Shown one piece after another: positions 1 to 64,000 of a stretch of 64,000 nt of DNA. A program made the position numbers and the translations under genes. The stretch lies in the NCBI GenBank assembly GCA_964016885.1, contig OZ024740.1:5084001-5148000 (forward strand), given 5' to 3'. How positions within the stretch are numbered: position 1 is the first letter of the stretch; each line of letters opens with the position of its first letter. The notes under the pieces are model-generated. The model made no database searches. It saw only the letters and a program-made list of their open reading frames with translations, and had not been told where the DNA came from. Source of the DNA: Eledone cirrhosa (Eukaryota).

Positions 1-593
1 TTATGTATATTGAGTATTCATATTGTTAATATCTGACCATTTGTATGTGTGTATATAATATCCCTTCAATATATATCTCTGTATGTGTGTATGAGTGGTG
101 TGTGTGTGTCTGTGTGTCCATAAAATACTACAAGAACATTCAAGAGAGATGAATAATTAATGTGAAATTTCCACATTTTCTCAACTGTTTTTGATAGTGA
201 CTATTATTATAGTCACATACATTGGAAGGACTACAATTAAAATTACAAATTTTCTCAATATTTCTTTAGGCTACACATATTTTTTTCAAATAAGATACTG
301 ATCTTCACATGTTTAAATGCTCAGCATATATAATTAAATATATAATCAGTGAACAATACTCTTAACAATGGAAAGAAGTAGTCAGTAGTTGTGTTGCTGC
401 TAATGTGCTCAACTGGAGTTCAACAGATATGAAGTTCATGTCCCCAGAGCAGGTACTGCCACTTTATCCATCCATAAAGGTAGTTTACCTCATTTTAAAA
501 ACTATTGTTATTTATAGTGACTGATTCTTCTTACACTTATTTTCTGCAGTTGGATTCCTACATTTCAAATCATCCAAGTGCCTCAATAAATTG

Positions 594-629
<36 letters not shown>

Positions 630-630
630 T

Positions 631-1030
631 ATACAAGGGTGTGTATCATTGTGTATAGAAGATTATATTAATAAAAGGAATTCCAACTTTGTCTGACTTA
701 CTCGTTTTATTTACAATCCTTTAAAATGTATAATGGCATTAGAATGAAATAGTATGTGAGAATATTAAATGTTAAGTGTTAATTGAACAAGTACTTTCAT
801 GCTTTCGCAATCTTCGGGTTCATATTCTGTGGTGACAGTCAAGTTTGCAATTTTCAACTGTTGAAAACACAGAATATGAACCCGAAGATTGCGAAAGCAT
901 AAAAGTACTTGTTCAATTAACACTTAACATTTAATATTCTAACATACTATTTCATTCTAATACCATTATACATTTTAAAGGATTGTAAATAAAACGAGTA
1001 AATCAGACAAAGTTGGAATTCCTTTTATTA
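631..1030 (-). mobile_element. Penelope-like element remnant: inverted pseudo-LTR palindrome (arms 669-831 and 868-1030) plus ~36-bp unpaired tail, next to (TA)n
   Basis: 163-bp near-perfect inverted arms. Degenerate hammerhead core (CCGAAGA-tgc GAAA gca-GAAAGTACTT). Second copy of the family at 52722-53123. Confidence 0.7.
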
Positions 1031-1032
1031 AA

Positions 1033-2760
1033 AACTATAGAGGTATAAAGTTGATGGACCAGGTCATGAAAGTAACAGAAAGAGTTATAGCACAGCTGAT
1101 TAGGGACCGGGTGAAAATAGACGAGATGCAATTTGGGTTTGTACCAGGAAGAGGCACCACTGATGCCCTCTTCCTTGTGAGGCAATTACAGGAAAAGTAC
1201 CTAGCTAAAAGTAAGCCACTCTACTTGGCATTTGTCGACCTTGAGAAAGCCTTTGACAGAGTTCCACGTGCAGTAATCTGGTGGGCTCTTAGAAAACTAG
1301 GAGTAGATGAATGGCTTGTGAAAGCGGTACAAGCCATGTATAGGGGAGCAGTCAGCAAAGTTAGGATTAGCAATGAGTATAGCGAGGAATTTAGCGTACA
1401 GGTTGGGGTCCACCAGGGCTCTGTTCTTAGCCCTCTCCTGTTCATCATAGTCCTGCAGGCAATAACGGAGGAGTTTAAGACCGGATGCTCATGGGAACTC
1501 CTGTATGCTGATGACTTCGCACTCATAGCTGAATCTATGGTAGAACTAGAGAATAAATTCCAAACCTGCAAGCAGGGACTAGAAAGAAAGGGTCTCAAAG
1601 TCAACATGACAAAGACTAAGGTCCTTGTAAGTAGACGAGAAAACAGAACCCAGATCCCCTCAGGGAAATGGCCTTGCTCAGTATGTAGGAAAGGTGTAGG
1701 TAGGAACTCCATTCTATGCCCCAAATGCAAACAATGGGTACACAAGAGATGTAGCGGGATCTCAGGAAGCTTAATTAAGAATGTAGGATTCACATGCAGC
1801 AGCTGTGCTGAAACAGCAAGCAGCAAACAGCCACAGGAAACAAGTACCACCAATCTCTGGGAGGGCCCTGTAGAAACAGTAGACAGCTTCTGCTACCTAG
1901 GTGACCGAATTAGCAACGGAGGTGGGTGTTCAGAAAGTACAATAACTAGGGTAAGAACGGGATGGAAGAAGTTTAGGGAACTACTACCACTGCTAGCTGC
2001 AAAAGGCTTCTCCCTCAGAATGAAGGGCAGACTGTATGATGCGTGTATCCGAACAGCGATGTTGCATGGTAGTGAGACCTGGGCGCTGAAGGTGGAAGAC
2101 TTACGTAGATTAGAGAGAAACGAAGCCTGCATGCTCCGATGGATGTGTAACAGTAATATACGTGAACGACAAAGCATAAATGAATTGAGAGAGAGACTGA
2201 GCATAAGAGGAATCAAATGCTGTGTGCAGGAGAGGCGGTTGCGCTGGTATGGACATGTGATGCGTATGAAGGATGACAGCTGCATAAAAAGGTGCAGAGC
2301 ACTAGAAGTTGATGGAAACCACGGAGTGGGGAGACCCAAGATGACCTGGGATGAGGTGATAAAAGCCGACCTTACCCAATTACACCTCTCAAAGACAATG
2401 ACACACGACTGTGACTTCTGGCGTCACGCAGTAATACAGAGTAACCGACCTCCCATGGGTACAAGCTGAAGCATATAAACAATATGCCCCCACACCCCCC
2501 ACCGCAAGGTGGTCGTGGAGGTGCCACGGTAAAAAAGCACCCAGCCCACACTGTAAAGTGGACGTGTAGGCGCCACGAAAAAGCACCCAGCACTCACTGT
2601 AAATGAGGTTGGTGTTAGGAAGGGCATCCAGCTGTAGAAATCAAGCCAGATCAGTTCCTGTATGAGCAAGGCATGGTCAGCCGACCAGACACTGCCCACA
2701 ACAGGACAACCCGTCTAACCCATGCTAGCGTGGAAGAACGGACGTAAAACGGTGATGATG
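1033..2760 (+). mobile_element. 5'-truncated RTE-clade LINE (RT domain, C-terminal region, 3' UTR, (GAT)n tail)
   Basis: Frame begins NYRGIKLMDQ. Motifs QFGF, FVDLEKAFDRVP, GVHQGSVLSPLLF, YADD, a Cys-rich insert, LHGSETW, RRLRWYGHV and GRPKMTW. Ends aacggacgtaaaacggtgatgatg. Confidence 0.93.
1051..2469 (+). CDS. Reverse transcriptase ORF fragment of RTE LINE (endonuclease lost by 5' truncation)
   Basis: 472-aa open frame with the non-LTR RT motifs listed for the element. Confidence 0.85.
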   Translation: MMDQVMKVTERVIAQLIRDRVKIDEMQFGFVPGRGTTDALFLVRQLQEKYLAKSKPLYLAFVDLEKAFDRVPRAVIWWALRKLGVDEWLVKAVQAMYRGAVSKVRISNEYSEEFSVQVGVHQGSVLSPLLFIIVLQAITEEFKTGCSWELLYADDFALIAESMVELENKFQTCKQGLERKGLKVNMTKTKVLVSRRENRTQIPSGKWPCSVCRKGVGRNSILCPKCKQWVHKRCSGISGSLIKNVGFTCSSCAETASSKQPQETSTTNLWEGPVETVDSFCYLGDRISNGGGCSESTITRVRTGWKKFRELLPLLAAKGFSLRMKGRLYDACIRTAMLHGSETWALKVEDLRRLERNEACMLRWMCNSNIRERQSINELRERLSIRGIKCCVQERRLRWYGHVMRMKDDSCIKRCRALEVDGNHGVGRPKMTWDEVIKADLTQLHLSKTMTHDCDFWRHAVIQSNRPPMGTS

Positions 2761-2820
2761 TTATCAAGTAAGAATATTTTCGAAACAGCGAGTTGGTTTG
2801 AAATTATTAGAAATGTAAGC

Positions 2821-3020
2821 TATCGCCGTATTTTGACTAAAGAAATGAAAGAAATTATTTAGCCTGATAGTGGGGTTAAGAACCCTCGGAGAAATGGAAA
2901 AAGATGAGTATTGACGTACATGTAAATCAATACTCATCTTTTTCCATTTCTTCGAGGGTTCTTAACCCCACTATCAGGTTAAATAATTTTTTAAATTTCT
3001 TTAGTCAAAATACGGCGATA
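2821..3020. repeat. ~94-bp-arm palindrome, probable Penelope-like inverted pLTR remnant
   Basis: tatcgccgtattttgactaaag...gagtattga pairs with tcaatactc...ctttagtcaaaatacggcgata, 12-nt loop, ends at (TA)n. Confidence 0.65.
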
Positions 3021-3163
3021 TATATATAATTTATATAGTGAAAGAGTGGAGAATAACATGGTCGGCTGTACAAAAATGGTTTTATTTACAGTTTTAACAA
3101 TTGTTTCATTGATCAGGTGAGTCTAAAGAATGAAATTTTATTTGTTATACCATATACATATAT

Positions 3164-3378
3164 CATCATCATCATCATCATCATCATCACCGTTTTACGT
3201 CCGTTCTTCCACGCTAGCATGGGTTAGACGCGTTGTCCTGTTTTGGGCAGTGACCGGTTGGCTGACCTTGTCTTGCTCATATGGGAACTGATTCTGGTTT
3301 GATTTCTACAGCTGGATGCACTTCCTAACACCAACCTCATTTACAGTGAGTGCTGGGTGCTTTTATTCTGTGGCGCCT
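3164..3378 (-). mobile_element. RTE LINE 3' end fragment
   Basis: (CAT)n followed by the reverse complement of the 3' UTR seen at ~2570-2760. Confidence 0.85.
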
Positions 3379-3399
3379 AATAAACAACATAAGACAATT

Positions 3400-3474
3400 A
3401 TTCCATTTGCCAAAGGTTTCACGAAGACAGACGAGCTTGACAGAGACGACTGAAATCGTTCATCAGAATGAAAT
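3400..3474 (-). ncRNA. Degenerate type I hammerhead ribozyme motif (Penelope-like remnant)
   Basis: Minus strand reads atttcatt-CTGATGA-acga...tcgt-GAAA-cc ttt gg-CA-aatggaat. Stems I, II and III pair, but U16.1 is replaced by C. Confidence 0.55.
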
Positions 3475-3721
3475 CTTATTTGAAGTGGATGTAAGATATG
3501 GATTTAAAAACAAAGCCTATATATAAATATATATATACATACATATGTGTGTATGTGTGTGTGTGCGTTTGTGTGAAGTATTTCCATAGAAAAGTTGGAG
3601 CAAAGAAGAGTGCTCTATGTTTAGTAAAGAGCTATTTAATTACATAATAAACAACACAATATAATTATTCCAACACCAAAGGTTTCAAGAACAACCTTAC
3701 AGAATGGGCCAGACGTTTCTG

Positions 3722-4045
3722 TTAGTGGTTAGAGTATTGGCCTTGCAATCGAAAGGTTGTGAGTTCAATTCTGAGACCGGATGATGTGTTGTTTCCTTGA
3801 GCAAGACACTTTATTTCACATTGCTCCAGTTTACTCAGCTGTAGAAATGAGATGGTAGGGACTGGGGTCCCTATCATTCCACTGCAAAGTGGTCGTGGAG
3901 GCGCAACGAAAAAGCACCCAGCACTCACTGTAAATGAGGTTGGTGCTAGGAAGGGCATCCAGCTGTAGAAATCAAGCCAGCATCAGTTCCCGTCCCACAC
4001 TTGCAAGCAGGGAAAAGCGGACGTAAAATGAAATGAAATGAATGA
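3722..4045 (+). mobile_element. tRNA-derived SINE with CORE-like middle and RTE-derived 3' tail
   Basis: tagtggttagag and gagttcaattc A/B-box-like head, ccttgagcaagacactttatttcac core, and a tail shared with the RTE 3' UTR (aggaagggcatccagctgtagaaa...ggacgtaaaatg). Confidence 0.8.
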
Positions 4046-4227
4046 TATATATATATATGTGTGTGTGTGTGTATGCATCATTCTATTTGTGTGCCCAGGC
4101 ACACAAGAAGAAGGACATGTTTTTTTTTTTAGCCTGCAGCATATCACATAATCAGATTTTCATTTGAATGCATACATTACATTGTGGATTGCATAAAGGA
4201 ACCATTGAAATAATTATAATGAAAAAC

Positions 4228-4290
4228 AAGGGCGGTGCACCAGCATGGCCTCAGCCGGATGGCTGGAACAGGTAAAAGAGTAAAAGAATA
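4228..4290 (+). mobile_element. Short 3' tail fragment of a SINE or LINE
   Basis: gggcggtgcaccagcatggcc...gtaaaagagtaaaagaata with a repeated terminal motif; family recalled, not verified. Confidence 0.4.
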
Positions 4291-4328
4291 AACGTTTTAT
4301 GTAATAGAATCTTTTTTAATGTTATTCT

Positions 4329-4416
4329 TATATATATATATATATGTGTATATATTACTTGACCAAGTATTGCGTACTCTGTTGAGTAGTAGTTCACTCC
4401 TGATTTATAAATATAT

Positions 4417-4469
<53 letters not shown>

Positions 4470-4542
4470 TAGAGATACATATACACATATATATATATGC
4501 ATGTATGTGTGCATGTGTGAATATATATATATATGTGTATAT

Positions 4543-4593
<51 letters not shown>

Positions 4594-4826
4594 TGTATAT
4601 GTGCATGTGTGAATATATGTTTATATATATGTGTATATACACACACACAAATATATATATATATAAAGTATTCTTCAATATTTCATCAATATTTACATTT
4701 CATTCTATACTTTATTGTATTTCCTCAAATAGTTAAATAATCTATTAGGAAGTGTAAGGTGAGATATCCCCCCCTCTCTTTCTCTCTCTCTCTATATATA
4801 TATATCTGTATATATCTCTAGTTCTC

Positions 4827-4910
<84 letters not shown>

Positions 4911-5305
4911 TCTCTCTCTCAAATGGTTAAATAAACTTCCTAACGGAAGTGTAAGGTGACATAAAAATATAAGAAATTGTGTTAAAATCCTACTCTCTCT
5001 CTCTCCCTCTCTCCCTCTCTCCCTCTCTCCCTCTCTTTTTCTCTTTCTCTCTCTACCCCCTCTCTCTCTCTCTATGTATCTACCTATCTATCTCTTATTT
5101 ATTCTGAGTCTCTAGATCAATACTTAATCTCAAATTGCTTCTGGATCCTTGATTTCAATATCAGTTTGATGGGTGAGTGGTTGTGGGGGTGCTAATCAAA
5201 TTGATATCCCGCTAATCAATTTATCTTCAATTAGCCATAAAAGGACTTTATTTCTCCAAACACAATCAACCTGACTGATTTCAAACAAACCAAATTAATA
5301 TAACA

Positions 5306-5349
<44 letters not shown>

Positions 5350-5398
5350 CACATATATATACATATATATATATATATACATACATATATATATATGA

Positions 5399-5486
<88 letters not shown>

Positions 5487-6068
5487 ATATATATATGTAT
5501 ATATATATGTATGTATGTATGTGTGTATACATTATATGTACACGCACATAACTATATATATATATATATATATGTGTGTGCATGTGTGTGTGAGAATTTG
5601 TGTGTGTATATATATATATGTGTGTGTGTATGGATTTGTGTATACATACATATATGTGTGTGTATTTGTGAGTATATATATAGGTGTGTGTGTGCATTTA
5701 TATGTGTATACATATATATGTCTATATGTATATGTGAAAGTGTGTGTGTTTATATATATATATATATATCATCATTTAATATCCATTTTTCCTGCTAGCA
5801 ATTCTCTCCAAACACACATACACACACACACACACACACACATATATACACACACATATATACACACACATACACAGACATATATACACACACATATACA
5901 CACACACATATACACACACATATACACACACACATATATACACACACACATACATATACACACACACATATACACACACATACACACGCATATATACACA
6001 CACATATACACACACACATATACACACACACACATACACACACACATATACGTACATATATGTATATA
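4329..6068. repeat. Compound microsatellite field: (TA)n, (TC)n, (CA)n/(TG)n with short unique inserts
   Basis: Directly visible; accounts for the YIYI/HTHT/CVCV ORFs. Confidence 0.95.
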
Positions 6069-6280
6069 TTTTTAAATTTCAAATTCAGTAAATTTAAATA
6101 ATTTTAATAATGGAAACAACAACAACAACAGCAGCAGTAAGGATAATAAGATCAATAACCAATATGTATAGAACTATTGGTGTGCTGTAGGGGTCGTTGA
6201 TGAAGGATGTGGTTCTGATTTCTACCCAGAGGTCCTTCAACAACTTTACTTTCACAACTGATACTATTTCTTATTCTCTT

Positions 6281-6650
6281 TAACACCACCACCACCTCCA
6301 ACAACACTGTTAACACCACCACCACCTCCACCACCACCACCTCCAACAACACTGTTAACACCACCACCACCTCCACCACCACCACCTCCAACACCACTGT
6401 TAACAGCACCACCACCCAACCATGACTTCAACTCCACCTCTACCACCACCACCACCTCCAACACCACTGTTAACACCACCACCACCTCCAGCTCCACCAC
6501 CACCACCACTGTTAACACCACCACCACCCAACCATGACTTCACCTCCACCACCACCTCCAACACCACTGTTAACACCACCACCACCACCACCCAACCATG
6601 ATTTCACCTCCACAACCACCACCACCCAATCATGACTCCCCCCACCACCA
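6281..6650. repeat. (ACC)n-based compound minisatellite
   Basis: Recurrent units aacaccaccaccacctcc, ccaacaccactgttaac and cccaaccatgactt. Confidence 0.9.
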
Positions 6651-6747
6651 TAGTTTCTTATATTGGCAAAGGCCAGCAATTACTCAGTACATTACTGGTA
6701 TTTTATTTTATCGACCCCGTAAGGATGAAAGGCAACATCAACCTCGC
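6651..6747 (-). mobile_element. 3' half of the second tRNA-SINE family (Meta-domain-like)
   Basis: Reverse complement of gcctttcatccttacggggtcgataaaata...aattgctggcct, as at 54712-54911. Confidence 0.8.
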
Positions 6748-9700
6748 TTACAAATGACTTATTATTATTATATCAAATAATAATAATAATAATTCATTTG
6801 TAAGCAAAAGTCTCATTCTGCTATATTTAATAGATGACTCTAGTTATCCCTTTGTTCTGGTGATGACAGAGAAATAACTTGTTTCTCTGTAACTGCTGTC
6901 ATTCTTTAGTTCTAGTGATGACAGAGAAATAAATTGTTTCTCTCTGTCACCACTGTCATTCTTTAGTTCTAGTGATGACAGAGAAATAAATTGTTTCTCT
7001 CGGTTACCGCTGTCATTCTTTAGTTCTAGTGATGACAGAGAAATAACTTGTTTCTCTGTCACTGTTGTCATTCTTTAGTTCTAGTGATGACAGAGAAATA
7101 ACTTGTTTCTCTGTAACTGCTGTCATTCTTTAGTTCTAGTGATGACAGAGAAATAAATTGTTTCTCTCTGTCACTGCTGTCATTCTTTAGTTCTAGTGAT
7201 GACAGAGAAATAAATTGTTTCTCTCGGTCACCGCTGTCATTCTTTAGTTCTAGTGATGACAGAGAAATAACTTGTTTCTCTGTCACTGTTGTCATTCTTT
7301 AGTTCTAGTGATGACAGAGAAATAACTTGTTTCTCTCTGTCACTGCTGTCATTCTTTAGTTCTAGTGATGACAGAGAAATAACTTGTTTCTCTCTGTCAC
7401 TGCTGTCATTCTTTAGTTCTAGTGATGACAGAGAAATAACTTGTTTCTCTGTCACTGTTGTCATTCTTTAGTTCTAGTGATGACAGAGAAATAACTTGTT
7501 TCTCTCTGTCACTGCTGTCATTCTTTAGTTCTAGTGATGACAGAGAAATAACTTGTTTCTCTCTGTCACTGCTGTCATTCTTTAGTTCTACTGATGACAG
7601 AGAAATAACTTGTTTCTCTCTGTCACTGCTGTCATTCTTTAGTTCTAGTGATGACAGAAAAATAACTTGTTTCTCTCTGTCACTGCTGTCATTCTTTAGT
7701 TCTAGTGATGACAGAGAAATAACTTGTTTCTCTCTGTCACTGCTGTCATTCTTTAGTTCTACTGATGACAGACAAATAACTTGTTTCTCTCTGTCACTGT
7801 TGTCATTCTTTAGTTCTACTGATGACAGAGAAATAACTTTTTTCTCTCTGTCACTGCTGTCATTCTTTAGTTCTAGTGATGACAGAGAAATAACTTGTTT
7901 CTCTCTGTCACTGCTGTCATTTTTTAGTTCTACTGATGACAGAGAAATAACTTGTTTCTCTCTGTCACTGCTGTCATTCTTTCGTTCTACTGATGACAGA
8001 GAAATAACTTGTTTCTCTCTGTCACTGCTGTCATTCTTTAGTTCTAGTGATGACAGAGAAATAACTTGTTTCTCTCTGTCACTGCTGTCATTCTTTAGTT
8101 CTAGTGATGACAGAGAAATAACTTGTTTCTCTCTGTCACTGCTGTCATACTTTAGTTCTAGTGATGACAGAGAAATAACTTGTTTCTCTCTGTCACACTT
8201 TAGTTCTACTGATGACAGAGAAATAACTTGTTTCTCTCTGTCACTGCTGTCATTCTTTAGTTCTAGTGATGACAGAGAAATAACTTGTTTCTCTCTGTCA
8301 CTGCTGTCATTCTTTAGTATCTAGTGATGACAGAGAAATAACTTGTTTCTCTCTGTCACTGCTGTCATTCTTTAGTTCTACTGATGACAGAGAAATAACT
8401 TGTTTCTCTCTGTCACTGCTGTCATTCTTTAGTTCTGCTGATGACAGAGAAATAACTTGTTTCTCTCTGTCACTGCTGTCATTCTTTAGTTCTAGTGATG
8501 ACAGAGAAATAACTTGTTTCTCTCTGTCACTGCTGTCATTCTTTAGTTCTAGTGATGACAGAGAAATAACTTGTTTCTCTCTGTCACACTTTAGTTCTAC
8601 TGATGACAGAGAAATAACTTGTTTCTCTCTCTTACTGCTGTAATTCTTTAGTTCTAGTGATGACAGAGAAATAACTTGTTTCTCTCTGTCACACTTTAGT
8701 TCTACTGATGACAGAGAAATAGCTTGTTTCTCTCTGTCACTGCTGTTATTCTTTAGTTCTAGTGATGACAGAGAAATAACTTGTTTCTCTCTGTCACTGC
8801 TGTCATTCTTTAGTTCTAGTGATGACAGAGAAATAACTTGTTTCTCTCTGTCACTGCTGTCATTCTTTAGTTCTAGTGATGACAGAGAAATAACTTGTTT
8901 CTCTCTGTCACTGCTGTCATTCTTTAGTTCTAATGATGACAGAGAAATAACTTGTTTCTCTCTGTCACTGCTGTCATTCTTTAGTTCTACTGATGACAGA
9001 GAAATAAATTGTTTCTCTCTGTCACTGCTGTCATTCTTTAGTTCTAGTGATGACAGAGAAATAACTTGTTTCTCTCTGTCACTGCTGTCATTCTTTAGTT
9101 CTACTGATGACAGAGAAATAACTTGTTTCTCTCTGTCACTGCTGTCATTCTTTAGTTCTAGTGATGACAGAGAAATAACTTGTTTCTCTCTGTCACTGCT
9201 GTCATTCTTTAGTTCTACTGATGACAGAGAAATAACTTGTTTCTCTCTGTCATTCTTTAGTTCTCCTGATGACAGAGAAATAACTTGTTTCTCTCTGTCA
9301 TTATTTAGTTCTACTGATGACAGAGAAATAACTTGTTTCTCTCTGTCACTGTTGTCATTCTTTAGTTCTAGTGATGACAGAGAAATAACTTGTTTCTCTC
9401 TGTCACTGCTGTCATTCTTTAGTTCTACTGATCCCAGAGAAATAACTTGTTTCTCTCTGTCACTGCTGTCATTCTTTAGTTCTAGTGATGACAGAGAAAT
9501 AACTTGTTTCTCTCTGTCACTGCTGTCATTCTTTAGTTCTAGTGATGACAGAGAAATAACTTGTTTCTCTCTGTCACTGCTGTCATTCTTTAGTTCTAGT
9601 GATGACAGAGAAATAACTTGTTTCTCACTGTCACTGCTGTCATTCTTTAGTTCTAGTGATGACAGAGAAATAACTTGTTTCTCTCTGTCACTGCTGTCAT

Positions 9701-12700
9701 TCTTTAGTTCTAGTGATGACAGAGAAATAACTTGTTTCTCTCTGTTACTGCTGTCATCCTTTAGTTCTAGTGATGACAGAGAAATAACTTGTTTCTCTCT
9801 GTCACTGCTGTCATTCTTTAGTTCTAGTGATGACAGAGAAATAACTTGTTTCTCACTGTCACTGCTGTGATTCTGTAGTTCTAGTGATGACAGAGAAATA
9901 ACTTGTTTCTCTCTGTCACTGCTGTCATTCTTTAGTTCTAGTGATGACAGAGAAATAACTTGTTTCTCTCTGTCACTGCTGTCATTCTTTAGTTCTAGTG
10001 ATGACAGAGAAATAACTTGTTTCTCTCTGTCACTGCTGTCATTCTTTAGTTCTAGTGATGACAGAGAAATAACTTGTTTCTCTCTGTCACTGCTGTCATT
10101 CTTTAGTTCTAGTGATGACAGAGAAATAACTTATTTCTCTCTGTTACTGCTGTCATCCTTTAGTTCTAGTGATGACAGAGAAATAACTTGTTTCTCTCTG
10201 TCACTGCTGTCATTCTTTAGTTCTACTGATGACAGAGAAATAACTTGTTTCTCTCTGTCACTGCTGTCATTCTTTAGTTCTAGTGATGACAGAAAAATAA
10301 CTTGTTTCTCTCTGTCACTGCTGTCATTCTTTAGTTCTAGTGATGACAGAGAAATAACTTGTTTCTCTCTGTCACTGCTGTCATTCTTTAGTTCTACTGA
10401 TGACAGACAAATAACTTGTTTCTCTCTGTCACTGTTGTCATTCTTTAGTTCTACTGATGACAGAGAAATAACTTTTTTCTCTCTGTCACTGCTGTCATTC
10501 TTTAGTTCTAGTGATGACAGAGAAATAACTTGTTTCTCTCTGTCACTGCTGTCATTTTTTAGTTCTACTGATGACAGAGAAATAACTTGTTTCTCTCTGT
10601 CACTGCTGTCATTCTTTCGTTCTACTGATGACAGAGAAATAACTTGTTTCTCTCTGTCACTGCTGTCATTCTTTAGTTCTAGTGATGACAGAGAAATAAC
10701 TTGTTTCTCTCTGTCACTGCTGTCATTCTTTAGTTCTAGTGATGACAGAGAAATAACTTGTTTCTCTCTGTCACTGCTGTCATACTTTAGTTCTAGTGAT
10801 GACAGAGAAATAACTTGTTTCTCTCTGTCACACTTTAGTTCTACTGATGACAGAGAAATAACTTGTTTCTCTCTGTCACTGCTGTCATTCTTTAGTTCTA
10901 GTGATGACAGAGAAATAACTTGTTTCTCTCTGTCACTGCTGTCATTCTTTAGTATCTAGTGATGACAGAGAAATAACTTGTTTCTCTCTGTCACTGCTGT
11001 CATTCTTTAGTTCTACTGATGACAGAGAAATAACTTGTTTCTCTCTGTCACTGCTGTCATTCTTTAGTTCTGCTGATGACAGAGAAATAACTTGTTTCTC
11101 TCTGTCACTGCTGTCATTCTTTAGTTCTAGTGATGACAGAGAAATAACTTGTTTCTCTCTGTCACTGCTGTCATTCTTTAGTTCTAGTGATGACAGAGAA
11201 ATAACTTGTTTCTCTCTGTCACACTTTAGTTCTACTGATGACAGAGAAATAACTTGTTTCTCTCTCTTACTGCTGTAATTCTTTAGTTCTAGTGATGACA
11301 GAGAAATAACTTGTTTCTCTCTGTCACACTTTAGTTCTACTGATGACAGAGAAATAGCTTGTTTCTCTCTGTCACTGCTGTTATTCTTTAGTTCTAGTGA
11401 TGACAGAGAAATAACTTGTTTCTCTCTGTCACTGCTGTCATCCTTTAGTTCTAGTGATGACAGAGAAATAACTTGTTTCTCTCTGTCACTGCTGTCATTC
11501 TTTAGTTCTAGTGATGACAGAGAAATAACTTGTTTCTCTCTGTCACTGCTGTCATTCTTTAGTTCTAATGATGACAGAGAAATAACTTGTTTCTCTCTGT
11601 CACTGCTGTCATTCTTTAGTTCTACTGATGACAGAGAAATAAATTGTTTCTCTCTGTCACTGCTGTCATTCTTTAGTTCTAGTGATGACAGAGAAATAAC
11701 TTGTTTCTCTCTGTCACTGCTGTCATTCTTTAGTTCTACTGATGACAGAGAAATAACTTGTTTCTCTCTGTCACTGCTGTCATTCTTTAGTTCTAGTGAT
11801 GACAGAGAAATAACTTGTTTCTCTCTGTCACTGCTGTCATTCTTTAGTTCTACTGATGACAGAGAAATAACTTGTTTCTCTCTGTCATTCTTTAGTTCTC
11901 CTGATGACAGAGAAATAACTTGTTTCTCTCTGTCATTATTTAGTTCTACTGATGACAGAGAAATAACTTGTTTCTCTCTGTCACTGTTGTCATTCTTTAG
12001 TTCTAGTGATGACAGAGAAATAACTTGTTTCTCTCTGTCACTGCTGTCATTCTTTAGTTCTACTGATCCCAGAGAAATAACTTGTTTCTCTCTGTCACTG
12101 CTGTCATTCTTTAGTTCTAGTGATGACAGAGAAATAACTTGTTTCTCTCTGTCACTGCTGTCATTCTTTAGTTCTAGTGATGACAGAGAAATAACTTGTT
12201 TCTCTCTGTCACTGCTGTCATTCTTTAGTTCTAGTGATGACAGAGAAATAACTTGTTTCTCACTGTCACTGCTGTCATTCTTTAGTTCTAGTGATGACAG
12301 AGAAATAACTTGTTTCTCTCTGTCACTGCTGTCATTCTTTAGTTCTAGTGATGACAGAGAAATAACTTGTTTCTCTCTGTTACTGCTGTCATCCTTTAGT
12401 TCTAGTGATGACAGAGAAATAACTTGTTTCTCTCTGTCACTGCTGTCATTCTTTAGTTCTAGTGATGACAGAGAAATAACTTGTTTCTCACTGTCACTGC
12501 TGTGATTCTGTAGTTCTAGTGATGACAGAGAAATAACTTGTTTCTCTCTGTCACTGCTGTCATTCTTTAGTTCTAGTGATGACAGAGAAATAACTTGTTT
12601 CTCTCTGTCACTGCTGTCATTCTTTAGTTCTAGTGATGACAGAGAAATAACTTGTTTCTCTCTGTCACTGCTGTCATTCTTTAGTTCTAGTGATGACAGA

Positions 12701-15700
12701 GAAATAACTTGTTTCTCTCTGTCACTGCTGTCATTCTTTAGTTCTAGTGATGACAGAGAAATAACTTATTTCTCTCTGTTACTGCTGTCATCCTTTAGTT
12801 CTAGTGATGACAGAGAAATAACTTGTTTCTCTCTGTCACTGCTGTCATTCTTTAGTTCTAGTGATGACAGAGAAATAACTTGTTTCTCTCTGTTACTGCT
12901 GTCATTATTTAGTTCTAGTGATGACAGGGAAATAACTTGTATCTCTCTGTCACTGCTGTCATTCTTTAGTTCTAGTGATGACAGATAAATAACTTGTTTC
13001 TCTCTGTCACTGCTGTCATTCTTTAGTTCTAGTGATGACAGAGAAATAACTTGTTTCTCTCTGTCACTGCTGTCATCCTTTAGTTCTAGTGATGACAGAG
13101 AAATAACTTGTTTCTCTGTCACTGCTGTCATTCTTTAGTTCTAGTGATGACAGAGAAATAAGTTGTTTCTCTCTGTCACTGCTGTCATTCTTTACTTCTG
13201 CTGATGACAGATAAATAACTTGTTTCTCTCTGTCACTGCTGTCATTCTTTAGTTCTAGTGATGACAGAGAAATAACTTGTTTCTCTCTGTCACTGCTGTC
13301 ATTCTGTAGTTCTGCTGATGACAGAGAAATAACTTGTTTCTCTCTGTCATTCTTTAGTTCTAGTGATGACAGAGAAATAACTTGTTTCTCTCTGTCACTG
13401 CTGTCATTCTTTAGTTCTTCTGATGACAGATAAATAACTTGTTTCTCTCTGTCACTGCTGTCATTCTTTAGTTCTAGTGATGACAGAGAAATAAGTTGTT
13501 TCTCTCTGTCACTGCTGTCATTCTTTATTTCTAGTGATGACAGATAAATAACTTGTTTCTCTCTGTCACTGCTGTCATCCTTTAGTTCTAGTGATGACAG
13601 AGAAATAACTTGTTTCTCTCTGTCACTGCTGTCATTCTTTAGTTCTAGTGATGACAGAGAAATAACTTGTTTCTCTCTGTCACTGCTGTCATTCTTTAGT
13701 TCTAGTGATGACAGAGAAATAACTTGTTTCTCTCTGTCACTGCTGTCATTCTTTAGTTCTGCTGATGACAGAGAAATAACTTGTTTCTCTCTGTTATTCT
13801 TTAGTTCTAGTGATGACAGAGAAATAACTTGTTTCTCTCTGTCACTACTGTCATTCTTTAGTTCTTCTGATGACAGAGAAATAACTTGTTTCTCTCTGTC
13901 ATTCTTTAGTTCTAGTGATGACAGAGAAATAACTTGTTTCTCACTGTCACTGCTGTCATTCTTTAGTTCTAGTGATGACAGAGAAATAACATGTTTCTCT
14001 CTGTCACTGCTGTCATTCTTTAGGTCTAGTGATGACAGAGAAATAACTTGTTTCTCTCTGTTACTGCTGTCATCCTTTAGTTCTAGTGATGACAGAGAAA
14101 TAACTTGTTTCTCTCTGTCACTGCTGTCATTCTTTAGTTCTAGTGATGACAGAGAAATAACTTGTTTCTCACTGTCACTGCTGTGATTCTTTAGTTCTAG
14201 TGATGACACAGAAATAACTTGTTTCTCTCTGTCACTGCTGTCATTCTTTAGTTCTAGTGATGACAGAGAAATAACTTGTTTCTCTCTGTCACTGCTGTCA
14301 TTCTTTAGTTCTAGTGATGACAGAGAAATAACTTGTTTCTCTCTGTCACTGCTGTCATTCTTTAGTTCTAGTGATGACAGAGAAATAACTTGTTTCTCTC
14401 TGTCACTGCTGTCATTCTTTAGTTCTAGTGATGACAGAGAAATAACTTATTTCTCTCTGTTACTTCTGTCATCCTTTAGTTCTAGTGATGACAGAGAAAT
14501 AACTTGTTTCTCTCTGTCACTGCTGTCATTCTTTAGTTCTAGTGATGACAGAGAAATAACTTGTTTCTCTCTGTTACTGCTGTCATTATTTAGTTCTAGT
14601 GATGACAGGGAAATAACTTGTATCTCTCTGTCACTGCTGTCATTCTTTACTTCTAGTGATGACAGATAAATAACTTGTTTCTCTCTGTCACTGCTGTCAT
14701 TCTTTAGTTCTAGTGATGACAGAGAAATAACTTGTTTCTCTCTGTCACTGCTGTCATCCTTTAGTTCTAGTGATGACAGAGAAATAACTTGTTTCTCTGT
14801 CACTGCTGTCATTCTTTAGTTCTAGTGATGACAGAGAAATAAGTTGTTTCTCTCTGTCACTGCTGTCATTCTTTACTTCTGCTGATGACAGAGAAATAAC
14901 TTGTTTCTCTCTGTCACTGCTGTCATTCTTTAGTTCTAGTGATGACAGAGAAATAACTTGTTTCTCTCTGTCACTGCTGTCATTCTTTAGTTCTGCTGAT
15001 GACAGAGAAATAACTTGTTTCTCTCTGTCATTCTTTAGTTCTAGTGATGACAGAGAAATAACTTGTTTCTCTCTGTCACTGCTGTCATTCTTTAGTTCTT
15101 CTGATGACAGAGAAATAACTTGTTTCTCTCTGTCATTCTTTAGTTCTACTGATGACAGATAAATAACTTGTTTCTCTCTGTCACTGCTGTCATTCTTTAG
15201 TTCTAGTGATGACAGAGAAATAAGTTGTTTCTCTCTGTCACTGCTGTCATTCTTTATTTCTAGTGATGACAGATAAATAACTTGTTTCTCTCTGTCACTG
15301 CTGTCATCCTTTAGTTCTAGTGATGACAGAGAAATAACTTGTTTCTCTCTGTCACTGCTGTCATTCTTTAGTTCTAGTGATGACAGAGAAATAACTTGTT
15401 TCTCTCTGTCACTGCTGTCATTCTTTAGTTCTAGTGATGACAGAGAAATAACTTGTTTCTCTCTGTCACTGCTGTCATTCTTTAGTTCTGCTGATGACAG
15501 AGAAATAACTTGTTTCTCTCTGTCATTCTTTAGTTCTAGTGATGACAGAGAAATAACTTGTTTCTCTCTGTCACTACTGTCATTCTTTAGTTCTTCTGAT
15601 GACAGAGAAATAACTTGTTTCTCTCTGTCATTCTTTAGTTCTACTGATGACAGATAAATAACTTGTTTCTCTCTGTCACTGCTGTCATTCTTTAGTTCTA

Positions 15701-18700
15701 GTGATGACAGAGAAATAACTTGTTTCTCTCTGTCACTGCTGTCATTCTTTAGTTCTAGTGATGACAGAGAAATAACTTGTTTCTCACTGTCACTGCTGTC
15801 ATTCTTTAGTTCTAGTGATGACAGAGAAATAACTTGTTTCTCTCTGTCACTGCTGTCATTCTTTAGTTCTAGTGATGACAGAGAAATAACTTGTTTCTCT
15901 CTGTTACTGCTGTCATCCTTTAGTTCTAGTGATGACAGAGAAATAACTTGTTTCTCTCTGTCACTGCTGTCATTCTTTAGTTCTAGTGATGACAGAGAAA
16001 TAACTTGTTTCTCACTGTCACTGCTGTGATTCTTTAGTTCTAGTGATGACAGAGAAATAACTTGTTTCTCTCTGTCACTGCTGTCATTCTTTAGTTCTAG
16101 TGATGACAGAGAAATAACTTGTTTCTCTCTGTCACTGCTGTCATTCTTTAGTTCTAGTGATGACAGAGAAATAACTTGTTTCTCTCTGTCACTGCTGTCA
16201 TTCTTTAGTTCTAGTGATGACAGTGAAATAACTTGTTTCTCTGTCACTGCTGTCATTCTTTAGTTCTAGTGATGACAGAGAAATAACTTATTTCTCTCTG
16301 TTACTGCTGTCATCCTTTAGTTTTAGTGATGACAGAGAAATAACTTGTTTCTCTCTGTCACTGCTGTCATTCTTTAGTTCTAGTGATGACAGAGAAATAA
16401 CTTGTTTCTCTCTGTTACTGCTGTCATTATTTAGTTCTAGTGATGACAGGGAAATAACTTGTATCTCTCTGTCACTGCTGTCATTCTTTAGTTCTAGTGA
16501 TGACAGATAAATAACTTGTTTCTCTCTGTCACTGCTGTCATTCTTTAGTTCTAGTGATGACAGAGAAATAACTTGTTTCTCTCTGTCACTGCTGTCATCC
16601 TTTAGTTCTAGTGATGACAGAGAAATAACTTGTTTCTCTGTCACTGCTGTCATTCTTTAGTTCTAGTGATGACAGAGAAATAAGTTGTTTCTCTCTGTCA
16701 CTGCTGTCATTCTTTACTTCTGCTGATGACAGAGAAATAACTTGTTTCTCTCTGTCACTGCTGTCATTCTTTAGTTCTAGTGATGACAGAGAAATAACTT
16801 GTTTCTCTCTGTCACTGCTGTCATTCTTTAGTTCTGCTGATGACAGAGAAATAACTTGTTTCTCTCTGTCATTCTTTAGTTCTAGTGATGACAGAGAAAT
16901 AACTTGTTTCTCTCTGTCACTGCTGTCATTCTTTAGTTCTTCTGATGACAGAGAAATAACTTGTTTCTCTCTGTCATTCTTTAGTTCTACTGATGACAGA
17001 TAAATAACTTGTTTCTCTCTGTCACTGCTGTCATTCTTTAGTTCTAGTGATGACAGAGAAATAAATTGTTTCTCTCTGTCACTGCTGTCATTCTTTATTT
17101 CTAGTGATGACAGATAAATAACTTGTTTCTCTCTGTCACTGCTGTCATCCTTTAGTTCTAGTGATGACAGAGAAATAACTTGTTTCTCTCTGTCACTGCT
17201 GTCATTCTTTAGTTCTAGTGATGACAGAGAAATAACTTGTTTCTCTCTGTCACTGCTGTCATTCTTTAGTTCTAGTGATGACAGAGAAATAACTTGTTTC
17301 TCTCTGTCACTGCTGTCATTCTTTAGTTCTGCTGATGACAGAGAAATAACTTGTTTCTCTCTGTCATTCTTTAGTTCTAGTGATGACAGAGAAATAACTT
17401 GTTTCTCTCTGTCACTGCTGTCATTCTTTAGTTCTTCTGATGACAGAGAAATAACTTGTTTCTCTCTGTCATTCTTTAGTTCTACTGATGACAGATAAAT
17501 AACTTGTTTCTCTCTGTCACTGCTGTCATTCTTTAGTTCTAGTGATGACAGAGAAATAAGTTGTTTCTCTCTGTCACTGCTGTCATTCTTTATTTCTAGT
17601 GATGACAGATAAATAACTTGTTTCTCTCTGTCACTGCTGTCATCCTTTAGTTCTAGTGATGACAGAGAAATAAGTTGTTTCTCTCTGTCACTGCTGTCAT
17701 TCTTTAGTTCTAGTGATGACAGAGAAATAAGTTGTTTCTCTCTGTCACTGCTGTCATTCTTTAGTTCTAGTGATGACAGAGAAATAACTTGTTTCTCTCT
17801 GTCACTGCTGTCATTCTTTAGTTCTTCTGATGACAGAGAAATAACTTGTTTCTCTCTGTCATTCTTTAGTTCTACTGATGACAGATAAATAACTTGTTTC
17901 TCTCTGTCACTGCTGTCATTCTTTAGTTCTAGTGATGACAGAGAAATAACTTGTTTCTCTCTGTCACTGCTGTCATTCTTTAGTTCTAGTGATGACAGAG
18001 AAATAACTTGTTTCTCTCTGTCACTGCTGTCATTCTTTAGTTCTTCTGATGACAGAGAAATAACTTGTTTCTCTCTGTCATTCTTTAGTTCTACTGATGA
18101 CAGATAAATAACTTGTTTCTCTCTGTCACTGCTGTCATTCTTTAGTTCTAGTGATGACAGAGAAATAAGTTGTTTCTCTCTGTCACTGCTGTCATTCTTT
18201 AGTTCTAGTGATGACAGAGAAATAACTTGTTTCTCTCTGTCACTGCTGTCATTCTTTAGTTCTAGTGATGACAGACAAATAACTTGTTTCTCTCTGTCAC
18301 TGCTGTCATTCTTTAGTTCTAGTGATGACAGAGAAATAACGTGTTTCTCTCTGTCACTGCTGTCATTCTTTAGTTCTAGTGATGACAGAGAAATAACTTG
18401 TTTCTCTCTGTCACTGCTGTCATTCTTTAGTTCTTCTGATGACAGAGAAATAACTTGTTTCTCTCTGTCATTCTTTAGTTCTACTGATGACAGAGAAATA
18501 ACTTGTTTCTCTCTGTCACTGCTGTCATTCTTTAGTTCTACTGATGACAGAGAAAAAACTTGTTTCTCTCTGTCATTCTTTAGTTCTACTGATGACAGAG
18601 AAATAACTTGTTTCTCTCTGTCATTATTTAGTTCTACTGATGACAGAGAAATAACCTGTTTCTCTCTGTCACTGTTGTCATTCTTTAGTTCTAGTGATGA

Positions 18701-21700
18701 CAGAGAAATAACTTGTTTCTCTCTGTCACTGCTATCATTCTTTAGTTCTACTGATCACAGAGAAATAACTTGTTTCTCTCTGTCACTGCTGTCATTCTTT
18801 AGTTCTAGTGATGACAGAGAAATAACTTGTTTCTCTCTGTCACTGCTGTCATTCTTTAGTTCTAGTGATGACAGAGAAATAACTTGTTTCTCTCTGTCAC
18901 TGCTGTCATTCTTTAGTTCTAGTGATGACAGAGAAATAACTTGTTTCTCTGTCACTGCTGTCATTCTTTAGTTCTAGTGATGACAGAGAAATAACTTATT
19001 TCTCTCTGTTACTGCTGTCATCCTTTAGTTCTAGTGATGACAGAGAAATAACTTGTTTCTCTCTGTCACTGCTGTCATTCTTTAGTTCTACTGATGACAG
19101 ATAAATAACTTGTTTCTCTCTGTCACTGCTGTCATTCTTTAGTTCTAGTGATGACAGAGAAATAAGTTGTTTCTCTCTGTCACTGCTGTCATTCTTTATT
19201 TCTAGTGATGACAGATAAATAACTTGTTTCTCTCTGTCACTGCTGTCATCCTTTAGTTCTAGTGATGACAGAGAAATAAGTTGTTTCTCTCTGTCACTGC
19301 TGTCATTCTTTAGTTCTAGTGATGACAGAGAAATAAGTTGTTTCTCTCTGTCACTGCTGTCATTCTTTAGTTCTAGTGATGACAGAGAAATAACTTGTTT
19401 CTCTCTGTCACTGCTGTCATTCTTTAGTTCTTCTGATGACAGAGAAATAACTTGTTTCTCTCTGTCATTCTTTAGTTCTACTGATGACAGATAAATAACT
19501 TGTTTCTCTCTGTCACTGCTGTCATTCTTTAGTTCTAGTGATGACAGAGAAATAACTTGTTTCTCTCTGTCACTGCTGTCATTCTTTAGTTCTAGTGATG
19601 ACAGAGAAATAACTTGTTTCTCTCTGTCACTGCTGTCATTCTTTAGTTCTTCTGATGACAGAGAAATAACTTGTTTCTCTCTGTCATTCTTTAGTTCTAC
19701 TGATGACAGATAAATAACTTGTTTCTCTCTGTCACTGCTGTCATTCTTTAGTTCTAGTGATGACAGAGAAATAAGTTGTTTCTCTCTGTCACTGCTGTCA
19801 TTCTTTAGTTCTAGTGATGACAGAGAAATAACTTGTTTCTCTCTGTCACTGCTGTCATTCTTTAGTTCTAGTGATGACAGACAAATAACTTGTTTCTCTC
19901 TGTCACTGCTGTCATTCTTTAGTTCTAGTGATGACAGAGAAATAACTTGTTTCTCTCTGTCACTGCTGTCATTCTTTAGTTCTAGTGATGACAGAGAAAT
20001 AACTTGTTTCTCTCTGTCACTGCTGTCATTCTTTAGTTCTTCTGATGACAGAGAAATAACTTGTTTCTCTCTGTCATTCTTTAGTTCTACTGATGACAGA
20101 GAAATAACTTGTTTCTCTCTGTCACTGCTGTCATTCTTTAGTTCTACTGATGACAGAGAAAAAACTTGTTTCTCTCTGTCATTCTTTAGTTCTACTGATG
20201 ACAGAGAAATAACTTGTTTCTCTCTGTCATTATTTAGTTCTACTGATGACAGAGAAATAACCTGTTTCTCTCTGTCACTGTTGTCATTCTTTAGTTCTAG
20301 TGATGACAGAGAAATAACTTGTTTCTCTCTGTCACTGCTATCATTCTTTAGTTCTACTGATCACAGAGAAATAACTTGTTTCTCTCTGTCACTGCTGTCA
20401 TTCTTTAGTTCTTCTGATGACAGAGAAATAACTTGTTTCTCTCTGTCATTCTTTAGTTCTACTGATGACAGATAAATAACTTGTTTCTCTCTGTCACTGC
20501 TGTCATTCTTTAGTTCTAGTGATGACAGAGAAATAACTTATTTCTCTCTGTTACTGCTGTCATCCTTTAGTTCTAGTGATGACAGAGAAATAACTTGTTT
20601 CTCTCTGTCACTGCTGTCATTCTTTAGTTCTAGTGATGACAGATAAATAACTTGTTTCTCTCTGTCACTGCTGTCATTCTTTAGTTCTAGTGATGACAGA
20701 GAAATAAGTTGTTTCTCTCTGTCACTGCTGTCATTCTTTATTTCTAGTGATGACAGATAAATAACTTGTTTCTCTCTGTCACTGCTGTCATCCTTTAGTT
20801 CTAGTGATGACAGAGAAATAAGTTGTTTCTCTCTGTCACTGCTGTCATTCTTTAGTTCTAGTGATGACAGAGAAATAAGTTGTTTCTCTCTGTCACTGCT
20901 GTCATTCTTTAGTTCTAGTGATGACAGAGAAATAACTTGTTTCTCTCTGTCACTGCTGTCATTCTTTAGTTCTTCTGATGACAGAGAAATAACTTGTTTC
21001 TCTCTGTCATTCTTTAGTTCTACTGATGACAGATAAATAACTTGTTTCTCTCTGTCACTGCTGTCATTCTTTAGTTCTAGTGATGACAGAGAAATAACTT
21101 GTTTCTCTCTGTCACTGCTGTCATTCTTTAGTTCTAGTGATGACAGAGAAATAACTTGTTTCTCTCTGTCACTGCTGTCATTCTTTAGTTCTTCTGATGA
21201 CAGAGAAATAACTTGTTTCTCTCTGTCATTCTTTAGTTCTACTGATGACAGATAAATAACTTGTTTCTCTCTGTCACTGCTGTCATTCTTTAGTTCTAGT
21301 GATGACAGAGAAATAAGTTGTTTCTCTCTGTCACTGCTGTCATTCTTTAGTTCTAGTGATGACAGAGAAATAACTTGTTTCTCTCTGTCACTGCTGTCAT
21401 TCTTTAGTTCTAGTGATGACAGACAAATAACTTGTTTCTCTCTGTCACTGCTGTCATTCTTTAGTTCTAGTGATGACAGAGAAATAACTTGTTTCTCTCT
21501 GTCACTGCTGTCATTCTTTAGTTCTAGTGATGACAGAGAAATAACTTGTTTCTCTCTGTCACTGCTGTCATTCTTTAGTTCTTCTGATGACAGAGAAATA
21601 ACTTGTTTCTCTCTGTCATTCTTTAGTTCTACTGATGACAGAGAAATAACTTGTTTCTCTCTGTCACTGCTGTCATTCTTTAGTTCTACTGATGACAGAG

Positions 21701-24700
21701 AAAAAACTTGTTTCTCTCTGTCATTCTTTAGTTCTACTGATGACAGAGAAATAACTTGTTTCTCTCTGTCATTATTTAGTTCTACTGATGACAGAGAAAT
21801 AACCTGTTTCTCTCTGTCACTGTTGTCATTCTTTAGTTCTAGTGATGACAGAGAAATAACTTGTTTCTCTCTGTCACTGCTATCATTCTTTAGTTCTACT
21901 GATCACAGAGAAATAACTTGTTTCTCTCTGTCACTGCTGTCATTCTTTAGTTCTAGTGATGACAGAGAAATAACTTGTTTCTCTCTGTCACTGCTGTCAT
22001 TATTTAGTTCTAGTGATGACAGAGAAATAACTTGTTTCTCTCTGTCACTGCTGTCATTCTTTAGTTCTAGTGATGACAGAGAAATAACTTATTTCTCACT
22101 GTCACTGCTGTCATTCTTTAGTTCTAGTGATGACAGAGAAATAACTTGTTTCTCTCTGTCACTGCTGTCATTCTTTAGTTCTAGTAATGACAGAGAAATA
22201 ACTTGTTTCTCTCTGTCACTGCTGTCATTCTTTAGTTCTAGTGATGACAGAGAAATAACTTGTTTCTCTCTGTTACTGCTGTCATCCTTTAGTTCTAGTG
22301 ATGACAGAGAAATAACTTGTTTCTCTCTGTCACTGCTGTCATTCTTTAGTTCTAGTGATGACAGATAAATAACTTGTTTCTCTCTGTCACTGCTGTCATT
22401 CTTTAGTTCTAGTGATGACAGAGAAATAACTTGTTTCTCTCTGTCACTGCTGTCATCCTTTAGTTCTAGTGATGACAGAGAAATAACTTGTTTCTCTGTC
22501 ACTGCTGTCATTCTTTAGTTCTAGTGATGACAGAGGAATAACTTGTTTCTCTCTGTTACTGCTGTCATTCTTTAGTTCTAGTGATGACAGAGAAATAACT
22601 TGTTTCTCTGTCACTGTTGTCATTCTTTAGTTCTAGTGATGACAGAGAAATAAGTTGTTTCTCTCGGTCACTGCTGTCATTCTTTACTTCTGCTGATGAC
22701 AGAGAAATAACTTGTTTCTCTCTGTCACTGCTGTCATTCTTTAGTTCTAGTGATGACAGAGAAATAACTTGTTTCTCTCTGTCACTGCTGTCATTCTTTA
22801 GTTCTTCTGATGACAGAAAAATAACTTGTTTCTCTCTGTCATTCTTTAGTTCTACTGATGACAGATAAATAACTTGTTTCTCTCTGTCACTGCTGTCATT
22901 CTTTAATTCTAGTGATGACAGAGAAATAAGTTGTTTCTCTCTGTCACTGCTGTCATTCTTTATTTCTAGTGATGACAGATAAATAACTTGTTTCTCTCTG
23001 TCACTGCTGTCATCCTTTAGTTCTAGTGATGACAGAGAAATAACTTGTTTCTCTCTGTCACTGCTGTCATTCTTTAGTTCTAGTGATGACAGAGAAATAA
23101 GTTGTTTCTCTCTGTCACTGCTGTCATTCTTTAGTTCTAGTGATGACAGAGAAATAAGTTGTTTCTCTCTGTCACTGTTGTCATTCTTTAGTTCTAGTGA
23201 TGACAGAGAAATAACTTGTTTCTTTCTGTCACTGCTGTCATTCTTTAGTTCTAGTGATGACAGAGAAATAACTTGTTTCTCTCTGTCACTGCTGTCATTC
23301 TTTAGTTCTTCTGATGACAGAGAAATAACTTGTTTCTCTCTGTCATTCTTTAGTTCTACTGATGACAGATAAATAACTTGTTTCTCTCTGTCACTGCTGT
23401 CATTCTTTAGTTCTAGTGATGACAGAGAAATAAGTTGTTTCTCTCTGTCACTGCTGTCATTCTTTAGTTCTAGTGATGACAGAGAAATAACTTGTTTCTC
23501 TCTGTCACTGCTGTCATTCTTTAGTTCTAGTGATGACAGAGAAATAACTTGTTTCTCTCTGTCACTGCTGTCATTCTTTAGTTCTAGTGATGACAGAGAA
23601 ATAACTTGTTTCTCTCTGTCACTGCTGTCATTCCTTAGTTCTAGTGATGACAGAGAAATAACTTGTTTCTCTCTGTCACTGCTGTCATTCTTTAGTTCTT
23701 CTGATGACAGACAAATAACTTGTTTCTCTCTGTCATTCTTTAGTTCTACTGATGACAGATAAATAACTTGTTTCTCTCTGTCACTGCTGTCATTCTTTAG
23801 TTCTAGTGATGACAGATAAATAACATGTTTCTCTCTGTTACTGCTGTCATCATTTAGTTCTAGTGATGACAGAGAAATAACTTGTTTCTCTCTGTCACTG
23901 CTGTCATTCTTTAGTTCTAGTGATGACAGAGAAATAACTTGTTTCTCTCTGTCACTGCTGTCATTCTTTAGTTCTAGTGATGACAGAGATATAACTTGTT
24001 TCTCTCTGTCACTGTTGTCATTCTTTAGTTCTAGTGATGACAGAGAAATAACTTGTTTCTCTCTGTTACTGCTGTCATCCTTTAGTTCTAGTGATGACAG
24101 AGAAATAACTTGTTTCTCTCTCTCACTGTTGTCATTCTTTAGTTCTACTGATGACAGAGAAATAACATGTTTCTCTCTGTCACTGCTGTCATTCTTTAGT
24201 TCTAGTGATGACAGATAAATAACTTGTTTCTCTCTGTTACTGCTGTCATCCTTTAGTTCTAGTGATGACAGAGAAATAACTTGCTTCTCTCTGTCACTGC
24301 TGTCATTCTTTAGTTCTAGTGATGACAGAAATAACTTGTTTCTCTCTGTCACTGCTGTCATTCTTTAGTTCTGCTGATGACAGAGAAATAACTTGTTTCT
24401 CTCTGTCACACTTTAGTTCTACTGATGACAGAGAAATAACTTGTTTCTCTGTCACTGCTGTCATTCTTTAGTTCTAGTGATGACAGAGAAATAACTTGTT
24501 TCTCTCTGTCACTGCTGTCATTCTTTAGTTCTAGTGATGACAGAGAAATAACTTGTTTCTCTGTCACTGCTGTCATTCTTTAGTTCTAGTGATGACAGAG
24601 AAATAACTTGTTTCTCACTGTCACTGCTGTCATTCTTTAGTTCTAGTGATGACAGAGAAATAACTTGTTTCTCTCTGTCACTGCTGTCATTCTTTAGTTC

Positions 24701-27700
24701 TAGTGATGACAGAGAAATAACTTGTTTCTCTCTGTTACTGCTGTCATCCTTTAGTTCTAGTGATGACAGAGAAATAACTTGTTTCTCTCTGTCACTGCTG
24801 TCATTCTTTAGTTCTAGTGATGACAGAGAAATAACTTGTTTCTCACTGTCACTGCTGTGATTCTTTAGTTCTAGTGATGACAGAGAAATAACTTGTTTCT
24901 CTCTGTCACTGCTGTCATTCTTTAGTTCTAGTGATGACAGAGAAATAACTCATTTCTCTCTGTTACTGCTGTCATCCTTTATTTCTAGTGATGACAGAGA
25001 AATAACTTGTTTTTCTCTGTCACTGCTGTCATTCTTTAGTTCTAGTGATGACAGAGAAATAACTTGTTTCTCTCTGTTACTGCTGTCATTATTTAGTTCT
25101 AGTGATGACAGGGAAATAACTTGTATCTCTCTGTCACTGCTGTCATTCTTTAGTTCTAGTGATGACAGATAAATAACTTGTTTCTCTCTGTCACTGCTGT
25201 CATTCTTTAGTTCTAGTGATGACAGAGAAATAACTTGTTTCTCTCTGTCACTGCTGTCATCCTTTAGTTCTAGTGATGACAGAGAAATAACTTGTTTCTC
25301 TGTCACTGCTGTCATTCTTTAGTTCTAGTGATGACTGAGAAATAAGTTGTTTCTCTCTGTCACTGCTGTCATTCTTTACTTCTGCTGATGACAGAGAAAT
25401 AACTTGTTTCTCTCTGTCACTGCTGTCATTCTTTAGTTCTAGTGATGACAGAGATATAACTTGTTTCTCTCTGTCACTGCTGTCATTCTTTAGTTCTGCT
25501 GATGACAGAGAAATAACTTGTTTCTCTCTGTCATTCTTTAGTTCTAGTGATGACAGAGAAATAACTTGTTTCTCTCTGTCACTGCTGTCATTCTTTAGTT
25601 CTTCTGATGACAGAGAAATAACTTGTTTCTCTCTGTCATTCTTTAGTTCTACTGATGACAGATAAATAACTTGTTTCTCTCTGTCACTGCTGTCATTCTT
25701 TAGTTCTAGTGATGACAGAGAAATAAGTTGTTTCTCTCTGTCACTGCTGTCATTCTTTATTTCTAGTGATGACAGATAAATAACTTGTTTCTCTCTGTCA
25801 CTGCTGTCATCCTTTAGTTCTAGTGATGACAGAGAAATAACTTGTTTCTCTCTGTCACTGCTGTCATTCTTTAGTTCTAGTGATGACAGAGAAATAACTT
25901 GTTTCTCTCTGTCACTGCTGTCATTCTTTAGTTCTAGTGATGACAGAGATATAACTTGTTTCTCTCTGTCACTGCTGTCATTCTTTAGTTCTGCTGATGA
26001 CAGAGAAATAACTTGTTTCTCTCTGTCATTCTTTAGTTCTAGTGATGACAGATAAATAACTTGTTTCTCTCTGTCACTGCTGTCATTCTTTAGTTCTAGT
26101 GATGACAGAGAAATAAGTTGTTTCTCTCTGTCACTGCTGTCATTCTTTATTTCTAGTGATGACAGATAAATAACTTGTTTCTCTCTGTCACTGCTGTCAT
26201 CCTTTAGTTCTAGTGATGACAGAGAAATAAGTTGTTTCTCTCTGTCACTGCTGTCATTCTTTAGTTCTAGTGATGACAGAGAAATAAGTTGTTTCTCTCT
26301 GGCACTGCTGTCATTCTTTAGTTCTAGTGATGACAGAGAAATAACTTGTTTCTCTCTGTCACTGCTGTCATTCTTTAGTTCTTCTGATGACAGAGAAATA
26401 ACTTGTTTCTCTCTGTCATTCTTTAGTTCTACTGATGACAGATAAATAACTTGTTTCTCTCTGTCACTGCTGTCATTCTTTAGTTCTAGTGATGACAGAG
26501 AAATAACTTGTTTCTCTCTGTCACTGCTGTCATTCTTTAGTTCTAGTGATGACAGAGAAATAACTTGTTTCTCTCTGTCACTGCTGTCATTCTTTAGTTC
26601 TTCTGATGACAGAGAAATAACTTGTTTCTCTCTGTCATTCTTTAGTTCTACTGATGACAGATAAATAACTTGTTTCTCTCTGTCACTGCTGTCATTCTTT
26701 AGTTCTAGTGATGACAGAGAAATAAGTTGTTTCTCTCTGTCACTGCTGTCATTCTTTAGTTCTAGTGATGACAGAGAAATAACTTGTTTCTCTCTGTCAC
26801 TGCTGTCATTCTTTAGTTCTAGTGATGACAGACAAATAACTTGTTTCTCTCTGTCACTGCTGTCATTCTTTAGTTCTAGTGATGACAGAGAAATAACTTG
26901 TTTCTCTCTGTCACTGCTGTCATTCTTTAGTTCTAGTGATGACAGAGAAATAACTTGTTTCTCTCTGTCACTGCTGTCATTCTTTAGTTCTTCTGATGAC
27001 AGAGAAATAACTTGTTTCTCTCTGTCATTCTTTAGTTCTACTGATGACAGAGAAATAACTTGTTTCTCTCTGTCACTGCTGTCATTCTTTAGTTCTACTG
27101 ATCACAGAGAAATAACTTGTTTCTCTCTGTCACTGCTGTCATTCTTTAGTTCTAGTGATGACAGAGAAATAACTTGTTTCTCTCTGTCACTGCTGTCATT
27201 ATTTAGTTCTAGTGATGACAGAGAAATAACTTGTTTCTCTCTGTCACTGCTGTCATTCTTTAGTTCTAGTGATGACAGAGAAATAACTTGTTTCTCACTG
27301 TCACTGCTGTCATTCTTTAGTTCTAGTGATGACAGAGAAATAACTTGTTTCTCTCTGTCACTGCTGTCATTCTTTAGTTCTAGTGATGACAGAGAAATAA
27401 CTTGTTTCTCTCTGTCACTGCTGTCATTCTTTAGTTCTAGTGATGACAGAGAAATAACTTGTTTCTCTCTGTTACTGCTGTCATCCTTTAGTTCTAGTGA
27501 TGACAGAGAAATAACTTGTTTCTCTCTGTCACTGCTGTCATTCTTTAGTTCTAGTGATGACAGAGAAATAACTTGTTTCTCTCTGTTACTGCTGTCATTC
27601 TTTAGTTCTAGTGATGACAGAGAAATAACTTGTATCTCTCTGTCACTGCTGTCATTCTTTTGTTCTAGTGATGACAGATAAATAACTTGTTTCTCTCTGT

Positions 27701-30700
27701 CACTGCTGTCATTCTTTAGTTCTAGTGATGACAGAGAAATAACTTGTTTCTCTGTCACTGCTGTCATTCTTTAGTTCTAGTGATGACAGAGAAATAACTT
27801 GTTTCTCTCTGTTACTGCTGTCATTCTTTAGTTCTAGTGATGACAGAGAAATAACTTGTTTCTCTGTCACTGTTGTCATTCTTTAGTTCTAGTGATGACA
27901 GAGAAATAAGTTGTTTCTCTCTGTCACTGCTGTCATTCTTTACTTCTGCTGATGACAGAGAAATAACTTGTTTCTCTCTGTCACTGCTGTCATTCTTTAG
28001 TTCTAGTGATGACAGAGAAATAACTTGTTTCTCTCTGTCACTGCTGTCATTCTTTAGTTCTGCTGATGACAGAGAAATAACTTGTTTCTCTCTGTCATTC
28101 TTTAGTTCTAGTGATGACAGAGAAATAACTTGTTTCTCTCTGTCACTGCTGTCATTCTTTAGTTCTGCTGATGACAGAGAAATAACTTGTTTCTCTCTGT
28201 CATTCTTTAGTTCTAGTGATGACAGAGAAATAACTTGTTTCTCTCTGTCACTGCTGTCATTCTTTACTTCTAGTGATGTCAGAGAAATAAGTTGTTTCTC
28301 TCTGTCACTGCTGTCATTCTTTAGTTCTAGTGATGACAGAGAAATAACTTGTTTCTCTCTGTCACTGCTGTCATTCTTTAGTTCTTCTGATGACAGAGAA
28401 ATAACTTGTTTCTCTCTGTCATTCTTTAGTTCTACTGATGACAGATAAATAACTTGTTTCTCTCTGTCACTGCTGTCATTCTTTAGTTCTAGTGATGACA
28501 GAGAAATAAGTTGTTTCTCTCTGTCACTGCTGTCATTCTTTATTTCTAGTGATGACAGATAAATAACTTGTTTCTCTCTGTCACTGCTGTCATCCTTTAG
28601 TTCTAGTGATGACAGAGAAATAACTTGTTTCTCTCTGTCACTGCTGTCATTCTTTAGTTCTAGTGATGACAGAGAAATAAGTTGTTTCTCTCTGTCACTG
28701 CTGTCATTCTTTAGTTCTAGTGATGACAGAGAAATAACTTGTTTCTCTCTGTCACTGCTGTCATTCTTTAGTTCTAGTGATGACAGAGAAATAACTTGTT
28801 TCTCTCTGTCATTCTTTAGTTCTACTGATGACAGATAAATAACTTGTTTCTCTCTGTCACTGCTGTCATTCTTTAGTCCTAGTGATGACAGAGAAATAAG
28901 TTGTTTCTCTCTGTCACTGCTGTCATTCTTTAGTTCTAGTGATGACAGAGAAATAACTTGTTTCTCTCTGTCACTGCTGTCATTCTTTAGTTCTAGTGAT
29001 GACAGAGAAATAACTTGTTTCTCTCTGTCACTGCTGTCATTCTTTAGTTCTAGTGATGACAGAGAAATAACTTGTTTCTCTCTGTCACTGCTGTCATTCC
29101 TTAGTTCTAGTGATGACAGAGAAATAACTTGTTTCTCTCTGTCACTGCTGTCATTCTTTAGTTCTTCTGATGACAGAGAAATAACTTGTTTCTCTCTGTC
29201 ATTCTTTAGTTCTACTGATGACAGATAAATAACTTGTTTCTCTCTGTCACTGCTGTCATTCTTTAGTTCTAGTGATGACAGATAAATAACTTGTTTCTCT
29301 CTGTTACTGCTGTCATCCTTTAGTTCTAGTGATGACAGAGAAATAACTTGTTTCTCTCTGTCACTGCTGTCATTCTTTAGTTCTAGTGATGACAGAGAAA
29401 TAACTTGTTTCTCTCTGTCACTGCTGTCATTCTTTAGTTCTAGTGATGACAGAGAAATAACTTGTTTCTCTCTGTCACTGTTGTCATTCTTTAGTTCTAG
29501 TGATGACAGAGAAATAACTTGTTTCTCTCTGTTACTGCTGTCATCCTTTAGTTCTAGTGATGACAGAGAAATAACTTGTTTCTCTCTCTCACTGTTGTCA
29601 TTCTTTAGTTCTACTGATGACAGAGAAATAACATGTTTCTCTCTGTCACTGCTGTCATTCTTTAGTTCTAGTGATGACAGATAAATAACTTGTTTCTCTC
29701 TGTTACTGCTGTCATCCTTTAGTTCTAGTGATGACAGAGAAATAACTTGCTTCTCTCTGTCACTGCTGTCATTCTTTAGTTCTAGTGATGACAGAGAAGT
29801 AACTTGTTTCTCTCTGTCACTGCTGTCATTCTTTAGTTCTGCTGATGACAGAGAAATAACTTGTTTCTCTCTGTCACACTTTAGTTCTACTGATGACAGA
29901 GAAATAACTTGTTTCTCTGTCACTGCTGTCATTCTTTAGTTCTAGTGATGACAGAGAAATAACTTGTTTCTCTCTGTCACTGCTGTCATTCTTTAGTTCT
30001 ACTGATGACAGAGAAATAACTTGTTTCTCTCTGTCACTGCTGTCATTCTTTAGTTCTAGTGATGACAGACAAATAACTTGTTTCTCTCTGTCACTGCTGT
30101 CATTCTTTAGTTCTAGTGATGACAGAGAAATAACTTGTTTCTCTCTGTCACTGCTGTCATTCTTTAGTTCTAGTGATGACAGAGAAATAACTTGTTTCTC
30201 TCTGTCACTGCTGTCATTCTTTAGTTCTTCTGATGACAGAGAAATAACTTGTTTCTCTCTGTCATTCTTTAGTTCTACTGATGACAGAGAAATAACTTGT
30301 TTCTCTCTGTCACTGCTGTCATTCTTTAGTTCTACTGATGACAGAGAAAAAACTTGTTTCTCTCTGTCATTCTTTAGTTCTACTGATGACAGAGAAATAA
30401 CTTGTTTCTCTCTGTCATTATTTAGTTCTACTGATGACAGAGAAATAACCTGTTTCTCTCTGTCACTGTTGTCATTCTTTAGTTCTAGTGATGACAGAGA
30501 AATAACTTGTTTCTCTCTGTCACTGCTATCATTCTTTAGTTCTACTGATCACAGAGAAATAACTTGTTTCTCTCTGTCACTGCTGTCATTCTTTAGTTCT
30601 AGTGATGACAGAGAAATAACTTGTTTCTCTCTGTCACTGCTGTCATTCTTTAGTTCTAGTGATGACAGAGAAATAACTTGTTTCTCTCTGTCACTGCTGT

Positions 30701-33700
30701 CATTCTTTAGTTCTAGTGATGACAGAGAAATAACTTGTTTCTCTGTCACTGCTGTCATTCTTTAGTTCTAGTGATGACAGAGAAATAACTTATTTCTCTC
30801 TGTTACTGCTGTCATCCTTTAGTTCTAGTGATGACAGAGAAATAACTTGTTTCTCTGTCACTGTTGTCATTCTTTAGTTCTAGTGATGACAGAGAAATAA
30901 GTTGTTTCTCTCTGTCACTGCTGTCATTCTTTACTTCTGCTGATGACAGAGAAATAACTTGTTTCTCTCTGTCACTGCTGTCATTCTTTAGTTCTAGTGA
31001 TGACAGAGAAATAACTTGTTTCTCTCTGTCACTGCTGTCATTCTTTAGTTCTGCTGATGACAGAGAAATAACTTGTTTCTCTCTGTCATTCTTTAGTTCT
31101 AGTGATGACAGAGAAATAACTTGTTTCTCTCTGTCACTGCTGTCATTCTTTAGTTCTGCTGATGACAGAGAAATAACTTGTTTCTCTCTGTCATTCTTTA
31201 GTTCTAGTGATGACAGAGAAATAACTTGTTTCTCTCTGTCACTGCTGTCATTCTTTACTTCTAGTGATGTCAGAGAAATAAGTTGTTTCTCTCTGTCACT
31301 GCTGTCATTCTTTAGTTCTAGTGATGACAGAGAAATAACTTGTTTCTCTCTGTCACTGCTGTCATTCTTTAGTTCTTCTGATGACAGAGAAATAACTTGT
31401 TTCTCTCTGTCATTCTTTAGTTCTACTGATGACAGATAAATAACTTGTTTCTCTCTGTCACTGCTGTCATTCTTTAGTTCTAGTGATGACAGAGAAATAA
31501 GTTGTTTCTCTCTGTCACTGCTGTCATTCTTTATTTCTAGTGATGACAGATAAATAACTTGTTTCTCTCTGTCACTGCTGTCATCCTTTAGTTCTAGTGA
31601 TGACAGAGAAATAACTTGTTTCTCTCTGTCACTGCTGTCATTCTTTAGTTCTAGTGATGACAGAGAAATAAGTTGTTTCTCTCTGTCACTGCTGTCATTC
31701 TTTAGTTCTAGTGATGACAGAGAAATAACTTGTTTCTCTCTGTCACTGCTGTCATTCTTTAGTTCTAGTGATGACAGAGAAATAACTTGTTTCTCTCTGT
31801 CATTCTTTAGTTCTACTGATGACAGATAAATAACTTGTTTCTCTCTGTCACTGCTGTCATTCTTTAGTCCTAGTGATGACAGAGAAATAAGTTGTTTCTC
31901 TCTGTCACTGCTGTCATTCTTTAGTTCTAGTGATGACAGAGAAATAACTTGTTTCTCTCTGTCACTGCTGTCATTCTTTAGTTCTAGTGATGACAGAGAA
32001 ATAACTTGTTTCTCTCTGTCACTGCTGTCATTCTTTAGTTCTAGTGATGACAGAGAAATAACTTGTTTCTCTCTGTCACTGCTGTCATTCCTTAGTTCTA
32101 GTGATGACAGAGAAATAACTTGTTTCTCTCTGTCACTGCTGTCATTCTTTAGTTCTTCTGATGACAGAGAAATAACTTGTTTCTCTCTGTCATTCTTTAG
32201 TTCTACTGATGACAGATAAATAACTTGTTTCTCTCTGTCACTGCTGTCATTCTTTAGTTCTAGTGATGACAGATAAATAACTTGTTTCTCTCTGTTACTG
32301 CTGTCATCCTTTAGTTCTAGTGATGACAGAGAAATAACTTGTTTCTCTCTGTCACTGCTGTCATTCTTTAGTTCTAGTGATGACAGAGAAATAACTTGTT
32401 TCTCTCTGTCACTGCTGTCATTCTTTAGTTCTAGTGATGACAGAGAAATAACTTGTTTCTCTCTGTCACTGTTGTCATTCTTTAGTTCTAGTGATGACAG
32501 AGAAATAACTTGTTTCTCTCTGTTACTGCTGTCATCCTTTAGTTCTAGTGATGACAGAGAAATAACTTGTTTCTCTCTCTCACTGTTGTCATTCTTTAGT
32601 TCTACTGATGACAGAGAAATAACATGTTTCTCTCTGTCACTGCTGTCATTCTTTAGTTCTAGTGATGACAGATAAATAACTTGTTTCTCTCTGTTACTGC
32701 TGTCATCCTTTAGTTCTAGTGATGACAGAGAAATAACTTGCTTCTCTCTGTCACTGCTGTCATTCTTTAGTTCTAGTGATGACAGAGAAGTAACTTGTTT
32801 CTCTCTGTCACTGCTGTCATTCTTTAGTTCTGCTGATGACAGAGAAATAACTTGTTTCTCTCTGTCACACTTTAGTTCTACTGATGACAGAGAAATAACT
32901 TGTTTCTCTGTCACTGCTGTCATTCTTTAGTTCTAGTGATGACAGAGAAATAACTTGTTTCTCTCTGTCACTGCTGTCATTCTTTAGTTCTACTGATGAC
33001 AGAGAAATAACTTGTTTCTCTCTGTCACTGCTGTCATTCTTTAGTTCTAGTGATGACAGACAAATAACTTGTTTCTCTCTGTCACTGCTGTCATTCTTTA
33101 GTTCTAGTGATGACAGAGAAATAACTTGTTTCTCTCTGTCACTGCTGTCATTCTTTAGTTCTAGTGATGACAGAGAAATAACTTGTTTCTCTCTGTCACT
33201 GCTGTCATTCTTTAGTTCTTCTGATGACAGAGAAATAACTTGTTTCTCTCTGTCATTCTTTAGTTCTACTGATGACAGAGAAATAACTTGTTTCTCTCTG
33301 TCACTGCTGTCATTCTTTAGTTCTACTGATGACAGAGAAAAAACTTGTTTCTCTCTGTCATTCTTTAGTTCTACTGATGACAGAGAAATAACTTGTTTCT
33401 CTCTGTCATTATTTAGTTCTACTGATGACAGAGAAATAACCTGTTTCTCTCTGTCACTGTTGTCATTCTTTAGTTCTAGTGATGACAGAGAAATAACTTG
33501 TTTCTCTCTGTCACTGCTATCATTCTTTAGTTCTACTGATCACAGAGAAATAACTTGTTTCTCTCTGTCACTGCTGTCATTCTTTAGTTCTAGTGATGAC
33601 AGAGAAATAACTTGTTTCTCTCTGTCACTGCTGTCATTCTTTAGTTCTAGTGATGACAGAGAAATAACTTGTTTCTCTCTGTCACTGCTGTCATTCTTTA

Positions 33701-36700
33701 GTTCTAGTGATGACAGAGAAATAACTTGTTTCTCTGTCACTGCTGTCATTCTTTAGTTCTAGTGATGACAGAGAAATAACTTATTTCTCTCTGTTACTGC
33801 TGTCATCCTTTAGTTCTAGTGATGACAGAGAAATAACTTGTTTCTCTCTGTCACTGCTGTCATTCTTTAGTTCTACTGATGACAGATAAATAACTTGTTT
33901 CTCTCTGTCACTGCTGTCATTCTTTAGTTCTAGTGATGACAGAGAAATAAGTTGTTTCTCTCTGTCACTGCTGTCATTCTTTATTTCTAGTGATGACAGA
34001 TAAATAACTTGTTTCTCTCTGTCACTGCTGTCATCCTTTAGTTCTAGTGATGACAGAGAAATAAGTTGTTTCTCTCTGTCACTGCTGTCATTCTTTAGTT
34101 CTAGTGATGACAGAGAAATAACTTGTTTCTCTCTGTCACTGCTGTCATTCTTTAGTTCTTCTGATGACAGAGAAATAACTTGTTTCTCTCTGTCATTCTT
34201 TAGTTCTACTGATGACAGATAAATAACTTGTTTCTCTCTGTCACTGCTGTCATTCTTTAGTTCTAGTGATGACAGAGAAATAACTTGTTTCTCTCTGTCA
34301 CTGCTGTCATTCTTTAGTTCTAGTGATGACAGAGAAATAACTTGTTTCTCTCTGTCACTGCTGTCATTCTTTAGTTCTTCTGATGACAGAGAAATAACTT
34401 GTTTCTCTCTGTCATTCTTTAGTTCTACTGATGACAGATAAATAACTTGTTTCTCTCTGTCACTGCTGTCATTCTTTAGTTCTAGTGATGACAGAGAAAT
34501 AAGTTGTTTCTCTCTGTCACTGCTGTCATTCTTTAGTTCTAGTGATGACAGAGAAATAACTTGTTTCTCTCTGTCACTGCTGTCATTCTTTAGTTCTAGT
34601 GATGACAGACAAATAACTTGTTTCTCTCTGTCACTGCTGTCATTCTTTAGTTCTAGTGATGACAGAGAAATAACTTGTTTCTCTCTGTCACTGCTGTCAT
34701 TCTTTAGTTCTAGTGATGACAGAGAAATAACTTGTTTCTCTCTGTCACTGCTGTCATTCTTTAGTTCTTCTGATGACAGAGAAATAACTTGTTTCTCTCT
34801 GTCATTCTTTAGTTCTACTGATGACAGAGAAATAACTTGTTTCTCTCTGTCACTGCTGTCATTCTTTAGTTCTACTGATGACAGAGAAAAAACTTGTTTC
34901 TCTCTGTCATTCTTTAGTTCTACTGATGACAGAGAAATAACTTGTTTCTCTCTGTCATTATTTAGTTCTACTGATGACAGAGAAATAACCTGTTTCTCTC
35001 TGTCACTGTTGTCATTCTTTAGTTCTAGTGATGACAGAGAAATAACTTGTTTCTCTCTGTCACTGCTATCATTCTTTAGTTCTACTGATCACAGAGAAAT
35101 AACTTGTTTCTCTCTGTCACTGCTGTCATTCTTTAGTTCTAGTGATGACAGAGAAATAACTTGTTTCTCTCTGTCACTGCTGTCATTATTTAGTTCTAGT
35201 GATGACAGAGAAATAACTTGTTTCTCTCTGTCACTGCTGTCATTCTTTAGTTCTAGTGATGACAGAGAAATAACTTGTTTCTCACTGTCACTGCTGTCAT
35301 TCTTTAGTTCTAGTGATGACAGAGAAATAACTTGTTTCTCTCTGTCACTGCTGTCATTCTTTAGTTCTAGTGATGACAGAGAAATAACTTGTTTCTCTCT
35401 GTCACTGCTGTCATTCTTTAGTTCTAGTGATGACAGAGAAATAACTTGTTTCTCTCTGTTACTGCTGTCATCCTTTAGTTCTAGTGATGACAGAGAAATA
35501 ACTTGTTTCTCTCTGTCACTGCTGTCATTCTTTAGTTCTAGTGATGACAGATAAATAACTTGTTTCTCTCTGTCACTGCTGTCATTCTTTAGTTCTAGTG
35601 ATGACAGAGAAATAACTTGTTTCTCTCTGTCACTGCTGTCATCCTTTAGTTCTAGTGATGACAGAGAAATAACTTGTTTCTCTGTCACTGCTGTCATTCT
35701 TTAGTTCTAGTGATGACAGAGGAATAACTTGTTTCTCTCTGTTACTGCTGTCATTCTTTAGTTCTAGTGATGACAGAGAAATAACTTGTTTCTCTGTCAC
35801 TGTTGTCATTCTTTAGTTCTAGTGATGACAGAGAAATAAGTTGTTTCTCTCGGTCACTGCTGTCATTCTTTACTTCTGCTGATGACAGAGAAATAACTTG
35901 TTTCTCTCTGTCACTGCTGTCATTCTTTAGTTCTAGTGATGACAGAGAAATAACTTGTTTCTCTCTGTCACTGCTGTCATTCTTTAGTTCTGCTGATGAC
36001 AGAGAAATAACTTGTTTCTCTCTGTCATTCTTTAGTTCTAGTGATGACAGAGAAATAACTTGTTTCTCTCTGTCACTGCTGTCATTCTTTAGTTCTGCTG
36101 ATGACAGAGAAATAACTTGTTTCTCTCTGTCATTCTCTAGTTCTAGTGATGACAGAGAAATAACTTGTTTCTCTCTGTCAATGCTGTCATTCTTTACTTC
36201 TAGTGATGTCAGAGAAATAAGTTGTTTCTCTCTGTCACTGCTGTCATTCTTTAGTTCTAGTGATGACAGAGAAATAACTTGTTTCTCTCTGTCACTGCTG
36301 TCATTCTTTAGTTCTTCTGATGACAGAAAAATAACTTGTTTCTCTCTGTCATTCTTTAGTTCTACTGATGACAGATAAATAACTTGTTTCTCTCTGTCAC
36401 TGCTGTCATTCTTTAATTCTAGTGATGACAGAGAAATAAGTTGTTTCTCTCTGTCACTGCTGTCATTCTTTATTTCTAGTGATGACAGATAAATAACTTG
36501 TTTCTCTCTGTCACTGCTGTCATCCTTTAGTTCTAGTGATGACAGAGAAATAACTTGTTTCTCTCTGTCACTGCTGTCATTCTTTAGTTCTAGTGATGAC
36601 AGAGAAATAAGTTGTTTCTCTCTGTCACTGCTGTCATTCTTTAGTTCTAGTGATGACAGAGAAATAAGTTGTTTCTCTCTGTCACTGTTGTCATTCTTTA

Positions 36701-39700
36701 GTTCTAGTGATGACAGAGAAATAACTTGTTTCTTTCTGTCACTGCTGTCATTCTTTAGTTCTAGTGATGACAGAGAAATAACTTGTTTCTCTCTGTCACT
36801 GCTGTCATTCTTTAGTTCTTCTGATGACAGAGAAATAACTTGTTTCTCTCTGTCATTCTTTAGTTCTACTGATGACAGATAAATAACTTGTTTCTCTCTG
36901 TCACTGCTGTCATTCTTTAGTTCTAGTGATGACAGAGAAATAAGTTGTTTCTCTCTGTCACTGCTGTCATTCTTTAGTTCTAGTGATGACAGAGAAATAA
37001 CTTGTTTCTCTCTGTCACTGCTGTCATTCTTTAGTTCTAGTGATGACAGAGAAATAACTTGTTTCTCTCTGTCACTGCTGTCATACTTTAGTTCTAGTGA
37101 TGACAGAGAAATAACTTGTTTCTCTCTGTCACTGCTGTCATTCCTTAGTTCTAGTGATGACAGAGAAATAACTTGTTTCTCTCTGTCACTGCTGTCATTC
37201 TTTAGTTCTTCTGATGACAGAGAAATAACTTGTTTCTCTCTGTCATTCTTTAGTTCTACTGATGACAGATAAATAACTTGTTTCTCTCTGTCACTGCTGT
37301 CATTCTTTAGTTCTAGTGATGACAGATAAATAACTTGTTTCTCTCTGTTACTGCTGTCATCATTTAGTTCTAGTGATGACAGAGAAATAACTTGTTTCTC
37401 TCTGTCACTGCTGTCATTCTTTAGTTCTAGTGATGACAGAGAAATAACTTGTTTCTCTCTGTCACTGCTGTCATTCTTTAGTTCTAGTGATGACAGAGAA
37501 ATAACTTGTTTCTCTCTGTCACTGTTGTCATTCTTTAGTTCTAGTGATGACAGAGAAATAACTTGTTTCTCTCTGTTACTGCTGTCATCCTTTAGTTCTA
37601 GTGATGACAGAGAAATAACTTGTTTCTCTCTCTCACTGTTGTCATTCTTTAGTTCTACTGATGACAGAGAAATAACATGTTTCTCTCTGTCACTGCTGTC
37701 ATTCTTTAGTTCTAGTGATGACAGATAAATAACTTGTTTCTCTCTGTTACTGCTGTCATCCTTTAGTTCTAGTGATGACAGAGAAATAACTTGCTTCTCT
37801 CTGTCACTGCTGTCATTCTTTAGTTCTAGTGATGACAGAGAAATAACTTGTTTCTCTCTGTCACTGCTGTCATTCTTTAGTTCTGCTGATGACAGAGAAA
37901 TAACTTGTTTCTCTCTGTCACACTTTAGTTCTACTGATGACAGAGAAATAACTTGTTTCTCTGTCACTGCTGTCATTCTTTAGTTCTAGTGATGACAGAG
38001 AAATAACTTGTTTCTCTCTGTCACTGCTGTCATTCTTTAGTTCTAGTGATGACAGAGAAATAACTTGTTTCTCTGTCACTGCTGTCATTCTTTAGTTCTA
38101 GTGATGACAGAGAAATAACTTGTTTCTCACTGTCACTGCTGTCATTCTTTAGTTCTAGTGATGACAGAGAAATAACTTGTTTCTCTCTGTCACTGCTGTC
38201 ATTCTTTAGTTCTAGTGATGACAGAGAAATAACTTGTTTCTCTCTGTTACTGCTGTCATCCTTTAGTTCTAGTGATGACAGAGAAATAACTTGTTTCTCT
38301 CTGTCACTGCTGTCATTCTTTAGTTCTAGTGATGACAGAGAAATAACTTGTTTCTCACTGTCACTGCTGTGATTCTTTAGTTCTAGTGATGACAGAGAAA
38401 TAACTTGTTTCTCTCTGTCACTGCTGTCATTCTTTAGTTCTAGTGATGACAGAGAAATAACTCATTTCTCTCTGTTACTGCTGTCATCCTTTATTTCTAG
38501 TGATGACAGAGAAATAACTTGTTTCTCTCTGTCACTGCTGTCATTCTTTAGTTCTAGTGATGACAGAGAAATAACTTGTTTCTCTCTGTTACTGCTGTCA
38601 TTATTTAGTTCTAGTGATGACAGGGAAATAACTTGTATCTCTCTGTCACTGCTGTCATTCTTTAGTTCTAGTGATGACAGATAAATAACTTGTTTCTCTC
38701 TGTCACTGCTGTCATTCTTTAGTTCTAGTGATGACAGAGAAATAACTTGTTTCTCTCTGTCACTGCTGTCATCCTTTAGTTCTAGTGATGACAGAGAAAT
38801 AACTTGTTTCTCTGTCACTGCTGTCATTCTTTAGTTCTAGTGATGACTGAGAAATAAGTTGTTTCTCTCTGTCACTGCTGTCATTCTTTACTTCTGCTGA
38901 TGACAGAGAAATAACTTGTTTCTCTCTGTCACTGCTGTCATTCTTTAGTTCTAGTGATGACAGAGATATAACTTGTTTCTCTCTGTCACTGCTGTCATTC
39001 TTTAGTTCTGCTGATGACAGAGAAATAACTTGTTTCTCTCTGTCATTCTTTAGTTCTAGTGATGACAGAGAAATAACTTGTTTCTCTCTGTCACTGCTGT
39101 CATTCTTTAGTTCTTCTGATGACAGAGAAATAACTTGTTTCTCTCTGTCATTCTTTAGTTCTACTGATGACAGATAAATAACTTGTTTCTCTCTGTCACT
39201 GCTGTCATTCTTTAGTTCTAGTGATGACAGAGAAATAAGTTGTTTCTCTCTGTCACTGCTGTCATTCTTTATTTCTAGTGATGACAGATAAATAACTTGT
39301 TTCTCTCTGTCACTGCTGTCATCCTTTAGTTCTAGTGATGACAGAGAAATAACTTGTTTCTCTCTGTCACTGCTGTCATTCTTTAGTTCTAGTGATGACA
39401 GAGAAATAACTTGTTTCTCTCTGTCACTGCTGTCATTCTTTAGTTCTAGTGATGACAGAGATATAACTTGTTTCTCTCTGTCACTGCTGTCATTCTTTAG
39501 TTCTGCTGATGACAGAGAAATAACTTGTTTCTCTCTGTCATTCTTTAGTTCTAGTGATGACAGAGAAATAACTTGTTTCTCTCTGTCACTGCTGTCATTC
39601 TTTAGTTCTTCTGATGACAGAGAAATAACTTGTTTCTCTCTGTCATTCTTTAGTTCTACTGATGACAGATAAATAACTTGTTTCTCTCTGTCACTGCTGT

Positions 39701-39714
39701 CATTCTTTAGTTCT

Positions 39715-40840
39715 AAGTTATTTCTCTGTCATCAGTAGAACTAAAGAATGACAGCAGTGACAGAGAGAAACAAGTTATTTCTCTGTCATCAGTAGAACTA
39801 AAGAATGACAGAGAGAAACAAGTTATTTCTCTGTCATCAGAAGAACTAAAGAATGACAGCAGTGACAGAGAGAAACAAGTTATTTCTCTGTCATCACTAG
39901 AACTAAAGAATGACAGCAGTGACAGAGAGAAACAAGTTATTTCTCTGTCATCACTAGAACTAAAGAATGACAGCAGTGACAGAGAGAAACAAGTTATTTG
40001 TCTGTCATCACTAGAACTAAAGAATGACAGCAGTGACAGAGAGAAACAAGTTATTTCTCTGTCATCACTAGAACTAAAGAATGACAGCAGTGACAGAGAG
40101 AAACAACTTATTTCTCTGTCATCACTAGAACTAAAGAATGACAGCAGTGACAGAGAGAAACAAGTTATTTATCTGTCATCAGTAGAACTAAAGAATGACA
40201 GAGAGAAACAAGTTATTTCTCTGTCATCAGAAGAACTAAAGAATGACAGCAGTGACAGAGAGAAACAAGTTATTTCTCTGTCATCACTAGAACTAAAGAA
40301 TGACAGCAGTGACAGAGAGAAACAAGTTATTTCTCTGTCATCACTAGAACTAAAGAATGACAGCAGTGACAGAGAGAAACAAGTTATTTATCTGTCATCA
40401 GTAGAACTAAAGAATGACAGAGAGAAACAAGTTATTTCTCTGTCATCAGAAGAACTAAAGAATGACAGCAGTGACAGAGAGAAACAAGTTATTTCTCTGT
40501 CATCACTAGAACTAAAGAATGACAGCAGTGACAGAGAGAAACAACTTATTTCTCTGTCATCACTAGAACTAAAGAATGACAGCAGTGACAGAGAGAAACA
40601 ACTTATTTCTCTGTCATCACTAGAACTAAAGGATGACAGCAGTGACAGAGAGAAACAAGTTATTTATCTGTCATCACTAGAAATAAAGAATGACAGCAGT
40701 GACAGAGAGAAACAACTTATTTCTCTGTCATCACTAGAACTAAAGGATGACAGCAGTGACAGAGAGAAACAAGTTATTTATCTGTCATCACTAGAAATAA
40801 AGAATGACAGCAGTGACAGAGAGAAACAACTTATTTCTCT
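39715..40840 (-). repeat. Inverted block of satellite monomers (copy 1)
   Basis: Sequence switches to the reverse complement after ttcta at 39711-39715 and returns at tttctct, 40834-40840. Confidence 0.95.
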
Positions 40841-43267
40841 CTGTCACTGCTGTCATTCTTTATTTCTAGTGATGACAGATAAATAACTTGTTTCTCTCTG
40901 TCACTGCTGTCATCCTTTAGTTCTAGTGATGACAGAGAAATAAGTTGTTTCTCTCTGTCACTGCTGTCATTCTTTAGTTCTAGTGATGACAGAGAAATAA
41001 CTTGTTTCTCTCTGTCACTGCTGTCATTCTTTAGTTCTAGTGATGACAGAGAAATAACTTGTTTCTCTCTGTCACTGTTGTCATTCTTTAGTTCTAGTGA
41101 TGACAGAGAAATAACTTGTTTCTCTCTGTTACTGCTGTCATCCTTTAGTTCTAGTGATGACAGAGAAATAACTTGTTTCTCTCTCTCACTGTTGTCATTC
41201 TTTAGTTCTACTGATGACAGAGAAATAACATGTTTCTCTCTGTCACTGCTGTCATTCTTTAGTTCTAGTGATGACAGATAAATAACTTGTTTCTCTCTGT
41301 TACTGCTGTCATCCTTTAGTTCTAGTGATGACAGAGAAATAACTTGCTTCTCTCTGTCACTGCTGTCATTCTTTAGTTCTAGTGATGACAGAGAAATAAC
41401 TTGTTTCTCTCTGTCACTGCTGTCATTCTTTAGTTCTGCTGATGACAGAGAAATAACTTGTTTCTCTCTGTCACACTTTAGTTCTACTGATGACAGAGAA
41501 ATAACTTGTTTCTCTGTCACTGCTGTCATTCTTTAGTTCTAGTGATGACAGAGAAATAACTTGTTTCTCTCTGTCACTGCTGTCATTCTTTAGTTCTAGT
41601 GATGACAGAGAAATAACTTGTTTCTCTGTCACTGCTGTCATTCTTTAGTTCTAGTGATGACAGAGAAATAACTTGTTTCTCACTGTCACTGCTGTCATTC
41701 TTTAGTTCTAGTGATGACAGAGAAATAACTTGTTTCTCTCTGTCACTGCTGTCATTCTTTAGTTCTAGTGATGACAGAGAAATAACTTGTTTCTCTCTGT
41801 TACTGCTGTCATCCTTTAGTTCTAGTGATGACAGAGAAATAACTTGTTTCTCTCTGTCACTGCTGTCATTCTTTAGTTCTAGTGATGACAGAGAAATAAC
41901 TTGTTTCTCACTGTCACTGCTGTGATTCTTTAGTTCTAGTGATGACAGAGAAATAACTTGTTTCTCTCTGTCACTGCTGTCATTCTTTAGTTCTAGTGAT
42001 GACAGAGAAATAACTCATTTCTCTCTGTTACTGCTGTCATCCTTTATTTCTAGTGATGACAGAGAAATAACTTGTTTCTCTCTGTCACTGCTGTCATTCT
42101 TTAGTTCTAGTGATGACAGAGAAATAACTTGTTTCTCTCTGTTACTGCTGTCATTATTTAGTTCTAGTGATGACAGGGAAATAACTTGTATCTCTCTGTC
42201 ACTGCTGTCATTCTTTAGTTCTAGTGATGACAGATAAATAACTTGTTTCTCTCTGTCACTGCTGTCATTCTTTAGTTCTAGTGATGACAGAGAAATAACT
42301 TGTTTCTCTCTGTCACTGCTGTCATCCTTTAGTTCTAGTGATGACAGAGAAATAACTTGTTTCTCTGTCACTGCTGTCATTCTTTAGTTCTAGTGATGAC
42401 TGAGAAATAAGTTGTTTCTCTCTGTCACTGCTGTCATTCTTTACTTCTGCTGATGACAGAGAAATAACTTGTTTCTCTCTGTCACTGCTGTCATTCTTTA
42501 GTTCTAGTGATGACAGAGATATAACTTGTTTCTCTCTGTCACTGCTGTCATTCTTTAGTTCTGCTGATGACAGAGAAATAACTTGTTTCTCTCTGTCATT
42601 CTTTAGTTCTAGTGATGACAGAGAAATAACTTGTTTCTCTCTGTCACTGCTGTCATTCTTTAGTTCTTCTGATGACAGAGAAATAACTTGTTTCTCTCTG
42701 TCATTCTTTAGTTCTACTGATGACAGATAAATAACTTGTTTCTCTCTGTCACTGCTGTCATTCTTTAGTTCTAGTGATGACAGAGAAATAAGTTGTTTCT
42801 CTCTGTCACTGCTGTCATTCTTTATTTCTAGTGATGACAGATAAATAACTTGTTTCTCTCTGTCACTGCTGTCATCCTTTAGTTCTAGTGATGACAGAGA
42901 AATAACTTGTTTCTCTCTGTCACTGCTGTCATTCTTTAGTTCTAGTGATGACAGAGAAATAACTTGTTTCTCTCTGTCACTGCTGTCATTCTTTAGTTCT
43001 AGTGATGACAGAGATATAACTTGTTTCTCTCTGTCACTGCTGTCATTCTTTAGTTCTGCTGATGACAGAGAAATAACTTGTTTCTCTCTGTCATTCTTTA
43101 GTTCTAGTGATGACAGAGAAATAACTTGTTTCTCTCTGTCACTGCTGTCATTCTTTAGTTCTTCTGATGACAGAGAAATAACTTGTTTCTCTCTGTCATT
43201 CTTTAGTTCTACTGATGACAGATAAATAACTTGTTTCTCTCTGTCACTGCTGTCATTCTTTAGTTCT

Positions 43268-44393
43268 AAGTTATTTCTCTGTCATCAGTAGAACTAAAGA
43301 ATGACAGCAGTGACAGAGAGAAACAAGTTATTTCTCTGTCATCAGTAGAACTAAAGAATGACAGAGAGAAACAAGTTATTTCTCTGTCATCAGAAGAACT
43401 AAAGAATGACAGCAGTGACAGAGAGAAACAAGTTATTTCTCTGTCATCACTAGAACTAAAGAATGACAGCAGTGACAGAGAGAAACAAGTTATTTCTCTG
43501 TCATCACTAGAACTAAAGAATGACAGCAGTGACAGAGAGAAACAAGTTATTTGTCTGTCATCACTAGAACTAAAGAATGACAGCAGTGACAGAGAGAAAC
43601 AAGTTATTTCTCTGTCATCACTAGAACTAAAGAATGACAGCAGTGACAGAGAGAAACAACTTATTTCTCTGTCATCACTAGAACTAAAGAATGACAGCAG
43701 TGACAGAGAGAAACAAGTTATTTATCTGTCATCAGTAGAACTAAAGAATGACAGAGAGAAACAAGTTATTTCTCTGTCATCAGAAGAACTAAAGAATGAC
43801 AGCAGTGACAGAGAGAAACAAGTTATTTCTCTGTCATCACTAGAACTAAAGAATGACAGCAGTGACAGAGAGAAACAAGTTATTTCTCTGTCATCACTAG
43901 AACTAAAGAATGACAGCAGTGACAGAGAGAAACAAGTTATTTATCTGTCATCAGTAGAACTAAAGAATGACAGAGAGAAACAAGTTATTTCTCTGTCATC
44001 AGAAGAACTAAAGAATGACAGCAGTGACAGAGAGAAACAAGTTATTTCTCTGTCATCACTAGAACTAAAGAATGACAGCAGTGACAGAGAGAAACAACTT
44101 ATTTCTCTGTCATCACTAGAACTAAAGAATGACAGCAGTGACAGAGAGAAACAACTTATTTCTCTGTCATCACTAGAACTAAAGGATGACAGCAGTGACA
44201 GAGAGAAACAAGTTATTTATCTGTCATCACTAGAAATAAAGAATGACAGCAGTGACAGAGAGAAACAACTTATTTCTCTGTCATCACTAGAACTAAAGGA
44301 TGACAGCAGTGACAGAGAGAAACAAGTTATTTATCTGTCATCACTAGAAATAAAGAATGACAGCAGTGACAGAGAGAAACAACTTATTTCTCT
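43268..44393 (-). repeat. Inverted block of satellite monomers (copy 2, 3553 bp downstream)
   Basis: Same junctions and variant order as 39715-40840. Confidence 0.95.
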
Positions 44394-47300
44394 CTGTCAC
44401 TGCTGTCATTCTTTATTTCTAGTGATGACAGATAAATAACTTGTTTCTCTCTGTCACTGCTGTCATCCTTTAGTTCTAGTGATGACAGAGAAATAAGTTG
44501 TTTCTCTCTGTCACTGCTGTCATTCTTTAGTTCTAGTGATGACAGAGAAATAAGTTGTTTCTCTCTGTCACTGCTGTCATTCTTTAGTTCTAGTGATGAC
44601 AGAGAAATAACTTGTTTCTCTCTGTCACTGCTGTCATTCTTTAGTTCTTCTGATGACAGAGAAATAACTTGTTTCTCTCTGTCATTCTTTAGTTCTACTG
44701 ATGACAGATAAATAACTTGTTTCTCTCTGTCACTGCTGTCATTCTTTAGTTCTAGTGATGACAGAGAAATAACTTGTTTCTCTCTGTCACTGCTGTCATT
44801 CTTTAGTTCTAGTGATGACAGAGAAATAACTTGTTTCTCTCTGTCACTGCTGTCATTCTTTAGTTCTTCTGATGACAGAGAAATAACTTGTTTCTCTCTG
44901 TCATTCTTTAGTTCTACTGATGACAGATAAATAACTTGTTTCTCTCTGTCACTGCTGTCATTCTTTAGTTCTAGTGATGACAGAGAAATAAGTTGTTTCT
45001 CTCTGTCACTGCTGTCATTCTTTAGTTCTAGTGATGACAGAGAAATAACTTGTTTCTCTCTGTCACTGCTGTCATTCTTTAGTTCTAGTGATGACAGACA
45101 AATAACTTGTTTCTCTCTGTCACTGCTGTCATTCTTTAGTTCTAGTGATGACAGAGAAATAACTTGTTTCTCTCTGTCACTGCTGTCATTCTTTAGTTCT
45201 AGTGATGACAGAGAAATAACTTGTTTCTCTCTGTCACTGCTGTCATTCTTTAGTTCTTCTGATGACAGAGAAATAACTTGTTTCTCTCTGTCATTCTTTA
45301 GTTCTACTGATGACAGAGAAATAACTTGTTTCTCTCTGTCACTGCTGTCATTCTTTAGTTCTACTGATGACAGAGAAATAACTTGTTTCTCTCTGTCACT
45401 GCTATCATTCTTTAGTTCTACTGATCACAGAGAAATAACTTGTTTCTCTCTGTCACTGCTGTCATTCTTTAGTTCTAGTGATGACAGAGAAATAACTTGT
45501 TTCTCTCTGTCACTGCTGTCATTATTTAGTTCTAGTGATGACAGAGAAATAACTTGTTTCTCTCTGTCACTGCTGTCATTCTTTAGTTCTAGTGATGACA
45601 GAGAAATAACTTGTTTCTCACTGTCACTGCTGTCATTCTTTAGTTCTAGTGATGACAGAGAAATAACTTGTTTCTCTCTGTCACTGCTGTCATTCTTTAG
45701 TTCTAGTGATGACAGAGAAATAACTTGTTTCTCTCTGTCACTGCTGTCATTCTTTAGTTCTAGTGATGACAGAGAAATAACTTGTTTCTCTCTGTTACTG
45801 CTGTCATCCTTTAGTTCTAGTGATGACAGAGAAATAACTTGTTTCTCTCTGTCACTGCTGTCATTCTTTAGTTCTAGTGATGACAGAGAAATAACTTGTT
45901 TCTCTCTGTTACTGCTGTCATTCTTTAGTTCTAGTGATGACAGAGAAATAACTTGTATCTCTCTGTCACTGCTGTCATTCTTTTGTTCTAGTGATGACAG
46001 ATAAATAACTTGTTTCTCTCTGTCACTGCTGTCATTCTTTAGTTCTAGTGATGACAGAGAAATAACTTGTTTCTCTCTGTCACTGCTGTCATCCTTTAGT
46101 TCTAGTGATGACAGAGAAATAACTTGTTTCTCTGTCACTGCTGTCATTCTTTAGTTCTAGTGATGACAGAGAAATAACTTGTTTCTCTCTGTTACTGCTG
46201 TCATTCTTTAGTTCTAGTGATGACAGAGAAATAACTTGTTTCTCTGTCACTGTTGTCATTCTTTAGTTCTAGTGATGACAGAGAAATAAGTTGTTTCTCT
46301 CTGTCACTGCTGTCATTCTTTACTTCTGCTGATGACAGAGAAATAACTTGTTTCTCTCTGTCACTGCTGTCATTCTTTAGTTCTAGTGATGACAGAGAAA
46401 TAACTTGTTTCTCTCTGTCACTGCTGTCATTCTTTAGTTCTGCTGATGACAGAGAAATAACTTGTTTCTCTCTGTCATTCTTTAGTTCTAGTGATGACAG
46501 AGAAATAACTTGTTTCTCTCTGTCACTGCTGTCATTCTTTAGTTCTGCTGATGACAGAGAAATAACTTGTTTCTCTCTGTCATTCTTTAGTTCTAGTGAT
46601 GACAGAGAAATAACTTGTTTCTCTCTGTCACTGCTGTCATTCTTTACTTCTAGTGATGTCAGAGAAATAAGTTGTTTCTCTCTGTCACTGCTGTCATTCT
46701 ATAGTTCTAGTGATGACAGAGAAATAACTTGTTTCTCTCTGTCACTGCTGTCATTCTTTAGTTCTTCTGATGACAGAGAAATAACTTGTTTCTCTCTGTC
46801 ATTCTTTAGTTCTACTGATGACAGATAAATAACTTGTTTCTCTCTGTCACTGCTGTCATTCTTTAGTTCTAGTGATGACAGAGAAATAAGTTGTTTCTCT
46901 CTGTCACTGCTGTCATTCTTTATTTCTAGTGATGACAGATAAATAACTTGTTTCTCTCTGTCACTGCTGTCATCCTTTAGTTCTAGTGATGACAGAGAAA
47001 TAACTTGTTTCTCTCTGTCACTGCTGTCATTCTTTAGTTCTAGTGATGACAGAGAAATAAGTTGTTTCTCTCTGTCACTGCTGTCATTCTTTAGTTCTAG
47101 TGATGACAGAGAAATAACTTGTTTCCCTCTGTCACTGCTGTCATTCTTTAGTTCTAGTGATGACAGAGAAATAACTTGTTTCTCTCTGTCATTCTTTAGT
47201 TCTACTGATGACAGATAAATAACTTGTTTCTCTCTGTCACTGCTGTCATTCTTTAGTTCTAGTGATGACAGAGAAATAAGTTGTTTCTCTCTGTCACTGC

Positions 47301-48298
47301 TGTCATTCTTTAGTTCTAGTGATGACAGAGAAATAACTTGTTTCTCTCTGTCACTGCTGTCATTCTTTAGTTCTAGTGATGACAGAGAAATAACTTGTTT
47401 CTCTCTGTCACTGTTGTCATTCTTTAGTTCTACTGATGACAGAGAAATAACTTGTTTCTCTCTGTCACTGCTGTCATTCTTTAGTTCTACTGATGACAGA
47501 GAAATATCTTGTTTCTCTCTGTCACTGCTGTCATTCTTTAGTTCTAGTGATGACAGAGAAATAACTTGTTTCTCTCTGTTACTGCTGTCATTCTTTAGTT
47601 CTAGTGATGACAGAGAAATATGTTGTTTCTCTGTCACTGTTGTCATTCTTTAGTTCTAGTGATGACAGAGAAATAACTTGTTTCTCTCTGTTACTGCTGT
47701 CATTCTTTAGTTCTACTGATGACAGAGAAATAACTTGTTTGTCTCTGTTACTGCTGTCATTCTTTAGTTCTAGTGATGACAGAGAAATATGTTGTTTCTC
47801 TGTCACTGTTGTCATTCTTTAGTTCTAGTGATGACAGAGAAATAACTTGTTTCTCTCTGTCACTGTTGTCATTCTTTAGTTCTAGTGATAACAGAGAAAT
47901 AACTTGTTTCTCTGTCACTGTTGTCATTCTTTAGTTCTAGTGATGACAGAGAAATAACTTGTTTCTCTCTGTCACTGTTGTCATTCTTTAGTTCTAGTGA
48001 TGACAGAGAAATAACTTGTTTCTCTCTGTCACTGCTAGAACGACCGGATGGTGAAAGTCATTAAAATATATGGCGTAATGAGGCTGTTTTCTTGCAAATC
48101 AATCGAATGTTATTATCATATGCTATAAACTCACAAATATATTTGCATATCTGTTATTTTAGAGTGAAAAACCAAATTCTATCTCAGAATTTTTTCTCAT
48201 AAACAATCTGGATGTCAGGAGAATTTTTGTCCGTCCACTTAATAATGTTGATACCAAGATAAAGAGCTGGTAAAAAACTGGACTTTGTTGAATAACTC

Positions 48299-48570
48299 CA
48301 TAGTGACTTATGACATAGCTGAGATGTCCATAGAGAGTTATGATGTAGCTGAGATGTCCATAGAGAGTTATGATGTAGCTGAGGTGTCCATAGAGAGTTA
48401 TGATGTAGCTGAGGTGTCCATAAAGAGTTATGACATAGCTGAGGTGTCTATAGAGCATTATGACATAGCTGATATGTCCATAGAGAGTTATGACATAGCT
48501 GAGATGTCTGTAGAGATTTATGATATAGCTGAGGTGTCTTTAGAGACTTATGACATAGCTGAGATATCCA
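48299..48570 (+). repeat. 30-bp minisatellite, ~9 copies (catagagagttatgacatagctgagatgtc)
   Basis: Direct tandem units with period 30. Confidence 0.93.
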
Positions 48571-48657
48571 TCTTGGGTCTTTAAGAAAGACTATCACCCT
48601 GGATAACTTGAGGTTATATAGAAATGATGGCTCGACACTTTCATACAATATGAATGG

Positions 48658-48812
48658 CCATGTTATCTGATGGTATGGTATAGTATGGTTCTATAATTCC
48701 CAATGGAGTCATAGGGGCACCGTATTGACACCATGTTATAGATCTGATGGTATGGTATAGTATGGTTCTATAATTCCCAATAGAGTCATAGGGGCACCGT
48801 ATTGACACATGT
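48658..48812 (+). repeat. Two-copy direct duplication of ~75 bp
   Basis: ctgatggtatggtatagtatggttctataattcccaat(g/a)gagtcataggggcaccgtattgacac occurs at 48667 and 48744. Confidence 0.9.
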
Positions 48813-48989
48813 TGCTTCTTGGCCGTTTTAAGCCTGGTGGAGCCCACCCCCTCTCCAGGCCTGACTACAGCAGATTTCTTCCAAAGAGAGATGAAATGAG
48901 GAAGAGATACAGAGGAAGAATCAAACCCATTAAAATATTTCACAGTATTGTAAACCAATCATACTGCAAATTCCCCGACCTGGCTTGTC

Positions 48990-49073
48990 TCACAGCAGGA
49001 CAACTTGTTTAACCCATGCTAACATGGAAAATAAATGTTAAACGGGAATGATGCTGATGATGATGATGATGAT
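48990..49073 (+). mobile_element. Diverged RTE 3' tail fragment
   Basis: caggacaacttgtttaacccatgctaacatggaaaataaatgttaaac followed by (GAT)n. Confidence 0.7.
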
Positions 49074-49184
49074 ATATATATTTGTATGTGTGTGTGATTT
49101 TATATCCATCCTATAAGACATTCAAAAGTAGATGCAGCTGTAGAGAAGCTAGGCAAGAATAGAATGTATTTATGACCAAGACGA

Positions 49185-49375
49185 GATCACCTGACCTGTC
49201 TGACGTGATCACCTGACCTGTCAGATGTGATCACCTGACTTGTCAGATGTAATCACCTGACCTGTTAGACGTGATCACCTGACCTGTCAGATGTGATAAC
49301 CTGACCTATCAGATGTGATCACCTGACCTATCAGATGTGATCACCTGACCTGTTAGACGTGATCACCTGACCTGT
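49185..49375 (+). repeat. 22-bp minisatellite, ~8.7 copies (gatcacctgacctgtcagatgt)
   Basis: Direct tandem units with period 22. Confidence 0.93.
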
Positions 49376-49448
49376 GTACTCTCAAAACCTGACAGCCTGT
49401 CTAACACTTACAAACATGTAAAAATAGGTGTCAATGCAGTGATAATGA

Positions 49449-50672
49449 TCTATACTATAAAGCTGACGGCCGTATGTATGTAACAAACTTTTCACCAAAC
49501 GGCTGGACCAAACAGCACCAAATTTGCACCATAGATGTAACTTTTTTCCAAATAAAAAAGTGAGGGTATTTTTGTCTACTGAATTTTGTTAAAAGATTAA
49601 AGACATTATTTAAATATTCACTTCTTTAAAATTTCAAAGTCAACACTACCGGTTATACGACATTCCTCCTTTTTTCTTAGTGTCTTTTTAGATGGATACA
49701 TAGCTATGACGTCGCGCCCTTATAATATGTCTCTGTATGTCTGGCTGTCTGCATTAGATAACGTTTTTCGAAATATTTACTTCTGCGTTCACAGATTGAT
49801 TTTTTTAGTTTCAGAAGATCCCTTTTAAGGGTGAACGCAGCGATTCTTTGCTTAAACTTTAATCTGTTATTTTAATATATATATTCGTGTACAGATATTT
49901 TTGCATACACAAAACCAAAAACCTATTTATTTCACGAAATCACGGATACATGCCCACATTTAAAGTACAGGGCCAAGTGTACTACATGATTGGAAGTCTC
50001 CTACCTCTGACCGATGAAGACCACAAGTTTTTGCAAATCTACTTCATTGGAGACGCAGATTCACAAGCGATACATCACCATCGGGCCATCCCAGGAACCA
50101 GACTTGAAAACATTAACCAGTTACAGGACATATTAAGCGACTTCAGTTTCCAATAAGACTAAGCTTCGCGATAACCCTCAAGAAAGCTCAGGGTCAAACC
50201 CTAAATGTGGCTGGCCTTCATCTGGGAAAACCATACTTCTCCCATGGTTAATTGTATGTAGGATGCTCTAGGGTGAGCTCGCCAAACAATCTCTTCATCT
50301 TTGCTCCCGAGAGCCGAACAAAAACTATTGTATACTCTGAGGCTCTAACAATGTAATTTATATACTTTCTGTTACTTGGAATTTCCATTATGGTTGTACA
50401 AATTATTGTAAACTTTGTTAAAAAAATGTGTTCTCTGTTCAGCCTTTATTGTTGTAACTATCAATTTTCTTTAACATACTAGCTGCTGAATTGGGGAATC
50501 CTAAAAACTATTCAAACCCAACATCAGATCACGTTAACCCCCACCAACCCGCCACCCCAACCTCGCAGACTTGAGAGGGTGTGTGATATCTTTGCACTGG
50601 AGTGGAGGGGGATTCCTGAAAAGATAAAATGCCGGTATACCTAGCTGGGCGCCAGCTGGACGGGCCATCTAG
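49449..50672 (+). mobile_element. Internally deleted non-autonomous Helitron
   Basis: 5' TC after A and 3' CTAG before T. Subterminal hairpin ctagctgg-gcg-ccagctgg at 50641-50659. Contains RepHel fragments. Confidence 0.88.
49940..50356 (+). pseudogene. Helitron RepHel remnant: N-terminal segment fused to PIF1-type helicase C-terminus
   Basis: GYMPTFKVQGQVYYMIGSLLP..FLQIYFIGD, then in another frame KRLQFPIRLSFAITLKKAQGQTL..FSHG*LYVGCSRV. Confidence 0.85.
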
Positions 50673-50948
50673 TATATATATATATAGTTTTGCCGAAAAA
50701 AAGAAGTAAGTGACATAGTCACTACTTTAAAATGATAACGCAAGGTCTTCAAAATGTTTTAAATTAAACATACAGTATATTGCCAAATATACTATATATA
50801 CATTCAGATATATATATATATAGGTAAAAAACAGGGAGGTTATATCTATAGTAAGTAGAGCACTCAGTGTAGAGGATGAGTTCGGTGTATGTGTAGGTGA
50901 AACATGCATCCCTGAGTATGGTTTGCTAATTTGTTGTGGAACTAACTC

Positions 50949-51014
<66 letters not shown>

Positions 51015-51029
51015 TATATATATGTATAT

Positions 51030-51263
51030 TATGTTGGTACCACAAAACACCCAGTCCACACTGTAAAGTGGTTGTGTAGGGGTCACAACAACAAGCACCC
51101 AGCACACACTGTCAATGTGGTGGGCGTTAGGAAGGGCATCCAGCCATAGAAAACCAGCCCAAACACTCCTATATGAGCGAGACACAGATCCCGACCCAAC
51201 TTGCTTCTAAATGGGACAAACCCGTCTAACCCATCATAGCGTGGAAGATGATGGTGATGATGA
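51030..51263 (+). mobile_element. RTE 3' UTR/tail fragment
   Basis: cacccagtccacactgtaaagtgg...aggaagggcatccagcc...cccgtctaaccc plus (GAT)n. Confidence 0.8.
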
Positions 51264-51429
51264 TATATATATAGTTTACTGGTGTGTAAGTTTAAGTTAC
51301 TATTGGTTCACCAGTTTAAGCACTCAATACCTAAGTGAATCTGGTTGTCAATGAGATACATTTGATGTTACACTATAGTCGGTATCCTTAAACATAATAA
51401 AACTATTTGAGATAACTTGTTCAAACTCA

Positions 51430-51605
51430 GGTAGAGGGTCGGACACCATGCTTTGCAGCAAAGAGTTACGGCCCTTTATGGTCTGAGTTCAAATCCCGAT
51501 GAGGTTAACTTTGCCTTTCATCCTTATGTGGTCGATAAAATAAAGTACCAGTAATACACTGGGATAATTGCTGGCCTTGTGCCAAAAGTAGAAACAATTA
51601 TTACT
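51430..51605 (+). mobile_element. tRNA-SINE (Meta-domain-like), 5'-clipped
   Basis: B-box gagttcaaatccc, gcctttcatcctt...gtcgataaaataaagtaccag, (ATT)n end. Confidence 0.82.
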
Positions 51606-51613
51606 ATATATAT

Positions 51614-51799
51614 AAACATCAATATTTAATATAGAAATGGCTTCTACAGGACTAGAACTGTTTCAGTCGTGTGAAATCAGATGTCATATGAATGAAACAG
51701 TTCTAGTCCGTAGAAGCCATTTCTACATTAAATGTTCATGTTTACACTCTACTAATGTATTGAGTACCTTATTTAATGTGGTTACCCTGATTTAACTCA

Positions 51800-51800
<1 letters not shown>
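51614..51800 (+). mobile_element. Penelope-like palindrome (51614-51743) with unpaired tail; related single arm at ~61060-61160
   Basis: atagaaatggcttctacaggactagaactgtttca pairs with tgaaacagttctagtccgtagaagccatttctac; GAAAC half-motif. Confidence 0.55.
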
Positions 51801-51835
<35 letters not shown>

Positions 51836-51836
51836 C

Positions 51837-51877
<41 letters not shown>

Positions 51878-51894
51878 ATCTATATCTATCTATC

Positions 51895-52701
51895 AGGAAG
51901 ACGAACTGGCCAGTCTGTTCGGTAGAACCTTCCGCCCGGGACCGATGGACAACTTCCAGAGGTCCCTGGCCTGGCAGTGCTTCCGAGGAGCTCTACCAGT
52001 TCGAGACAAGCTCTACAGACACGGGCGCCCGGGCAGGGACCCTTCGAAAAATATCTGTCCGAGATGCGTGCATGACGAGGAAACCGTCGCGCACGCATTT
52101 GTACACTGCCCGGGCGTTACCGACCTGTGGGGCTATGTAAAACGACTATTGTCGCGGGTGGGACCAATCCGGTTGACCACCGAGTCCATTGTCATGATCA
52201 AACCGCCACCCTTCTTCAAAAACAAAGGAGAGGTGGTTTTTCTTTGTGTGATAGCTATGGTGAAAGAGGTTGTATGGTGGACAAAGTTAAAAGGGCTGAG
52301 GTCACACCTTTCTCTCCGGCGAACAACTGATTCGTTTTTTCAAATACCACTTTGGAAGAAGAATCAGGATGGAGGAAGAGATGCTGTACCCCAGAAAATT
52401 TTATAAAGGGTGGGTGAATGTGGCAAAGATGGCCCGAGTGTTTGGTCCTTCTCTCTATATAAGCCTGTAGGTTGAGGAAAAAGTGAAAGAGAGGAAAGGG
52501 GTACTCACTCTTGGTGCTCCTGGAGATGAGGATTGTACATTTTTTCGGGCTGTGTACAACCCCTGTGTAACGCCTCCCCCTATTGGGGACTTCAATTGTT
52601 ATTTGTTATTTTATTAATACTTTTATTTTCATATACCTGTATGTAAACTCCCCATTTGTATTTGTCCCCTTCTTTTGTGCCCTTGTGGCTAATAAAGAAA
52701 T
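51895..52701 (+). mobile_element. 3' end of an L1/Tx1-like LINE (zf-RVT region and 3' UTR)
   Basis: LAWQCFRGALPVRDKL..CPRC..ETVAHAFVHC zinc-finger motif. AATAAA at 52691. Flanked by microsatellites. Confidence 0.8.
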
Positions 52702-52721
52702 TTATATATATATATATATAA

Positions 52722-53123
52722 ATATACACGGGTGTGTATGATTGTGTATAGAAGATTATATTAATAAAAGGAATTCCAACTTTGTCTGATTTATTCGTTT
52801 TATTTACAATCCTTTAAAATGTATAATGGCATTATAATGAAATAGTATAGTAGAATATTAAATGTTAAGTGTTAATTGAACAAGTACTTTCATGCTTTCG
52901 CAATCTTCAGGTTCATATTCAGTGGTGACAGTCAAGTTTGCAATAACTTGACTGTCACCACTGAATATGAACCTGAAGATTGCGAAAGCATGAAAGTACT
53001 TGTTCAATTAACACTTAACATTTAATATTCTACTATACTATTTCATTATAATATTATACATTTTAAAGGATTGTAAATAAAACGAATAAATCAGACAAAG
53101 TTGGAATTCCTTTTATTAATATA
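52722..53123 (-). mobile_element. Penelope-like inverted pLTR palindrome (arms ~52757-52938 and 52945-53123), same family as 631-1030
   Basis: ~180-bp arms, 6-nt loop, embedded in (TA)n. Confidence 0.72.
52968..53006 (+). ncRNA. Minimal type I hammerhead ribozyme motif (mirror copy at 52877-52915 on minus strand)
   Basis: tgaac-CTGAAGA-t tgc GAAA gca t-GAAA-gta-CTT-gttca. Palindromic stem III (AAGTACTT), CUU site, U.U at the base of stem II. Confidence 0.6.
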
Positions 53124-53167
53124 TATATATAACCCATGCTAACATGGGAGGTGGATGTTAACTGACA

Positions 53168-53372
53168 ATGAGAAATGAGATGATAGGGACCCTAGTCCCT
53201 ATCATTCCACTGCAAAGTGGACATGTAGGCGACACGGAAAAAAAGCACCCAACACTCACTGTAAATGAGGTTTGTGTTAGGAAGGGCATCCAGCTGTAGA
53301 AATCAAGCCAGAATCAGTTCCTGTCCCACCCTTGCACGCAGGGAAAAGTGGACGTAAAATGATGATGATGAT
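53168..53372 (+). mobile_element. 3' half of CORE-like SINE with RTE tail
   Basis: Matches 3845-4045. Confidence 0.8.
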
Positions 53373-54148
53373 ATATGTATACACATATATATAAGTACAT
53401 TTGCAATGATGATCATAATGACAATGTACAATGTAATAACATCATCATCATCACCATCATTATTATAATTGCTATTAGCATCAACATTACCATCATCATC
53501 TAATGGTACGAAAACTAGTAACAATTTATGAAATTAGAACAAAATAAACGACAGTGTACATATATAATTAATAATTATCAATTAAAATACACGTTAATTT
53601 AGTTACATTTTGAAAGAAATTACCATTTGAAAAAAAAAATTATATATATATATACACGTACATATATAAAATTTCAATAATGAAATTTATAGTAAATGTT
53701 TTACATAGATTTTAAAATGTTATTTAACTATCTTTATTATCTTGTGTTTTCCCCAATTTAACCCTCATTTGAAGTAAGTTATTGAATAATTTTGTTAATG
53801 GCAGAACTGTGTTCTTTTGATGGAAACATGGAATGTGTTTATAGAATTGAAGTTTGACAAATAACTCTGTCCTACATACTTTTAGAATCTCTCAGTTGTA
53901 CACATACATAGCAAAATACACACACACATATATGGATAGATGTAAACACAAATACACACACACACATATATGGATAGATGTAAACATGCATGTATGTATG
54001 TGCACATATGTGTGTATATACACACACACACATATATATATGGATAGATGTAAACATGCATGTATGTGCACATATGTGTGTATACACACACACACATATG
54101 TAAATTTGTTTTGCAAGATTTCTTATCTGAAAACGTGTGTTGAAACAG

Positions 54149-54453
54149 ATATTGTTATACTTTGGGAGGGTCATGTTACCAATAAAAACACATGCACCTG
54201 TTGGATTTCACTTCAATTTATTACAAATTTCCAGTTGGAAACAAGATGGTGTAGGACAGAACAAAGGAGACACATTATAACAAATCAGTCACTGAGGAGG
54301 TCACAGAATGTGTGACGAAAGAGCTTTGACAATATATATACAACCATCCGGTTATTGAACCAACCAACCAGATGTTTGTAATAAATTGAAATGAAAACCA
54401 ACAGATACGTGTGTTTTTATTGGTAGCATGACCCTCCCAAAGTAAAACAATAT
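54149..54453. mobile_element. Penelope-like inverted repeat (arms 54149-54229 and 54373-54453) enclosing a hammerhead motif
   Basis: 80-bp diverged inverted arms with a hammerhead core in the spacer. Confidence 0.6.
54288..54330 (+). ncRNA. Minimal type I hammerhead ribozyme motif
   Basis: gtca-CTGAGGA-g gtcac agaatgt gtgac-GAAA-gag-CTT-tgac. Confidence 0.6.
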
Positions 54454-54467
54454 AACTATATATATAT

Positions 54468-54670
54468 ATATGAAAAGATTCAGAACCCCAACAGCTGAGC
54501 TCCAGCTGTTTTGACAGCTAGATCCGAACAAGTTCAGATCTAGTTGTCGAAACAGCCAGAGCTCAGCCACCGGGGCCCTGAATCTTTTCATATTACCTAC
54601 TCTACTACCTTAAGTATCGAGTACTCTGGTGGGTTCTGGCCCACCTAGTTTTTTACCACACGGTATCTGA
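54468..54670 (+). mobile_element. Penelope-like palindrome (54468-54593) with unpaired tail
   Basis: atatgaaaagattcag...ctagatc pairs with gatctag...cgaaacagcc...ctgaatcttttcatat; between TA tracts. Confidence 0.55.
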
Positions 54671-54711
54671 TATATATATTTATATTCACCACCATTATTA
54701 TTATTATCAAA

Positions 54712-54911
54712 GGGAGGTGGATTGGCAGTGTCGGTAGAGGGTCGGACGCCATGCTTTGCAGCATACAGTTACCTCCCTTTATGATTTGAGTTCAAATCCC
54801 GCCGAGGTTAACTTTGCCTTTCATCCTTACGTGGTCGATAAAATAAAGTACCAGTAATGCACTGGGTAATTGCTGGCCTTGTGCCAAAAGTAGAGACAAT
54901 TATTATTATTA
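54712..54911 (+). mobile_element. Full-length tRNA-SINE (Meta-domain-like)
   Basis: A-box TGGCAGTGTCGG, B-box GTTCAAATCC, flanking direct repeat attattattatcaa. Confidence 0.88.
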
Positions 54912-55204
54912 TCAATGTTTAACGTCCATTCTAACTGTTAGCATATGTATATATATATATTTGTGGATGTGTATATGTATGCATGTATATATTGAATTTA
55001 TATATGTGTGTGTGTGTGTGTATGTATATATATATATAGACATACACACACATATATAAATACAAAAACTTACCAGTTCCCATATCACCCTATACACACA
55101 CATATTTCAACATAATCCCTAACTCTACAAACAGTTCCGTGTAAAGAATAATAATTTAAGTCTGTCTATGAATTTGCACCATTATTTCACTGCAAATTTC
55201 ACTA

Positions 55205-55395
55205 GGGCGGTGGATTGGCAGTATTGGTAGAGGGTCGGACTCCATGCTTTCCAGCATAGTTACGTCCCTTTACGATCTGAGTTCAAATCCCGCTGAGGTT
55301 GACTTTGCCTTTCATCCTTACGGGGTCGATAAAATAAAGTACCAATAATACACTGGGTAATTGCTGGCCTTGTGTCTAAAGTAGAAACAATTATT
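55205..55395 (+). mobile_element. Full-length tRNA-SINE (Meta-domain-like) with target-site duplication
   Basis: Same family; attatttcactgcaaa at 55181-55196 and 55390-55405. Confidence 0.88.
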
Positions 55396-55639
55396 TCACT
55401 GCAAAGATTAATAACTGTTCTCACATCTCCCTTATCATTCTCTGCTTTATCACATTTACCATTCCATCTCTTGAGAACAGGAACCAATCATAAGATTACA
55501 TCTCAATATTTAGCTGCACTTTTAAAATACATTAGTTAACCCTTTCGTTACCATATTTCTAATAAAAGGCACTAACTATGATTTTCAAACTAATTAAATA
55601 ATTAGAGGAATTTAGTAATATAATGTGGAAAGCTGTTGC

Positions 55640-55860
55640 TTGTCCCCGGTTTCCTTGGCATTAAGCAACTGAGAGTACAAGACTCTCCCTGGATACGTGA
55701 CCAGTCTATCTCAGAATTAACTCTCCAGTTACTGCTGGTACTCACTCTCAGCAGAATGTACTGTGAAATAAAGTGTTTTGCTCAAGAACACAGCAGCGTG
55801 TCCAGCAACTGAACTGATGACATTACAATTGTATGTCAAGAATCTTAACCATTAGGCCAT
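55640..55860 (-). mobile_element. Diverged CORE-like SINE
   Basis: gtgaaataaagtgttttgctcaagaacac...ttaaccattaggccatg resembles 61505-61610. Confidence 0.6.
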
Positions 55861-56010
55861 GATAAAGTACCTGTTAAATTCAATATAAATTTATCAACTC
55901 CAAATTGAGTACCAGTTCAAGATTGATGAATTGACAGAATTGTTAAAGAATCAGACAGGTGCCTTGTGGTATCTATTCCAGGTCTGTGTATTCTGAGTTC
56001 AAATCTCACC

Positions 56011-56213
56011 ATCTGTTACCAGAGAAATGGTGATAGATCTGTTACCAGAGAAATGGTGATAGATCTGTTACCAGAGAAATGGTGATACAACTATTACCAG
56101 AGAAATTGTGATACAACTGTTTCCAGAGAAATGGTGATACTTCTGTTACCAGAGAAATGGTGATACATCTGTTACCAGAGAAATGGTGATACATCTGTTA
56201 CCAGATAAATGGT
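56011..56213 (+). repeat. 26-bp minisatellite, ~7.8 copies (atctgttaccagagaaatggtgatac)
   Basis: Direct tandem units with period 26. Confidence 0.93.
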
Positions 56214-56225
56214 GGGTGGGGTGAG

Positions 56226-56755
56226 GTAGAGAACATGTGGTGCTACATGGTAGTGAAACATGGACTGTGGCTGTAGAGAACATGTGGTGCTACATGGTAG
56301 TGAAACATGGACTGTGACTGAAGAGAACACGTGGTGCTACATGGTAGTGAAACATGGACTGTGACTGCAGAGGACATATGGTGCTACATGGTAGTGAAAC
56401 ATGGACTGTGACTGTAGAGAACATGTGGTGCTACATGGTAGTGAAACATGGACTGTGACTGCAGAGAACATGTGGTGCTACATGGTAGTGAAACATGGAC
56501 TGTGACTGCAGAGGACATGTGGTGCTACATGGTAGTGACACGTGGACTGTGACTGCAGAGGACATGTGGTGCTACATGGTAGTGAAACATGGACTGTGAC
56601 TGTAGAGAACATGTGGTGTTACATGGTAGTGAAACATGGACTGTGACTGTAGAGAACATGTGGTGCTACATGGTAGTGAAACATGGACTGTGACTGTAGA
56701 GAACATGTGGTGCTACATGGTAGTGAAACATGGGCTGTGACTGTAAAGAACATGC
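56226..56755 (+). repeat. 47-bp minisatellite, ~11 copies, derived from RTE coding sequence
   Basis: Unit contains ctacatggtagtgaaacatgg (LHGSETW); the last unit reads through into an RTE fragment. Confidence 0.92.
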
Positions 56756-57156
56756 ATAGGTTACAGAGAAATGAAGCAACCATGTTTCTTTAGATGTACA
56801 ATGTAAATGTGAAAGAAAGGCAGAGCTTGGTTGAGTTGAAGGAGAAGCTGGGTTTAAGAGGAAGCTGGGATGGTGTACAGAAGAGAAGACTGCATTGGTA
56901 TGGAGACATGTGATGTACATGGACAATGACTGATGGGTGAAGAAATGCCAGGAAATCCCAAAGGAAGCCACAATAGAGGACGACCAAGAAAGAGCTGGGC
57001 AGAGGTTGTGAGAGCTGACCTCAAATAGCTAAGACTGGCAGAGGAGATCATGAAGGAATGTGACAAGTGGAGAGATGCCTTGCTAAGAAGGATCTGTCCA
57101 ACCCATGCTAGCATGGAAAAGCGGACGTAAAAACGATGATGATGATGATGATGATG
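56710..57156 (+). mobile_element. Degenerate RTE LINE 3' fragment
   Basis: LHGSETW..RNEA..RRLHWYG..RGRPRKSW remnants with stops; aacccatgctagcatggaaaagcggacgtaaaaac(GAT)n. Confidence 0.85.
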
Positions 57157-57599
57157 GTTGGCATGAATCAATTAAAAGTACAAAGCTCCCCTCTAAATAG
57201 GATGTCTGTTTCTCATGGAGTTAACACTCAAATGTTTCTAATCTCGACTACATTAACCATTAAACAGAATAAGTACATCCTTAGAGCATCAAGGGATGAG
57301 GGACTCCATTTTATTCAAAGACAGTATTATTACCAATACACAGTATTATTACCAATATTATCAAATAAAAAAAACACATCTTTTTATCTAATGATTTTTG
57401 GACCACTATTTTATTGAGAAAATATTAAAATGCAATTATTAAGCTAGGCTTTTTTTTAAATTGATATTTTGATAATCAATAAAAAAAAATATCAAAAGTG
57501 AGAATTTTTTTCTTTTTCATGTAAAATGTTTTATTCAACTTAAATGCTTTGTCATCACCCCCCCCCCACTCCCGAGAAAATGTTCAGACTTTATATATG

Positions 57600-57967
57600 A
57601 GGCGGCACAGTTCTCCAGCCACAACCTGGTGCAGTCTGCAACTAACCCAGGTTGTGCTGCACGTCAGGCTGAGGAGGCCAAACTCCTCAAATACCGGTCG
57701 CTCTCCGACAGGTTTGCGTGGTTGTACCCTTGGCAGTGGAGACTTCTGGTGTCCTTGGCTCTAGGGCTATCTTCCTCCTCACCACCATAGGTGCTGAGTT
57801 GGTCAGCCGCAGGTGTGAGTCTCACGAGTTGGAATGGCTTTTCCAGTGCATCTCCCTTGCCATCATCCAGGAAAACACCTTCTCTATTCTGTCTGCCAGA
57901 GCTGTGGGAAGGCCACCAATATGATTGACTGACTTGTCTATTTGTCAGTCAGATGTTCTAATGATTC
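57600..57967 (+). mobile_element. 3' fragment of an RLE-type non-LTR retrotransposon, CRE-clade-like
   Basis: PGCAARQAEEAKLLKYRSL, frameshift, then VVPLAVETSGVLG..EWLFQCISLAII resembles the restriction-like endonuclease C-terminus. Ends at (TA)n. Confidence 0.7.
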
Positions 57968-57997
57968 TATATATATATATATATATATGTTCATATA

Positions 57998-60696
57998 TGT
58001 GAGGACCAAAAACGTGAGGTGTTCAGGATTGCTAGACAATGTGTCAAGGAAAACCGTGATATTGTCGGGGAGAAGTGTGTACTTAATGATGATGGTGTAC
58101 TTGCCATCACTGACGCTGATAAGAAGGTAGCTTGGAAGTGTCACTACGAAAGGCTTCTAAATGAGGAGAATAAATGGGAGAAAGACAGTCTCCCCCACAT
58201 CGACCCAATAGAGGGACCAGCAGTGTTAGTCGAGGGTGGTATAATAAGTAAGGCAATCAAAGATATGAAGATGGGTAAGGCGGCTGGGCCTTCGGAAATA
58301 GTTGCTGAGATGCTGAAAGCCTCTGGAACGGTGGGACACAGCATGGTCACCCGGATAGTAAACCAAGTCATACAGAATGGGGTTGTTCCGAAGGACTGGC
58401 GTAGCAGCGTCATCATTAATTGTTACAAGGGTAAAGGAGATGCCCTAGATAGGAGTAACTATAGAGGCATTAAATTAATCGACTAGGTCATGAAGGTCAC
58501 GGAAAAAGTTATAGCGCAACTAATCAGAGAGAGAATTGATCTAGATGAAATGCAGTTCGGTTTTGTGTCAGGCAAAAGTACCACAGACGCTCTTTTCATT
58601 GTACGACAACTACAGGAGAAGTACCTAGCTAAAAGTAAACCCCTATACTTAGCTTTTGTTGACTTGGAGAAAGCCTTCGACAGAGTCCCCCGTTCCATTA
58701 TCTGGTGGGCTCTTAGAAAACTAGGTGTTGACGAATGGCTTGTGAGAGCTATACAAGCCATGTATAAAGAAACAGTCACCAAGGTTAGAATTAACAACGA
58801 ATATAGTGAAGAGTTTAGTGTAAAAGTTGGTGTACATCAGGGCTCTGTTCTTAGCCCCCTACTATTTATTATTGCCCTTCAGGCTATAACAGTGGAGTTC
58901 AAGACCGGCTTCCCGTGGGAACTCCTATACGCAGATGATTTAACGCTCATAGCTGAATCAATGGTCGAGCTAGAGAAGAAATTCCAAACATGGAAGCATG
59001 GCCTAGAATCAAAAGGGCTTAAAATTAACCTGGCTAAGACTAAAGTTCTAGTTTGTAGGAAAGAAAATAAGGCGACGGTCCCTTCCGGGAAATGGCCATG
59101 CTCAGTGTGTAGGAAAGGCGTAGGTAGAAACTCCATTTTATGTCCCAAATGCAAAGTATGGGTGCATAAAAGATGTAGTGGGATCACAGGTAAGCTAACT
59201 AAGAACATAGATTTTACATGTGGCCGGTGCTCTGGTGCAATAAGTAGCAGCAAGTGCCCACAATACTAGCTCTTTCAATTGCGCAGAGGGTTCTATAGAA
59301 ATAGTGGACAGCTTCCGTTACCTGGGTGACAAAATCAGCAGTGGGCGAGGGTGCTCTGAAAGTACAGTAGCTAGAGTCAGAACTGGATGGAAAAAGTTCA
59401 GAGAGCTTATACCATTATTAGCCACTAAAGGGTTCTCCCTAAAAATGAAAGGCAGGTTGTATGATGCCTGCATACGAACAGCAATGTTACATGGCAGTGA
59501 GACCTGGGAATTGTGTGCAGAGGATATACGCAGACTAGAGAGGAACGAAGCTTGCATGCTCCGCTGGATGTGTAATAGTAACATACGTGAACGGCAAAGC
59601 ATAAGCGAACTAAGGAAAAAATTAGAAATAAGAGGGATCAGATGTTGTTTACTCGAGAGAAGGCTACGCTGGTATGGTCACGTGATGCGCATGAAAGACG
59701 ACAGCTGTATAACAAAGTGCAGGGCAATAAAGATAGACGGTAGCTACAGAGTAGGCAGACCCAGAAAAACCTGGGACGAGCTGATAAATTCCGACCTCAC
59801 ACACTTACACCTCTCTAAGACAATGTCACTGGACCGAGACCTTTGGCGGTACTCAGTAATAGAGAAGACCCGCCTTACCTAAATACAAAGTAAAACCTAC
59901 TACAGTCAGTAGGCATCTCTAACAAAATACACCCCCGTCCCACCCACCCCCACATCATCCACACTGCCCCTTTCAATGTAAAGTTATGTTGGTGCCACAA
60001 CATCCAGGCCGAATCAAATGAGATCGTGTAGGTGTCACGACAAAAAAACACACAGTCCACGCTGTAATGTGGCCGTGTAGGCAACACGGTAAAAACCTCC
60101 CAGCCCCACACTGTAAATGTGGTTGTGTTAGGAAGGGCATCCAGCTGTAGAAAACCCGCCAGACAGTCCACGCTGTAATGTGGCCGTGTAGGCAACACGG
60201 TAAAAAATCCCAGCCCCACACTGTAAATGTGGTTGGTGTTAGGAAGGGCATCCAGCTGTAGAAAACCCGCCAGACAGTCCACGCTGTAATGTGGCCGTGT
60301 AGGCAACACGGTAAAAAATCCCAGCCCCACACTGTAAATGTGGTTGGTGTTAGGAAGGGCATCCAACTGTAGAAAACCCGCCAGACAGTCCACGCTGTAA
60401 TGTGGCCGTGTAGGCAACACGGTAAAAAATCCCAGCCCCACACTGTAAATGTGGTTGGTGTTAGGAAGGGCATCCAGCTGTAGAAAACCCGCCAGACAGT
60501 CCACGCTGTAATGTGGTCGTGTAGGCAACACGGTAAAAAATCACAGCCCCACACTGTAAATGTGGTTGGTGTTAGGAAGGGCATCCAGCTGTAGAAAACC
60601 CGCCAGACAGTCCTATGCGAGCAAGACAATCACTCTTGCCTCAAGTGGGAAAACCCCCGTCCAAACCCATGCAAGCGTGGAACACAGACGTTAAAC

Positions 60697-60727
<31 letters not shown>

Positions 60728-60732
60728 GTGGT
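57998..60732 (+). mobile_element. 5'-truncated RTE LINE with in-frame stops and an expanded 3' UTR
   Basis: ORF pieces 58019-58486, 58490-59269 and 59304-59882 are homologous to 1051-2469; (GAT)n tail. Confidence 0.93.
60054..60612 (+). repeat. 111-bp tandem repeat, 5 copies, inside the RTE 3' UTR
   Basis: Units start at ~60054, 60164, 60275, 60386 and 60497. Confidence 0.93.
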
Positions 60733-61161
60733 GATAACTGTTATTGCCTCATGATTGTGAGCTGAACATACTAACTTCTGGGGTACCTGTTTTAACAGAA
60801 CATTAAAACCACGTAGGTATTGGTCAATGCTCTAAGGATTCCATCACTAGAAATAATAAGAGTGAATTTATTGTCTAGACAGCAGCTTGTAGCTGTTCTC
60901 TAGATAGTAACTTAATCATTAGTTGTAGGAGATTAAGAGATTGATTAGACAAGATGCTGGTTGAATGGATGAGGTTTTTTTGAGAAGTGATAAATTGACG
61001 AGGATTTAGTTATTAGTGAGTATTGAACAGGAATGTGTCTTTATACAGATGTTTCTGTATCATGTTTAATATAGAAATGGCTTCTACAAGACTTGAACTG
61101 TTTCATTCAAAAGAAATCACCAGGAAAGCCTTACTAACTGTGGTTACCCCCTATTGAACCT

Positions 61162-61277
<116 letters not shown>

Positions 61278-61616
61278 CCATCATCATCATTTCATTTTAC
61301 GTCCACTTTTCCCTGCTTGAAAGGGTGGGACGGGAACTGATTCTGGCTTGATTTCTACAGCTGGATGCCCTTCCTAACACCAACCTCATTTACAGTAAGT
61401 GCTGGGTGCTTTTTGCCGTGGCACCTACACGACCACTTTGCAGTGGAATGATAGGGACCCCAGTCCCCATCATCTCATTTCTACAGCTGAGTAAACTGGA
61501 GCAAAGTGAAATAAAGTGTCTTGCTCAAGGAAATAACACATCACCCAGTCTGAGAATTGAACTCACAACCTTTCGATTGCAAGGCCAATGCTCTAACCAC
61601 TAAGCCATGTGCCTCC
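61278..61616 (-). mobile_element. Full-length tRNA/CORE-like SINE with RTE tail
   Basis: Reverse complement of 3722-4045, including the head ggaggcacatggcttagtggttagagc. Confidence 0.85.
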
Positions 61617-61625
61617 ATTTATATA

Positions 61626-64000
61626 TAACTTTGAATAACTTTGAAATGTTTTGGCCAGTATTGGCCCAGGCCATGTCTAACTTAATAGCACCACCTGGCG
61701 AAGTCTTTCAATTCAGGATTTGGGCACCATGGCCCATTCAAGAAGGGAATTACTATTTGCAGAGACATATCCGGGTGTGGGTGGTTTGTCCGGGATTACT
61801 TGGAGGAATTTGTCCAAAGACTTCTTGAATTTTGTGTGGTCAGTTTCTGTTTTGACGTGTCCTGGTGTGATGTTGAAGAGAGCAGGGCCAATTGAGGTGA
61901 AATAATTGTGCCGTATTGTTGTTATGAGTTGCGATTTAGAGTTTTGTTTGGGACGGATAGCATGGGGCCCAAGCCTTGGGTGTATTTTGAAGGTGATGCC
62001 AACATCATTTGGGCAGTGCTGATGAAATATTTTCCACATCATGCAGATAATATAACGCTCACGGCGACGTTGGAGTGAGTAAAGTTTCAGCTTTTCTAGT
62101 CGACCCCAGTAGTCAAGGTCTGACATGCCATCTATCTTTTTCGTGATTGCCCTTTGGGGAGCTTCAAGTTTCATGATACTTTGTTTCGTGTGGGGACACC
62201 ACAGTGGACAACAGTATTCAAGGTGTGGTCGGGCAAAAGTGGAGAAGAGAAGGATAATGGTGTGGGAATCTCTCGACTGGAAGGTTCTGAGGATCCAGGA
62301 ACACATTCTGCGGGCCATGTCAACTTTGCTGCTTATATGCGTGGCCCAGCTTATGTTGCTGTCCACAGTTACTCCCAAGTCTCTGATGTTGTTAGATGCC
62401 ACGAGAGTTTCACCGGAGGGAAGGGAGTACGGGGGTTTCAGAGTATCCTCTTTTCCAAAGTGGATCAGTTCGAATTTGTCTTCGTTCAGTAACATGTTGT
62501 TCTTTTCCGCCCATTGGGTAACAGCCAGTAGGTCTGACTGAAAGCTTATCCAGTCATCCACACCATTGATGACCTTTCGGAGCTTGGAATCATCAGCGAA
62601 AATTCTAATGTTGCTGTGTTTGATGATGTCAGTGATGTCATTAATATAGATGATGAAGAGAAGTGGGTTCAACACAGTGCCTTGTGGAATCCCACTACTG
62701 ACTTTGGCTGGGCTGGATTTGACTCCTTCGACTACAACATGTTGGGTTCTGTTTGACAGGAAGCACTTGATCCACTGCAGCAGCTTTCCAGTGACACCAA
62801 TATTGGACAGCTTTCTCAGTAGAATGTTGTGATCAACCCTGTCAAAGGCCTTGCTGAAATCAAGGTAGATAACATCAGTGTTGGAACCCTCTCCCAAGGC
62901 TCTCAAAATGTCATCAAAGTGATGCAGTAGCTGCGTCAGGCAATCCCTTCCATTACGGAATCCATGCTGGTTGGAGTTCAGCATATTGTTACTCTCAAGG
63001 AAGTGAGTCATTTGCGATTTCACCACTCTCTCAAATACCTTAATGATATGAGAGGTGAGTGAGATTGGACGGTAATTCACGGCAAGGGATTTGTTTCCTT
63101 TTTTGAAAACTGGGACAACAGACTGGGATAGGTTTTCTGGCACATATCCAGCATCCAGTGAGTTCTGCCACAGATTGGCAAGAGGAGATGCAAGTTGGTG
63201 TTGACACGCCTTCAAGACACAAGCAGGGAACCTATCGGGACCTACTGCTGAATTATGCTTGATTTCCTTTATTGCCGCTAAGACATCAGGTGCGCCAAAC
63301 GTTATGTCCGATAAGGTGTAATGGGGAGTAACATCGCCGATACAGCACAGATCGGCCATATCAGGATTGCTGAAAACAGAGCAGTATTGTTTCTGCAGTA
63401 TCTCACCCATGGTTTTAGCATTGTCTTGAAGAGTGCCATTTTCATCAATTAGAGGGCCAACAGTAGAGCCAGTGATTTTGTGTTTTTTTTGCAAATGAAA
63501 AGAACACTTTGGGATTGAGTTTGATCTTCTCAATGGCCCAGGCCTCTTCAGCTCTTTTTTGATTGTTGATGATAGACATCATATTGTTTTGGAGGTTATG
63601 TTTTTTAATCTCTAGTGATGAAATGCAGTCAAGTTGATGTGTTGCTGCTGACAGTATTTCAGCTTGTTGATTTTTTTGTTAGTTCTCTTAATTTTCCTGA
63701 TGAGCGTTTTTCTATTTCTAGGGATTCTGCTCTTAGATTTGTTTATAGTTCTTAATGGGGTGTGTTTTGCACATATGTTTGTAACAGTGTCTACAAATGT
63801 CTGCCAGGACTTTTTGATGTTAGTGGGTGTTTTAGTGTGCGTGAAGGACCAGTCGACATGTGCAAGATCATGACTGATCGCTTCCCAGTTTGCATTGTGG
63901 AAATCCATAGCATCAAACGGATGGACAGGAGAGATGACATTGGGTTTGTATATTAGACGGTGGAATCTCAGATCACAGAGAACCATGTCATGATCAGAGA
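61626..64000 (-). mobile_element. CR1-group (CR1/L2/Crack-like) LINE, running off the window end
   Basis: RT ORF plus upstream frameshifted pieces; short 3' UTR ending in a ttcaaagttat repeat. Confidence 0.88.
61713..63533 (-). CDS. Reverse transcriptase ORF2 fragment of a CR1-group LINE (disrupted upstream)
   Basis: NYRPISLTS, QHGFR, YLDFSKAFDRVDH, GIPQGTVL, FADD, RPHLEYCCPLW, LKLYSLQRRRER. Confidence 0.8.
   Translation of the reverse strand: MRRSNSIPKCSFHLQKKHKITGSTVGPLIDENGTLQDNAKTMGEILQKQYCSVFSNPDMADLCCIGDVTPHYTLSDITFGAPDVLAAIKEIKHNSAVGPDRFPACVLKACQHQLASPLANLWQNSLDAGYVPENLSQSVVPVFKKGNKSLAVNYRPISLTSHIIKVFERVVKSQMTHFLESNNMLNSNQHGFRNGRDCLTQLLHHFDDILRALGEGSNTDVIYLDFSKAFDRVDHNILLRKLSNIGVTGKLLQWIKCFLSNRTQHVVVEGVKSSPAKVSSGIPQGTVLNPLLFIIYINDITDIIKHSNIRIFADDSKLRKVINGVDDWISFQSDLLAVTQWAEKNNMLLNEDKFELIHFGKEDTLKPPYSLPSGETLVASNNIRDLGVTVDSNISWATHISSKVDMARRMCSWILRTFQSRDSHTIILLFSTFARPHLEYCCPLWCPHTKQSIMKLEAPQRAITKKIDGMSDLDYWGRLEKLKLYSLQRRRERYIICMMWKIFHQHCPNDVGITFKIHPRLGPHAIRPKQNSKSQLITTIRHNYFTSIGPALFNITPGHVKTETDHTKFKKSLDKFLQVIPDKPPTPGYVSANSNSLLEWAMVPKS

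Follow-up and report, generated by a model that had tools for sequence, protein, structure and literature searches.

A 41-kb satellite of Eledone cirrhosa at the head-to-head junction of likely non-autonomous Penelope-like retroelement copies

A 41-kb tandem array in the genome of Eledone cirrhosa sits at the head-to-head junction of what are probably non-autonomous Penelope-like retroelement copies, and it was probably expanded in place by neutral turnover. We put the probability of this reading at roughly 0.72. The array lies in a stretch of 64,000 nucleotides, hereafter the window (assembly GCA_964016885.1, contig OZ024740.1, positions 5,084,001 to 5,148,000, forward strand), and all coordinates below count from its first letter. 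What can be read directly is that the flanking sequence belongs to a multicopy, 5'-truncated family whose members often have an inverted copy at their 5' side only. The features on which the argument rests are as follows.

6284..6626, no strand: degenerate (CAC)n microsatellite, adjoining the outer left end of the insertion
6650..6746, minus: fragment of a very high-copy short repeat, which we take to be SINE-like; it interrupts the family arm at an ATT-rich site that is interrupted in many copies
6768..6881, minus: left arm, an inverted, 5'-truncated copy of the 3' part of a dispersed repeat of about 350 bp
6837..6843, plus: left microhomology actctag, not in the family consensus
6843..6897, plus: first, diverged monomer, holding the fold-back junction, where the inverted arm gives way to the sense-strand inner repeat, its loop shortened
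6850..48036, plus: satellite array, 57-bp unit, about 738 copies
48018..48182, plus: right arm, the 3' end portion of the repeat in sense orientation, optional tail included
48031..48038, plus: right microhomology actgctag, read from the sequence at the junction of array and right arm

The 57-bp array amounts to 737.9 copies. Among 734 parsed units, 599 are 57 bp long, 98 are 48 bp, 35 are 55 bp, and 2 are 58 bp; the commonest unit accounts for 194 of the 734, and mean substitution divergence is 2.2%, flat from end to end. Each monomer runs from the inverted arm into the sense-strand inner repeat, with most of the loop deleted, and on into the sense arm, a combination absent from the family consensus. 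The array is an element-derived satellite: it is long and tandem, and its monomer has its homologue in a dispersed element. A coding role was rejected: the reading frames stay open because the unit is 19 codons long, and stops recur. One monomer variant, G18C (117 of the 599 57-bp units), creates a heptamer resembling a hammerhead core. This is likely to be chance, and no stem II is possible there because only 4 bases lie between the heptamer and GAAA.

The two flanks correspond to one and the same stretch of the family, read in opposite directions, and differ from the family consensus at 20 of 105 aligned bases on the left and 28 of 164 on the right. The original prediction had taken these flanks to be unique. 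They are not: a search of 3.0 Gb in 1796 contigs returned 410 candidates for the right flank at about 80% identity, 422 exact matches for a 16-mer of the family arm, and 1117 candidates for the upstream part of the repeat unit. The unit of the family is linear, measures about 350 bp, and contains an inner inverted repeat that is imperfect. Two exact patterns recovered 27 and 9 other short palindromes with differing apexes, a few of the 27 belonging to a related family. A second palindrome-forming family (L057, L061, L064, and L066) has about 55 arm bases in common with this one and a different interior. In one family copy (L062, near 1550-1750), a short tandem triplication of about 47 bp lies inside one arm, possibly an array at an early stage.

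Family architecture was scored in 61 loci that had not been chosen as palindromes; five known inverted pairs were excluded and two direct pairs included. A head-to-head inverted copy lies on the 5' side in 33 of the 61 and on the 3' side in none, an upstream direct (head-to-tail) partial copy is found in 20, and 28 have no inverted copy at all. A single pattern for the tail-to-tail arrangement had no match genome-wide. The 5' ends are staggered. The 3' ends of the main copies fall into two groups, 15 at unit positions 296-307 and 20 at 335-348, with none between (a spacing of about 45 bp, position 348 being the edge of the unit as defined). Microsatellites adjoin the 3' end in 18/61 loci and the 5' end in 11/61, against 35 of 487 background windows, although an ATT run within the unit may have raised the 3' count. 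Two matches within one locus share rare alleles at a mean of 0.81, compared with 0.19 for random pairs (37 loci, inverted and direct pairs).

These traits have been described for Penelope-like elements. Such elements are reported to form partial tandems and to carry a 5'-truncated copy in inverted orientation, with a tail of 30-40 bp and a bias toward microsatellites (PMC8557442); their inverted pseudo-LTRs, with palindromes at the junction, have been read as self-priming (PMC3846280), and two RT start sites account for the tail (PMC11167929). As far as these sources go, the family shares with Penelope/Poseidon, Neptune, and Naiad/Chlamys its 5' truncation, its partial head-to-tail tandems, which form pseudo-LTRs, and its head-to-head inverted 5' copy (PMC3846280, PMC8557442, PMC11167929). 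The family also has, like Penelope-like elements, palindromes where the inverted copies meet, a 3' tail that is optional, and the microsatellite bias, the tail being about 45 bp here and 30-40 bp as reported. Non-autonomous head-to-tail derivatives of Penelope-like elements have been described, and Naiads are reported in Octopus (both in the available text of PMC8557442).

Unlike the Penelope-like elements of those sources, the family was found with no ORF, no partner, and no canonical hammerhead. An autonomous partner encoding RT and GIY-YIG and sharing the terminal repeat was sought in one Penelope-type family and was not found there, the unit being present in only 1 of 30 loci. Two ORFs (L142 and L143), presumably Penelope-type by their motifs, adjoin the unit. 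Their adjacency was not accepted as proof of partnership, given this count and the (TA)n that separates them from the unit; Pfam returned a sub-threshold GIY-YIG match in only 1 of 5 pieces. In several loci of the tested family, the same arrangement with an inverted 5' copy is seen. A young Penelope-type family (L144-L173) is very abundant, at 14,058 candidates, with frequent inverted 5' copies and many 713-aa open frames at 91-94% protein identity. As for the hammerhead, a search of 10 family loci against Rfam to E 5 gave 36 matches, all below gathering scores, mostly simple repeats and no ribozyme among them, and the unit consensus contains no core motif. The available text of PMC8557442 describes the hammerhead as typical of the Penelope-like pseudo-LTR and as absent in Naiad/Chlamys.

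The array might also have been born in place in a DNA element. This could be a fold-back element or MITE whose inverted ends are long and whose inner deletions vary, or one of the Helentron/DINE-1 type; we regard this parentage as improbable. Helentrons and DINE-1 elements have subterminal inverted repeats, a 3' stem-loop, TT insertion, and a Rep/Hel partner, and inversions confined to the 5' side would not be expected of that class. Many copies of the family do resemble palindromes with long terminal inverted repeats and variable middles, and neither an RT partner nor a hammerhead was found. It is also well known that MITEs and Helitrons give rise to satellites (PMC6947457, PMC3879986, PMC7492417, each in its accessible part). 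Against this, fixed terminal inverted repeats, which most copies of a MITE or fold-back element would carry, are not the rule in the 61 loci, of which 28 lack an inverted copy and 20 have head-to-tail partial tandems; the 5' ends are staggered, the 3' ends take two positions, and the left and right outer ends differ in the window. No target-site duplication is evident by eye at the window copy's outer ends.

Whatever the parent, the satellite is confined to one locus of the genome assembly. Two monomer motifs have 423+26 and 459+20 matches genome-wide, in each case exactly the count of the window, and a DNA search with two monomers found only the window locus among the best 150 of 249 matches. 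Neither motif has any other match in the 3.0 Gb. The first monomer runs seamlessly into the left arm and carries the array's private loop, and the last runs straight into the right arm. Amplification in place from the apex of an inverted repeat, as originally proposed, is supported, the motif counts being equal to those of the window and the monomer spanning this copy's own junction. The further suggestion that birthplace and ancestral sequence are both preserved holds for the birthplace, which is readable, but not for the flank as an intact ancestor. Of the first 17 bases of the first monomer, 5 are not those of the monomer consensus. Since the family state agrees with the monomer consensus at 3 of these and with the flank at 2, both have diverged from a common ancestor.

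That divergent first monomer could instead mean that the array was born at another family copy and moved in by gene conversion or circle reintegration, or that two independent insertions flank it by chance. The arms differ as well: the SINE-like insert is present in the left arm and absent from the right, where two alleles are those of a minor subfamily, so the arms may derive from different templates. The lack of any other match for the monomer motifs, together with the continuity of the first and last monomers with their arms, makes a transferred array very improbable. The SINE-like repeat occurs at the same ATT-rich site in other loci (L003, L009, L010, L014, L114, L115, L132, and L135), often in just one arm of a palindrome, and may mark a composite subfamily or template jumps.

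Contigs of sequenced samples were also compared. Those of one sample (X1, X3, and X4) are identical to 48007-48290 and contain the monomer, whose summed depth in them is very high; as this may be the source sample, and as summed depth is not copy number, they support only the presence of the array in real reads. The contigs of X2, X5, and X16 do not cover the monomer-specific part, and such gaps prove nothing. No unexpanded allele or orthologue was seen in the material compared.

Under the Penelope-like reading, reverse transcription would have produced the inverted arm either by folding back at the inner inverted repeat or by starting again on the one template. Short homologies on opposite arms would then have bounded the first duplication, whether it came about by slippage, by a template switch, or by unequal crossover. 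The left microhomology is private to this copy, as the family consensus lacks it, and it was either what made this copy's first duplication possible or a product of that event. The 57-bp junction segment would have duplicated once and then grown by neutral tandem-repeat turnover, with unequal exchange and template switching giving rise to nested duplications of several kb and to an inversion. Meanwhile, the separated arms would have decayed neutrally, and the G.U excess between them would lie in the tail of what ordinary C>T and A>G decay produces.

This last point bears on the part of the original prediction by which the array marks the apex of a structured plus-strand RNA. Its pairing blocks, 7-nt loop, and both microhomologies are all present in the sequence, and the join of 6790-6897 to 48038-48115 does fold, at -62.8 kcal/mol (z -7.9) on the plus strand and -43.7 kcal/mol (z -5.1) on the minus strand. 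The excess of G.U pairs over A.C mismatches is correct as counted, at 11:2 in the core interval (binomial p=0.022), but that figure passes over 9 transversion mismatches in the same interval. Taken along the entire overlap of the arms, a consensus-guided count gives 12 G.U-type to 3 A.C-type with 13 transversions (p=0.035), and a pairwise alignment gives 12:4 with 12 transversions (p=0.077).

Sister palindromes of the same family serve as controls. They exclude duplicates and the related family (L057, L061, L064, and L066); in the consensus-guided count, no arm pair could be obtained for 4 of 45 control loci, and the pairwise count lost 1 of 34 for want of transitions. Pooled, they are symmetric, at 163:159 by pairwise count (33 loci) and 172:178 by consensus-guided count (41 loci). 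No family-wide strand bias by element sense is seen, the 36 controls that could be oriented giving 145:161. Nor is strand-biased mutation at the locus seen in the array's own variants, which show no skew (12:17, p=0.85). We did not use the raw mutation spectrum against the consensus, which seemed skewed, because it is confounded by polymorphic consensus sites. The original prediction had itself named a multicopy MITE with symmetric mismatches as the finding that would tell against it. The family is indeed multicopy and its mismatches symmetric, the element being retrotransposon-like rather than a MITE.

The window copy nevertheless sits in the extreme tail of G.U skew, and residual doubt persists for that reason. 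None of 37 and none of 30 controls are as skewed by the consensus-guided count, and the plus strand folds better than the minus by 16-20 kcal/mol, a gap of 20 kcal/mol being reached by only 2 of 41 controls. By pairwise count, 4 of 33 controls are equally skewed (10:1, 1:9, 11:3, and 9:2), and all 10 control palindromes that were folded score better than the window (z -12.5 to -25.7). Arm-to-arm mismatch is 0.27, the highest of 42 palindromes (controls 0.06-0.24, a range biased low because they were partly chosen by exact motifs), and the arms lie 17% and 19% from the consensus against a family mean of 10%. The 12 G.U pairs arise from 8 C>T changes (4 at CpG) and 4 A>G changes relative to the consensus, which excludes ADAR editing as their origin, 8 of the 12 being C>T. 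Two of the bases that make G.U pairs, 6845 and 6859, are carried by 3 and 13 of the 599 57-bp units, the remainder keeping the family state; because so few units carry them, these changes likely postdate the founding of the array. Of the four changes common to both arms, two fall at CpG sites, a third is a family polymorphism, and the last is an allele found in 9 of 123 copies. At gathering threshold, Rfam finds no family at the hairpin or array locus in a search of the whole window.

A co-opted plus-strand hairpin RNA (pri-miRNA-like, an siRNA source, or an ADAR substrate), in which selection kept G.U over A.C and the apex was amplified later, thus has the core skew and the strand difference in its favour, and is scarcely credible given the multicopy flanks, the symmetric and more strongly folding sister palindromes, the 9-13 transversion mismatches, and arms that the insert now holds 41 kb apart. 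We read the G.U skew as a tail event singled out after the fact, and the hairpin as likely a by-product of element insertion rather than a functional RNA. The locus is not evidence for a new functional RNA. More generally, G.U-rich folds in repeat-rich genomes need to be judged against sister palindromes, not shuffles.

The hairpin may have had a role of another kind in the array's later history, for which three further features are needed.

37392..44553, plus: exact 3.6-kb higher-order duplication, 37392-41000 being repeated at an offset of 3553 and carrying the inverted block twice
39736..40826, minus: inverted block 1, whose right junction pivots on the monomer hairpin (7-nt loop 40827-40833)
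43289..44379, minus: inverted block 2, a copy of block 1 (pivot loop 44380-44386)

Exact duplications inside the array measure 3609, 3031, and about 1300-1400 bases; they show recent turnover, or in part assembly effects. The array is not head-to-tail throughout, as it contains the two inverted blocks of about 1.1 kb, both of which fall within the duplication at offset 3553. The right junction of each block forms a palindrome around the 7-nt loop of the monomer itself, which suggests that the monomer hairpin can serve as a template-switch pivot at the DNA level.

An inversion that pivots on this same loop also suggests, tentatively, a broader idea: that Penelope-like fold-back junctions act as satellite seeds. 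Each insertion would bring a private hairpin that promotes template switching and lets a single copy start, and keep rearranging, a single-locus satellite. If so, the uniqueness of every junction and the survival of both parental arms would let such arrays be traced and dated as records of how satellites are born, and more of them should be expected in genomes rich in Penelope-like elements. Usually, nothing is left of the earliest steps by which a satellite is born. Here, one locus shows the parent family, the junction before amplification, the homogenised monomer, and the later higher-order duplications and inversion, and about 40 unexpanded sister palindromes are available as controls. We therefore regard it as a clean worked example and a test site for models of the first duplication.

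Satellites derived from transposable elements are already known, and the standard model for element-derived minisatellites places the first duplication between repeats of 5-10 bp (PMC6947457, accessible part). The array agrees with that account in having a monomer taken from part of a dispersed element, short flanking homologies, and later expansion and homogenisation. It departs from it, as far as the accessible part of PMC6947457 goes, in that the monomer spans the inversion junction of one insertion and is absent from the element consensus, and in that the array occupies a single locus with both parental arms surviving. Tandem arrays from Penelope-like terminal repeats have been proposed for non-LTR retrozymes (bioRxiv 10.64898/2026.07.22.740005, seen in part), which likewise form local arrays from Penelope-like end sequence. 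Their units carry a type I hammerhead and measure 'up to several hundred bp', whereas a 57-bp hairpin junction is repeated here, with no hammerhead found in the parent unit. Bivalve DTC84 MITEs and oyster Helentrons also combine a tandem array with a dispersed non-autonomous element in a mollusc-type genome (PMC3879986, PMC7492417, accessible parts); their short arrays travel with many copies, whereas one copy among hundreds has a 41-kb array here. In a literature search largely outside subscription journals, we found no account of a satellite born from a head-to-head fold-back junction, nor any description of this octopus-type satellite.

The surroundings of the array are themselves repeat-rich. 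Long open frames at 979-2469 (plus), 57965-59882 (plus), and 61713-63578 (minus) are, we presume, reverse-transcriptase-like and of LINE type. The sole Rfam match in the whole window is a marginal tRNA at 61546-61609 (minus; 29.9 bits against a threshold of 29), probably the tRNA-derived head of a SINE. More short tandem arrays lie near the main one, at 48297-48571, 49185-49375, 56010-56754, and 60052-60613, with units of 30, 22, 26, 47, and 111 bp. Elsewhere in the genome, one copy of the unit has a C2H2 zinc-finger-like open frame (L133, 116-811, plus) about 500 bases away.
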